This document shows positions 1 to 64,000 of a stretch of DNA of 64,000 nucleotides, piece after piece (within the stretch, counting starts at the first letter, position 1; the number at the start of each line of letters is the position of its first letter). Source of the DNA: Blastocladiella emersonii ATCC 22665 (Eukaryota; Fungi; Blastocladiomycota). The notes beneath the pieces were generated by a model, which ran no database searches, was not told where the DNA came from, and saw only the letters and a list, made by a program, of their open reading frames with translations. Location: the NCBI GenBank assembly GCA_025594325.1, contig JANHCV010000012.1:744001-808000 (forward strand), in the 5' to 3' direction. The position numbers and the translations under genes were made by a program.

Positions 1-1031
1 ACGACCACGGCCGGGTCGACGAGCGCGCGCACCAGCGTGTCCGGGTGGCGCAGGTCGGCCCAGCTCCACGACCCGACGATGCGCGACGGGTCGTGCGCGT
101 CGACGACGGCGAGCGCGCCGACCAGAGCGCCGACGAGGAGGCGGATCGCGTCGACGGCGGCCGTACGCGTGGTCACGGTCAGGACGAGCGGCGGCGCGGA
201 CGCGTCAGAGCTGGAAGTCGAGGCGGCGCGGATCAGGCCGAGCGACTCGAGCGACTGCTGCGCGGCAATGTTGACGGCGGGGAACGACGGGCGGTTGGCG
301 TGGATGAAGCGCACCACGTCCGTCTGCGTGCACAGGCGGAACGCGGCGGCGGCGCCGGGCACGGCCGACGTGTGGTGGTGCATCTTGAGCGGCGACGGTG
401 ACTTGGCGTGGGCGGCGGCGGCCGGGTTGAGCGGCGCGCCCATCTCGATGGGCTCGACGTCGGCGTCGGGCGACCCGCGGATCTCGACGAGCCAGCGGTG
501 CAGGCCCTTGGCGAGCGGCTCCATGATGGCGACGAGGTTGGCGTCGGCGGGCGCGATCCACAGCGACCGCGACTCGGGCGTCTGGCCGATCAGGTCGCTG
601 ACGGGGGTGCGGGCGAGGAACGCGATCAGGGCCTCAGCGTCGCTCCACTGCGGGAAGTTGGCGAGCCACCGCGCCACGTCGGCGACCGCGACCATCCCAA
701 TGTACACCTTGTTGGCGCCGTGCTCGACCGTCGCCGTCACGCCGCCCGCCGCGATCCAGTGCGCGGGCTCGCCCCACACGGGCACTGCCTGCACCTCGTG
801 CAGCGCCATGCGGCCCAGCACCTCCCACACGCTCGTGTGCGCGTGCGCGTCCACCACGTCGCGCTTGCGCGCCACCAGCTCGGCCGCGCGGTGCCACCGC
901 ATCGAGTCGCGCTCGGGCGCGCCCGGTGCGTGCTGCGCGTGCTGCGTGAAGTCCATGGTCGCGTGCGCGCCAGCGACGGGGACGCGAGACGCGGCGGCGG
1001 CGAGTGCGTCGGGTGTTGATGCCATGGACAT
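1..1031 (-). CDS. CBS-domain protein (Sds23/AMPK-gamma-like), 3' end runs off the window
   Basis: Open frame from ATG 1031 to the window edge (missed by the ORF track because it has no stop). Translation has CBS-like segments: TSVWEVLGRMALHEVQAVPV, YIGMVAVADVARWL, MEPLAKGLHRWLV, LCTQTDVVRFI. Confidence 0.65.
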   Translation of the reverse strand, partial: MSMASTPDALAAAASRVPVAGAHATMDFTQHAQHAPGAPERDSMRWHRAAELVARKRDVVDAHAHTSVWEVLGRMALHEVQAVPVWGEPAHWIAAGGVTATVEHGANKVYIGMVAVADVARWLANFPQWSDAEALIAFLARTPVSDLIGQTPESRSLWIAPADANLVAIMEPLAKGLHRWLVEIRGSPDADVEPIEMGAPLNPAAAAHAKSPSPLKMHHHTSAVPGAAAAFRLCTQTDVVRFIHANRPSFPAVNIAAQQSLESLGLIRAASTSSSDASAPPLVLTVTTRTAAVDAIRLLVGALVGALAVVDAHDPSRIVGSWSWADLRHPDTLVRALVDPAVV

Positions 1032-1451
1032 GATTTGGTTGTTGTGGTGTTGTTGATTCGTAGCTATCAGAGCGTGTTTGGCGAGAGCGAGTGACGGGCG
1101 GGGGGCGCGGGCGGGTTTTATACGATGGGCCCGAGACCGTGAGAAGCGCGGACGAGTGCAAGAGAGTTGCCGCCCTGCCAAAACGCGCGCGCCATGCGTC
1201 ACCGTGACCCACCGTGACTCACCCCGGGCCCTGTCGTCCCTGATTCCCTGATTCCGACCTGGATTCCGACGAGCCAGCTGCAGAGCGTGAACGTCGCGTC
1301 GCGGGGAGGAGCTCACGGCAGGGGGGCTGCTCCAGCATCGACGAGATCGCCACGGAGGCCCACGTGATCTCGCCGCGGGACCGAGTCGTGCGCCGCCCTC
1401 GCCGATCACCGCCCGCGCTCTCGGCCATCAAGCACCGCCGCACCCACTCCC

Positions 1452-3803
1452 ATGAATGAACCAAACGACTTGATGCAATCTGATGAAATGGACGTAGGCG
1501 ACTACACGCTGGCTTGGCTCCCCGTCGAAATCGCAAGCGTCATTCTTCAGCTCGCCAAGCGGCGGGCTATCGTCACTGCCGCTTCATCGTCGCTTTACGC
1601 CGTGGCCCGCGACGACGCCGTTATCTTCGACTGGACCATCGATGCTGCCGAAAACCTTTGCTCTTGGGCGGTTCACAGATACGACAAGCCCCGCGACGCC
1701 CTTGCTCGCCTCGCCATGGTAGACCTTAATCCTGCTAAGCTTCGGGGGGCTGCTTTCTACAATAGAGATCCATATTCTCGCAAACCCGCGCCAACCGAGA
1801 TGCTTGTCAACATAGCTAAACTTTTATGTCGACGGATTCGACCTCACGAACTCAACGCCGAGTTGTTTCGCCAGCTCCTGAACGCCCCGCTGTCGATGCA
1901 TCTGCGCTCGCTTTGGAATAATCCTCTTGTTTCGCTGGTGCGGCTCGTCATGGCGGCGGTCGCGCACGGCTGGACGGAGCCCCTGATGCAAATCCTCGAC
2001 ACTATTGCCGCCTCCCAGTTACGACCGCTCTTCGACGTGTCCCTGTCGCTCGCCGAGTGGGTTCCTCTCATCCAAGAGCACGTTAGTTGTTCATACTTGG
2101 GCTTATCTGCGGGCAAAGAATACGATCTTCAAGAGTACGATCTTCCCACTTGCCCGTTTCGGTTCGCAAATGCGCTCGCATACTTTGCCGTCTTGTCGTG
2201 GAAACAATCAATTTTTGAACTGCTCCTTGGAAATGCCAACTACGCCGTCGACTTGCCAACTATCTTGTCGTTGCTCTTCTCAGCTGGACCGGCAGGGTTT
2301 GTGCTTCTAACGGCGGATAACAGCCGTGTTGTTCATCACCGTGCGGTAGACAGCTTTGTCAGCTTGATGACGTGGATTCTCAAGCGCGCGAACCAAATGC
2401 CAGCGCTTGTGCGTGACATGTACGTGTCGGCTGCCGTTAGCGTCGGCCACAGAGCGTTCGCACCGCTTCTGGCACGCTTTCCTGACCAATGCTTGGCTGC
2501 GCTTCCATTTGATCTCTTGTGCCAAGACGTGTGTCTCGCCGCCAAGCTTGTGTGCTTAAACGAGGAAGATTTTGACGATGAAGGCGCCCCCCAGCAACTC
2601 GGACGGACAATAGCGAACTGGTTTGACAGCGATCTATCCACGAGTACGCTTGAGCTGCTCATTGCCCATGGCCTTGTTGCGACCAAACGCTGGGGCGCAA
2701 TTCTTGGTGCCGCTCTCGCCCGCAGGGAGTTTGGATTTGTGAAGCAGCTATGCAACCGGTTCACCCTTGACGAGTGGAAACATGTGCTTCTCAACGGTAC
2801 GCTTAACGTTTAGCTCGCCATCGACTCGACTGATTGATTCAAGTCGAGTCTAGCGTTTTGTGCCGGGCATAAGGGGACCTGTGGTGTGGAACTGTGGAAA
2901 GCTGGCTCGGTGCTCCAGTACGCGCTGGTACCAGGGCCTCAGAGTGACAGCGAGTGCCAGTTGAGCCTTTGTGACTTCATTGGTGCGTACTGCGCATATG
3001 CCAGTTCTGTTGGTTGGGCGAATGAGGCGCACCCTGGACATTTTCTTGTGGACGATTGCGGTCCGCCAATTCCCAGCGAGCTTCTGGCCTTCCTTGGCTC
3101 ATACTCGGGCAACGATGAATCGGTGTGGGCGATGTGTGTCGATCTCGTGCAACTTATCACCTGTGCCTGTTCCCCTAACTTTGATGAGGACCCATTTGAT
3201 TGCCAGATTGTACCCGTAGACTTATTCCTGCAGTTTATGCTGCGATCGCTCACCTTTCCCGATCATGTCCCGTGGACGCGGAATGCAATCAGCTCACTTG
3301 GCGACTTGGGCTACACATCATGCCCAACTTGTCCACTCATGGCGCAGCAAGCCTGGCGCACTGCTGTCGAAGACTTACTTGGTTCGTGTCTCACGTACAT
3401 CGAGTGCCCCGTTCCGCCCATGGACCGAATGTGGTCGCGACTTTGTGACTACGCTGGTATCACAAGTGCTAGCCTCAAACCACTGCCTGCACCACCGTGC
3501 GGCTGCGATCGGCTCAAATCCGCCCAACTTGTCGTTCTTGTCATGGTTCGGGCCGCTTGGCGGGACGCAGCGAAGTCGCTCCTGGACGAGGTGGAGCGTG
3601 GCAACATTCCAGTCAGCGTTCTGCTTCTGTTCCCCGATGGCACGATGAAGGGCGCCAAGCGTCTCGAATCGTTGAATGACGTCGCTCAGAAGCTCGTTAC
3701 AAAAGCGGGCGTGAAAGTCAACTCGGACTGGATCGAACTTCAAATTGCGCGAATTGCCTGCCCTGGAGCCCCAGAGTCCGATGATAGCGACGAAGATTTC
3801 TAA
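1452..3803 (+). CDS. F-box-like N-terminus + helical body + CxxC/CxC domain protein (paralog P1), 2 exons
   Basis: ORFs 1452-2813 and 2886-3803 join in frame through a phase-1 intron 2797-2853 (GTACGC..CTGAT..CTAG). N-terminus TLAWLPVEIASVILQLA resembles an F-box. Homologous to loci at 37498-39768 and 42454-44866 with the intron at the same position. Confidence 0.75.
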
Positions 3804-4109
3804 TGCCAGCGGTGGTTCGTGTCACCAAGTCCGCGGCGCCCATTTGTCATTCTGTTTGTTCAATCAGTACCATTATTTACAATCAGTGCTCGATACGCCG
3901 CTTGATCGCCTCAATTGCTGGCTCTTCGTCTTTGCCTCGATGGCTTGGCGCATCCCGCGAGACGCGATGCGCCACACACGTGATATCCAGACGCGTCTCG
4001 CGCCTGAGACAAGTACCTCTGAGGGACGCCAACATAAAGAGAACTCGAGCTCGTGAAAACAACTTAATTATACTTGAGGCACCTAAACGCTTCGCATTTG
4101 GTTTTCAAT

Positions 4110-4127
4110 CGAGGGCTAAAGCCCCCG
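4110..4127 (-). other. 18-nt hairpin downstream of the PIF1 ORF (candidate Helitron-type 3' subterminal hairpin)
   Basis: Minus strand CGGGGGCT-TT-AGCCCTCG: 8-bp stem with one G.T pair, about 125 nt past the helicase stop. No CTRR terminus follows. Confidence 0.25.
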
Positions 4128-4251
4128 CCACGTATGGTGCACGACTGGTGGAGGTGCTGTCGCGTGCGTCCCGCACAGGAGATTTAGGTGATCGAGCTAT
4201 GGAAATCGTGCTATTGATGGATTAGATGATGGAATACACTACGTTAATACT

Positions 4252-7181
4252 CTACTGTGTTTTCTGTTTCTTGGCGTTCTGTGAGCCGTCCTCGCCTCCA
4301 GCACGTTTCTTGGCCAATCGCCGAAACCTTGCGTTGAGAGCATCGGACGCGCGCTTGGCGACTAGCTTCTCACCCGCGTGCTGGCGCGAGAAGAGAATCG
4401 CGTCGTCGAAGAGCTTGGCGATGCACGGGTCGCCTGGTGCGATGGCTGTACCTTGATCGAAAGCGGTCTTGGTCAGCTCGTCGAGCATCTGGAGCCGCTT
4501 GTCCTCGGCCACTGCGAGTGGATCCGGCTTCATGGACTTGAGCACGGCTCTTGGGATCGGCTGAAGCACCCGCAGGTACTTTGAGCGACGAAGCCGCGAT
4601 AACGCCACGTACAGGGAAGCGCCGCTGATGAGACGCTCCATGCCCGCGGGACGCGGATCTGCCAGGGCGATGGCGTGCTTGGTCACGCCTTGAACCCCGT
4701 GGACCGTCATGGCGAAGGCTGGCACCATTGGGTACTGCTCGATGTGCGCGATGACATGATTAGGATACTTGCTCCTGTTGGTTTTGGTGTTGTTGACACA
4801 GAGCGGGAGCGAATCCTTCGTTGTGCTGACGACCCGCTCTCGCGACGTGGAACCGCCCGCCATGTACAGGAAGTCCTTCTTCTCCACGGCAAGCGGGATG
4901 ACCGTGTCAGGCCACGCGGCCGGCATGCCCGGGAAGCGAGTGCCACGAGGAGCGTCGGGCAGGTCGATCCACACGTTGAGTGGAGCGCAGGATGGCCGGT
5001 ACATGTTGGACGCGGTTCGCGTGAACGTGGTCTCGGGCTTCCAGTCGATGTGGTGCACGACGCCAACCGCACCGTTCGCGCACCCCTTTGCTACGCACTG
5101 GTTGGTCTTGACGCGCATCTCCATTCCGACGAAGAGCTCGAGGATGGCCGGCAGTTCAGTCGTGGTTTCTGGCTCTCCTCCGAGGCGGAACACGTCCTTG
5201 TCGCAGATGGCGACGCGTTCACGCGTGCGGCGCCTATCACGCGGGCGCGTGATGTTGCCCTTGGTCTGGAACACGATGCGGTTTGGGTTTGCTGCTGCGA
5301 GCCGCGTGTAGAGCAGGTTGAAGGCGTGGCGCGTGTGGTTGTCAGGCGCGATAACCGTGAGTCCGGGCTTCTTGAGGATCTCCTTGAGGACGTTGTTGCC
5401 GTTTTCGTCGACCTGCTGCTGAAGCTGGGCGGTCGTACGCGAGTTGATCAGGTCGCACAGCGTGTCCGACGCCTCGACGAGGCGGAGCGCGTCCATTTCG
5501 TTGCCCCATGGAGGATCGTCGACAAATCGGTTGCTCTTCACGAGACGAACAGCGCGTGTAGTGCGCCAGTACGCGACCTGGCCTCGATCCACGCGCTCGG
5601 GGACCGTCAATTGCTTTGACGTCATGCGCAGGTAGAACGAGTCCGGCGCGTCGTTGAGCACGGCGGGCACCTTGTACAGGGCAGTTCCGTTGACGGGAGG
5701 CAGCTGTAAATGATCGCCAGCGAGCATGACGATGCACCCGCCGAATGGTTCGTCGCACCGCCGCAGGAGGCGCATGTTCGCGTCGATACGGCCGAGTAAA
5801 GTCGCGTCGCACATGGAGAACTCGTCGATGACGACGCCGAGACGCCCTTTCCACGCGATGGCAACCGCAGGATCGGTACGCAAACGGGCCACGTCCGGGC
5901 TGTTTTCTTTCGGCCTTAGCGAATAAAAGAGAACGCGGCGTGGATGGTCGTACCGCCAATGTTGGCGGCCGCGATCCCGGTCATGGCCATGACCATGAGG
6001 CACTTTTCCCGGTTCCAGGACGCGAGAAAGTATCGGATTGCATCGACGACGCGCGACTTGCCCGTGCCGCCCGAGCCGGTGAGGATGATCGGCGTCCGGT
6101 CCTTGCTCATGGGCGGGAGGGCCGCGGTGCCGACGACATGTTGGACGTCGTCGCGGCCCAACAGGATCACGTTCTGCTCGGCCGAGGCCGCAGCGTCTGA
6201 GATACCTGCGTTGCCGCCGATGAAGGTGTCGATGAGCGGCATGAGGAAGAGCACGAACGCGCGGTGCTGCTCTTCGTTGAGGTTGAACTTGAGCGAGACC
6301 TGCGCGAGGCTCGCGTACGCGGGCGTGTGCACAGTGCGCTGCTCCTCGTCGCTCCACTCGTCGCCGCGTGTGTCGTAGGCAAAGTTGCTGATTGAGTCCG
6401 CGGCTTTGGTGACGAGGAACCGCGCGCGCGCGTCAGGATCCGTTGGCGTGGTCGTGAAGGCGCTGCGCCAAACGTCGACGGCTGGTCCGAGTTCTGGTTC
6501 GGGCACGTCGACGGCCATTTCCGGGTCGATACCATGCTGAGATGTGTTTGTCGAGGCTCCAGATGGCACTGCGGGAACAATACCGATCATGGGTGGCTGC
6601 CCGGGCCCGGGAACGACAGGTACGGCGCCGACATCCGCAGTCGGATGACCTTGAGCCGCGGCAGCGCATAGTTGGGCCATGATCTTCTTGACGTCAGTCG
6701 GCGAGATGGGCGTCTCGAGGTACGGCGGCGGCGGCTGCGCGGCGCTGACATCGAACGGCTGCACGTCGGGGAAGAGCAGGGTGCCCATCATGCCGTGGCC
6801 CATTCCAGGGATCAGCGTAGAAGTCACGCTCTCGATGCGCTCGAGGCTCGCCTCGGTTTCGCCGTCGTCGGCCAGGATGCCCTCCACGTCCGAGTTGACG
6901 ATAGTCGTGTCGAGAACAATGACGTTCTCCGACTGACCGACGACGTCAAGCACGGGTCCGGCTCGCGCGACGCTGACGGCACCGCCGCGGCCGCGGTTCC
7001 TCTGCGACGTGAACGCGTCGGACTCGTCAGAATCCGGCGACGACCCGGGCTTCCCCGGCGACGAGGCCTTCACCTCGGCAGGCGTGCCGCGCACGATGAA
7101 GGGCATGCGGGCCGAGCTCAACGAGGCCACGGAGGTGTACCACGAGTGCATGCTCGACGGCCGCGAGAACTTTGTCAACAA
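4252..7181 (-). mobile_element. PIF1-family SF1B helicase of Helitron/Helentron type, split by one frameshift near 5925; no Rep domain seen
   Basis: LNEEQHRAF, Walker A GSGGTGKS and AMTGIAAANIGGTTIH lie in ORF 5916-7181. Walker B IDEFSM, GDHLQLPPV, AFAMTVHGVQG and YVALSR lie in ORF 4252-6357. The frame change is in TTCTCTTTTATTCG with no GT-AG intron. Mobile-element origin is inferred from motif style. Confidence 0.6.
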
Positions 7182-8210
7182 CCTCGCCGCGCACCAGACC
7201 GCCCGCGCCGCGGCAAAAGGCGTCGCATCGGGTGCCGCTGGTCACGGTGTGCAGCAGGTCGCCGCCTCGATTGCCGATTGCCGCGGAACCCGCGGCGCAG
7301 CAGCTCACTTCGAGCAATGTTCCACGCTTGATGCTGCTTCAGGTTAGAGCGCTGGATCTGAGGCTGGGAAGGAACTGGGAGTCGGGAAAGGCGGGGGCAG
7401 GAGTGCATGAGCGGAGTCATTGGAGTTTGCAGTTCCGGTCCCACGGAGCCGACGCGATGCGCCACGCGGGGGCGGCGCCACGTTGCTTCGCTCCGCCGCT
7501 TCGGGTCGACCGATGTCGGCTGCACTTCGCTCCCTGAGCGCCGCTCCGCTACCCTTTCCCACAGAATTCACCCGTTCCCCAAGCGCAACGACGACGTGGC
7601 AGCCGGCCATTGGCTCGGGGCACCCTAGCCGCGGTCACTCTGTCGCGCGATTCGAGTTTGGCCGGCCATGGACCCGCGCACGCCTTCCTGGCCATGGTCG
7701 TCCTCGAAGAACACGCGCTTTCACGGCGACGATGTCCGAGGCGGAGGAATCTCGCGTCGTCGATTGTCCGCCCTGCCGTTCGGCCGGCGCTGGCGCGATG
7801 TGGCGCAGCCGCGAATGAAACCGCCGCCTATTTCCGACTCCCTTCTCCTCTCTCTCCACGCTCCGCATTGGCTAGCGACAGCGACCCCAACGCGTATTTC
7901 GAGCACCTGGGTCGCTGACGTGCACGTTGAAAATTTCACGCTACGCCCCACGGCAAGCCCCAGCGCCCATCTCGCTGCACCACCTTGCTCGTCAAGTGGA
8001 AGGGGATAATCGGCGCACGCCGCGGCAACGGGAACGACGATTCCTCCGCTCGTGCGTCCATCGCTCCGCCGCCCGCGTTGCTGACACGCTGGCCATGCGC
8101 CATCGCGGTGAAGAGGGCCGTCGAAGCCTACAAGTAGGACCTGCGTCTCCGCCCTCGTCTCGTCCTCCCTCAACCAGCAGACCACCAGCAACGCGACCAA
8201 GATCACCGCA

Positions 8211-8939
8211 ATGACCTCCGCCAACACGCCGCCCGAGTCGTCGGCCAAGTTTCCGTGGGCACCGCCGGTCCTGTACCGCGTGCACAACAAGCTGGCGCCG
8301 CCGACCAACTTCACCGACGACCGCTGGTTCAAGGGCCTGCGCTACGGGCTCATGGGCTACTGCCTGCTGGCCGCCGGCTTCTTTGTTCTGACGGGCCTCA
8401 ACCTCGTGCTCCGGTTCATCCCGCGCAGCAGCGACTCGCCGACCTTGTGGGAGGTGCTGCCCGAGCAGTACTACTTCATGAACCGGCTGGTGCACGAGTG
8501 GATGTACGTGGCCGCGGCGCTGTCGGCGCTCGGGTTCGTCATGAACGTGTTCGGGATCGCCGCCGTGTACCTGCGCAACATCCGGCTCGTCTTCGTGTAC
8601 CTGCTGTGGTCGGTGGGGCACGTGCTCATGTACGCGGCCGTCATGGGCGTGACGCTGATCCTCATCACCAAGAACGCGAGCGAGCGCACGTTCCCCGGCA
8701 CGCGCGTCGAGGATAAGACGTTCGGCGACCATATCGCGAGCTGGGTCATGCTGCTCACGTTCCTGCTGCCCGATTTCGCCCTGTGGAGTTTGACCCGTGC
8801 GGCCGCGTGCTTTGTGACGTGGCTATTTTACACGGAGCTGCGCAACTACAAGCTCGAGCTCGCCCGCTACGCGCGCGAGACCGCGCCGCAGCCCGATGGC
8901 CAGGGCAAGGACGGGCCCGAGTTTGTGATGGCCGCTTGA
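8211..8939 (+). CDS. Small multi-pass membrane protein (about 4 TM), unknown function
   Basis: 242-aa ATG-initiated ORF with strong GC3 bias and four hydrophobic segments (e.g. YGLMGYCLLAAGFFVLTGLNLVL, VFVYLLWSVGHVLMYAAVMGVTLILI). Confidence 0.75.
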   Translation: MTSANTPPESSAKFPWAPPVLYRVHNKLAPPTNFTDDRWFKGLRYGLMGYCLLAAGFFVLTGLNLVLRFIPRSSDSPTLWEVLPEQYYFMNRLVHEWMYVAAALSALGFVMNVFGIAAVYLRNIRLVFVYLLWSVGHVLMYAAVMGVTLILITKNASERTFPGTRVEDKTFGDHIASWVMLLTFLLPDFALWSLTRAAACFVTWLFYTELRNYKLELARYARETAPQPDGQGKDGPEFVMAA

Positions 8940-9452
8940 GAGCTCGATTCGCTCATAGAATAGATGGATACCTTTGCACGACCTCTATCTCGTGATGGAT
9001 TACAGTGTAAGGAAGGTTGTATCAGTGAGCGATCGCGAGTTGATGACCATGGCCGTGACCGTGGCCGCTCGCGGTTTCGGCGCAAATCTCAGCGTTACTA
9101 ACAGTAACCGCGACGGATTTAGGTCAACTTCTCCTCAAACGCGTTGCGTTTGGTCTCGCGACTGTACTCACCTTGGCGCGACCACGGAACTGCGCGGTGG
9201 CCTCAGCAGTCGCGTTAGCCGGCGTCGATCAAAGAGGCACCGCCTACGTCAGAAAGCTTCGCGACAAGCCGTCCCTCCGTCAACGCATATCATTTGTTCT
9301 CTTCGACCCGCACCAGCACGCTCGCAAGCGGTTTGAATTCTTGTTCGCGGATCACTTGTCGAGTGTGACGATGGCCGCGACCATGACCATGGTCACTCAT
9401 CACCGCGACCTGAACGTGAACAAGCTTGACCGAAAAAAAAAGAGATCAAATT

Positions 9453-12400
9453 CTACTCTTTCGCGCCATACTTGCGCTCCCAACTCGCCCTCGCCCTGGC
9501 GCGTAACTGCGCCGCGGCCTCGTTCCCCGTATCCGCAACCATCCTCGCAAACAACCCGTCCCCCTCCGCCTTCTGCAACAACACATGCGGGTGATCAAAC
9601 TCGACGACATTCCCCGCATCGATCGATAGCACACGATCCACGTCAATCACGGTCGCGATTCGGTGCGCGATAATCAGCACCAGCACGTCCCGCAACCCCT
9701 CTTCTTCCGCGAGCGCGCGCTGGATCAGCTCGTCGGACCGCTGGTCGACCTGGGCCGTCATTTCGTCGAGGCAGAGGACTTTCGCCCCGCCGTTGCCGCC
9801 GGCGATGCGCAACAGCGCGCGCGCGAGACACAGCAGCTGCCGCTCGCCCGCGGAAAACGCGTCGTCGACGCGTGTGTCGAGCCCGCCGGGCATCGCGGCG
9901 ACGGTGTCCCTCAGGTGCGCGCGGTCGAGCGCGCGCCACAGCGCCGCGTCGTCGTGCTCGCCGAACGGGGACAGGTTCAGGCGCACGGTGCCGGAGAAGA
10001 GCGTCGAGTCCTGCGGGATGATGGCGAGGCGGCGGCGCAGCGCGGGGATGCCGAGGGCGGAGGTCGGAATGCCGTCGAGGAGGAAGTCGCCTTCGACCGG
10101 GTACATGGCGAAGAGGGATTGGATGAAGCTCGATTTGCCTGAGCCCGTGCTACGCGGGTGCGAGAAGAGGGTGAGTGCGGGTTCGAGATGCGCGAGAGAG
10201 TAGAGGAACGTACCGCCCAACGATCCCGATGCGCTCGCCCGGCATAAACGTGAGGTTCCACCTGTCGAGGACGACGGGCGCGTCGGCCGCGTACCGGAGC
10301 GACATGTCGCGGACCTCGAGCGCGGAGGACCGCGGCCAGCCGTTGGGCACCACCACCACCTCCTTCTCGGACGCCGTCAGCGAGATGATCTCCTCGCGCG
10401 GCAAGTCGCAGTACTGGAGCATCCGCTCGACGCACACGAACATGTTCTCGCACTCGACGCTCTGGCGGACCATCCACTGGAGCAGGCGGTTGAGCTGGAG
10501 CGCGTACGACAGCGCGAGCCCCGCGAGCGACGGGCTCAGGGTCCCGCCGAGCGCGATCAGGACCGCCGCGCCGCCCGCGACCCCGATGAACGCCGCGAGA
10601 ATCAGGTCGAGCCGCACGGCGAGCCAGCGGGTGCACCCGTACAGGTCGAGCGCGGCGCGGGCGTTGGCGTCGAGCAGCGCCATGAACTTGTCGGCGAACA
10701 GTGGCTGCGCGTGCATGGCGCGGACGACGGGGAGCGCGTCGAGCGAGTCGGACAGGTGCGCGTACACGGGCGACCGCGTCGTCGACTCGAGCCGTTTCAG
10801 GTTGCGGCTCGCGCCGACAAACTTGCGGCGGAGGTACAGGAACAGGACCGCCAAGAACGGCACCACGAGCGCGACCCACGGCAGCACGACGACGATCACG
10901 ACGACGGCGCCGACCACGAGGAACAGGACCTGCGCGAAGTTGAACACGAGGCTCGGCAGCTGCTCGTCGACCTGCGACATGTCTTTTGCGAACCGGTTCA
11001 GGATCCGGCCGACGGGCTGTGTCGCGAACCAGGACATGGGCGCGTCCAGCACCGCGTGCAGCATCCGCACGCTCACGTCCTGCGACGACGACATCAGCAT
11101 CCAGTACGCGAGCAGCGCGCGCGCGAAGCCCAGCGTCACGCCGCCGAGGATCAGGCCGAGGAACCAGGACATGGCCGCGGTGTCGGCGGATTGAGCGGTG
11201 GGGGAACCGCGCACCCACCGCGCCAGGACCCAGTCGGACATGACGCCCGCGACCTGCCCGCCGACCATGAGGAGCGCGAAGAGGAGCAGCAGCGGAGTGC
11301 TCGTCGGCGTGATCAGGAACCGCACGTACGTTGACAGCGTCACCGAGCCTGTCGCCGAGACCTCGGCCTTGCTCTCGGGCTCGGGCGCCGCCGCGACCGC
11401 GGGCTCGCTGTCCTCGACCACGAACTCCTCCGCCTGCTTCTCGCCCGCCACGCGCGCGGGTCCCGTCGCCGCGCCAGCCGCGGTCGTCGCGGTCGTCGAC
11501 TCGGCGTTGTACTGGAGAAGGTACTGCATCCACGGCGAAGCACGCTCACCCGCGCTTGTCGCGGCAGCCATGAGATCGGCCCAGTTCCCCGCCGCAACGA
11601 CCTCGCCGCGGTCGACGACGAGGATCGACTCGCACTCGCGCGCGAACTGGAGCTGGTGCGTGGCGAGGATGCGTGTGGTGCGCGCGAGCCGCGGGGAGGT
11701 GCGCAGCGCGTCAAAGAGTTTGCGGCCGACGGTCGGATCTACACTCAAAGTGTCAGCATGCGATCGTGGGCAGAGGAAAGCGCGAAGCGACGTACCGAGC
11801 GCAGCAAGCGGATCATCCAAAAGCAACGTTGCGGCGCGCGAGTAGACGGCGCGAGCGAGCGCGACGCGCGCCTTCTGCCCGCCCGACAGCTTGAGCGAGC
11901 GGACGCCGACCTGGGTGTCGAGCCCGTGCGGCCACCGCGCAATATCGCGGGCGAGGTCGCACATGTCGACGACCTCGGCGAGCCACGCGGCGTCGAGCGG
12001 GGACCCGAACGTGATGTTCTCGGCGACGGTGCCGTCCAGCAGCCACGCGGACTGCGGCGCGTAGCCGACGCGGCGGCCGGCGAGCGGGGCCGCCGTGGCG
12101 GGGGAAGGGGAGGGCATGGTGCCGAGGAGCGCGTTGAAGAGCGCGGACTTGCCCGCGCCGACGGGTCCGATGACGCACGTCAGCGACCCGGCGGGGAACG
12201 TGTGGTCGGCGACGCGCAGCTCGAAGTTCGTGGAAGGCCACGCGAAGCGCGCGTCGCGCAGGGTGATGGTCGGGCCGACGCCAGCCTCCTTTTCGCTCAC
12301 GTCGTCGCCGACGGGGAGCTCGGGCTCCGCGAGAAACGCGGCGATCCGCTTGCTCGAGACCCAGAACTCGGACGCGGCCTTGATCCCCTTGGGCATGAAC

Positions 12401-13551
12401 GTCGTCAACGACAGGCGCAAAATCGAGTAGAGCGCCGTCGACACGTAGAGCTGCGACGGCGAGACAGGGATCCCCGCGAGGTAGTCGACGCCGTACGTGG
12501 CGAGGCTGATGAGGAGCGGGAACGCAAAGAAGCTCCCCTCGATGGCCGCGTCCATGAACCCGGACCGGCGCAGCGCGTGCATTTCGTGGGAACGCAGCCG
12601 CTCGACCTCGCGCGCGTACGGCGCCTGCCACGCGTTGTACTTGACGACGGCGACGCCCTGCAGCAGGTCCGTCATGAGACGGATGCGCGCGTCGCGCCAG
12701 CGGACGGTGGCGTGGCGGAATTGGCCGAAGAGCGAACCGAACCACGCTTGCTGGTAGATCATGGCGAAGATGACGAGGACGCCGAAGAGCGACGGCCACC
12801 CGAGCGCGCGGTACAGGAGGACGGTGCACGCGAGCGTCTCGAGCGGGCCGATCCACAGGTAGTGGCCGTGGATGCACAGCGGCTCGATGGGCGCGAGGTC
12901 GTTGGACACGAGGTTGACGACGAGCCCCGCGGACGCCGGCTGCGCCATGACCACGGCCTTGCGGTACAGCATCGCCGACAGGGCCGTGCGCGCCTGCAGC
13001 GACGTGGTGGTCGCGAGAAACCCGAAGTGGTGGCGCAGGAACGCGTGCAGCGCGGTCACGGCGGCGAGCAGCGCGACCCACACGAACCCGAGCGCGGGCG
13101 ACGTACTGCCAGACTGGAAGTAGTCGACGACGAGCCCCAGAAACACGGCCTCGGCGAGCTTGACGCCGATCTCGACGAACCCGAGCGCGCCGATCACGGC
13201 GACCGGGTACGCGAAGACGTGCAGGCACACGCGCCACAGCCGCGGCGCGCGCGCGAGGACCGAGGCGTGCGCGACCTCGGCGGCCCACGCGGCGTCGAAC
13301 CGCGCGAGCAGCGGGTCCGCGGTAAAGGACGAGGGCAGAGGGTGCAGGTCGGCCTCCCCAAAGTCCTCGTTGGCGGCGATGAACCGGTTGCCCCACGTGA
13401 ACAGCAGGCGCGAGTAGGACCACCACGGCGAGTTGCTCAGCGGGCTGGTGGAGGGAGGGGGAGCGGGGACAAGCGGGTCAAGGGCGTCGGCGCCGAGCGT
13501 CGACAGCGGGACGGCGGACTGCTTGACGAGGGATTCATTGGATGCATTCAT
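9453..13551 (-). CDS. ABCC/MRP-family full-length ABC transporter (TMD-NBD-TMD-NBD), 3 exons
   Basis: NBD1 GPVGAGKS, LSGGQKAR, LLLDDP. NBD2 GRTGSGKS, FSAGERQL, LCLDE. Introns 11795-11739 (57 nt, in frame) and 10213-10150 (64 nt), both GTACGT..TAG. Confidence 0.95.
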
Positions 13552-14052
13552 GGCCGCGGTGTGCGGCGGCGTCTATGATCAAGTTGCATGGAGCAGCGGG
13601 AGAGAGAGCGCCGGGATCAGCTGGAGGATCAGGGACGAGGGGGGAGGAGAGCGGGCCCACTTTTAAGCCGCCTCTCCATGCGCCTCTCCTCTCCCCGCTG
13701 CTGCGCCAGCCGCGGCTTGCAACTGACTCGACCGTGACTCGATGCCGTCGGCGGATGAAACGATGGCGCGGGTGCGTCACAAACCGCTCGGGGATTTTTT
13801 TTTGTTCACTGCCCATCTATTCCACGTTTTTGAATCTCAACAAAACCACACAGACACCAAACGAGAGAGAAACCTAGGGGGGAGCTCATTACAGCACTTT
13901 TGGAAAAGACCTCAAGGGCTGGGCGCACAAGAGCGAGTTGAGGGCGGCTGCGCGGAGGGTCCGAGCGCGCACCGCTCGCCGACAATGAGCTAGGAAACCT
14001 CGGACGAGGTCCCCTTGCTCAGAGGGCCGGGGCGCGTGGCGTGCACGGATTC

Positions 14053-15522
14053 CTACACCGACTGAGATGGCGCGCCCAGCTCACCTTCCGCTGGGCCCTT
14101 GGCGGTGCGCCAACCGCCGAGACGCAGGCCGTCGGCGTCGACCTTGGCCCACGCGCCGTGTACATGATCGAAATGGCGCGCCTCGGGGTCGTCAGCGTCG
14201 CAGGGGATCCTGTCCGGGTGGACGAGTAGCGGGCGGACGACACGAAGCGCGGGGTACGAGGCGAGGCTGCCGCCACCATGGCGCCGTGCGACTGCTGCGT
14301 CGGCCAGAACCAACGCGCGTCGGCGGGCGCCGTTGCGGCAGCACTCGTCATCAGGGTCGAGGAGCGGTGCGAGGCAGCACGGCGCGTAGCCTGTTGCTGC
14401 ACGGTGCGCTCGCGTCAATGGAGGGCGGCGCGGCTCGCCGCTCGCGCCGGGCGGCGGCAGGGCTGCGCCTTAGGTCACTGGCGCGGCCTCAGCGATCGCG
14501 CTGCAGCGCGGGAGCCACAGGTGCTCCCGAACTGCGCTCGAGGCGATGGCCGCCGCCAATCTCGGCTTCGGCGACCGCCGCGAGGGCGCTGCTGATGCGG
14601 GGAGCGGCGTTGTCGAGCGCCGCGGGGACGAGCGCGTGCGAAGCGGGACACGCGAGCGCGTGCGCCTGCGTGTTGGTGACCTCCACACCAGTTTTGGTTT
14701 GAGCGCGGTCTGGAACTCTATAACCTTCAAAACGAGCTCGGGACTGAGCGGACCAACGCATTCGGCAAACTCGATGAGAGCAGGAGCAATTGCACGTAAA
14801 CAATCGAGTTTCCATTGGCCGGGCACACTAGTATGCAAGAGGTCGAGCGGATCGCTACCAGCTTGCATCGAGTCGAGCGGGGCATCGAGGTTCCCGACCA
14901 GCGAGCGGAGCCCGTCCAAAAATCCGTCTGCGCCGACCCACTCTGTCCGTGGCTCGATTACAGTTGTGGTAGCATCGTTCCCCACGAATCGCTGAGTCGC
15001 GACTCCAACTAGATCGTGGACGGCCCCAGCCGCCGGATGCCCCGCACAGAACACACGATAGCCGATCGCATTATGAAAAAATCCGCGGTGCAGGCTGACG
15101 AGCGTAAGTGCTGCATGCGAGCCGTGGATTGAGGGAAGGATGATGAGCTCGTGCGAGTCAAGAAGGCGGTCGCTGAGCCAGTGCGAGAGGGTCTGGACCG
15201 GCTCGAAACCAATGCGTGCGTCCAAAAAGTTGACGGGTGCCAAGAGGATGCGCGCTCGCTCGAACGCGGGAAGCGGGCCGACCGCGGCGTGTACGAGCAA
15301 GTCGGCGAGGGCCGGCTCGAGGATGCAGGATGCAGGGACCAGAAACGCATCAAGTGCAGACCGTAGAACCGGCGATCCAGTCAACGCCGACCGTGCAAGG
15401 ACCGGATCTGGCGAGGCGGCATGGTGGGCGGCGAGCAGGCCGAGCACCTCGCAGGCAAGGTTTACACAATCGCAAGAGACATGATCCGGCGCTTTCATGG
15501 GATGCATTGCATGAAGTTGCAT
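14053..15522 (-). CDS. Orphan gene, probably frame-disrupted after about 280 aa
   Basis: ORF 14470-15522 looks protein-like for about 280 aa, then becomes Arg/Ser/Pro-rich. Protein-like pieces continue in other frames (14489-14815, 14053-14418). Carries the shared start motif (ACTTCATGCAA, 15517-15507). Confidence 0.35.
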
Positions 15523-15725
15523 ACGCGGCGGGGACGCCGTGGGTTCGTGAGCGAAAACGCGTGGGAGTCCGCGTCGACAAGCCGCACGTGCGCGTGAAGC
15601 ATCGCGTGTCGCGTGCGTTGGCCGGTCGGTGAGTGACTCTGAGATTCCGCTCGCCCTCCCCGCCCGCCTTCGCCCTTGACTCCCTCTCTCTCAAGCTCAC
15701 ACCAATAATTTCTTCCACGAAGCTC

Positions 15726-17576
15726 ATGGAAACCATGCCCGTCACGCTAAACGCCCCCGAGCTCATCGAGCGCGTGCTGTGCCACGCGGCGCGCTCCATC
15801 GACCCCGACGACATCAACGGCTTCCTGCGGCTCGGCCGCGTCCTGCCCATGAGCCGGATCCCGTGCGTCCACCGCATCATCATGCAGCGCTTCGACGGCC
15901 AGTCGTTTGAGCGCGCCATGAGCGCCGGCCACACCGGCCTGCTCAACAAGTGGCGCGACTCGGGCCTCCCGCTGCCCTTCAACACCGACGTGCTGCGCCG
16001 CGCCGACCTCCGCGCCCTCGAGTGGGTCCGCGACGAGGGCATCGATGTGAACCGCTTCCTCGTCGGCCAGCACTGGTGCGACCGCGTCCGCGCCGCGCTC
16101 GGGATCGGCCAGCGCTACTTTTGCGACTACCGCGAGAAGTGGATTGTGCGTATCTCTTTTGCTCAGTCGTTTCGTGCCCGAACCGACAACTGACTCTCAT
16201 TCTCGTCACGCGTAGGAATCGGAGGAGCGCTACGTGCCCGACGCCGCCGTCTTCGCCGCGGTCGACGTCGTTGCCGCCGGCACGCAGACGGAGCTCGCCA
16301 TCGAGCACCAGCCCATCACCGACGAGGGCATCAAGGCGCTCAACGCGGCCATGGCGAGCCCGATGCAGGCGCTCACCTCGCTCAGCCTGTGCGGCTCGAC
16401 CATCAACTGCATGCGCCTGCTCCAGCTCAAGTTCCCTGCCACGCTCAAGTCGCTCAACCTCGCCCACTCGTGGGTCCCCGCCACCTCGCACAAGCGCTTC
16501 TTCGAGTACTTCCACTGGCCCGAGCAGCTCGAGCACATCGACCTGACCAACAACCGGATCTACTCGCTCTGGGCCACGTGGCTGTTCGAGGACCCGCCTG
16601 CCCGCCGGGCCTCAAGTCGCTCAACCTCGACACCATGTTCCTCGGCGACGAGGCCGCCCTCGAGATCGTCAAGAACCTGCCGCCCACCGTCACCAAGCTC
16701 AACCTCGCCTGGAACAAGATCACGGGCACCGGGCTCGCCGCCATCTGCCCGCACCTGCCGCCCGCGCTCGAGTCGCTGACTATGGACCTCAACCAGCTGG
16801 GCGCCGCCGGGTCGCGCACCAAGCTCAAGTGGTCGTTCCCCGCGACCGTCACCGAGCTGCGGTTCGAGGAGTGCAACCTGCAGACCAACGGGTCGCGCGG
16901 CCTGACCGACGCGATGCCGCCGAACCTGCACACGCTGTGGCTCGCCAACGCGGGCATCTCGCAGGGCGGCGCCAAGATCCTCCTACCCGCGCTCCCGGCC
17001 TCGCTGCGCGTCCTCAACTTCTCCGAGAACCCCGAGTGCAGCGCGCCCATCACCAAGAACCTCCTCGCCCGCAGCCTGCCCGCGCAACTCGAGCGCCTGA
17101 CGCTCAAGTGCATGGGCCTCCACGACACGTTCCCGGCGTACCTGTTCCAGCGCCTGCCGCGCACCCTCAAGCACCTGGACGTGAGCCAGAGCAGCATCTG
17201 CACCCCGGGCCTCGTCGCGCTCTCGCACTGGATTCCGCCCACCCTCGAGTACCTGAACCTCACGTACGCCGCCGTCAAGAACTCCGGCCTGCGCGTCCTG
17301 TTCCCGAAGCTGCCCGCCACGCTCCGCGAGCTCGATCTGTCCGACAACTTCCGCGTCAAGGACGAGACGCTCCTCATGCTCGCCGAGAACATGCCGCCTG
17401 CCCTCGAGAAACTCGTGCTCCGCGCCACGCACGTGACTGATGTCGGGGTCCAGGCCGTTCGAAATGCCGCGCCCGCGTCGCTCGCCGAGATTGTGCTGCC
17501 GGTCGACGGCGACGTCGAGAAGTACGCCGAAGCAGTCCAGATGATTGCCAGCGGGCAGATGTTTGACAACGACTAA
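15726..17576 (+). CDS. Ankyrin-like N-terminus + RNI-like LRR protein (LPxxLxxLxL repeats); frameshift at about 16591-16612
   Basis: Exon 1 from ATG 15726 includes AMSAGHTGLLNKWRDSGLPL. Phase-0 intron 16146-16215. About 12 repeats such as LPPTVTKLNLAWN, LPASLRVLNFSEN, LPATLRELDLSDN. Removing two bases from short homopolymer runs in GACCCGCCTGCCCGCCGGGC restores DRLP(P/A)GLKSLNL. Confidence 0.8.
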
Positions 17577-17837
17577 GCGGCGGTGTGGGTTGGCGGGGGT
17601 GGGTCGGGGTTGCGAGGCCCCAGAGTTTATATCTTAGGAGTGATATAGGATTTTTGATTAGCGATAGAGCTCGATTGACAACATTACTTGTGCGGCTTGT
17701 CTCGAGCAAAACGGAACGGCGGCGAAAACGACGCCTCGCGCCACACACGTGATTTAAGCAACGCGTTCGACTGAGCGTGATCATGCTCCCAAAGTTCGGC
17801 AGTGTGCAAAGTCATTGTATTCCATCACAACTAACCT

Positions 17838-20800
17838 TCAGATCCCCTTCTCCAAGAACGCTTTGAGCTTCGGCCCGAGCGAATCCAGCCCGCTGCCGCT
17901 CACCGGGAACGCAGGCACGATCAACACGCGCTTGAGGTTTGGGCGCAGGCTCGCGTACAGTTCGGCGTCGAACCGCGAATCGGTCTCGGGCACCGGTTCC
18001 GGTAGAGCCGGGAAAGCGACCGAGGTTAAGTACATGACAGCCTCGTTCGCGAACTCGTGCACCGACATGCGTTTAGCAATTGCGCGGGCGCCCTTGTCAA
18101 TGATGGCGCTCTGCAGCCCTTCAAACCCGGGTTTGGTCATCGTGCACTCGAGCGCGGGCGTTGGGATCGCCCCAGGACCAGCCGATGGAAGGAAGACAGC
18201 GCGATCGAAGAGGATGAAAGCAACGATGTCGCCGCTCGCGAGGCGGAACGACACGGCCCGTTCCCCATTCACAAGCGCCTCGAAGACTTGCTGGACAATC
18301 TCGACGACGCCTGCAGCCTCCCGGTTGACAGGTAAGCCAAACAAGCCGAGACTCAGCGTACCGAGCGCGTTGGTCGCCGGACTCCCAGGTCCAGCGCGCA
18401 GCGAACGCAGGGCGTGAACAAAGTCCGTTGCCGCACAGCTCGTCGCGCGAATCGCGTGCTGCATGGCGCGGCTCGTGAGCGAGGCAGGGAGCCGTCGGCC
18501 GGCCCAGACAATTGGCGGGTGATACGGGTTGGCGACAACGTGCATCATGCGTTTGAGAGTCAAAGTGACGTGCCGATTTTTGGCGGCGACCTGGACATCG
18601 TCTATGCGCACAGAAGCGGTAAAGCGCATAAATTGGATCACTTGGTCGATCCTGAGGATCGCTGTCCCAGCGTTCGGATCGGGCATGTAGGTTTGCTGCA
18701 GCGGAGCCTTGCTCGGCGCTTGAAAACGGATATTGGACGAGTCTGCGGGAACGCCGGGAGGGATGCTCAGGATGGCTTGGATTTTGTCCGCCGCCTCGGC
18801 AACATAGAGCAAGGGAAGCAGCCAGTTTCGCGGGTTGTGGATGGAATCATCGGGAACAACGGGTCGCGACTGGCGCAGTGCGTTGTTCGACGTGGCCGCC
18901 TGGGGGAGCGGTTTGCGAGCAATCGTGATAGAAGAGACGGGGACCAGCTTGCCGCCAACAAGCGTGCGTGAAGCCGTGGAAAGATTAGTTGGTGAGAGAT
19001 GCTCGCGGTAGACACCAAGCTTTGTTCCAGGAGACATGAGACGATCAAACGCCGAAGAAGAGATGCACGTCGACACGCGCAGCTTTGGCGGGCTCCCATA
19101 GATCGGCTCGACGTGAAGGCTCTCCAGTCGCCAGACTTTGCCTGGCTGGATCACTTCCAACACGAGGTAGCTCCGTTGCATGTAAGCTTGAGCACTATCG
19201 TCGGCGGCGACCACAATCTTGAGACAGCAGGTCTCCTTTGGTGCTTCTAAGCTGGAGCTCAGCCCGCAGAGCTCCGATGCACTGCGAACCTCAAGCGCCG
19301 GAGCTTTTTCGACTGCGCATTGAGAAAGGATGCTGTCGACGCCACGTGAAAGCATCATGAGGAACAGGGCAAAGTTTTTGCTGGGTTTGAGAGAAGCTAC
19401 CGGGATTGCAATGCGACCCGAGTCGGCTGTAATTCGGACAAGTTTTGGGAGAGAGACGCTTGTGGAGCGCTCGAAGACTATGCAGAAGGTGTGAGCATTC
19501 TAAATCTTCAGCCTGAAGCCAGTATAGCCGTACCAGTGCACTGCTGCTGCTTCTGCTTGGAGATCTTTCGAGTGCATTCGGACAAAGCGTCAAAGAGAAA
19601 CCTCGACTTCTCAAGTGAAGTTGGAGCGCTAGGCTGCGGAAGCTTGACGAAACTCAAGTAGCGCACCTTGCGCATCTCCAACTGCACGAGACTCCAGGCA
19701 GCGTGCCGGTACAACGTTGCCCGACCTTCAGGGTCCGGTTTCTCCCCAAGCGCGACACCAAAGAACGCCAGGAAGGATTCGTACGGGAGGCCGGTCAAGC
19801 GGCGAAGGTACGAGCCGTGATCGAGTGCAATGTCGGCCCCGGACGCAGTCGAGTACGAAAGCAAAGTTGCTCGCTCCGGGTGCTCGTCGTGGTGGCGAAG
19901 CAAGGACGAGCCGTGGATGAGAAGGCTGAGCAGTCCGCAAGAGTCCGCGAGATTGCTCGTATCAACGACATCAAAGCGCATCGTGAGGTTTGCAGCAAGT
20001 TGCTCCATGACCGCAACAGCGTGGCCGTGTACGAACGAGAAGCGGACGCGCGGCTTGGTCCCGCAGAAAGCACGAGAAAGCGTCTTGACCCAGTCGCCGA
20101 CCTCGGCGAGCATTGCCGATTCGGGAAGCCCGCGGCCGAGGAACAAGTCGAACGCGTCGGATGGCAGCGTGTTCGAATCGACGGCGTAATATGGCGTACC
20201 TTCAATCGCAATGAGGAGAAAGGTCGGATTGACAACAACCGAGGATGTTTTTGTGAACGCGCTCGACTCGGCAAGGCGTTCGAGGTTGCACGCCGTGCGC
20301 GCCGATTCAGTACCTCCAAGAACGCCGCGGTATTGGGCATGCGTGTGGTTCATAAAGACCGCCGCCGGATGCGAAAAAGCCTGGCTGGAAGTCGGATCCG
20401 CCGCTGAAACCACATGGTGGTACCGAGTCCTCTTGTCCAGGAGCACATCAACGGACCAGTCAATCTCGAGCCATGACTGCCAGCAGCGACGGAGCTCGCG
20501 CTGTGTCGCCGGGTCAGCAACGCAAAGCGAGGAGCCGGCCGGAACCTTGACCCAGTCCTTTGCGATGCACGCGCGAAGCTGGACGTTCCAAAAGTCTCGA
20601 GCGGTGTGGTCGAGAACGTGCGAGTACCAGAGCTGACCAACATGGCGAGCGAGCGTGGCCGTGTCGAGCTGGTCCTCGGTAGTGTGCGCGATCGCGTTGA
20701 GAATGAGCATGTTTCGAGCGAGAACTTCGGGCTGCCAGTCATTGAGAGTGAAGTCAAGAATCGCCGTCGTACCTCTGGCTGAAGCCTCGCAAACGGTACG

Positions 20801-21067
20801 GGCGACCTCGGCCAGATCGCCGCAGCCGCACACGAGTGCTTTCAGCTCGGACCGCGCTGATGAGCCGTGCGAAAAAAACAAGTCGCGCGGAGGCAGGTGC
20901 CGGAACGGCCGAAAGGTGGCGACACGGTTCCCGCGGTATTGCGTCCGGCACGTCAGGAGCGTCGGGATCGGCGCGCCCGTGCCCGCTTCCGGTACGTCGA
21001 GCATAACAGCAGAGTCTGAACTATTACCGCTCGTTGCGGGCAGTTTCATGGTTTCAGTTGCATTCAT
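17838..21067 (-). CDS. DUF4470-like domain protein, 2 exons (about 1050 aa)
   Basis: LVCGCGDLAEVARTV..LDFTLNDWQPEVLARNMLIL matches my recollection of DUF4470 (LLGCGDxRN..DxEPAVLARN). Phase-1 intron 19533-19478 joins ORF 19508-21130 to ORF 17838-19358 in frame. Confidence 0.7.
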
Positions 21068-21287
21068 TGGCGACGGATTGAGCGAGAGAAGCCAAGAGAC
21101 TGCATGACACGACGACGCGCGAAGCACCACGCGTGAGAACGGGCATCACGGGATTGACGCGTGGCGCCACTCACGTGATATCGCGTCGCGTCTCAAATGA
21201 GGGGTAGCTCGCGCTGTTTCTTTAAAGCCGCGCCAGAAGATAAAAAAAAATGTGCAAACATTTATCGAGTTCGGGTACAACGACGCG

Positions 21288-21645
21288 TCAGATCCCCTTG
21301 TCCAGGAACGCCTTGAGCGTCGGCCCGAGCGAGTCCATGCCGCTGCCGTTCACCGCAGGCCCGGGAACAACAAGTACGCGCTTGAGGTCCACTCGTAAGC
21401 TCAGGATAAGCCGGGTGACCTCGATTAGGCCGACGGCCTTTTGCTTCACTGGAGAGCCGTGGGGCTTGATGTCAAGGATGCTCAACGTAGTGTTTCCGCG
21501 GCGACTCGCCACTGCGCACGGCGGATGAAGGACGTTAGCGAGATCAGCGGCCAATCAACTCGCCGCACGGATCGCGTGCTGCATCGCGCGGCCGCTCAGC
21601 GAGACGGGGAAGCGACGGCCGACTGGGAGCGCACTAGGCGGCATC
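21288..21645 (-). pseudogene. Degenerate, internally deleted duplicate of the C-terminal half of the adjacent DUF4470-like gene
   Basis: PVGRRFPVSLSGRAMQHAIRAAS* aligns to WAGRRLPASLTSRAMQHAIRATSC (TGC to TGA). LKRVLVVPGPAVNGSGMDSLGPTLKAFLDKGI* aligns to LKRVLIVPAFPVSGSGLDSLGPKLKAFLEKGI*. About 120 aa are missing between them. Confidence 0.8.
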
Positions 21646-22586
21646 CAGCTGAGGGCGGCTCCGCCCGCGCGACCCTTTGCGCAAACCTGGCCGACGCGAG
21701 GGATTGCGCAACCTCAGGGCCAGGTTTTCGCGAAGGGTCGCGCAAACCGCGGCGCCAAGGGTCGGTGCCCTCGCCATCTCCCAGCCCCCGCTCTCCGCGC
21801 ACGCATCGATAAGTACGAACCATGAAGTGCTTCGGTGACTTGATTCAACTCGGCGGCCGCGGCGCACTCGACTACGGGACCACGATCACGTTCGTCGTGC
21901 GGAACTGGGCAGAATCTTCTCACTGTCGCGAGCCTCGCGCTCGGAATAATGGCTTCACGTTCGCCAACCAGTGCGGGACAGGTTAGGGTTCATTGTTACT
22001 CCGCGCGAAGAGTTCCTGGCCTCACAGTAGGCGCGATCAGGATGTACGAGCGGGGCGTTGCGCGTGCACACGATCATCAGTTCAACCATGGTTGCTTCGA
22101 CATGTTGACCGCGCGCCCAACGGCCATCGATCGCCGGCGACCTCGCTGCGCCTGTACAGCTTCGTCCTATCCGAACGAATAGTCGGGTCATTGTACCAAG
22201 TCGGACTCATTGAGTCGCCGTAGCGCACCGCTGGCGATCGAGCTTCCCTTTGTGTCCGTCAATCTTTGCTGTTAGCGCGAGTCCGATCTCACTACGCGCT
22301 GTTGAGTCGCGCTTCGTCGGCGGAAGTGCCAAGTAAGCACGACCTCTTTCATGGATTGGAGCGCGTCACGGCCGCGGCGGCGTGTCGCACGTCAGTCTCC
22401 ACGACGAATCGCGGCGATATGAGCGAGCGGCGCTTCTTGCGCGAACCAGGCCTCGAGATGATGTTGTCGGGTCGGCGGGCAGGCGAAGCTACGGGACGCG
22501 AGCTGAGGGAATCAACCGAGTCGAGCACGCGAAACCAGCAAGTGCGAGAGGAGCAAACTATGTATATGATGGATGATACAGTCAGC

Positions 22587-24943
22587 CTACCGGCGCGTCT
22601 TAGTCTGTACAAGCGGGATGAGATCGGCGACGGGGCACGAGAGGCGGAGGAACGGGTGGTCGAGGAGCTCGGCGGACGACGCGCGCGCGTCGACGTCGAC
22701 GGTGAGTCCGCGGGCGAGGAAGTCCTTGAGGACCGTGGACAGGCGGTCGGGCCGCTTGAGCGTCGGGGTCCCGTTCGTCGCGATCAGGTACAGGGCCTTG
22801 AGCGGCTCCTCGTCGAGGTACGGCGGCTCGCCCTCGATCATCTCGATGGTCATGATAGCGATAGACCAGACGTCGACCTTGTACCCGTACTGCTTCTGCT
22901 TGACGACCTCGGGGGCCATCCAGTAGGGCGTGCCGACCATGGTGGCGCGCTTGGACTGGCTGTCGTCGAGCTTGGCGCAGAACCCGAAGTCGGTGATCTT
23001 GACGCGCCCGAACGAGTCCATGAGCACGTTGTCGGACTTGACGTCGCGGTGGATGATATTCTTGGAGTGCAGGTGGTGGATCCCCTTGAGCGCCTCGTGC
23101 GTGATACTCGCGATCTGCGGCTCGGTCATGCCGGCGTTGTTGTCGATGATCTCGTTGAGCGGACCGCCCTCCATGAGCTCCATGACGACCCACAGCTCCT
23201 TGGACACGAGGAACGAGTCGAGGTAGTTGACAATGTTCGGGTGCTGCGACTCCTTCATCACGATGATCTCGTTGATGATCGACTCGGGCCGCGGCTGCGT
23301 CGCCAGATCCATCTGCTTGATGGCGACGACCTGCGACGTCAGCGCGTGCCGCGCCAGGTACACGCTGCCGCTCGCGCCCTGCCCGATCTTCTTTTGCTTG
23401 ATGTACACAGCCGGATCCTCGCCCGACACCACGGCGCGAAGCCGCTCGAGCACCTGCGCCGTGGTGAGCCGCGCGGGCTTGCGGCCCGACGAGGGTTTCT
23501 TGGCGGGCGACGAGGATGCGGGCACGACGGCCGTTGGCGCGGACAGAGGCATGCTCGCCGGCCCCACCGCCGCGGCCGCGGACGCCGCCGGGTTCGGCGG
23601 CACTGGCGGCTTCTCGCTCGGCGGCTTGGGCAGCGCGCCGGCGGGCGCGGGCGGTGGCGGGCGGTGGTACTGCTGCTGCGGCTGCGACTTGACGTGTCCG
23701 AGCGCCGCGTTCGGCGCGGGCCCGGACGGCGGCGGCCGCGGCGCCTCGCGGTGCGGCGACACGTTCCCGTGCGATGGGCGACGGTGCGGCGACGGCGGGG
23801 GCGGGCCATTCGGGCGGAGCGAGCCGGAAGACGAGGACGAGAGCGCGGGCGCCGACGGCTTGCGCATCATCATCATGTCGGGACGGGACCCGCCCATGGT
23901 CTCGGGCGGACGCGGCACGATGGGCGGGCGGTTAGGCGGCGGCAGGCGCTCGCGGTCGCGCTCGCGGTCGCGCTCGGAGGAGCGGTAGATGGAGGCGCGG
24001 TCGGCGGACGCGGACAGGTCGCGCTCGGGGAACCGGACGGGCGTGTCGGGGCGCGGCGACCCGACGCTCGACGCGAGGGCCGGGTCAGACGCGTCGTCGC
24101 CGTACGGGTCGCGCGGCGGCTGAACGCGGCGCGGGTTCGAGTACGGGCTGCTGGCGGGCGGCGGGGACGGGCGGTACGCGGCGGCGCCGGCGGCTGGGTT
24201 GGGCGCGGGGCGCGGCGGGCGCGGCGACGACGACGAGGACGACGACTCGATGGAGAACTTGGAGTCGGAGCGCTCCATGGGCGGGGCGGCAGCGCCGGCG
24301 TAGTAGTTGGGGACGGGCGGGAGTCCCGGAATCGTGGGCATGGGCGAGCCGGGCGAGCTCGAGCCCGCCGAGTTGCCGAACATGTCGGGCCGCTTGACGC
24401 CCGTGTAGAACTCGAGGACGTCGAGGACGGCCTGCGGGTTCTTGGCCATTTCCTCGGGCGAGATGGCCGAGTTGGACAGGAGCATCTTCCACTGCTGCGG
24501 GAGGCCGGTGAAGCCGCCCGAGACGGGGTCGAAGCCGACGTGGACCTTGTGCTGGAAGTTGGTCGGGCCCGAGACGCCGGTCAGCGGCGACCGCGAGTAG
24601 ATCTCGTCCATCCACCCGTACACGTCCTCGTCCGACTTGCACACGAGCAGGATGGTCTTCTCCTTGGTCTGCAGCTCGAAGCAGTACGGCTTGACGTCGA
24701 CGCGGTTGACGCCCGTCACCGAGGTCAGGAAGATGAGTGTGCTGGCCTGGCTCGACGACTAGGGGAGCGCGAGGGTGAGCAGAGAGCCGCCGTGCGACGA
24801 GTCCGAGCACAGGAACGCACCTCGGCCTTGTAGAAGGCAATAGTCTGCTCGCGGAGCACGACCCAGCGCTTGCTCCACATGAACGAGAGGTAGCCCTCCT
24901 CCTTGATGGCGAGGTAGCCCGACTTGAGGATGCGCGAGCCCAT
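22587..24943 (-). CDS. CLA4: Cla4-type p21-activated kinase (PH + CRIB + STE20 kinase), 2 exons
   Basis: PH start KSGYLAIKEEGYLSFMWSKRWVVL, intron 24820-24759, CRIB VSGPTNFQHKVHVGFD, kinase motifs GQGASG, VAIK, HRDVKSDN, DFG, GTPYWMAPE. Confidence 0.9.
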
Positions 24944-25463
24944 GATGCGAGAGGTGGGGTCCTAGGGCGGGCGGGCGGGTCGCACGGCCGGCGGTGCGTG
25001 TGTGTATGTACAGGAGCCGGACCGGCGGCGACGATGGGCGAGCTAACAGCCGAGAGTAGGAGGTCGATGCGATGCTGAAGGAGAGAGAGAGGACCGAGTC
25101 AGCTTTCACGCAGGCAGCAAGGAACGACTCCCCGCATTGCACAAGCCGAGGACACGCACACGCACTCGCAAGCGGCGGAGATGCAGGGACGAACGAGCGC
25201 CGCAGGGCTTGCCGGGCGGTGGCGGCGGGCGTAATGAACTGACGTTGCCGCAGCACGGACAAATGGACGAAGCCTCGCGGACGCGGTCGCGGGTGCTCGT
25301 TCCCCGCTCGTTGATACGTTGCAGTAAGGTCGTATTCGAGACGACGTTGCGGTGTTCGAGGGGAAGAGAGGGGACGGGACGCGAGCGGCGGGAGGAAACG
25401 TGTCCGCGCACGGCGAGCCGATCGCGCGCGCTGATTGGGCGGCGCCGTGTGACCCGGCTTGCT

Positions 25464-25478
25464 GTGGCGCAACGCGAC
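25464..25478 (-). promoter_or_regulatory. Recurrent upstream element GTCGCGTTGCGCCAC (coding strand), copy upstream of the PAK gene
   Basis: Exact 15-nt match to the core of the 24-nt repeat at 28944-28967 and 31779-31802, in the same orientation upstream of a minus-strand gene. Confidence 0.4.
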
Positions 25479-26386
25479 CACCGCCACGGCGGTCCCGGCT
25501 CGAATAGCCTGCCGCTCACAAACTACACAACATGCCCGAGGTTAAGCTTTCATCGTGGCTTCAATAAGTTACCAGAACCGAGCTATCAGTGAACGAGGGT
25601 GTGATTCCCTTTCGCCCATCAGGTCGCGCATGAACAGCAACAGGCGGTTCTGACTAGGATCCGCACACAAAGCTCCACTACGCGCAGATATCTATTAAGA
25701 ACCGTCAGTGTTTTGCTATGTGAGGTTGAGGTTAACCCATAGACGACCATGGCACACTGGTATCCCTCACCCCACCCCCTCATATCTCCACCACTTTTTA
25801 CTCTACACTCTCGAAACTTTGCTCAGCAAAATTGTAGCTATCGATACTGTTAGGGCCCGAGATTTTTAGCGTGGCGCACCGCCTAACGGCTGAGCTGGGA
25901 GGCGCCGCCAAAGTTATGAACTTCGCGCGAGCGCCCGCCCTGACACCACCTTTGCATGAATCCGGTTCAAACTTTTCGTGGACGCACTATGCGTAGACTG
26001 ACACCACTGTGTGAAGTTAAAAGATGTGGAGTTGAAAACTGAGGGCGTGGGAGTCGTGGGACGCTCGGGTCCACGCGTTTCGGAGCCAAGATCGCCCCGT
26101 TCTCCAGCCAGGTGCGAGACATCGCGACGCGACTGGCACCCACGTGTGCGCCTCGTTGCGCTCTATCCGATAAGCTCAAGACTGGGTTTGTGGCTTGCGG
26201 GGGGAGCGAGAAAACCGCTGAAAACCCGATCGGACCCGCTGAGATCGGGGTTGGACAGCGGTGTCCCCAGCCGTCCCCGCCCCGCCACCCAGCCCGCCGT
26301 CCGCCGAGCGGCCTCGCCGCCATCTCACCCTCCACTTCCTCACCCTTCTTGCAAAGAACGACCTCAACCACCATCAACAACATATC

Positions 26387-27409
26387 ATGTTATCAACAAG
26401 ACGGCCTACGCCGAGCTGGGGCCCGTGAGCACGCGCTCGCGCGGGACCCGCTGCCGTCCCACCTCGCTGCTCCTCGCGTCCCCGCGACACCGTCGCCACT
26501 CGCCTCGCCACCGTCTACGCCATCGGACCCGCCACCTGCGCCGGGCAAGTGTCGCTGCGTCAACTCGCATGCACCTTCGTCGTCCGCGGCCGCGGCTCTC
26601 GCCGTCCAACCTGCTCCTGCTCGCCCCGTCTCGCCGTCGGACTCTGATCCCTATAGCGACAGCGAGGAGAGATCTGGCAGCGACGACGACGAGAAAGAGG
26701 CCAGGCCGCCGAACTCGAGGCCCGCAGGGAGCACTGGGCCACCGCGGCGCGCGCGCGGTCTGGACCGCCTGACGCGGCCGTTGCTGATGAAGGTCCCAGT
26801 GCTAGCGCCGCCGGCGCACCCTTCTCGCAGAACGGTGCGGCGGGTTTCGATGACGGCGACGTCCGCGACATGGCCAACATGGCTGGTTCAAACGACGAAG
26901 AAGAACACTGTGCGCAGCTCACTACACTGGGCCCGCGCGACATGCACTGACGCGAGCTGATCTACACAGGGCCCACGTTGTCGGCCGAGACGCGCGACGA
27001 AGGCCGGCAAGACGGCGATCGAGAGAAGGACCCAGGCGGCGGCGTGTTCAAGCTCACGTTCGAGGTCGGCGACGGCGTCCTCAGCTTCACCGACCGCCTC
27101 ATCAAGCCGATGCCCTCGACGGTACGCCAAGGCAACGACCCGCGCACAAGAACATGCGCTCCCCGCCCCCAAGGTCGCCGTCGCTAGCCGTATGTGGGCG
27201 AGACGCCGCTCCCCACGGCCACGCCCGCCGAGAACTCCAACTCGATCAAGCCGTCCGTGGTCTTCCTCTCGATCATCAGCTACAAGGGTCACGACGGCGA
27301 CTTGTCCCCGCAGATCATGTGCAAGGAGACGACGAATCGATACGCTTTGTCCCGCCACACCGGTCCCAAGGAAATCTTCATGTCAGTCGATGATCGTGAG
27401 ATGTTGTAG
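26387..27409 (+). CDS. Probable multi-exon gene of unknown function; 5' part unresolved
   Basis: Introns 26910-26969 (phase 1) and 27122-27187 (phase 0) link NDEEEHW-PTLSAETR..KPMPST-PYVGETPL..DDREML* in frame. The upstream part needs single-base corrections at short homopolymers to be read through. Confidence 0.45.
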
Positions 27410-27726
27410 TGGATTGCGGACGGCGCAATGAATGTTATTGGACGTCCACATTTTTGGTGAGGAGGGAGGAACAGCGGTGAGCGACAGTGAGGTGAAAAAT
27501 AATCGGGGCGAGGCTTAGGTGAGCTTTGTGCGGTGCGGCGGCGCCTGTTTCAAGAAGCTAAGTCCGGGGACGCTGGTGTGCCAAACCCCGGTCGGCTATG
27601 GGTTAAACCGACTCAGTTCGCATGACGCTCACATTTTGGCACGGGAACGGTTTCGAAACTGCAAGTGCGAGAGGGCTTTTATATGAAGCAGAACAGTGAC
27701 AATTGGCAACGAGACGTTGAATGAGC

Positions 27727-28852
27727 TCAATCAGAAAGATTCTCGTGACTCGGGAGAGAAGACGAACTCTCGCGGTGCGTAGTCTGCGAGTTGTGCGGCG
27801 CCGCCGTGACCGTGACGGCATCCGTGAATTGATGTGTATGCACGAGGCCGAGCACCTCCGTGAGAAACGCTTCTGAAAGACTCCATTCCGGCACCGAATC
27901 GCCCGGGTGTTCATGGCGCTGGTACCGCGTCTTATCGCGCATCGTGCGCCGAATCAGCCACTACCAGTACAACGCACAGACCCTGCATCAGGGCTCCGCA
28001 CCGCTTGCACTAGGATGAGAGAGCAGAAGAAAATCGACGTACCTTGAACCGCTGCTGGTTGATGAACCGGAAGAACGGGTACCGATCGTAAATCCAGTGG
28101 AAAAGGTCCTCGAGGGTAAGCCGCCGCGTCGGCGCCTCCAGCAGCGCAAGCGAAATGAGCTGCGGTGCCGTGAGGAGCGGCCGGTGGTACACGGTCCCAG
28201 TGGCCGGATCCACCGAAGCGGTCTCCAGCGGTATATTGCCGCGACCACCGGCAGATTTTTTGCCAGAGACGGACCGAGTCGAGGCGGCGGATTTGAGTCG
28301 CGAAGCGGAACGCAGCTTGCGCGGTTGAGCTGACCGCACCGCTCCATGAATCAACGCAGCTGGTTGCCGAGGTGATATCGGAGTAGCGGTGGAAGGCTGC
28401 GTGGGGCCGGCGAAGCGTCGCGAAGAAGTGTTTGGCGCATTCGACGACCTCGGGTCGACTTGCCAAACCGATTGCAGCGCCAGTGCAGCCGCACCATCGG
28501 CATCAGTTCTCTCGGGCGAGGAGGAAGAGCTGACGCGCGCTCGAGTTCCCACGCTGTCGTCGCGCGAGTCGCGCGTCGGGTGCGTCGCGTTCTGTGCGTC
28601 CGCCGGGTCGGCAAGCACCCACGGACGCGTGTCGAGCGGCACCGACCCGAGCGTTGAACGCGACAAGCCAAAATCAAGATTCGCAGTCAATTCGTGGCTC
28701 GCGAGCGATAGGCCGACCGGCGGCGAGTCGCATTCGGGCAGCCACGGCAACGGCGATGGCGAGCGCGGTGGGAATGCGAGCTCGCAGCGTGGCTCTCGCG
28801 CGATTGTCGGGCCGGGCGACGCGGACATGAATGCAGCAAGTGTTTGATTCAT
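27727..28852 (-). CDS. Divergent forkhead protein FH1, 2 exons
   Basis: RPLLTAPQLISLALLEAPTRRLTLEDLFHWIYDRYPFFR = forkhead H1-H2. Phase-0 intron 28042-27961. Exon 2 WLIRRTMRDKTRYQRH..VPEWSL = H3 and wing Trp. Confidence 0.8.
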
Positions 28853-28943
28853 TTGTTCATGGGATTCAGCATTCTGAGCGTCGAAGCGGGAGAGCGCGTG
28901 CCGCTGGCGATCGCAAGGCTGCCCTGCAAACATCGCGCGCCAC

Positions 28944-28967
28944 GCGCGTGAGTGGCGCAACGCGACT
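28944..28967 (-). promoter_or_regulatory. 24-nt upstream element shared exactly with 31779-31802
   Basis: GCGCGTGAGTGGCGCAACGCGACT (+ strand) occurs identically 92-115 nt upstream of FH1 and 116-139 nt upstream of the hydrolase gene. Confidence 0.5.
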
Positions 28968-29143
28968 TGCAGCTCAGGCACCGTCGCGGCACTCGAGCCA
29001 GTTCGGTTGCGTTCCCGACCGCTCTCAAGGTAGCCCTGGCTTCGGAGCAACACGGCCCTTTCCAGTAGTCCACGACGGGCAGCTCAGCCAGAAATCACAA
29101 TCTCATGTATTTATCCTAGGCATCGCGGCCAAGCAGGCTAGTG

Positions 29144-30094
29144 CTACGTGCTGTATTCGCTTGACCCTGATCGCACCGCGAATGAACCCAAGGGCGCAAG
29201 AATTCTCTGCATCGTGGCTCCCGAGACGCTCCACTCCACTGGACCGTTCCTGGTCGCCTGGTGCCGCTCAAACACGTCCCGTTTGTACAGCATGCACCTG
29301 ACCGTATTCTGGGACCGCGCACGCGCTATTCGTTAACGATTTGCTTTGCGTTGCCTTGACAGCGACAACGACAGCGACAGTCAACATACCTTTAAGCGAC
29401 GCTGGTCCATGAAGCGAAAGAACGCGTAGTGTTTCACGAGGTACGCCACAATATCGCGATGTGACAGGCGCCGGTTCGGCGCCGCGGCGAAGGCCAGGCA
29501 ACTGAGCACCGATAAGGATTGCTTCGGTCGGTGGTACACGACCCCGGTTGCTGGGTCCGTTGACGTGTATATTTTGGTCGACTTCTTTCGGGAGCCAAGG
29601 ACATCCACAGGATTGCGTAGATCTTGTCGCAAGAAAGCTGGGTTCAACGCCAAGCTGGCCGAAGTGTTGGCTGCAGCCACGAAACTGGGCGAGGATAGCA
29701 GCGCAGGCAAAAATAGCGAGCCGCTGGAAGGCATGGTGGGTGGAATTTGGAGTACTGTGTTGCCAGGCAGATGCGCGTCTGTCATTGAAGCCGACTCGGG
29801 CGACGGCATGGTCCAGAACGGCGCAGCACTGCCCTCCGTGAGGAAACGCGGCTCCAGCGCGGCGGGTGACGGCTGCGACCCGCTGTCAAAAGCAGCAACA
29901 GGAAGCAAAAGCGGCGAGTTCGGAGCAACTTGAGGCGCCAATCCATCTCCGATGAAAGCAAGTCCAGCGGGCGGAGAGTCACAGGTCGGGAGCGACGGCG
30001 ACGGTGACCTCGGCGGTGGCGCAGCTGAGTGGAGGCAGCGGTCAAACTGAAGAGGTTGGCCGTTTGGTGCTGACATGGTTGCATCAAGTTTCAT
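29144..30094 (-). CDS. Divergent forkhead protein FH2, 2 exons
   Basis: RPKQSLSVLSCLAFAAAPNRRLSHRDIVAYLVKHYAFFR. Phase-0 intron 29389-29309. Exon 2 NTVRCMLYKRDVFERH..VEWSV, stop at 29144. Confidence 0.8.
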
Positions 30095-30721
30095 TCATGT
30101 GGCTTCATCGGCTGCTGCATCTGAGTGGTTACGCAGGAGAGACAATCGCGGCATCGCCCTGGTCGGTTGCATAGGTCCGCCACAGCCAAGCCACCCGCGT
30201 CACGTCCAGCGCACGTGCGTAAGAATACCTACCGACCATCACCCCGCCAAGCCAGCGGGTGCAGAGAAGCGCGAGAACCATGACAAAAACGCGTCGAAAC
30301 GGCGTGTGTGCGAGACCGCGGTCCGTGATGGTGAACGAGAGTTGCCTCAGCGCGGTGGCAGTGAACCCTCGGCTTGGTCGCGCCTTGGGCTTAAGTCGAG
30401 TCCTCAAAGCTACGATTGATAAACGCAACTGAGTCGCGAAGCGCCAAAATGGACCGGGACAGGCATCACACGCGCTGGACCATCAGGAAGGCCATCGCGG
30501 GGCTTGTTTGGTCGCGATCGCAACAAGGCGCGAGGTGATTCGATGACCAGGATACCGAGAATATATTGTTCCTTGAGCTGGAAAGCAAAGCGTAGTGGCG
30601 CCAGTAAACGAGGCACGCCAACTGACTCCGTCGCGTGAGCGCCAACCAGCAACGTCTAGACTGGATGCGCGACTGGGAATGGACCGAAGTCCTAGCCGGC
30701 GACAAGCGGTCGAATGGCGCC

Positions 30722-31663
30722 CTAGTCAACCGGCTCGATCTCCAACGGCAGCGCGAGCCAGGACTCGACGAGCGCGACGACGTCTACCACGAGCTTGCCG
30801 TAGCTCGCCGGATCCAGCGTTGCGTCAAAGATGTGCGTGTGGGCCTCGATTGGGTTGCTGCACGTGGTCGGGATCGGGCGGAACAGCGCCGTGATGTGCG
30901 GCGGGAGGTCGCGCGGGATGTACACAAATGAGGACGGGGCCGCGGCCGTCGTCGCGTCGGTGCTGGCATCTGGCGGGCGCCGCCGAATCTTGGGGTACAG
31001 GCACTGCACCCGGACGCCGGTGTCGAGCAGGTACTGCAGCCGCTCGACGCGCCGGGCCAGCGACTCGCCGAAGAGTGGCGCGAGGAACGTGATGTAGTTG
31101 GACAAAAAGTGCGCGAACCCGGCGCCCAGGACGGCGGGGGCGGCGAGCGCCACGGCCTTGCGCCACAGCGACACGGGCGCCATCATGACCTGCACCACGC
31201 TCACCAGCGGGCGGTGCGCGAGATTGAGCAGCTCCGGCTGGAGATGGAAGTAGGGCGTGTCAAAGGCAAGCAGGCCAAGGACTCGGATGGCGCTCGGGTC
31301 GACGCCAGCGGCCGTGGTCTCGTGCAGCGGATGCGTCGCGTCGGTCAAGATCCGCACCGCATCGGCCGCAACGAGACCGCCCATGGAGTGGGCGACGAGA
31401 ATCAGGTCGAGGCGCGGTGGCGCAGCGCCGTTGGACCCGTCCTCGTCGGCAGCCACCGGCGGCACCAAGTCCAGAATGTACACGACGGCACGACGCGCGG
31501 CCTCGGCGAGCGTGTGCTTGCAGTCAAAGGCGGGGAGCACCTTGCACTCGAAGCCGTGCAGGTCGAGCCGCGCCTCGAGGTGCTCGGGGAAGCGCGCAAA
31601 CGACTCCGCGCTCCCGAGGAAGCCGTGGACGAAGAGCAGGACGCCTTTGCATTTGCTTTGCAT
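30722..31663 (-). CDS. Alpha/beta-hydrolase (PGAP1/DUF676-like putative lipase)
   Basis: LLFVHGFLGS oxyanion segment, nucleophile elbow VAHSMGG, LAFDTPYF, C-terminal His in IEAHTHIF. Confidence 0.8.
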   Translation of the reverse strand: MQSKCKGVLLFVHGFLGSAESFARFPEHLEARLDLHGFECKVLPAFDCKHTLAEAARRAVVYILDLVPPVAADEDGSNGAAPPRLDLILVAHSMGGLVAADAVRILTDATHPLHETTAAGVDPSAIRVLGLLAFDTPYFHLQPELLNLAHRPLVSVVQVMMAPVSLWRKAVALAAPAVLGAGFAHFLSNYITFLAPLFGESLARRVERLQYLLDTGVRVQCLYPKIRRRPPDASTDATTAAAPSSFVYIPRDLPPHITALFRPIPTTCSNPIEAHTHIFDATLDPASYGKLVVDVVALVESWLALPLEIEPVD

Positions 31664-31778
31664 CAGATATACATGTGAGGTTGGGCAAGGTGAGAGCGGG
31701 GGAGGCGCTTCGAGAGGCGCACCTTGGCCGCAGGCTGGCGATCGGCGAAGGGCTCAAGTCAGGTGACGCTCGAGCCGG

Positions 31779-31802
31779 GCGCGTGAGTGGCGCAACGCGA
31801 CT
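31779..31802 (-). promoter_or_regulatory. 24-nt upstream element shared exactly with 28944-28967
   Basis: Exact 24-nt identity. A further GCTGGCGATCG lies in both regions between the element and the ATG. Confidence 0.5.
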
Positions 31803-32042
31803 CGAGTTGCCATCGGCTCCTTCGTTTCCTGCAGCCGCTTCTCGCTTACATATACCTCTAACGTGGTATCCATTCAGGGCAGAGGGGGATTCGGGTTCGA
31901 AATTGGAAGCAAATGCACGGAACAGGAGGCGGAACTCAGAGATCTATGACATGAGCACGGGCAAGGCGCAGCTCGTGATATTTGGTCGGTCTATGCCAAT
32001 ATGTACCCGGGGCTTGAGGCCGGTATGAATTTCCACCTGAAC

Positions 32043-34930
32043 TCAGTCCAAGCGACACACGACCCCAAGACGCGTTGCTTGGAACGCGACCCAGGCTTCC
32101 TCCGAGAAGGTCGGGGATCCCGCGAAAAAGGCGGGTGGGATACCGCTACCCTCAGCGTAGGCCTTGACGCGGTGAGAAAAGATCTCCTCGAGCGACCACG
32201 AGTCCTCGAACGGCAGCACCACCTTTTCGTCGCGGTTGTTGAGAGGTGCGACGGGAAACTCGTGGAGGAGAAAGCCGTGGCGATCGCGTGCACTCGCAGG
32301 AGAGTCATCATCGGCGTCGCCGCCGAGTCGATCCATGAGTTCCTGCAGCGCCGCGCCACGATGGCCAGGACCTGTACGAGGTTGCAGGGCATGGTCAGTG
32401 GTCGTCGGTGTGCAGTGGGCCGAGTGAAGGGCGTACCGGCGCCAACGAGAACGAACGTGGTCGAGTTCTTGCTGCGCCGCACGAGCTGGGCAGTGGATGC
32501 ACCGGCCATGGCGAGGAAAGCAAACGTCGTTGAGAAGGTCCACGGCTGCGAGTCCGAGATGACCTTGAGGGTGAGGTCGCGGGCAAGCTCACCAAGGCGT
32601 GTGTCCCGCAGGGCAAACAAGAGGGGCGTGCAGTTGATCTCGTAGAAGTCAGTTGGCGTGAGAGCGAGAGAGTCAAAGTCACCACGGCCATGAAGCGGGA
32701 AGCCCTTGATCTTGGCGGCGAGCAAGAGGAGTGGAGTCCCGTTGATGAGACGCGTGACCTGCAGGTACCCTTGGTCGTTGGACGGCGGGCGACCAGGCTT
32801 GAGCCAATCGGGAAGCCTCCGGTGCAAGGCCGGATCGATGCAGGCCAGGTAAGCGGTCTTGATCTCGGACATGGCCTTGGTCGCGGCGCAAAGGCGAGCC
32901 AGCGCGGCCATGATCTCGAGCTTGGTGACGCCTTGCCGGGCGAGAATCTTGATGTGTTTGAACGAGACCCGCCCGTCACCCGAGGATGTACCGTTGATTG
33001 CGAGGTGGTCGACGGCGAACGAGAGGAGCGCGATGAAGTACATTGCGTTGCGACAGACCTGGCGTACGAGTTCAGAGTCAGCAACGTCCGACAATCCGTC
33101 CATGAGCGCGACGGCGATGGCCGCGTGGCCCTCGGTCGACTGCCGCTGCAGGAAGAGGTTCTTGAGCGCGTCGTGCTGCGTGTCGACAGAGATGAAGCCA
33201 AGGATCGACTCGTACAGCTCGGGACTGCAGAGCACCCCGAGCGCACCAATGGCCTTGGCGCCGATCAGGAAGGACCGCGGCTCCGGGTAGCCCCGATGTG
33301 TGCTACCAATGAGGGAAGCAACGTGCGGCGTGGGGTTTGTCGCAACGAGTTGCTCGACGACAGCGGCTGGCTCGACGTGCTGCTGCCCGGCGGTGTCACC
33401 CGGCTTGACCTGTCGGTGCGAAGCGGCCAATTCGGCTCGCTGCTGCTGGTCATCGCAGCGCGCAGCGAGCTGCTCGTCGAAATCGCCCGACTCAAGCTGG
33501 CGATCGGTGTGGACGGCGTCAAGGTAGACGTCACGTTCGTCCTGATCGCCCGCTCGAGGTGCTGAGGCAGCAGCGTGAGCGCGGGCGGGCCGTGCCGTGG
33601 CCTTCTTTTTCGGTTTGACAATGCGACGGCTGCCAGTAGATGACGACGCAGCTGATCGAGCGGGACCAGGACCCGTTTCAGCGAAACGAAGGGTGGAATG
33701 CACTGGTAGTTTCCCCCTGCCACTCGTACTGAAATCAATGTGGTCAAGAGCGACGGCTTCAAGACCAGCCTAATTGTGTGCGCGATTGTTAGCTTTCACC
33801 GCATATCGCGACCTGCGACGAGAACGTACTGTATTGCAGAGCTGGCGGTGCGCTGACTCGAACGCGCCCACGGCCTCATCGGCCTGGAGCCCGTCATCGA
33901 GCAGTACAGCGTGGCAGACGACGACGCGGCCTGTGTCAAGGACGAGGCGCGTGATGCACGGACCAGCGCTGGCCGCCGGCTGGATCACGGCCGTTTCCAC
34001 GATGGTTGCGCCGTGGAGCGCGGACCCGAGCGCAGCACCAATCTGCACGGCCGAGTCGGTCGATCCACGCGCGACCTTGGCCGGGACGCCGTCGTCACGA
34101 GCGACGAATAGGTCGAGTTCGCCACGTGCGCGCGACTCGAGCGGGTACTGCGGCATGCGCGGTCCGAGTTGGTCGTCCGAGTCGGATGCGTTTGGATTGT
34201 TGAAAGGAGCAGCGGAAGAAGCCTCGTCGTCGCGCAGCGCATGGGTGTTCAGCGAGTCGGCGACGGTTTTGCCAGGTTGAGAACTCGGGGCTGCTAAACC
34301 GTGGAAACGTCGTGTTAGCATTCGTTCTCCAAGTCTACGAGTCGGTGAAACGTACATAAAGGCGGTTGCGTCCCGCTGGGAGCACTGGCCCTCGCTCGCG
34401 GAACAGGCGCGAGTCCCTCGAGCGGCAGATCATGCACGATTTTCTCGAGCAGCAAGGCGTGCTCAGAGTCCTCGGTGTCGGTGCGGGTGCGTGGCGGATC
34501 TGACGTGGACTGCGAAGCGGCAAGCGAGACCACCTTGGCCTCGCCACCAACGCGGGGCCGCTTCGCTCGACTCGCCGTCGCGGCAGCGATTTCGGAGAGG
34601 GTGCCTAGTCAAACGAGTGAGCTCCCAATCACGCTGCCGTGTGCACTCTGATCACGTACGCTTGCCGAGAAGGCTCGCCTTTGGCTGCTCGGCGGGCGAA
34701 GCAGGCGCGCTCGTGTTGGTCGACGAGGGCAAAAGGAGCGGCAAGTCCGAAGAAGTATTCAAGCTGCCGGCGCGCGGGTGGCCGGCGGGCGGCGAATCGA
34801 AAGCAAGCGGGGAAGGCGACGAAGCAGGCGACGAAGCATGTGGCGAGGCGGCGTCGGGCCCCTCGCCTCGCTCGCTCGCGACTGGCGAGACTCGTGACGC
34901 GGACATAGTTGCAGCAAGTGGTTCACTCAA
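32043..34930 (-). CDS. Five-exon orphan protein (about 870 aa) carrying the FH-family N-terminal module but no forkhead domain
   Basis: Introns 34659-34605, 34355-34294, 33829-33770 and 32436-32372 all join in frame. N-terminus PLAATMSAS..ASSPSPLAFDSPPAG. The family ATG is TTG at 34930; the first ATG is at 34906. Confidence 0.65.
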
Positions 34931-35253
34931 TTTCCATTAGAAGTCATTCGATCGTATCGCCTGCAAGAGAGCGAGTTCGACGGTCCAGCGCGTACGCTCG
35001 CGTGACCCGGCGTGCGCAAGATTCTCCCGCCCGCGCGTGCATCGGCATCATGCCTCAAATCAGCTTCTTCTCGGGCACGAAGATCGACACTTCATGGCTT
35101 GCCATGTGTGGGTGCTCGAGTCCATGAAACAGGCGTTGACAAAGACGGGCTTCGCGTGGACAGGATGAAGTACCAAGAGGGAAGGGACACTTGCTAGAGC
35201 AATCGCAAATGAGCATTATATCCACGCGCAAGGGAGCGAGTCTTAACGCAAGG

Positions 35254-36382
35254 TTATGCGGGTGGGCGAGGGAGGATGGGAACGGGCGGCCTGCTAGGTG
35301 GGAGAGGAGTTGCGACGCGCTGATGCATGGGCGGCCGCGGCGTTGAAGAGCCAGTGTTCGGTAGCGGCTCGGACGCTGGTGCAGCAGGCACGACCAAAGG
35401 CTCTACGGTTGGACGAGGGCGGATGGGTACGAGGGATCGTGGAGGTGGTGGCTCGGTCCGCAGCGAGGACGAATCGACGCGCGGCTGAACGGTTTGGAGC
35501 GCAGATGACAAGGCATGTGACTGCACCGTTGGTCGAGGGGAGATGACAGCAGGCGGCTGTGTCGATGGCCGCGGGGCAATAGCGACAGGCGACCGCACCG
35601 ATGGGCCGCTAGGCAAAGCGCCGGTCCGCTTCGCGGCTGGCCGAGGGTGGATGGCAACGGGTTTACGTTGACGCAACGACTCAAGGGGACGTTTGCGAGC
35701 AGGGCGTCCACCACGCCGCTTACGGTTCATTTCGTCTGGAAGCGGTGCGCTGGGGCTAGTCTCGCAGCGGGTGAGGTTAGAAGTTGTTAAATAGCCGAAG
35801 GTGAAACGTGGAATACGTGAAAGCAGGGACGGGAGCGGGCAACGGCGAAACGAACGGCACGCGGTAGCCGTAGTAAGGCGACGGGTGAATGTAAGCGGGG
35901 ACGTGGCCGTAAGGGCTGAAAGCGCCGAGCGGATTTGTAGACGAGTGCACTCCGAAGCCAGGAGGGACCGCAGTGGCAGCCTCAGAGCGAGCTTGCTCAT
36001 CCGCGGAAGCAAGCTGCGCGAGCGGCGCGTCATGACAAAGCGGAGCAGTAGGTGATACCGGCGCCCTTTCCAAGTCTACCACATCTACGTGTAAAACGTT
36101 CTCGCATTCTGCCACGAGTGTCCGGTGAGGTGACGTTCCGCCATCCTGCAGGACATAAGGTTGCAGGGAGCGTGTTTGTGGAGGCTGATCGCTGCCCGAG
36201 TTGATGGGGCGAGAAAAAAAGTACTGAGAGCCATGGGCGGACCAAAATGACTGAGTATCACCGTTTGGCGAAAGACCGGCGGGCGGAGAGTCGCAGTTTG
36301 GCAGCGAAGGCGACCGTGAGCGCGGCGGGGTCGCGTCGGGGCTGCGCACGAAGGCAGCTGATTGCTCGTGTAGCTCAAACAT
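35254..36382 (-). CDS. Two-exon Pro-rich protein with the FH-family N-terminal module and five IxPRP repeats; no forkhead domain
   Basis: TPPRSRSPSLPNCDSPPAGLS near the N-terminus. Phase-2 intron 35816-35756 with CTAAC branch point. Exon 2 has IHPRP, IAPRP, ISPRP, IRPRP, ILPRP. Confidence 0.6.
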
Positions 36383-36687
36383 AATTGCAGCAAGTTTCAG
36401 CTTCTCGTCTTCATTGGGCGCAACGCTTGGGTTCACGATTGCGAAAGCGAGAACGATGCAATTCAGAACCAGTTGGTCGGTCCGACTGCCAAGCCACACG
36501 TGTGGCGGCGGACACGTGCGGCTGAGCTTCGCGTCCCCCATCGCCCTGTGCAGTGACGAGTAAAGCTATTGATATTATTGCACACAGACGGGAAGACAGT
36601 CGAAAAGAACACAACGAGAAAGCGAGCGAGACACCGCAACGGGACCCTTGCGTGTCGCGTTAAGACGCTGCAACCAACGACTAATCA

Positions 36688-37540
36688 TCAGTCGATCCGA
36701 GAAAGCTCGATCGGGTCTGGGGCGTCAGGAGCGATCCGCTCAAGCTCGGAAGAGACCCAACTCATGTCGGCCGTGGGCCCCGCGGTCGCAGCGAGAGTCC
36801 AGATCAGCTCTGCAAACGACTGGCGAGCTGAGCGGGCCTTGAGAGCGCCGCTCGGGAAAACCCGCAAAAAGTCGAGTGTGACGCTGCCCGCGCTGAACTC
36901 TTCGCACAACGCGATCACTGCACCCTTAGAGTCGCCGTGAAGCAATGCGAGCGTCAGAAGTTGGGCCGACGCGAGTCGATCGCAGGTACACGGCGACGCG
37001 GAAGCAGATACATGATTGTTGGACTTGGCTGTTGCAAGCTTGTACAAGCGCGACCAAAAGTTCTCGAAGGGTAGATGGGCGACGTGTGCGGGTCCGATTT
37101 GGATCTGACCCAAAGTTCCCCAAGAAGTGAGCGCCAGATCGGATGAACCGCGAACGGACAGTTCGCGCACTGCGCGAAGCCTAAATCGCCAACCGAACCG
37201 ACTGAGATGCTCGAGAGTGTCGTTGAATCAGGTGTAAAAAGCGACCGGATCAATACATGAAGATAGAGCTTCGCAATGCTCGGCTTCGGTGCGATAGACG
37301 TCAGCCCGCTGCGCCGATCCGAGAAGATGGACGAAACCAGCTGCACTAAGTCGCACAGCGTCGACCAAACGAACTCGTCGGCACCCTCGTACGAGCCAAG
37401 GAATTCAAGTAGCTCGTCAGGGACTGCTGAGCTCGACGTGTCAAGCAAAACGCTTCGAGGGCGCGCATCGTATCCGCGGCCAGAAGCCCTTGCGAATTCA
37501 CAATAGGCCAATGCAAAGTCGACCAAGCGCAGCGTTGCCG
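36688..37540 (-). pseudogene. P1-type second-exon (CxxC/CxC domain) remnant, frameshifted, overlapping the end of P2
   Basis: VPDELLEFLGSYEGADEFVWSTLCDLVQL aligns to P1 IPSELLAFLGSYSGNDESVWAMCVDLVQL. CANCPF aligns to CPTCPL and PCTCDRLASAQL to PCGCDRLKSAQL. There is a frame change at about 37050-37130. Confidence 0.75.
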
Positions 37541-39768
37541 CCATTCCGCGTCCCCACGTCAACAGCTCGCTCGGTCCAAAGCGAGTCCTTGACGCCTATA
37601 AGCGCGCCTGTGGGTAAAACACGCCAAAAGCTGAGTAGGAGAGGAGCGTCGAGCTCGATAGCGTCACTAAGAACATCCAGCATCGCGGCCAGGTCGGTGC
37701 GGATCAAGAGCTGGACAAGGTCGCGTAACGGGTACGCCAAAGTGTCACACGCTGACAGGCACCGAAGGACGCGACGCCCGTTGGAGCTCGCAGGCCGAAA
37801 GGTCAGGTTCGCAACGTCGTCAACTGAAGCGAGGATGCTAGCGAGTTTCTCGGCAACAACAAGCGGAATACGCCGAAGGCACTGCGGATCGAGGACCAAA
37901 AGCTCGCGAACCGTGTCGAGCCACGCACGCTGATCCGCGATTGAGCATTCGCCGCAGGAAATGGCACGAGATGGAGCAAGCGGGAAAAGGTGCCGACCCG
38001 CGCGGTTGGAGACCTGCGCCGAGACCATGGCGCCAAGAAACGAACGCGCTGTGTCGCTTTCCCTGATCAGCGCGATAGCGGCGCTGCGAGTTAAACGACT
38101 TTGAAAGACAGCGACAACAACCCATGCGAGTTCGGCGCAAATCGGACTCGACAAGCGAAGGGCGGTCGCGTTTGCAAGAAGAAACACGTCCCACAAGTGC
38201 GGCGAGGGCTCGCTTGAAAACACGGCAGCCATAAGCTTGCTCGAGTCGGGGTTGAGGCGAGTGAGGCGACCGTCGTCATCAGGATGCAGGACCGTCTCAC
38301 GCAAAACCAAAGCGAGCTCGTGACAAAGATCTGGCGCCATTTCAAAACGTTGCTGTCGCACAAATGCAAGTACATCCTGCGGCATAAATTGATCTGGGAC
38401 GAGGTCAAGCGATGCACGGAACGCTACACATAGCATAGGAGGGATCAATTGATGGTTGTTGCGCGCGCCCAACGAGGAAAAAAAAAATAACGAACCCCGC
38501 AGCACAGCACTCTGGAATGAACCATCAAGAAGTTGAGCGGCCGCGGTAGCGAGAGGACCCGCGGGCCCGCCGCCCTGTTGACCCAGCGCAAAGGTAAGAA
38601 CGAAGTCCCAGTCCAAGTCGTTGAGCAAGTCTTCCTTGGCCAAGATGGTCAGGACCTCGGGATCAATCGCGAACGGACCGCCAACGAGCCGGTGGCTGAA
38701 AAGTTCGCGCTCGCTACTGGCAATCGAGGTGTCTGAGTTCTGCAAAAGCCCCGCCAACTTATAGAGGATGACCGGCGTCCGGGCCAAGTGGGTGACAAGC
38801 TGTACATTTTCGAAGAGTGTCGGAGCGGCCGTCCAAGATTCGCGGAGAAGCCACTGGAGCACCATCGCAACGCCCTGAGCGTTCTCGGGACTCATATGCA
38901 TATGTGCGTGTGTTTCGAGAGAATCCAACAGGCTGGCGGAGACTACTTGGCGTTCGAAGCAGCGGGCGAGCCAACGAGACTCGAGACCAAACGCGGGCAC
39001 ATCAAACAGAGCTAAAAGACTCGGCAAGTCCCAAAGGAAGATGGCGAGAATGCCCAGGAAGCCAAGCAAGCATACCGGATTGTCAGCCCAAGTTATGACG
39101 TGGTCATAGATCGTATTGTTAAACTCGTAGGGCGTCAGCACAAACCAAGTGATAGCTGGCATCCGGATGGAGAAGAGCCCGGGAACTCGCTGCTGTGTGT
39201 GTCGAAGCAGGCAGGTAAGTCTAGACGGTTCGAGATGCATAACCGCAAGGATCATGGGCTGGCAGAGAGTTTCCGCAGGAGAGCCCTTGCATTGATGCGC
39301 ACGGGCAGCAATGATTGAGGCCTTGAGCGCCGCAGTCGAGGATGCTGGACTAGTATCAAAGGAGCGCAAGGCCAGGGACGCAAGCGGGAGAATGTGATCT
39401 AGAAGCACCGAAAAGAGCGACGCAAGGGCAGGATGGGGACGGTCTGGCTTGGACGACGAAGTTTGGCGTCGCTCGTGACAGTACTCGAGGAGCGCCCCGC
39501 TGTCCGAGATGAAAACGATATCGCCAGCCTCGCCAGTCCCGTACTCGTCCAGCCAGTCCGCAGGGGGGCCGGAGGCCAGTAAGTGACGAATCCATGCGCC
39601 CTGAACGGGGGTGCATTGTGAGAGAACATGAAGTTCGCGCGTTGCTGCACAGACGGCCGATCGGGGTCGGGCGAGCTGGAGCGCAAAGGTCATCAGTTCG
39701 ACTGGGAGCATGGTGAGCGTTGAGCGCTCATGCGGTTGCAGCAAGTTTCCTTCATTAGCTTCGTGCAT
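37498..39768 (-). CDS. F-box-like/CxxC-domain paralog P2
   Basis: TLTMLPVELMTFALQLA N-terminus. In-frame 72-nt phase-1 intron 38495-38424 at the position homologous to P1 and P3. SCGECSIADQRAW..CLSACD. Confidence 0.7.
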   Translation of the reverse strand: MHEANEGNLLQPHERSTLTMLPVELMTFALQLARPRSAVCAATRELHVLSQCTPVQGAWIRHLLASGPPADWLDEYGTGEAGDIVFISDSGALLEYCHERRQTSSSKPDRPHPALASLFSVLLDHILPLASLALRSFDTSPASSTAALKASIIAARAHQCKGSPAETLCQPMILAVMHLEPSRLTCLLRHTQQRVPGLFSIRMPAITWFVLTPYEFNNTIYDHVITWADNPVCLLGFLGILAIFLWDLPSLLALFDVPAFGLESRWLARCFERQVVSASLLDSLETHAHMHMSPENAQGVAMVLQWLLRESWTAAPTLFENVQLVTHLARTPVILYKLAGLLQNSDTSIASSERELFSHRLVGGPFAIDPEVLTILAKEDLLNDLDWDFVLTFALGQQGGGPAGPLATAAAQLLDGSFQSAVLRGSLFFFSSLGARNNHQLIPPMLCVAFRASLDLVPDQFMPQDVLAFVRQQRFEMAPDLCHELALVLRETVLHPDDDGRLTRLNPDSSKLMAAVFSSEPSPHLWDVFLLANATALRLSSPICAELAWVVVAVFQSRLTRSAAIALIRESDTARSFLGAMVSAQVSNRAGRHLFPLAPSRAISCGECSIADQRAWLDTVRELLVLDPQCLRRIPLVVAEKLASILASVDDVANLTFRPASSNGRRVLRCLSACDTLAYPLRDLVQLLIRTDLAAMLDVLSDAIELDAPLLLSFWRVLPTGALIGVKDSLWTERAVDVGTRNGGNAALGRLCIGLL

Positions 39769-40217
39769 GGTTGTTGCGGGCGAGAGCAAGAAGTCGAGGC
39801 GTTGCGGTCACAGCCAAAAGTTGTTCGCTCGGGCGACATCACGCGAAGTGGCGCATCGCGGCTTCTTCTCCCACCCCGCATGGGCACTCAAAATGTGATT
39901 CATTCCATGAACGATACTCTTGCGTTCTCACACGCAGCCCGCGCCTACTCCTCGACCGCGTGCTTCTGCGCCCCGTCGCCGCCGCAGCCCGCGGCCACGT
40001 CGCGCAGCTGCTTGGCACCGCGCCCGAGCCGGGTCTCGCCCTTGTCCGTCTCCGGCGGCTGCCGCATCTTCTCCTTAGCCTCGGGGCCGAACTGCATCCC
40101 GCCGCGATGCATCGGGGCCGAGCCATGCGGAACTGCGCCACGGCCAGCGTCGACCATCGCCGTGCCGTGCGGATCGGTCGCGTAGTGCGGGTCGGTCGCG
40201 TAGTGCGGGTGGCGCAC

Positions 40218-40917
40218 CTACTTGCGCGCGGCGAGGATCTCGCGCAGGACAGCGTGGGCGCGACCCGCCGCGGCGGCGCATGTCTGGCAGCGAGCGTGCG
40301 CCGTGTGGCTGCCGCAATGTGCGCGCACGCGCTCGGCCGACGACAGGACGAGGGCGAGGACGTCCGAGTAGTCGAGCGCATTGGTGGCCAGGTGATGCGC
40401 GCGGTCACCGAGGTCGGAAGACGCGGTGGTGGTGGGCTCGAGGCCCTGCGCCGACTTGGCGCGCTGGTGCATGCCGAGCGACTCGGAGCCTACCGACACG
40501 AGGAGCCACGCGGCCTGGTGCGCGAGGTGTACGACGACGCCGCGGGGACCGGTCAGCGCGATGATCGCGCGGGTAACGAGAAAGAGAGAGGGGAGCGGAA
40601 GCGCAGCGTACCGGCATTGGTGAGGCAGCACTTGTAGCAGTCGACGCCCGCGCACTCGGTCTTCTCATCGCAGTACTTGGACAGCAGCGCCGACTCGTTG
40701 CTACGCGGGGGAGCGCGCGTGCGTGCGTCAGCACAGCGTCACCGCTCGCAGCGCTAGGCGAGAAACGTACAGGATCATGGCCGCATCGAGATCCTACGCG
40801 CACAAGGAACGAGCGAATGAGTGATGGCTGCCACGACGGTGACGGCGCAGCGGCGAGACGCCCTGCGTCCAGGATCTTGGAGAACGGCTGCTGCTGCTCG
40901 GTGGTTGGCATCGACAT
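40218..40917 (-). CDS. Possible small multi-exon gene with a 23-nt microexon and a Cys-rich exon; not fully resolvable
   Basis: ACC-ATG at 40917 after a CT-rich leader. Exon 40793-40771 (DLDAAMIL), intron 40770-40701, exon 40700-40612 (NESALLSKYCDEKTECAGVDCYKCCLTNA). Phases of the flanking exons do not join without corrections. Confidence 0.3.
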
Positions 40918-41044
40918 GGTGGGTGTGGTGTTCGTTCCGTAGGGTGCCGCGGCGACGAAGGAGGAGAGAGTGGAGCGTAGTGGTGAAGGGCAGCCGTGAG
41001 CCGCGGCGCACGACCTGGTCGCCCAACGGCCGCGCAACGGGGAC

Positions 41045-42005
41045 CCACCACCCGACGACGGCGGCGAGGCGGGCGGAGGTGACGCGGCGCAGGGCGACAG
41101 CCGCCGTCGCGGCGGTGGTTTTCCGCGGGGCACCTCCTTGCGCTCGACCGATGGCTCAATGAGCGGGATGAGCAGGTTGATGGTAGACTTGGGGATGGCG
41201 CACACGGCGGCGAGCGTGGCGAACAGCTTGAGCGCGCCCTGGCGCGGGAGCTCGGACCCGAACGTCTGCAGGAACGCGGGCGCGATGGCGCGGAGCTGCG
41301 CGACGGTCGGGTCGGCGTGCGCGAGGGTTACGACCATGGGACCGGCAGCGAGGATCACCTCGGCGAGCGCGATGGTGGACCCGTGCCGCGTCCTGAGCTC
41401 GGTGCTGGTAACGGTCGGGAGGAGACTGTCGAAAATGTGTTGGAAGATGTCGTGCTTGAGGTCCACAAGCACGCCGAGCGCCTCGGCGGCGCGCACGCGC
41501 ACGGCGGGGTCCCAGTGGAACACACTGTTCTTGAGCAGGTACTGGACGCAGTACGGGTGGTACTCGTCGAATGCGGCGACAACGCGGCCGGCGACCAAGA
41601 ACGCGGACGCGCGGTTGCTGACGGTAAAGAAGTCAGACCACCGCGCGATGGTGTCGCGGTCGCACAGCCCGGCGAGCACGACGTGCGGGGCCTCCTCGAT
41701 CTGCTTGGGGATCTCGTCATCCTCGTCCTCGCACTCATCGTGGCGGGGTGCCGGGTCGGCGGGACCCGACGCGACGAGCCCGCCCGCCGCGGCGGCGGCA
41801 GCGCGGCAGATGTTTGCTTCGAGCGAGCGCGATCCGCGGTCGCAGCGCCACTTGGGCAGCTCGTTGCGCAGCTCGTTATGCAGCATGACGAGGCCGACGC
41901 GGGTGGCGATCTTGGTGACGAGCTTGCGCAGGAGCGAGTTGGTGCGGACCATGGCGGCGTCGGCGAAGCAGAGCAGGGCGGCGAGCCAGTCAAGTCCTTG
42001 CCCTC
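41045..42005 (-). pseudogene. TBCD: Internal fragment of tubulin-specific chaperone D with an internal deletion and terminal frameshift
   Basis: LLRKLVTKIATRVGL..WRCDRGSRSLEAN..LCDRDTIARWS, then directly DFFTVSNR..HWDPAVRVRAAEAL..LRTRHGSTIALAEV. These match TBCD/Cin1/Alp1 blocks that are far apart in the full protein. Both termini are absent. Confidence 0.75.
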
Positions 42006-42453
42006 CTCAAATCAACCGATTCAGCGCGGCCAGCGAGCCCCGCGGTGTGCGAACGAATTGCGTGTTGATTGCATGCAGTAGTTCCATGGAGCGGTAGGAT
42101 GTGGATTGCGGGAGATAGGATGAAGGTCGCCAGGGCGTCGTTGGCGAGCCGCAAAAAGTGTCTCGCAGCCACCGCGTGACTTGAGCGTGACCGCGGAGAC
42201 GCGTCCCGCTCGTGTGAGATGCGACGCGACGCGTGCAATTCGAAGCGGTCTGCTCTCTCGGAAGCGCTCGCAAGCGAAGTCATTGTCGACGCGCGGAGAC
42301 CACGGCTGCGGACGATTGCTGCCTCACGCGAGGCAATCGAACTTGTGCTCAGGGGAATACGTTCAGTGCGAGGAAAACGTTCAATCATAAAAACGAACAA
42401 GCAAAACAAACAAAACGATGAAAATCGGCGAGGCGAAGACAATGGAGTAATGC

Positions 42454-44866
42454 TCAGCACCTGTGCATGATTGCAACCATGGCATCGGCGTACTCGCGCG
42501 AGGCGACCGTCTTGGGCGCGGCGCGGCGGATTTCGTCGACGATGGCCCGATTCGGGGACGGCTTGCGAGCCTCGTACACGACCCTCTGCGCAATCCAGAA
42601 GGCAGCCTTGACGCCGTCAAGCATACCATGGGGCACGGCGCGCCAGAACGAGATTGGGATCCCATCCGCTTTGGTCTGGTCTTCGAGCAGATCCAGGACC
42701 GCGGCAAAGTTGGTGCGTAACAGAGACTGAAGCAGCTTGCGAATCGGATGAGGCACATGTCGGCAGGGGCATCCAGCATCGAGTGGCTTGTTGTACATAG
42801 TCTTGCCGTCCAGCGAGTCAAGTGGTTTGAGAATTTCGATGAAGCGAGCGACCGCGGGGACAGGAAGCCGGTCGAGGCCTGCTGGATCGAGCGCGAGAAG
42901 CATATCCAAGGCAGCAAACCAGCTGGCCTGCCCGCGAAGATTGCAGGTTGAACAAGTTGCGATGTGCGGCCAACCGAGCGGAACGGCATGAAGCTCAGGC
43001 GGACTGCTAAGCGAGGCACAGATCATGACTCCGAGGAACCGTTGCACCGTGCCTGAGCGACGCATCAGCTCGCCGGCACGATCGCGAAGCGCTTCGTTGT
43101 GTGCCACAGCGACGGGCAGCCACGCGAGAGCCGGACACATGGTGATGGGGGCGCGCAGGAGCGTGGCGTTGGCCAAGAGGAAAAGATCCCACATGTCCGC
43201 GTCGAGTTTGCTTGAAAACACGGTCAAAAAACGGTTGCACAGCATCGGCGTGGAACAAAGGGGAGAATGGGTGCAGACTGCGTTGAGCGGACTGGATGAC
43301 GTGTCGCATAGCGATTCGGCAAAAGCGTGTACGAGCTCGTTCATGATTTCGCCGTGATGCTGCCGAACAAATTGCAAAACGTGCTGCGCCAAAGAATGAA
43401 CGGTGGACCCAATTGAACGCACGAAAACTACAAAGTAGCCGAAGATACAAAGGTTTGAGTACATGACCCTACACTGCTACGCTAGCATTGTACCTTGCTT
43501 AGCAACCTTGGCGAAACGATCCTTTGTAAGCGAAGCGACCACAAACGTGGCGACCGGACCAACTGGGCCCCCACCACTCGCGCGCAATGCCGACCGAATG
43601 TACGATTTCTGTCCAGGAAGAATCGCCAAGCAGGCCGAGCTTGTCGAGGACCACAAGGGACGCCGGGGGTAGAGGCGGCATATAAAATGTAATGCGCATG
43701 CGGGCCGCGATGGCCTCGCGATGAACCGGAATCTCGCTTTCGAGAATGCGACGGGAATCCACAAGAACAATGCGCTGAAGGATGAGGGGGGTCTCGAACA
43801 AGAGCGTGACGAGGTGATCGTCGTCAAAGACAAGCGAATGGTCGGCTGGCAAGAAATCACGAATCAGGCGCTCGACGGTTGAAGCAACTGCCTCGGTTCG
43901 GTTGGCGGAGATATCATCGTATCGCCGGATGCCGTGAAACAGGACAATTGTGACCACTTCGTCGCACATAATCGATTTGAGCCACTGCTCATCGAGATCG
44001 AAGGAGGACGACGCGCGAAGCGCATCGAGAGTTGGCATATTCCACGTAAACACACAAAGGAGGGAAACGACGTTGATAAAGGGAATATCTTGCTCCAGGT
44101 ATTCGCTCTCGAATTCGTCGAGAAGCGCCTCAAGGTCGTTGAGCTGATCCATGTAAGCAAGTGAGCTCCACTGCGTGATGGTGAATCGGACGTGAAGCAG
44201 GTCGGAGAACCGGCCTTTTACGTCGGAGAGAATACGAATGAAGTTAATCGGATCAAGGGATCGCACGGCGTGGAGAAGTAGCTGCAAGATGGCAAGGAGC
44301 GGGCGAGACCAGGCGCGGCGGTCCCAAGTTGACTTGCTAAGTTGGCCAACGAGCGCTGCCTCAAGCTGGGCGAAGTCACCGCCAAATGATCGCATGGTGA
44401 TCATCGCAGCATCCGCCAAGCAACTGACGAGGACGGTGTAGAGCGTTGTAACGTGCTTGTAAGAAAGGTGATCGCGGGTGACCACTCGCAAATACTTGTG
44501 CTCCGCCGCATTCGAATCCATGTCAATGAAAGTAGCGGTGTTTGGGGTAGACACAAGGCTGGGGATCACGGTAACTTCGGCCGTCAGCTCAGCAGTGTGC
44601 TCGAGAAGCGCGGTGAGGTCGCACGCATTGCCGCTGTCCAGGTACAGCGAGTCTTTGTCCTCGGCCGGAACGCGGTGAACGAGTATATGCTCGATCCAAA
44701 AGCGTTTGATGTGCGCCGTCGCCGCAACGTAGGAAAGCTCGCGCGACGCGGCAGCAAGGACGGAGCGCGGGTAAGCGAAGCGGAGCACGCCCCCAAGTAG
44801 TTCGACAGGAAGCGCCGCAAGCGTGCCGAAAGGTTGCATAGAGTCGCCTAGTTCATTGGTTTTCAT
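42454..44866 (-). CDS. F-box-like/CxxC-domain paralog P3, one frameshift in a (GC)n run near 43580
   Basis: TLAALPVELLGGVLRFA N-terminus. Phase-1 intron 43493-43428. MWDLFLLANAT aligns to P2 LWDVFLLANAT. CSTCNL..GCPCRH. ASGGGPVGPVAT (shifted frame) aligns to P2 QGGGPAGPLAT. Confidence 0.7.
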
Positions 44867-45260
44867 CGTGGATGCGGTGGATTGCCAGGGGGAGCGAGAG
44901 CGCGGCGTCGCGGCCGGTGGGAATTTAGGCGGGCGGCGGTGATCACGGCGGTGTGGCGTAACACGTTCCGTCCTCACGTTCGGCCCCTCTCCCCGCTCGC
45001 ACGACCACCCCCGGTTATCTGGCGCGCCAACTAACCTAGATCACTGCAGAAACAAAGTGTACATGGCTAGTTCAGTTGGTTAATTGGTGTTTCGATGAGC
45101 GGTGAGTGGAGCGAGAGTTCCAAAGCGACCATGAACGCGTTGCGGCTCGCGACGCGCCCAACTTCCATTGCGTTTCGCATGAGATCCATACTCAGGAACA
45201 AACCAGACGTATTTAACGACGCGACGGCTCTCGAGTCCCATACCGCTCCGCCCAACAAAC

Positions 45261-46246
45261 TCAGAGCGACGCCGGCCGCGCTCCCACTGGTCCCAGGATG
45301 AGCGCGAGGTCGGCATCGGCCACGGCCACGGTCCACTTGGACCTACGACCGCGCCCAACCTGCTGTATCGAGCGCGTTACGAAGAAGGAACGCTTGTACA
45401 GCGCATCCCGCACCGACGCCTACACGGACTCGCCCAAAGTCGCAACACGAGCGCGAGCGTGTCAGTCAATGCCCCCGGCCTCATCCATCACGGCCACGAT
45501 CCGCGTACCTTTCATATCAGCTGATCCTCGACGAATCGAAAGAACGGGAACCGCGCCTCGATCGCGTCGCAAATCGCCACGGCCGTGAGCGTGCGGTCCG
45601 GCGCATCCCTGAGCGCCAAGCACACGAGGTGCGTCATGGCCAGTGGTGGCCGCTCGTACACGGCGCCGGTCGCGCGGTCGATCGCTGTCACGTCTTTGAT
45701 GACGGCCGTGCCATGGGCGTGCCGGAACGATTTCAAACAGTTTAGCCCCTTGGCCTTTAACCAAAGAAGCGTGTCGGGCGACCGCGGGGGTCGAGCGGTG
45801 CGGGTCAGACGGCCGCGCGGCGCGGTTGATGATGCGGCAGCAGCGGGCGACGAAAGACTTGGCAAAGTCCGAGGAGGGATGAGATCAACGTTGACAAGCA
45901 AGGGAGCAAAGCTATCTCCAAGGACGAGGTCGCGAGCGTTGGCGCGAGGAGTTGCCTGACGATCGCCTACGCGGTCGCGAGTGTCAGCGCGCAACGCGAC
46001 TTGCCGCCCGTTAGCGCGCGAGACAGGAGGTTGAAGTCGCGGCGGAGCTTCCACGGGCTGCCAGTATGTAGTAGGCGCGTGCGAGAGTCCAGCAGGCGGC
46101 GAGTTGCACTCGGGGAGCGGTTGAGACATCGGCGGGGATGGCGACCTTGGCGGCGCGGTCACGACAAGCCTTTGGTTGACGCTCAGCGGTTGGCCGTTTG
46201 GCACAGAAGCGGTTGCACCAAGTCCAAAGACGTCCATTCGATTCAT
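45261..46246 (-). pseudogene. Forkhead FH3 with a nonsense codon at the conserved Trp before helix 3
   Basis: EDQLI-TGA-K followed by intron 45508-45420; paralogs read EDQRR-TGG-R. Exon 2 ASVRDALYKRSFFV..SKWTV is still open. Confidence 0.75.
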
Positions 46247-46447
46247 TAGGAGTGCTCGTGGCGTTGAGTCCAGAGAGCGAGAGCGAAGATGGGCACGCGT
46301 TGCGCCGCGCGACCGACCTTACAACGCGTCTGACTTCCACCCGGACGTTGGATCAGATCAGTGGTCGAATCAGTTCGACTCAAGGTCTAGTCGACCGTTC
46401 TCTATAAAGAGAAATTAGAATCTTATGTCATTTTCCACCGGGTATGC

Positions 46448-47587
46448 TCAGACAGAAGCGACCTGCTCCTGCTCGTCCACAACCCCCAGGAGCTTTCTAA
46501 GGTCGTCTTCTGCCACGGTCCATTTGACATCGCGCGTGCACGGGCCTGGGCGGTGCGATACGAAGCATCTGCGCTTGGCCAGCGCATCCCCCAACGATCG
46601 CTACCCCGCACGACGCCAAGCATTAGTCCATCGTCACGCCTCACCGTCGCAGAAGTCCGTCCTGTAACGCACCCTCCAACTGCATTGATTATTAACGCAC
46701 CGGAAGAACGGGAACCGCGACTTGATCCAGTCGCACATCTCCGCGGTCGTGAGCGTGCGGTCCGGCACTTGCGCCAGCGCCAGGCACGCAAGCTGCGGCA
46801 TGGTCAGCGCCGGCCGCTCATACGTGATGCCAGTCGCGGGGTCGACCGCCGTCACGTTCTTGACCACGCTTGACACGTAAGCACGCCGGCGGAAGGTGGC
46901 GCGGTGCGGCTTCGGCGGGACCGCGTGCAGCGGCGGCGACTGAGCGATTGGTTTGGGCTGCGGCACGATCGGAGCACCAGTTGGTGCGACCATCGCCGCC
47001 GTGGGATTGGGAGACGTAACGGCGCTGGACGCCGCCGCGGCGCGCGAGGTCGCACTTGAGCTTGGGAGCGTGGCTGCGACCCGCATCCGCTTGTGCAGGC
47101 GCGAAGGCTGAGAAAGCAGTGGAGAAGCAGGGCTGGCGCGCGGCTCAAGCTCGCGCAGTCGAGTGTCGCGGGAAGCAGGCGATCTGGCATACGAGCCGAG
47201 CGGCGGTACCGCGGCGACCTGCACCAAGTTTGGGGCGAGAGAGTTCGAAGATGCGGCAGTTGATCCGTGCCATGGAGCGAGATCGAGCGCGGAACCATTG
47301 TCACTGAGTGCAGCAATGAGCTCTCCAGCAGACACGCAGCCTTGCAATCGTTTGCTCGAGTGGATCAGCGACGGGAAGAGCTGCAAATGCGGAAGGGCTT
47401 CCACAGGCTCCCAGTGCTGGGACGGAAGAGTCGAGAGTCCAGCGGGCGGCGAGTCGCACTCGGGAAGAAACGGGGACGGGGACCGCGGCGGCGTGACCGC
47501 GCTGTTCATGTCGCGGTCGAAGCTCAATGGTTGGCCGTTGGGTGCCAGTGAGGTTGCGGCGAGTCCGTAAGAGTCCATTTGATTCAT
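46448..47587 (-). CDS. Divergent forkhead protein FH4, 2 exons, intact
   Basis: RPALTMPQLACLALAQVPDRTLTTAEMCDWIKSRFPFFR. Phase-0 intron 46672-46601. Exon 2 RSLGDALAKRRCFV..VKWTV. Confidence 0.85.
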
Positions 47588-47828
47588 TGATGTTCTGAGC
47601 TGCGAGTGAAGGGAGAGGACGACTGCTGGCCAACAGCCCCGAGAGCCGACTGCGCCACACCTGAGCTGAACCAGTCAGTCCGCTTCGCGCCACGCCCTGC
47701 GCCACGCCGCCGGCCAACTCACCGCCAGGACGACCGAGGAGAGAATATAGCAGTACGACAACGTAAATCAAAGGTAGACGCCATGTAGATCTGCCAAACA
47801 ATGCGACGGCGAGAACCGCGATGGGCGA

Positions 47829-48915
47829 TCACAATCCAAGCGCCGCGACCAGCTCGCGCACGGGTGCCAGGATCCGCGCGAGGTCGGGTTCGGCCACGGT
47901 CCACTTGACATCGCGCGTGTCCCTGCTCCGGTGCGGGATCGACACCAGCGACTTGTGCTTGCTGAGCGCATACCCCATCGATCGCTACCCGACACACACG
48001 CGCGTCAGTCAACGGCAACCCGCCCCGCCCCCACCACGATCCCAATCCGCTGCGTACCCGCCACCTCCTCTGATCCTCGAGCACCCGATAGAACGGGATC
48101 CGCGCCTCGATCCAGCTGCAGATGGCCGCGAACGCGAGCGTGCGGCCCGGCGTATCCTTGAGCGCCAGGCACGCGAGCTGCGGCATGGTCAGTGGCGGCC
48201 GCTCGTACGTGTTGCCCGTAGCGGGGTCGACGGCGGCCAAGTGCTTGGCGCTAAATAAGCCATGGGCGCCATGGGCTTGGCGCCGAACGGGTTTAGCTCG
48301 CGACTGCAGGTCCTGGGGCCGCGCGGATGGGGCGGGGCCGAGGGAACCAGCGGAGGTTGGCGTGGCCGCGGAGCGGGGTGGCGAAACCGCAAGTCCGGAC
48401 GCCGCGGTGCCCGAGCAGCTCCGACTCGAGTCCAATCTTGGGATCGCGGTCGAAACCCGCATCCGTTTGCGCGGGCGCGGCGACGGGGGCGGTGACGCAG
48501 GACGGGTCGGCGAAGGCGCAGCGCGCAGGGCGGTAACGCAAGGTTCCTCGCGGGAGAAACCACGAGCGTTATCGTAAGCAAGCGCAGGAGAGTCGGCTAC
48601 GAAAACAGCAGCGAACTTCTCCGCCGCAAGCCGGCTGCAGGTGTTGTGGAGCGACATGACCTGCTGTCGCAGCGCGTCGCTGCCCGAGTGCACCCGCAGG
48701 GCGGGAGTTTGTAGTGGGTGCGGCGGAGCTCCTGCTGGTTTCGAGGGCACGAAAGCTAGTTGCGAGAGACCTGCGGGCGGCGAGAAGCAGTCCGGGAGCA
48801 AGGGCGGCGACGGCGACCTGGGCGGCACGAGCGCGGGGTTGCCGCGGCCGTGGTCAACGCTCAGTGGTTGGCCGTTGGGTGCGGATGAAGTTGCAGCAAG
48901 TCCGTAATAGTTCAT
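47829..48915 (-). CDS. Divergent forkhead protein FH5, 2 exons, intact
   Basis: MNYYGLAATSSAPNGQPL start. Forkhead H1-H2 RPPLTMPQLACLAL..WIEARIPFYR. Intron 48057-47985. Exon 2 RSMGYALSKHKSLV..VKWTV. Confidence 0.85.
47930..48114 (+). repeat. 185-nt near-identical tract shared with 50612-50796 (FH5/FH7)
   Basis: 183/185 identity by eye, including the whole 73-nt intron. Confidence 0.9.
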
Positions 48916-49231
48916 GCGATGCGTTGGTTCTTTGAGTGCAGAGAGGAATCGGGCGCGACCATCGAAGCGAAGCAGCATCGTGCTGCGCCTCGGCAGCGAC
49001 TCGCACAAACAGACCACCATCAAGACGACGATCAGGGAGCAAAGGCAGAGCACCTCCTGTATCACACCGGCACACCAAGCCGGTCTCCGGCTAGCCGGGC
49101 GAGAGCAGTCGCCGGGTCACAGTACGACGCCGGACGCCCCCAGCGACAGTTATCTTCCTCGTTCGCACTCAAGCCGAGGCGAAGAGCAATGTTGATCTAC
49201 AACAGTGTACGCCGGGAAGCGGGATGCCCGA

Positions 49232-50291
49232 TCACAATCCAAGCGCCGCGCCCAGCTCGCGCACGGGGCCTAGGACCACGTCGCGGTCCACGTCCGCCAC
49301 GGTCCACTTGGTCTTGCGCGAGTGCGGGAGCTGCAGCGATCGGGCGACGAAATACTTGCGCCCCCGTGCAAAGCGCTACGTAGCGCGTCCTAGATCACCG
49401 GCGTACGTACATACGTGCGTTAGTCGAAGGCACCACCGCCGCCGCTGGCGCCCCCGCACAAGACGCACCTTCCACCCGCTCGGCCTCTCAACGAACCGAT
49501 AGAACGGGAACCGCGCCTGGACCCAGGCACAGATCTCGGCGCACGTGAGCGCGCGGTCCGGCGCGTGCTCGAGCGCGAGGCACGCGAGTTGTGGTATGGT
49601 CAGCGCCGGCCGCGCGTGCGTGGCGCCGGTTGCGGGGTCGACTGCTGTCACGACCTTGACTAACGCGGCCGTGCACGCGCGCAGGCGCGGCATGGCGCGG
49701 TGCGGGGTCGCGGCGGCGGCGGTGGCGGCGGTGGTACCGGCTTCGAGTTTGAGCTACCCCGTCTCCGCTTGAGCGGTCGCGGAGACGGGGGTGGTGGTGA
49801 TGAAGCGGAGCTGGCGCGGGGCGGCGGATCGGGCTCGCGCAGCGGAGTGTTGCAAGAAGCAGATGTGGAAGACGGACGGCGACGCGACGTCGGAAGACGA
49901 AGCTGACGCGATATTTAGGGCGCGAAATCTCGTCAGCTGGGCCGTGCCAATCAAGCGGAGAATCGTCTGCAGCAAGGAGAAAGTCGGCCTCGAGCGCGAG
50001 CTCGCGGGGGTCGTCGCCGTGCTCGTCCTCTCGCTCACTCGAGCGGGAGTGCGAGTATTCTCGCGAGACAGGAAGCTGATGCCGCGGCGACGTTTCTACG
50101 GGCTGCCAGTGCGCCGAAGTCACGCGCGCGAGACCTGCAGGCGGCGAGTTGCACTCGGGAAGCGGCTGAGACAGCGGCGGGGAAGGCGACGGTGGCGGCG
50201 CCGTCACGACGAGACCGCAATAGACGTGCAGGAATTCGCCGTTTGGCACCGACCAAGTTGCATCAAGTCCGAAGAAGTTCATTTGATCCAT
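49232..50291 (-). pseudogene. Forkhead FH6 with several frameshifts
   Basis: N-terminal module, linker (SSASSPPPPSPRPLKRRR) and FH core (RPALTIPQLACLAL..WVQARFPFYR) lie in different frames. Intron 49468-49390. Exon 2 DALRSALH is followed by a frameshift in a G5 run before RKYFV..TKWTV. Confidence 0.7.
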
Positions 50292-50513
50292 TGGGGGACA
50301 GCATCGCTCGTGGCCGGTGAGTCGAGAGAAAGAGAGCGCGGAGCGCGCTGCGCCACGATCACTTGGCCACGGACTCGCCGTCCAGCTAGCTCACCGACGT
50401 CTCCGCCGCCCATCAATCGCTCGTTGCTCGTTGCATCAGTTCCGCGAGCAAGAAGACCATGTTGTCAATGAAGCGCCTCTCTGAAACCTACGCCGTACGC
50501 CACACCGCGTCGG

Positions 50514-51645
50514 CTACGAGCGTGACGCGGCGTGCTCGCCAACAGGTCCCAGGATCCGCGCGAGGTCGGGTTCCGGGACGGTCCACCGCGTCTCGTGCGT
50601 GTTCTTGCTCGGGTGCGGGATCGACACCAGCGACTTGTGCTTGCTGAGCGCATACCCCATCGATCGCTACCCGACACACACGCGCGTCAGTCAACGGCAA
50701 CCCGTCCCGCCCCCACCACGATCCCAATCCGCTGCGTACCCGCCACCTCCTCTGATCCTCGAGCACCCGATAGAACGGGAACCGCGCCTCGATCCACCCG
50801 CACATCGCCGCGTGCGTGAGTGTGCGGTCCGGCGCGGCCTTGAGCGCCAGGCACGCGAGCTGCGGCATCGTCAGTGGCGGCCGCTCGTACGTGTTGCCCG
50901 TAGCGGGGTCGACGGCGGTCAAGTGCTTGGCGCCAAATAAGCCGTGGACTTGGCGCCGAACGGGTTCGAGGTTCTCCCGCGAGTGCTGCAGGTCATCATT
51001 GAGCCGCGCGGATGGAGCGGGGCGCGACGCGGTTGGGCGCAATGGCGAAGCGGCGCTGGCGGATGGAGCCGTGACCGGTGAGCGAGACGGCACGCTGGAT
51101 GTCGCGGCGTCTGAGGTCGAGGTTGATATCGCGGTCGACACCCGCCTCCGCTTGCGCGGGCGCAGGCACAGGCGCGGAGGCGACGGTGATGGCGCGGGAC
51201 TCGTTGGCGATGAGGCAGAGGCATCGCACTGAGGCGCGGCACGGGAGGCCTCCCCGCGGGCGAGATTGCGAGCTTCATCGCAAGCAACCTCAGGCGGATC
51301 GTGCGCGAGATCAGTAACCGACTTCTCCGCCGGAGGCCGACATCCGCGGGTGTCGGCGCGCGGCGAAGGCGGCCGCCACTCAGGCCGCCACTGTGTGTTG
51401 CCGCTCGAGTAAACTTGCGAGTGCGGAAGCTGGAGCCGCGGCGGGGGTCCCAAAGGTTCCGGGTGCGCGGAAGGTGGGAGGTGTGAGAGACCCGCGGGTG
51501 GCGAGTCGCAGTCCGGGAGCAGCTGCGGCGAACAGTGCGGCGACGAAGGCGGCGCGATGTCGCCGTGGCCATGGCCGCGGTCGAAGCTCAGCGGTTGGCC
51601 GTTTGGCAATGACGAAGTTGCAGCAGGTCTAGTATAGTAGTTCAT
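50514..51645 (-). CDS. Divergent forkhead protein FH7, 2 exons, intact
   Basis: MNYYTRPAATSSLPNGQPL start, FH core, intron 50739-50667, exon 2 RSMGYALSKHKSLV..TRWTV. Confidence 0.85.
50612..50796 (+). repeat. 185-nt near-identical tract shared with 47930-48114
   Basis: Two mismatches in 185 nt. Confidence 0.9.
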
Positions 51646-51874
51646 GCGATCCGTTGGTTCTGCTTTCAGCTGAGAGTGAAGAGCGGCGCGGGCGCCCGTA
51701 GACAGGGCAGTCGCGTGCTGCGCCACTTCGCCCGCGACCAGGCCTACGACAAGGCCTACGACTCTGCCTCACGTTCGAGACGACCATGGAGCAAATCGAG
51801 CATCTTTATTCATCCATCCATCCAAGTCGACCCTCACCACGAGGGCCCCTCCATCCATCTTCCCCTTTCCACTC

Positions 51875-54046
51875 TTACAGCTTACTCTTCCCGACCTCAA
51901 CAGGGTTCCGCTGTCCCTTGAGCAGGGGGCGGATATGCTCGGCGTACCCCTTAGCGACGCCCTTACCCGCCATGCCCTGGTTGACGGGGTCCGCGAGAAT
52001 CCGCTCCATGATCGCCTCGTACACCTTGCCGTCAGCGCGGCCGAGCGTCGAGTCGAGCTCGTAGTCCGAGTACCCCCACGCCTCGACGAGGGCGACCGCC
52101 TCCTTCATCATATCCTGGAGCGCCGTGCGCTGCGCGGTGCGGAGATGGCGGACCTGGGTCTGCGTGAGGTACCCGTCCTCGGTGAAGTCGCCGAGGCACT
52201 TGAGGATCTCGGACAGCGCGAACACGTCCGACACGAGCTTGAGGACCGGGTACAGGGCGAGGGTGGTGGTGGCCTTGAGGACGCGGTTGAGGCGGGCGTG
52301 GAACGAGGTGACCAGAATGAACTGCGAGTGCGCGACCGAGACGCGCGCGCACTCGACGTTGAGGTCGGCAAAGGGGACGCCGTCGTGCGAGATCTGGTGG
52401 GCGAGCTCGCCCGCGAGCCGCGCCGCGCGGTGCGCGAACGCCGCGCGCTGGACCGCCGGGTTGAACCAGTCGGCGGGCGAGTTCACGCCCGTGCACGCGC
52501 CCTTGACGCTGCCGCCGCCGACCACCAGGTCCAGGTACCCGACCATCGGGTGCAGCGGCTCGGCCTGGGTCTGGTGCTTGTGCAGCTGCTTGAGGAGGAA
52601 CCGCGCTGTCTGCTGGGTGAGCAGCTGGTTCTCACCCTCGTAGGTCACCGAGGGGGCGTAGTTGACGAGGAGGTAGGGGAGACCCGACGACATGAGGAAC
52701 CCGTGCCCACCGCACGCGCGGCGCAGCTCCTCGATCCCATCGAGGGCGAGCCCCGTGCAGTACGACTTGAGGGCCGACGAGTTGGCGTGGATCGCGGGGA
52801 GCGTCGACACGTCAAACGACTCGAGGCGGCGCAGCATGTCCTGGTACATGCCCTCGAGCTCCATGGCGGCGAACAGGATCGCGTACGTCTCGGCGACGCG
52901 CGGGAACATGCGGGCCTGGACCATCGGGTACATGATGACGGGCGTCTCCTCGGCCGACGACAGACCCGACTGCTGCTTGATCGAGTTGACGACCGTGAAC
53001 TGGCGGCGCACCGCCGCGTACCGGACGGCGATGGTCGAGGCGCGCGCGAGCGTCTGCGCGGCGATGCGCAGCAGACCGACGCGCACGGCGACCATGCCCG
53101 AGTACCCGAGCTTGGCGTGCGGCGGCTTGACGTAGTCGCCCTTGGCCGTCACCTGGGCGAAGCGCATCAGCATGTTGGTGCGCGGGATGCGGACGCGGTC
53201 GAACATGACGAAGCCGCTACACGTTGGGGCGCGGGAGTCAGTTTACGTCCCGTGGAGGAAAGAAGAAGAGCAGGCGCACTTGTCGATCATGTTGAAGCCA
53301 AACTTGGGCCCGATATCGCCGACGCGGACGCCGGGGAGCGGCGTGTGGTCGTCGAGGGAGCGGACGGGGACGAGGAACGGGTGGACGCCGTAGTCCTTGC
53401 TGTGGAGGATGAGCTTGGCCTGGACGATGGTGTGGGTGGACATGACACCGAGCGACCCGATCCAGCACTTGGCGGCGGTGATGTCGGGCGAGTGGATGAC
53501 AAACTCGTCGGCGGCCGGGTCGTAGGTCGCCGTCGTCTCGAGGCCCGAGAGGTTGGACCCGTGCGCAATCTCGGTCTGCGCATACGACCCGATCCACTGG
53601 TACGACTCGGCGAGCGGGAGCCACACCTTGGCCTGCTCGGGACTCGCCTGGGTGCGGAGCACGGGCAGGAACATGCCCTCGTGCAGCGACGTCGGGATGT
53701 ACTCGTCGACGAGCCCGCGCACGGTCCACATGTCGGCGTCCGTGAGCCCGTGCGCGTCGCGCAGCTCGACGATGCGGCGCGCCATGGCCAGCGCGCGCTT
53801 GAGCCGGTCCTCGCGCGAGCCCTCGAACCGGTCGTCCTTGCGGAACACGGGGTCCGACTCGATGATGCGCAGCAGCTCCTTCTTGCGCGCGATGGCCGCC
53901 GCGTCGCCGTGGATCAGCTCGCCCAGCTGGGAACCCGAGAAGCTGGCGAGGGAGCGCGCCGTCTGCAGGTCGAGCACCGTCTGCGCGCGCGTCGAGCCGG
54001 GCGCGGCCGGCGGGATGGTGAAGTTGGTGTTGTTGGTCGATGACAT
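51875..54046 (-). CDS. POX1: Peroxisomal acyl-CoA oxidase, 2 exons
   Basis: YAQTEIAHGSNLSGLETTATYD, DNGFVMFDRVRIP across intron 53279-53217, catalytic TYEGEN, C-terminal PTS1 SKL. Confidence 0.95.
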
Positions 54047-54708
54047 GGTTCGTTGCGTCGAGTGCAAGGGTGCGAGGAGAGGGCAGGGGGGTGCGCCGGG
54101 TACTTGTAGTAGCAGCGCGAAGCTAAAGTTGGCGGAGCGCGAGCGCAGCGAACGTGCAGATGCCAGCGGCGAGGGATCACGCGGGACGAGCGAATTCGCG
54201 TGGCCCGCGGGTCGGGCGGCATGATTTCGGGCCGAGGATGCCGAGCCGGCGGAGGCGACGCGTCGCGGATGGGCGTGATGTCACGCTGGCGTGACCGCGC
54301 CGCATCAGGTGACCGGGAGCCGCGATTGGGCGGAGCAGACGCAGGATGAGCGAGCGTGAGTCAGCGTGACGCGGCGGCGACGCGAACGCGCGTCTTGCAT
54401 GAAGGACGCGTTGGGCGGAGCGCCACTCGGGCGGCCGCCGCCCCAGAAGCAGAAGGTTCGCCGCCGTGCCGCGCCGCGCCCTGCGCAGCAACGGTCCCGA
54501 CCTTGCCCGTCTCGCACCTGCAGGGCCTTGGTCAGGGTGACTCGCGCCGCGCGCGCCGTGGGCCCCAGTCGTGATTGATCGGCAGCAGCGAGCACTCTAT
54601 TCACGCCCGCCTACTTAAGCCCAGCGGTCCCCGCCCTCATCTCGTTGCTGCTCCTCATCCTCTGCTACGAGACCAACAACCAACCAACCAACCACCACCA
54701 CCATCACC

Positions 54709-55491
54709 ATGCTCGCCAACAACCAGACCACCGGCGCCGCTGCTGCCCCGACGACGGACGCGCCGCTCGCGCGCCGCGAGTCGACGGTCGACGTGTCGAC
54801 GGCGACGCTCAAGCCGCGCACGGTCCTGGTCGCGCTCGACCACTCGCTGCACTCGAGCTACGCGGCGGCGTGGGCCAAGGACAACCTGCTGAACCCGGCG
54901 ACGGACCTGGTCGTGCTCGTCAACGTGCGTCCGATCGCGGTCGGGCACGCGTCCTTCTACGAGGACATGGGCCAGCTGGTGCGCGACGTCGAGGAGGAGA
55001 ACCGCGCCAGCTCGCACAAGCTGCTGCAGCACTACGGCTACGACCTCAAGCGGCTCGGGTTCCAGGTGCGCGCCATCTCGATCCGCGGCGACACGCGGTC
55101 CGACGTGGTGCGCAAGGCGCAGGAGCTCAACGCCACGGTCGTCGTGTGCGGGTCGCGCGGCCTCGGCACGCTGCAGCGCGCCTTCCTCGGCTCCGTGTCC
55201 AACTACATTGTCAACCACTGCTCGTGCCCGGTCCTCGTCATCCGCCCGCCCGCCGACTCGGACCTCGTCCAGGACAACCGCGGGTCGGCGCGTGCCCCCG
55301 TCACCGAGTCCCACGAGACGGCCATGCTGCCCGTCGACCAGGAGTCGGCGCCCTCGACCCCGCTCGCCGAGCCGTCCGAGGCCGCCACCATGGCCGCCGC
55401 CAAGCAGGCCGCCCTCGCCACGGCCGCCGCCCACGACGCGGCCGCGCAGCACAAGCCGGCGCCCGAGCAGGCCCACGCCATGGAGGTCTAA
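54709..55491 (+). CDS. Universal stress protein (UspA domain) with Ala-rich tail
   Basis: VLVALDHSLHSSYAAAWA..VVCGSRGLGTLQRAFLGSVSNYIVNHCSCPVLVIR. Confidence 0.9.
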   Translation: MLANNQTTGAAAAPTTDAPLARRESTVDVSTATLKPRTVLVALDHSLHSSYAAAWAKDNLLNPATDLVVLVNVRPIAVGHASFYEDMGQLVRDVEEENRASSHKLLQHYGYDLKRLGFQVRAISIRGDTRSDVVRKAQELNATVVVCGSRGLGTLQRAFLGSVSNYIVNHCSCPVLVIRPPADSDLVQDNRGSARAPVTESHETAMLPVDQESAPSTPLAEPSEAATMAAAKQAALATAAAHDAAAQHKPAPEQAHAMEV

Positions 55492-55726
55492 GTGTGCTTG
55501 AGGAGAGTCGTGTCTCATGATCATTGTAAATAATACGGGCCGGCGCGAAATATCACCCCTATTTTCCTAGTGTCACCTGTCCCTCACCTGATCGATTGTC
55601 GTTTTGACCTCACGCGAGTCGTTGGTCGCTGCCCGCCACTCTGTTGAACTTTCCTCCCTCCCTCCCCTCCTCTCCGATCCGATCCCACCACGCACGCGGC
55701 TCCGCTCTGCCTGCAACGCATCCGCC

Positions 55727-58235
55727 ATGACCTGCGCGCTGCAGCTCTCGGCCAAGGACGTGGCCTACGGGCCGCTCGTCCTCGCCTACCTCGCCAACAA
55801 GCAGGCCGCTGGCGCCGTCAAGGTCACGGTCGCTGAGGACCTGCCCGTCGCTGCCCAGCTCACCTCGCACATGTACTACTGTCCCTCGATCGCTCCCATG
55901 ACCCGCCCTAACCAACCGGCAAAACAGGGGCCTCAAGTTCACCAAGCCCGCGGGCGTGATGCGGTACCTGTGCCGCACGTTCCTGGCCGACCTCTACGAG
56001 ACGCACTTCGGGGTCGCGAGCCCGGACAAGGCGACGACCATCGACAGCTTCCTCGCCGACACCGTGCCCGCGTCGGGCGACCTGCCCGCGCTGCGCGCGT
56101 ACCTCGACCGGCTCAACGCGTTCCTGGCGCTGCGCTCGTACATGGTCGGGTTCCACGCGACGCTGGCCGACTTCCACGTGTGGTCGCAGCTGCGCGGGAC
56201 GCCCGCGTTCCTGGCCATGGTCAAGTCGGGTGCCGCGGCTTCCGGGTACCCGTTCGTGCTGCGGTGGTTCCGCACCATCGACGAGCAGCCGGGCGTGACC
56301 GAGGCGGTCGCGCACTTCACCGAGCAGGTGAACGCGCTCAACAAGCAGAAAAAGGACCAGGGGTCGTTCGACATCCACCTGCCCGGCGCCGAGATGGGGC
56401 AGGTCGTCACCCGGTTCCCGCCCGAGCCGTCGGGCTACCTGCACATCGGCCACGCCAAGGCCGCGCTGCTCAACGAGTATTTCGCGCGCAAGTACAACGG
56501 CAAGCTGATTGTGCGGTTCGACGACACCAACCCGGACAAGGAGAAGCAGGAGTTCGAGGACACGATCCTCGAGGACCTGCTGCTGCTCGGGATCAAGCCC
56601 GACCTCGTCACCCACACGTCCGACCACTTCCCCCTCTGCCTGCAGCTCGCCGAGAAGATGATCCGCGAGGGCAACGCGTACGTCGACGACACCGACCAGG
56701 AGACGATGCGCCACGAGCGCATGCACGGGATCGCGTCCAAGTGCCGCGACAACTCGGTCGCCGAGAACCTGCGCCGGTGGACGGCCATGCAGCAGGGCAC
56801 CGACGAGGGCCTGCGCAACTGCGTGCGCGCCAAGCTGTCGGTCGACGACAAGAACAAGGCCCTGCGCGACCCCGTTCTGTACCGGACCAACCTCACCCCG
56901 CACCACAAGGTCGGCACCACCTACAAGGTGTACCCGACGTACGACTTCGCGTGCCCGATCGTCGACGCCGCCGAGGGCGTCACCCACGCGCTCCGCGCCA
57001 ACGAGTACCGCGACCGCAACCCGCAGTACGAGTGGATGCTCGAGAAGATGGCGCTGCGCAAGGTGCACATCTGGGACTTCTCGCGCATGAACTTTGTCTA
57101 CACGCTCCTCTCGAAGCGCAAGCTCCAGTGGTTCGTCGACCAGGGCCACGTCGGCGGGTGGGACGACCCGCGGTTCCCGACGGTCCGCGGGATCCGCCGC
57201 CGCGGCATGACCATCGACGCGCTCAAGCAGTACATCCTCATGCAGGGCGCCTCCACCAACACCATCCTCCTCGAGTGGGACAAGTTCTGGGCCGTCAACA
57301 AGAAGGTCATCGACCCCGTCGCCCCGCGCCACGTCGCCCTCGACGCCGCCGGGCTCGTCCCCGTCGCTCTGACCGGCGACGGCGTCCCCGCCAAGCTCGA
57401 GACCAAGCCCCTGCCCAAGCACAAGAAGAACGCCGACGTCGGCACCAAGCAGACGGCGTTCGCCAAGCACCTCGTCCTCGCCGCCGCCGACGCGCAGGCG
57501 ATCGCCGACGGCGAGGAGGTCACGCTCATGGACTGGGGCAACGCCATCTGCACCCGCGTCCACCGCGACGCCGACTCGGGCACCGTCACCCGCATCGACG
57601 CGACGCTCAACCTCGCCGGCGACGTCAAGGCGACCAAGAAGAAGCTCACGTGGCTCGTGGACCCGGCCAAGTACCCCGCCACCGCCGCCCAGGTCACGCT
57701 CATAGACTACGACTACCTCATCACCAAGAAGAAGCTTGAGGAGGACGACGACTACACGTCGGTCCTGACCCCCGTCACCGAGTTCGCCACGCACGCCGTG
57801 GGTGACACGAATCTCGCGCAGCTCAAGGCCGGCGACATCATCCAGCTCGAGCGCCGCGGGTACTTTATCTGCGACGCCGTCGACGGCAAGAAGAAGGCCG
57901 TCACCCTGATCGCGATCCCCGACGGCAAGGCCGCGTCGCTCGCGTCCAAGCACGGCGTCGCTGCTGCTGCCGCCGCCGCCGCGAAGCTCGCCGCGACCAA
58001 GGCGGCGCCCGCCAAGAAGTCGGCGGCGCCCGCGCCCGTCCGCGCCGCGTCGCCCACGCGCGCTGCCGTGCCCAACGGTCCCGCGAGCCCCAAAAAGAAC
58101 AAGAAGAAGGCGGCGAATCAGCAGGACGAGCCCATCATGTACCCGATCAAGTCCGTGTACGGCACCGACGGGTTCCCGTTCGACACGGCCGTGTTCGACA
58201 TCATGTACCCGGTCAAGAACCCGTACCACGCGTGA
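55727..58235 (+). CDS. GUS1: Cytosolic glutamyl-tRNA synthetase with GST-like N-domain, 2 exons
   Basis: Intron 55873-55927. VVTRFPPEPSGYLHIGHAK (HIGH), LLSKRKL (KMSKS equivalent), WDDPRFPTVRG. Confidence 0.95.
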
Positions 58236-58394
58236 ACGGGGGTCCGAGATTGATCAATACACTCGCTCGCAGTCAGTTTTTGTCATGTATGGATCAAACG
58301 CGTCTATTCAGGATCAGGTTCAGGATCAGGTTCAGAGCAACCCATGGGGCACGGAATCGAAAGGCACAATCAAAACGAGCGCGTCCGCGCCGCG

Positions 58395-61300
58395 CTACCT
58401 TGTCGCGCTCGCGCTCGGGATCGGCGGCAACGGCGAACTCGGCGGGACGGGCGACCCCGTGTTCGGCGACCCGGACGGCCGCAGAAGCGCCGACTCCTCG
58501 GACACGGGCGACGCCGGGTCGGTCGCGGACGTTGGTAGTGGCGGCAGCGGCGCGCTTGGTGGTGGTGGCGAGTGCACCACGGACGCGGACTTTTCGGCCA
58601 CGGCGCCCGCGGGGAGCAGGCCGCTCACGCTGATCGTTGGCGGCAGCTTGACCGCGCCTTGGCTCGGGTGCGGGTGCGCGCCGTAGTGGTGCGAGTGGTG
58701 CGGGTGCGTCCCGCCGCCCTCGAGTCCCGCGGGCGTCACACTCGCGCCCGCGCCCGCGCCTGCCACGACCGCCTGGGCGGCCGTCGCCGACATCGGGATC
58801 GGCTCGACGAGCGGGGCGAGGACGCGTCGCTGCTCGGCGGCGCGGCGGCGGAGGTGGTCGAGCTCGCGGAGTTTCTCGACGTCGGTCGGGCGGTAGTACC
58901 GGCGGAGCTTGTAGAAGGTCCATTCGGGGGCGACGCCCATGGTCGTGGCGAGTAAGACGACGGCCCACCACAAACCGGCCTCGCCGACGCCGCCGCCGTT
59001 GTACGGATTGCTCGAGTACACGATCTGGCCCCAGATCCCGGCTTGGTCGTAGCCCGTGTTGACGCCGACTACGAGAAAACGGGTGAGCAGAGGCGAGACG
59101 GCCGGAGTAAAGAATGAAGAAAGCGTACACATGGGCCAGACAAGCGAGTACACGGCCTGCCAGAGGAACCAGACGCCGATGGTGAGGACGGCGCAGACGT
59201 GGAGCGGGAGCGTGATAGTGGACGGGGAGATGTAGCAGATCTGGATCGTGGCCGTGAGCACGACGATCGTGTAGGCCACGGTGCCCATGACGTAGAGCGA
59301 CGAGTACGAGTCGCGGACCGCGCCCAAGTCCACGCCACCCGCGACGCTCGACCACCACAGCGCCGTGTCGGCCGGGTACCGCACCGCGAACATGAACACG
59401 GTGCAGAGCATGACGACGACCGACTGCATGATGGACTTGAGCATCCACACGAGGAAGATGGTCGTGGAGAACTCGCCGTTGCGCTGGCCGATGCGGTACA
59501 GTTCCGGGAACTCGACCAGGATCGAGCACGGCAGGTCGCGCTCGAAGATGCCCAGCAGGATCACGGGCAGCGAGCTGAAGATGATGTTATACATGGTCAG
59601 CGTCCACTGCTCGTACAGCGACGTGCCCGAGTAGCCCGAGAAGGTCTGGAAGATGGCCTGCGTGCAGTAGAACATGATGCACTTGTAGAAGGTCCCGAGC
59701 GTGAACTTGGCGACGCGGATGTACGACCAGTGCCCGTGCACCAGCAGCAGCCGCGTCAGGAACCGGAACCGCGCCAGCGAGTAGTCGGACGACCGCGCCG
59801 CCTGCATCCCCTCGCGCCCCGTGATCCCGATCCCGACGTGCGCCTGCTGGATCATGGCAATGTCGTTCTATACGCCCGGCAAAAGGTTAGTCGAGTCCAC
59901 GCGAGGCGACACCCGAGAAAACGTACCGCGCCATCCCCAATCGCCGCCGTAACGACGTGCGGCTTGTAGTCGCGCACCGACCGCACCACGAGACTCTTCT
60001 GCAGCGGCGACACGCGGCAGCACAGCACCGATGTCGAGTTGCACGCGAGCGCCATGAACTGCCGGAACGGCTCGCCGCCCATCTTGTAGAACCGCGCGAT
60101 CGTCGGCCCGTCGACGACCATGACGAACGGGTTGGTGCGGCCCGTCGTCGACGACGGCGGCGGCGGCGGGGACGTGGCGGCGGCTGTCGCGTCGTCGCCC
60201 GCAGCGAGCCCCGCCGTGGCCGTGGCGCCCACGCCCAAAAGCGCGGGGTTCGACCGGTTCGTCGATGTCGGGAGCGCGGCCTGGTTCGCGCTCGAGAGGC
60301 GCGGGCGGGACGCGCTCGCGGCGCCGCCCGCCGTCGACCCGCGGTTGGGTCCGCGCGAGCTGAGTCGGCGGATCAGCTGGCTGTGCGACCGACCACCAGT
60401 GCCCGCGGCGTTAGCGCGTCGGGCATTCGCCGCGTCGTCCTCCCACGCGGTGACCTCGTCCTGGAGCTTGGCGACCTGGGCGACGAGGTCGTCGTCGGTG
60501 ACGTCCGATCCGTCGGGCAGCATGCCCTCGATGCAGAGCAGGCGCGAGTCGTCGGTGGCGAGCCCCGACGCGAACCCGATCGAGACGGCCGTCTCCTTCT
60601 TGTCGCCCGTGACCATCCACACCTTGACGTTGGCGCGCTCGAGCGTGCGGATCGTGTCGGGGACGCCGCGCTGCAGGCGGTCCTCGATGCCGGTCGCCCC
60701 GATGATGGTCCAGTTGCGCTCGATCATGTCGGCCGCATCGGCCAACTTCCCGACGCGGTTGGTGACCGACGTCGACGCGTCGAGGTAGACGCGCGCCCAC
60801 CGGGTGTACTCCTGCTCGGACAGGTGGCGGACCGCGTAGACGAGGGTGCGGAGCCCGGCGCTCGCGAACCGGTCGAGGTGCGCCTGCGTCGCCGAGTACA
60901 CGTCGAGCTCGTCGCCCGCGTACTCGGCCGCGGGTTTCGACCGCTCCAGCATCGCGTTGTCGGCGCCTTTGGCCAGCAGCATGATGCGGCCGTCCGGGAA
61001 ACGCAGGATGATCGACATGCGTTTCCGCGCCGACGAGAACTCGATCGTGTCGAGGATGTGGAACTTGGCCGACCCCGCGGCCCCCGGCATCAGCAGCGAC
61101 ATGGACGTCGTCGTGCGCGCCGACAGGATGAACCCGAACTCGCGCGCCGCGTTCACCAGCGCCACCTCGTCCGGCGACGCCGCCTGGTACACGATCGCGC
61201 GCAGCTTGTCGAGGTCCGCCTGGTGCGCGAGCGCGGCTGTCGCGGTCGCGGTTGCCGGGAACGCGTCGGACCCGGACGCGCTCAGGTTGACCGCCGACCC

Positions 61301-63804
61301 GGACGCCCCACGGCTTCCACCGACCTCGACCGTCGTCAGCGACGCCGTGTGCGACGACGCCGCCGAGTCGACGTCCGGGATCGCCTGGTGGCACAGCGCG
61401 ACCGCCTGCAGGAAGAACCGGATGCGCACCGCGAGCGGGTGGTGCGGCGCCTCGAGCAGGTGCCGCGTCAGGCCCCGGGTGCTGCGCGGGATGTGCGCGG
61501 CGCGCGACCCGCCGCCACTCGACGCCATAGTGCCCGCGAGGTCCGCGCCCAAAAGCCCGGGCTGAATCCCCGTCGACGCGGCCGCACCCGAACCCGACGC
61601 GTAGTACCCGAGCCCGCTGGTGCTGCCCGCGAGCTTGCTGCCGCTGAACGAATCGTCGTGGAGTGGGATCGCGCCGAACGTGTTGCTCGCGGCGCTCCCG
61701 AGCACCGTCTCGTCGCCGCCGCGGTACGCGCCCGCGGCCGTGGGCCCGCTGCTGCTGCCGCGCGAAGTCGCCTGGAACAGCTGCGTCAGCGACTCGGCGA
61801 CGTTGGTCGTCGAGCCCGCGGTGCTGAATGCCGGCGACAGGCCCGTGGGCGGGGCGCCGAGGCCCGACGACTGCTGGGGCTGCTGCTGGGCCTGCGCCGG
61901 CTGGGTCTGCTGCTGCTGCTGCGCAGCCGCGCCGGAAGCGTCGCCCGTCTCCTCGAGCTCCGAGACGTGCAGGAAGTCGATCCCGGCGACCGACATTTGG
62001 CGGAACAGCATCTGGTTCTCGGTGAGTGTACCGGTCTTGTCGGTGAAGAGGTACGAGACCTGGCCGAGCTCCTCGTTGAGCGAGGCGGTGCGCGCCTCGG
62101 CGGGCTGGTCGGTCGGCTCGTGGTACATTTGCAGGTCGTGGTTCATGAAGGTGGCCTGGACGAGCTTGACGATCTCGAGCGTCACGTACAGCGAGATGGG
62201 AATCATGGTGTTGTACAGGATCACGAACGTGAAGAAGGCCGACACGTAACCCGACGCCGTGTTCGCCGTGTTGGCCGAGGCCACGGCGGCGGCGGCCGAC
62301 GGCGACAGCTTGGCGAGGGCGAACGCCGGGAACTCGAGGTACCGGCGCACCGTCTTGTCCCAGGCGGCGCCCAGGATCGTGCTGACGATCGACAGCAGCA
62401 GCACGCATGCGAAGATGATCACGACGACGCGGTTGGTCTGCTTCTCGAGGTTCGGCACCTTGGTGCGCTTGTTGCGGTTCGCGTTGCGGCGGATCTTGGT
62501 CTCCTCGCCCGTGAAGATGGCCATGCCGATGGCCTCGGGCGTGTTGCGCAGCGTGGTCCCGCGCAGCAGAAGGTTGCCGATCGTCAGCGGCACCTTGGTG
62601 TGGTCGGGCAGCGCCACGGACCCGTCGAAGTTGTACAGGTCCTCGTTCGGGTCCTCGGCCTCGATGATGGCTACATTCGGCGAGCGAGTGTCAGTGGTGA
62701 TGCTCGTGCGAGCGAAACGCGAAGAAGGGAGTAAGTACCCTTGAAGCTGGCCACGTCGTCGAGCGAGTTGAGCAGGGCCTGGATCTGCGGCACGGCCTGG
62801 CGCTGCTTGAGGTTGGACTCGCCGTCGAGCTGCGACGTCTGGATGTAGCACAGCCCCTGGTCGAGCGGGGTGCGGAGGAGGACGAGGTCGGCGGGCACGG
62901 CCTTGTCCTTCTTCACGCGCACGATATCGCCGACCTGGACCGTCTCCCAGGCCTTGTACTCCCAGTGCGCGGGCACGCCGTTCGGGTCGTCGGGCCCGCC
63001 GACCAGCACCTCGACGAGATCCTTGTTCTCGGCGTCGTCGCGCTTGTGGCGCAGCCAGTCGTCGTACGCCTCGCGCATCATGGCGAGCCCGACAAACAGG
63101 ACCAGCGGCAGCAGCGTCGTGTACTGGCCCGTCGGCGACCACCCGGGCACCTGCTGCAGCCCGGCAATGAACAGAAAGTACAGGTTGGCCAGCTTGCTGA
63201 ACTGCGTGAACAGCTGCTTGGGCAGGAACGTCGCCGCGTTGTACCGCGCCGTCGTGATCCGGTTGTCGACGAACCCCGCGGTCTGGAACCGCGCGCCCGA
63301 CGTGGCACCCGCACCGCGGCCGCTCCGCCGGCTCGTCCCCGTCGCGGATTTCGGAAGCGTGCTGTGCGTCGCCGACGGGTCGCTGTGGTGCGACACGGCC
63401 ACGACCGACGTCAGCGCGAGCGCTCCTGCACCCGCAGTCCCGGGAGGATCGTGCGGGATCGACTCGGCGGGCGTCTCGTGGAGCTGCGGCGCGTGGTGAT
63501 GGTGGTGCGTCGGCGGGGCGACCGATGGCGTCGAGGTAGCAGCCGCGGCAGATGCATCAGCGACGGCGGGCCCCGACGAGGTCGCGGCGACAACGGACGC
63601 GCGGCCTAAGGTGCCCGTGCACGCGGGCGCGGCAGGCGCGCTGGCGGACGGCGCCTTGTGGTGCAGCAGCACGACGCGGCCGGCGTGGTCGAATGCCGAC
63701 GACCCGTAGACGAGCGCCACGAGCGGCGCGGGAAGCCACTGCACGAGCCGCGGCGGGGGCGCGCGCCGTCGCCGCGTGCGCCGCGGGATCGTGGTGGGCG
63801 GCAT
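58395..63804 (-). CDS. DNF3: P4-type phospholipid-translocating ATPase (Dnf3-like flippase), 4 exons
   Basis: FSKLANLYF, LDGESNLK, IPISLYV, DKTGTLTEN, TGDKKET, GDGA|NDIAM. Introns 62738-62671, 59926-59868, 59128-59069. The Dnf3 subfamily call is less certain than the family call. Confidence 0.9.
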
Positions 63805-64000
63805 GGTGGCGAGGTGCGTTTTGATGCGTTGCGATGAGTTCCGTGGTAGGAGGGCTATAGAGGGGAGAGAGAAGGGAGGGTTAGCGAGCGGTCATCGCCT
63901 CCCCCGCACCACCGCCACGCTGTGCGCCACACTCGAGCGCCGAATTTTCTGCGCGCGGGGCAACGGGCGCCAGGGAAGCCTTGATCGGCTGCCCTGATCG

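What the first reader, a model, noticed from the sequence alone, without database searches (positions are those of the whole stretch)
27727..51645. Seven-gene forkhead cluster with a hypervariable DNA-recognition helix
Seen: seven minus-strand genes (FH1 27727-28852, FH2 29144-30094, FH3-FH7 45261-51645) share H1-H2, the wing Trp and a phase-0 intron just before helix 3. The ORF track hides helix 3 because it lies in exon 2. After splicing, helix 3 reads WLIRRTMR, NTVRCMLY, ASVRDALY, RSLGDALA, RSMGYALS, DALRSALH and RSMGYALS. Established: forkhead proteins almost invariably have NSIRHNLS-like helices whose Asn and His contact the RYAAAYA site, and several Fox classes have an intron at this position. 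Here His is replaced in all seven copies and Asn in six, while the scaffold is kept. Inference: a lineage-specific family that diversifies DNA specificity (an arms-race-type repertoire, e.g. against mobile DNA or for self/non-self programmes), or one that has swapped DNA binding for protein binding. I know of no description of this family.
Basis: partly seen in the sequence, partly recalled or inferred. Interest (0 to 1): 0.85.

Follow-up and report, generated by a model that had tools for sequence, protein, structure and literature searches.

The report
Fungal forkhead cluster with rewritten DNA-reading helix
A water mould-like fungus (Blastocladiella emersonii) carries a largely unannotated tandem cluster of at least 12 forkhead transcription-factor genes that keep the forkhead fold but have replaced, and keep changing, the residues that normally read DNA bases. 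This points to new DNA specificities, though no expression or binding data exist yet.

Summary
Seven minus-strand loci at the stated coordinates encode forkhead H1-H2, a phase-0 intron of 72-89 nt and a second exon with helix 3 and the wing.

Two corrections are needed. FH3 has TGG>TGA at the conserved Trp codon. FH6 is frame-disrupted. So five copies are intact and two look dead.

The window is Blastocladiella emersonii ATCC 22665, contig JANHCV010000012.1, 744001-808000. Only FH5 is annotated, as a 94-aa fragment that uses the same splice junction. That fragment passes Pfam Forkhead (37.6 bits against a cutoff of 27) and models as a winged helix (pLDDT 93).

Five more genes with seven forkhead modules lie 24-36 kb downstream, and two of them are double-forkhead proteins. 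None keeps Asn and His. All 13 modules form one clade. The nearest environmental relatives share the intron but have the canonical NAIRHNLS helix.

Helix-3 positions 1, 5 and 8 differ in 11 of 15 close-paralog comparisons, against 35% elsewhere (p=0.003). The rest of the domain has omega of about 0.37 and stays basic.

Best reading: a lineage-specific, birth-and-death forkhead subfamily with re-specified DNA recognition. The arms-race idea is unsupported. Expression is untested.

The parts
27727..28852 (-). FH1, intact. Exon 1 28043-28852, intron 27961-28042 (82 nt), exon 2 27727-27960. Helix 3 WLIRRTMR at 27937-27960.
   Evidence: Pfam PF00250 on exon 1, E=5.6e-6. Not annotated in GenBank.
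29144..30094 (-). FH2, intact. Exon 1 29390-30094, intron 29309-29389 (81 nt), exon 2 29144-29308. Helix 3 NTVRCMLY. This is the only copy that keeps Asn.
   Evidence: Pfam E=0.015 on exon 1. Not annotated.
45261..46246 (-). FH3, probable pseudogene. TGA at 45512-45514 replaces the conserved Trp codon. Intron 45420-45508, exon 2 45261-45419. Helix 3 ASVRDALY.
   Evidence: Pfam E=1.3e-4.
46448..47587 (-). FH4, intact. Exon 1 46673-47587, intron 46601-46672 (72 nt), exon 2 46448-46600. Helix 3 RSLGDALA.
   Evidence: Pfam E=2.4e-5.
47829..48915 (-). FH5, intact. Exon 1 48058-48915, intron 47985-48057 (73 nt), exon 2 47829-47984. Helix 3 RSMGYALS. This is the only annotated copy, as the 94-aa model KAI9159397.1.
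   Evidence: The spliced domain passes the PF00250 gathering score (37.6 bits). AF2 pLDDT 93. Foldseek hits are all forkhead.
49232..50291 (-). FH6, probable pseudogene. The N-terminal motif, the KRRR motif and the forkhead lie in three frames. Donor after 49469.
   Evidence: Pfam E=1.2e-7 on the H1-H2 ORF.
50514..51645 (-). FH7, intact. Exon 1 50740-51645, intron 50667-50739 (73 nt), exon 2 50514-50666. Helix 3 RSMGYALS.
   Evidence: Pfam E=2.1e-5.
47930..48240 (-). Near-identical tract shared by FH5 and FH7 (FH7 50612-50922). It covers H1 to S2 and includes the intron. It is a gene-conversion footprint.
   Evidence: Sliding identity is 285/300 inside the tract and about 50-70% outside it. 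The intron differs by 1 nt.
35777..36541 (-). Eighth gene. It carries the family's N-terminal motif (PPRS[PR]SP..LP.C.SPPAGLS) but has no forkhead.
   Evidence: tblastn E=2.5e-8. No Pfam hit. An AT-hook-like RKRRGGRPARKRP lies in the overlapping ORF 35254-36033.

Best explanation
This is a Blastocladiella-specific subfamily of forkhead (winged-helix) nuclear proteins, tandemly amplified and evolving by birth and death.

It descends from a canonical forkhead gene that already had a DPATG-x-x-[YH]-x-RP extension before helix 1 and a phase-0 intron just before helix 3.

At the base of the family the base-reading residues of helix 3 (N-x-x-R-H-x-x-S) were replaced. Positions 1, 5 and 8 have kept changing between paralogs. 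Meanwhile the hydrophobic core, the residues at conserved forkhead positions outside helix 3 (R-P before helix 1, F-P-F-[FY]-R, the Trp before helix 3, the wing Trp) and the positive charge remain under purifying selection.

The most likely mechanism is that these proteins still dock helix 3 in the major groove but read sites other than RYAAAYA, with different sites for different paralogs. Double-forkhead genes would read composite sites.

The proteins share an N-terminal proline-directed Ser-Pro motif and a KR[MR]RV nuclear-localisation-like motif, which suggests common regulation and nuclear import. Some copies (FH3, FH6, probably Lc2) are already dead.

Shown: domain identity, splice structure, monophyly, the pattern of variation, and constraint on the scaffold. 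Inferred: DNA binding, new specificities, regulation and expression.
For: - Fold and family: the spliced FH5 domain scores 37.6 bits on PF00250 across both exons. AF2 gives pLDDT 93.1 and pTM 0.80 with the order H1-S1-H2-H3-S2-wing-S3. The top 50 PDB matches are all forkhead DNA-binding domains, TM 0.65-0.79.
- Origin: the environmental relatives L004, L006 and L008 have the same DPATG extension and the same intron position but NAIRHNLS.
- Single origin: the 13 B. emersonii modules form one split with 100/99 support.
- Variation pattern: helix-3 positions 3 and 7 stay I/V/L/M and L/M/A. Position 5 is the most variable column of the whole domain. Positions 1, 5 and 8 differ 11/15 against 175/500 elsewhere, p=0.003.
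- Constraint: for the rest of the domain, omega is 0.12 (La pair), 0.38 (Lb), 0.64 (Lc), 0.56 (FH4/FH5) and 0.37 pooled. FH5 and FH7 differ by six or more indels, all in frame.
- Charge: net charge is +2 to +11, against a canonical mean of +5.4.
- Introns: all keep donor, branch and acceptor signals.
- Contact residues: N and H are the residues that make direct base hydrogen bonds in FOX domains (PMC8501956).
Against: - There is no expression or splicing evidence beyond one ab initio GenBank model. Two word-index protein searches found no transcript-derived products.
- Six of the seven window genes were not called by the genome's annotation pipeline.
- GC3 is 0.59-0.76 against 0.88-0.95 in neighbouring housekeeping genes.
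- Omega is 0.5-0.8 within the FH4/5/7 group, and two or three copies are broken.
- Exon 2 alone gives no Pfam hit.
- The confident structure model depended on an alignment that contained canonical forkheads. The single-sequence model failed, with pLDDT 52.
- Gly at helix-3 position 4 in FH4, FH5 and FH7 removes the Arg of the canonical N-[SA]-I-R-H motif.
Confidence: 0.55

Rival explanations
1. The domains keep the winged-helix fold but no longer read bases. They would act as non-sequence-specific DNA or chromatin binders (like linker histone), or as protein- or RNA-binding modules. The variable helix-3 face would then simply be unconstrained.
For: - Asn and His are lost in almost all copies.
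- Arg4 is replaced by Gly, Ala, Gln or Lys in 7 of 13 modules.
- Contact positions evolve at about the neutral rate rather than clearly above it.
- Exon 2 is unrecognisable to Pfam on its own.
- A family-specific C-terminal helix (D-L-x-x-I-L-x-P-V) replaces wing 2.
Against: - The basic charge is retained, and the conserved forkhead positions outside helix 3 (R-P, F-P-F-[FY]-R, Trp) are kept.
- Helix-3 faces remain rich in Arg, Lys, Tyr, Gln, Ser and Thr, which can contact bases.
- An unconstrained surface would not explain the retention of 12 or more paralogs, some with omega 0.12.
Confidence: 0.25
2. The window cluster is mostly evolutionary debris: redundant tandem duplicates of a forkhead gene drifting toward pseudogenes. 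Helix-3 divergence would then be decay rather than new function.
For: - FH3 has a nonsense codon and FH6 has frameshifts.
- Lc2 lacks a usable acceptor.
- Omega is 0.5-0.8 in the FH4/5/7 group.
- There is almost no codon bias.
- The genes are not called by gene predictors.
- No homologous products exist in the protein databases.
Against: - Substitutions are not uniform. Core and scaffold positions are conserved while positions 1, 5 and 8 change.
- Omega is 0.12-0.38 for the La and Lb pairs at dS 0.4-1.3.
- Five open reading frames of 289-352 codons are kept despite many in-frame indels.
- Splice signals are intact in all copies.
- The N-terminal motif is conserved across all 12 genes and one non-forkhead gene.
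Confidence: 0.15
3. One reading: an adaptive, arms-race-type repertoire, for example against mobile DNA or for self/non-self recognition. Helix-3 contact residues would be under recurrent positive selection.
For: - Contact positions change fastest.
- The pooled contact-codon dN (0.70) exceeds the domain-wide dS (0.55).
- The genes show tandem birth-and-death dynamics with gene conversion.
- They are clustered with other orphan paralog families.
Against: - The estimate rests on only 12 codons and is not significant as a test of omega > 1.
- No link to transposons or to any recognition system was seen.
- FH5 and FH7 carry identical helices.
- There are no population data.
Confidence: 0.05

Closest known systems
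Canonical Fox/forkhead transcription factors (Pfam PF00250; e.g. FOXA2/FOXA3, FOXK, FOXN1; fungal Fkh1/2, Hcm1)
   Same: Same fold and order of secondary structure, and the same H1-H2 sequence signature. The Trp before helix 3 and the Trp in strand 3 are kept. An intron lies immediately before helix 3. The domain is basic.
   Different: The N-[SA]-I-R-H motif is gone, yet its Asn and His make the direct base contacts (PMC8501956). Helix 3 is the most variable part of the domain instead of the most conserved. Wing 2 is replaced by a conserved amphipathic helix. There is a family-specific N-terminal Ser-Pro/Cys motif.
Environmental forkhead genes in RPN7-FKH-SPB4 synteny (P0029, P0031, P0033; loci L004, L006, L008)
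   Same: They are the nearest sequence relatives. They share the DPATG-x-x-[YH]-x-RP extension and the same intron position after W-K.
   Different: They are single-copy, have the canonical NAIRHNLS helix and a basic wing 2. In the tree they fall with canonical forkheads.
Forkheads with alternative specificity (yeast Fhl1, FOXN family; FHL motif GACGC)
   Same: They are a precedent for forkhead domains reading something other than RYAAAYA (PMC8501956, PMC12795473).
   Different: As far as I recall, those proteins keep the N-x-x-R-H contact residues and change specificity through other parts of the domain. Here the contact residues themselves are replaced. I did not verify this comparison residue by residue.
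Multi-forkhead array proteins of animals (e.g. Schistocerca piceifrons XP_047101480.1, 1758 aa; S. americana XP_046983359.1, 12 full domains)
   Same: They have several forkhead domains in one polypeptide and many helix-3 variants lacking Asn and/or His. Of 132 domains from multi-domain hits, 74 lack both. The double-forkhead genes A and B in L001 are a small-scale parallel.
   Different: They are unrelated lineages, and some carry C-terminal C2H2 zinc fingers. They lack the DPATG extension and the N-terminal motif, and they are not a cluster of single-domain genes.
Linker histone H1/H5 globular domain
   Same: It is a winged helix that binds DNA without base-specific helix-3 contacts, so it is a model for the non-specific rival.
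   Different: There is no sequence relationship. Pfam assigns only PF00250.

Membership tests
Forkhead domain (PF00250) | Sequence match to the family HMM above the curated gathering score | tested here: met
   The spliced FH5 domain (P0009) scores 37.6 bits against a cutoff of 27, E=2.4e-9, over profile positions 9-81 of 88. Exon-1 halves of all seven copies hit positions 1-48 at 16-32 bits. The other spliced copies could not be submitted as references.
Forkhead domain (PF00250) | Winged-helix fold in the order H1-S1-H2-H3-S2-W1-S3 | tested here: met
   The AF2 model has pLDDT 93.1, and Foldseek's top 50 matches are all forkhead DNA-binding domains. Caveat: the alignment included canonical forkheads, and the single-sequence run was uninformative.
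Forkhead domain (PF00250) | Recognition-helix motif N-[SA]-I-R-H, with Asn and His contacting bases | tested here: not met
   His is absent in all 14 modules. Asn is present only in FH2. Arg4 is present in 6 of 13 modules.
Forkhead domain (PF00250) | Binding to RYAAAYA-type sites | not testable with these tools
   This needs PBM, SELEX or EMSA.
Forkhead domain (PF00250) | Homologous intron just before helix 3, shared with the nearest canonical relatives | tested here: met
   The intron is phase 0 and follows W-K/R in the six window copies with an uninterrupted exon 1 (FH6's exon 1 is frame-disrupted), in the L001 modules and in the environmental relatives. Many unspliced ORF calls of other forkheads stop at the same place.
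Arms-race type tandem TF repertoires (KRAB zinc-finger-like logic) | Positive selection (omega > 1) at DNA-contact residues | tested here: inconclusive
   Pooled contact codons give dN 0.70 against dS 0.34 locally and 0.55 domain-wide, from 12 codons. The enrichment of changes has p=0.003, but that does not separate relaxation from positive selection.
Arms-race type tandem TF repertoires (KRAB zinc-finger-like logic) | Targets are mobile elements or other fast-evolving DNA | not tested
   No binding data exist, and no transposon link was examined.
Linker histone H1/H5 (PF00538) | Sequence match to the linker-histone HMM | tested here: not met
   Pfam scans return only PF00250.

The most novel reading that the evidence does not exclude
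The cluster is an adaptive repertoire in which forkhead recognition helices are under recurrent diversifying selection, so that each paralog (and each double-forkhead protein) reads a different, fast-evolving class of genomic targets. That would be a forkhead counterpart of KRAB zinc-finger evolution in an early-diverging fungus.
Probability: 0.1. Interest if true: 0.8.

Novelty: new variant of a known kind. Interest (0 to 1): 0.55.

Why it matters
The forkhead domain is a textbook case of a DNA-binding domain whose base-reading residues are almost frozen across opisthokonts. Known changes of specificity arise elsewhere in the domain.

This family has 12 or more genes that keep the scaffold under selection but have swapped out Asn, His and often Arg of helix 3, and that differ from each other mainly at those positions. 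That makes it a natural experiment on how far the forkhead fold can be re-targeted.

It also shows that the current B. emersonii annotation misses or mis-splices nearly the whole family. Transcription-factor censuses of early-diverging fungi will therefore undercount such genes.

Tried and rejected
- The word-index homology search with full FH7 exon 1 returned nothing, because low-complexity words swamped the candidates. A second search restricted to the FH5 forkhead region also returned nothing.
- The search for related loci on genome contigs was useless, because that collection holds only prokaryotes.
- Pfam on the exon-2 pieces alone gave no forkhead hit.
- The family-only alignment A3 put helix 3 in the wrong register, so it was not used. 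A4, bridged by canonical forkheads, was used instead.
- Single-sequence AF2 of P0009 gave pLDDT 52 and was uninformative.
- hmmalign to a canonical HMM trimmed the wings of several family members, so the column statistics beyond helix 3 rest on fewer rows.
- The idea of triple-forkhead genes, suggested by GenBank model P0010, was rejected. Each Lc module has its own N-terminal motif in the same ORF.
- TGA read as Trp in FH3 was considered and rejected, because there is no reason to assume a non-standard nuclear code.
- A regex search for an intron joining the two ORFs of the eighth gene found nothing.
- The metagenome DNA scan was not used. The exhaustive protein search already covers ORF calls from those metagenomes and found only canonical-helix relatives.

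Full report
**What is in the sequence**

The minus strand of 27.7-30.1 kb and 45.3-51.6 kb carries seven loci. Their long ORFs end in a forkhead H1-H2 segment. Pfam PF00250 matches profile positions 1-48 of 88 in every one, with E from 1e-7 to 0.015. A profile of the seven tails finds 38 solved forkhead chains, with FOXA2 7yze best at E=7.7e-10. tblastn with the three conserved pieces (N-terminal motif, H1-H2, exon 2) finds exactly seven forkhead loci in the window. It also finds one extra locus (36257-36400) that has only the N-terminal motif.

**Gene models**

In the six copies whose exon 1 is an uninterrupted ORF, that ORF stops being homologous right after W-K/R (F-K in FH1, L-K in FH2), at a GT[AG][CT]G donor in phase 0. 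Between 72 and 89 nt later, after a CTRAY-like branch motif, a YAG acceptor opens a second exon. This exon encodes an amphipathic helix, a conserved Phe, a loop, a K/E-W-T/S-V/L strand and a D-L-x-x-I-L-x-P-V helix.

The public model KAI9159397.1 (P0009, 94 aa) uses the same FH5 junction. That spliced product passes the Pfam gathering score with one alignment running over both exons: 37.6 bits against 27, profile positions 9-81. The exon-2 pieces alone are too divergent to hit Pfam.

**Two copies are broken**

- FH3 has TGA at 45512-45514 where all other copies have the Trp codon, two codons before the donor.
- FH6 has the N-terminal motif, the KRRR motif and the forkhead in three different frames.
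The alternative in-frame acceptor removes most of helix 3.

The assembly is PacBio HiFi polished with Illumina reads (PMC9730499), so these lesions are probably real. The count is five intact genes plus two probable pseudogenes.

**Source and annotation**

Exact look-ups place the window in Blastocladiella emersonii ATCC 22665, GCA_025594325.1, contig JANHCV010000012.1, positions 744001-808000. Only FH5 is annotated, and only as a fragment. FH1, FH2, FH3, FH4, FH6 and FH7, the eighth gene and the orphan genes between them have no model.

**The family is larger**

Locus L001 (contig 822348-844352, opposite strand) holds five more genes:

- Two have two forkhead domains in one reading frame, with the wing of the first domain and H1-H2 of the second in the same exon.
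- Three are single-domain genes (Lc1, Lc2, Lc3). Lc2 lacks a usable acceptor.
- Their helices read PAVRTTLQ, DAVRATLH, KAIAVTLQ, KAIAKRLY, KQLQKGAV and KRVKNAVV.
- The GenBank models there (P0010, and P0003 named "Forkhead box protein K2") are chimeric and splice out helix 3.
- A singleton on contig 5 (P0049, L003) reads MSIRHKLY and lacks a wing.

**Relatives and origin**

An exhaustive HMM search of 1.84 billion representatives gave 695 hits. The divergent type occurs only in B. emersonii.

The nearest others are environmental genes in RPN7-FKH-SPB4 synteny. They share the DPATG-x-x-[YH]-x-RP extension and the same intron, but their exon 2 starts with NAIRHNLS.

In a maximum-likelihood tree, the 13 B. 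emersonii modules are one split with 100/99 support. FH3-FH7 form a supported group within it (96/91), and FH5+FH7, La, Lb and Lc form pairs. The helix was therefore rewritten once, at the base of the family, and the family then expanded by tandem duplication.

**Structure**

With alignment A4 (canonical forkheads bridging the exon pieces, in correct register), AlphaFold2 gives pLDDT 93.1 and pTM 0.80. The order is H1, S1, H2, a short helix, H3 (residues 39-52), S2, wing loop, S3 and a C-terminal helix. Foldseek's top 50 PDB matches are all forkhead domains, with TM 0.65-0.79 and rmsd 1.4-2.6 Å. The single-sequence control failed, so the model is not independent of the canonical sequences.

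**Is helix 3 special?**

- In the family, helix-3 position 5 (canonical His) has the highest entropy of any column, 3.25 bits.
- Positions 1 and 8 are also among the most variable.
- Positions 3 and 7 remain hydrophobic.
- In five close paralog pairs, positions 1, 5 and 8 differ 11/15 times against 175/500 elsewhere (odds ratio 5.1, one-sided p=0.003). All six exposed positions give 16/30, p=0.036.
- Nei-Gojobori estimates for four intact pairs give omega 0.12, 0.38, 0.64 and 0.56 for the rest of the domain, and 0.37 pooled.
- The 12 contact codons have dN 0.70 and dS 0.34. This is compatible with neutrality or positive selection but proves neither.

The scaffold is therefore constrained and the reading face is free or diversifying. 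That is not uniform decay.

FH5 and FH7 share an identical helix because a tract of about 300 bp, including the intron, is nearly identical while the rest of the genes is about 60% identical. This indicates gene conversion.

**Other evidence on function**

- Domain net charge is +2 to +11 (window copies +4 to +10), against +5.4 ± 2.0 for canonical domains.
- All 12 genes, and one non-forkhead gene, share an N-terminal motif of the type PPRSPSP-x-LP-x-C-x-SPP-[AV]-G-[LIF]-[SA]. The window copies FH4-FH7 also carry a KR[MR]RV basic motif upstream of the forkhead. These features suggest phospho-regulated nuclear proteins. This is inference.
- Against function: GC3 is only 0.59-0.76, while neighbouring housekeeping genes have 0.88-0.95.
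- Omega in the FH4/5/7 group is 0.5-0.8.
- No transcript-derived or other protein products were found.

**Comparison with what is known**

These are members of the forkhead domain family by HMM score, fold and intron position. They fail one hallmark, the N-[SA]-I-R-H motif, whose Asn and His make the direct base contacts (PMC8501956).

Forkheads lacking these residues are not unique. Among the other hits, 9 of 54 single-domain and 74 of 132 multi-domain forkheads lack both. These include grasshopper proteins with up to 12 forkhead domains.

I found no description of the Blastocladiella family.

**Verdict**

The finding is real, carefully observed, and larger than reported. It is a new variant of a known domain family. 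Functional claims remain inference, and the arms-race reading is unsupported.

Noticed in passing
window 37498-39789 and 42454-44977 (minus strand): A second orphan paralog family lies between the two forkhead blocks. One member is a 763-aa ORF. Its paralog is split into two ORFs (35% and 25% identity). There are no Pfam hits and no GenBank models. By eye, the N-termini look F-box-like (LPVEL...).
   Followed up: partly
window 35254-36541 (minus strand): An unannotated gene carries the forkhead family's N-terminal PPRS.SP..LP.C.SPPAGLS motif but no forkhead. The overlapping ORF in another frame contains an AT-hook-like RKRRGGRPARKRP and Pro-rich repeats. No intron joining the two ORFs was found.
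   Followed up: partly
window 27.7-51.6 kb and L001 3.8-12.2 kb: Genes of the cluster have almost no third-position GC bias (GC3 0.59-0.76), whereas neighbouring housekeeping genes have 0.88-0.95. Regional GC dips to 0.58 at 36-46 kb. This probably explains why gene predictors missed them.
   Followed up: partly
window 47930-48240 vs 50612-50922: A gene-conversion tract between FH5 and FH7 covers H1 to S2 and the whole intron. It is about 95-100% identical, against about 60% in the rest of the genes.
   Followed up: yes
L001 5530-6970 and 10001-12005 (GenBank KAI9159405.1, KAI9159406.1): The deposited models are chimeric or mis-spliced. One joins the tail of a double-forkhead gene to the next gene. 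The other fuses two genes and skips helix 3, and is named "Forkhead box protein K2".
   Followed up: yes
L001 4821-5291 and 8280-8762: Two genes encode two forkhead domains in one polypeptide. The wing of domain a and H1-H2 of domain b lie in one exon, separated by a KRAR motif.
   Followed up: partly
P0001, P0002, P0005, P0157 (Schistocerca), P0006, P0008 (unnamed): The best-scoring database hits are animal or unnamed proteins with 4-12 forkhead domains in tandem. Some have C-terminal C2H2 zinc fingers, and many have non-canonical helix 3.
   Followed up: partly
L004, L006, L008 (metagenome contigs): Canonical-helix relatives of the family sit in conserved synteny between RPN7 (proteasome lid) and an SPB4-like DEAD-box helicase. 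L004's intron may have a non-GT donor.
   Followed up: partly
L003 10001-10728 (contig JANHCV010000005.1, KAI9179813.1): A singleton forkhead-like gene has the DPATG extension and helix 3 MSIRHKLY, but no recognisable wing after it.
   Followed up: no
window 51935-54043 (+) opposite 51875-54046 (-): A 702-aa antisense ORF runs opposite the acyl-CoA oxidase gene. It is an example of the long spurious ORFs this GC-rich genome produces.
   Followed up: no
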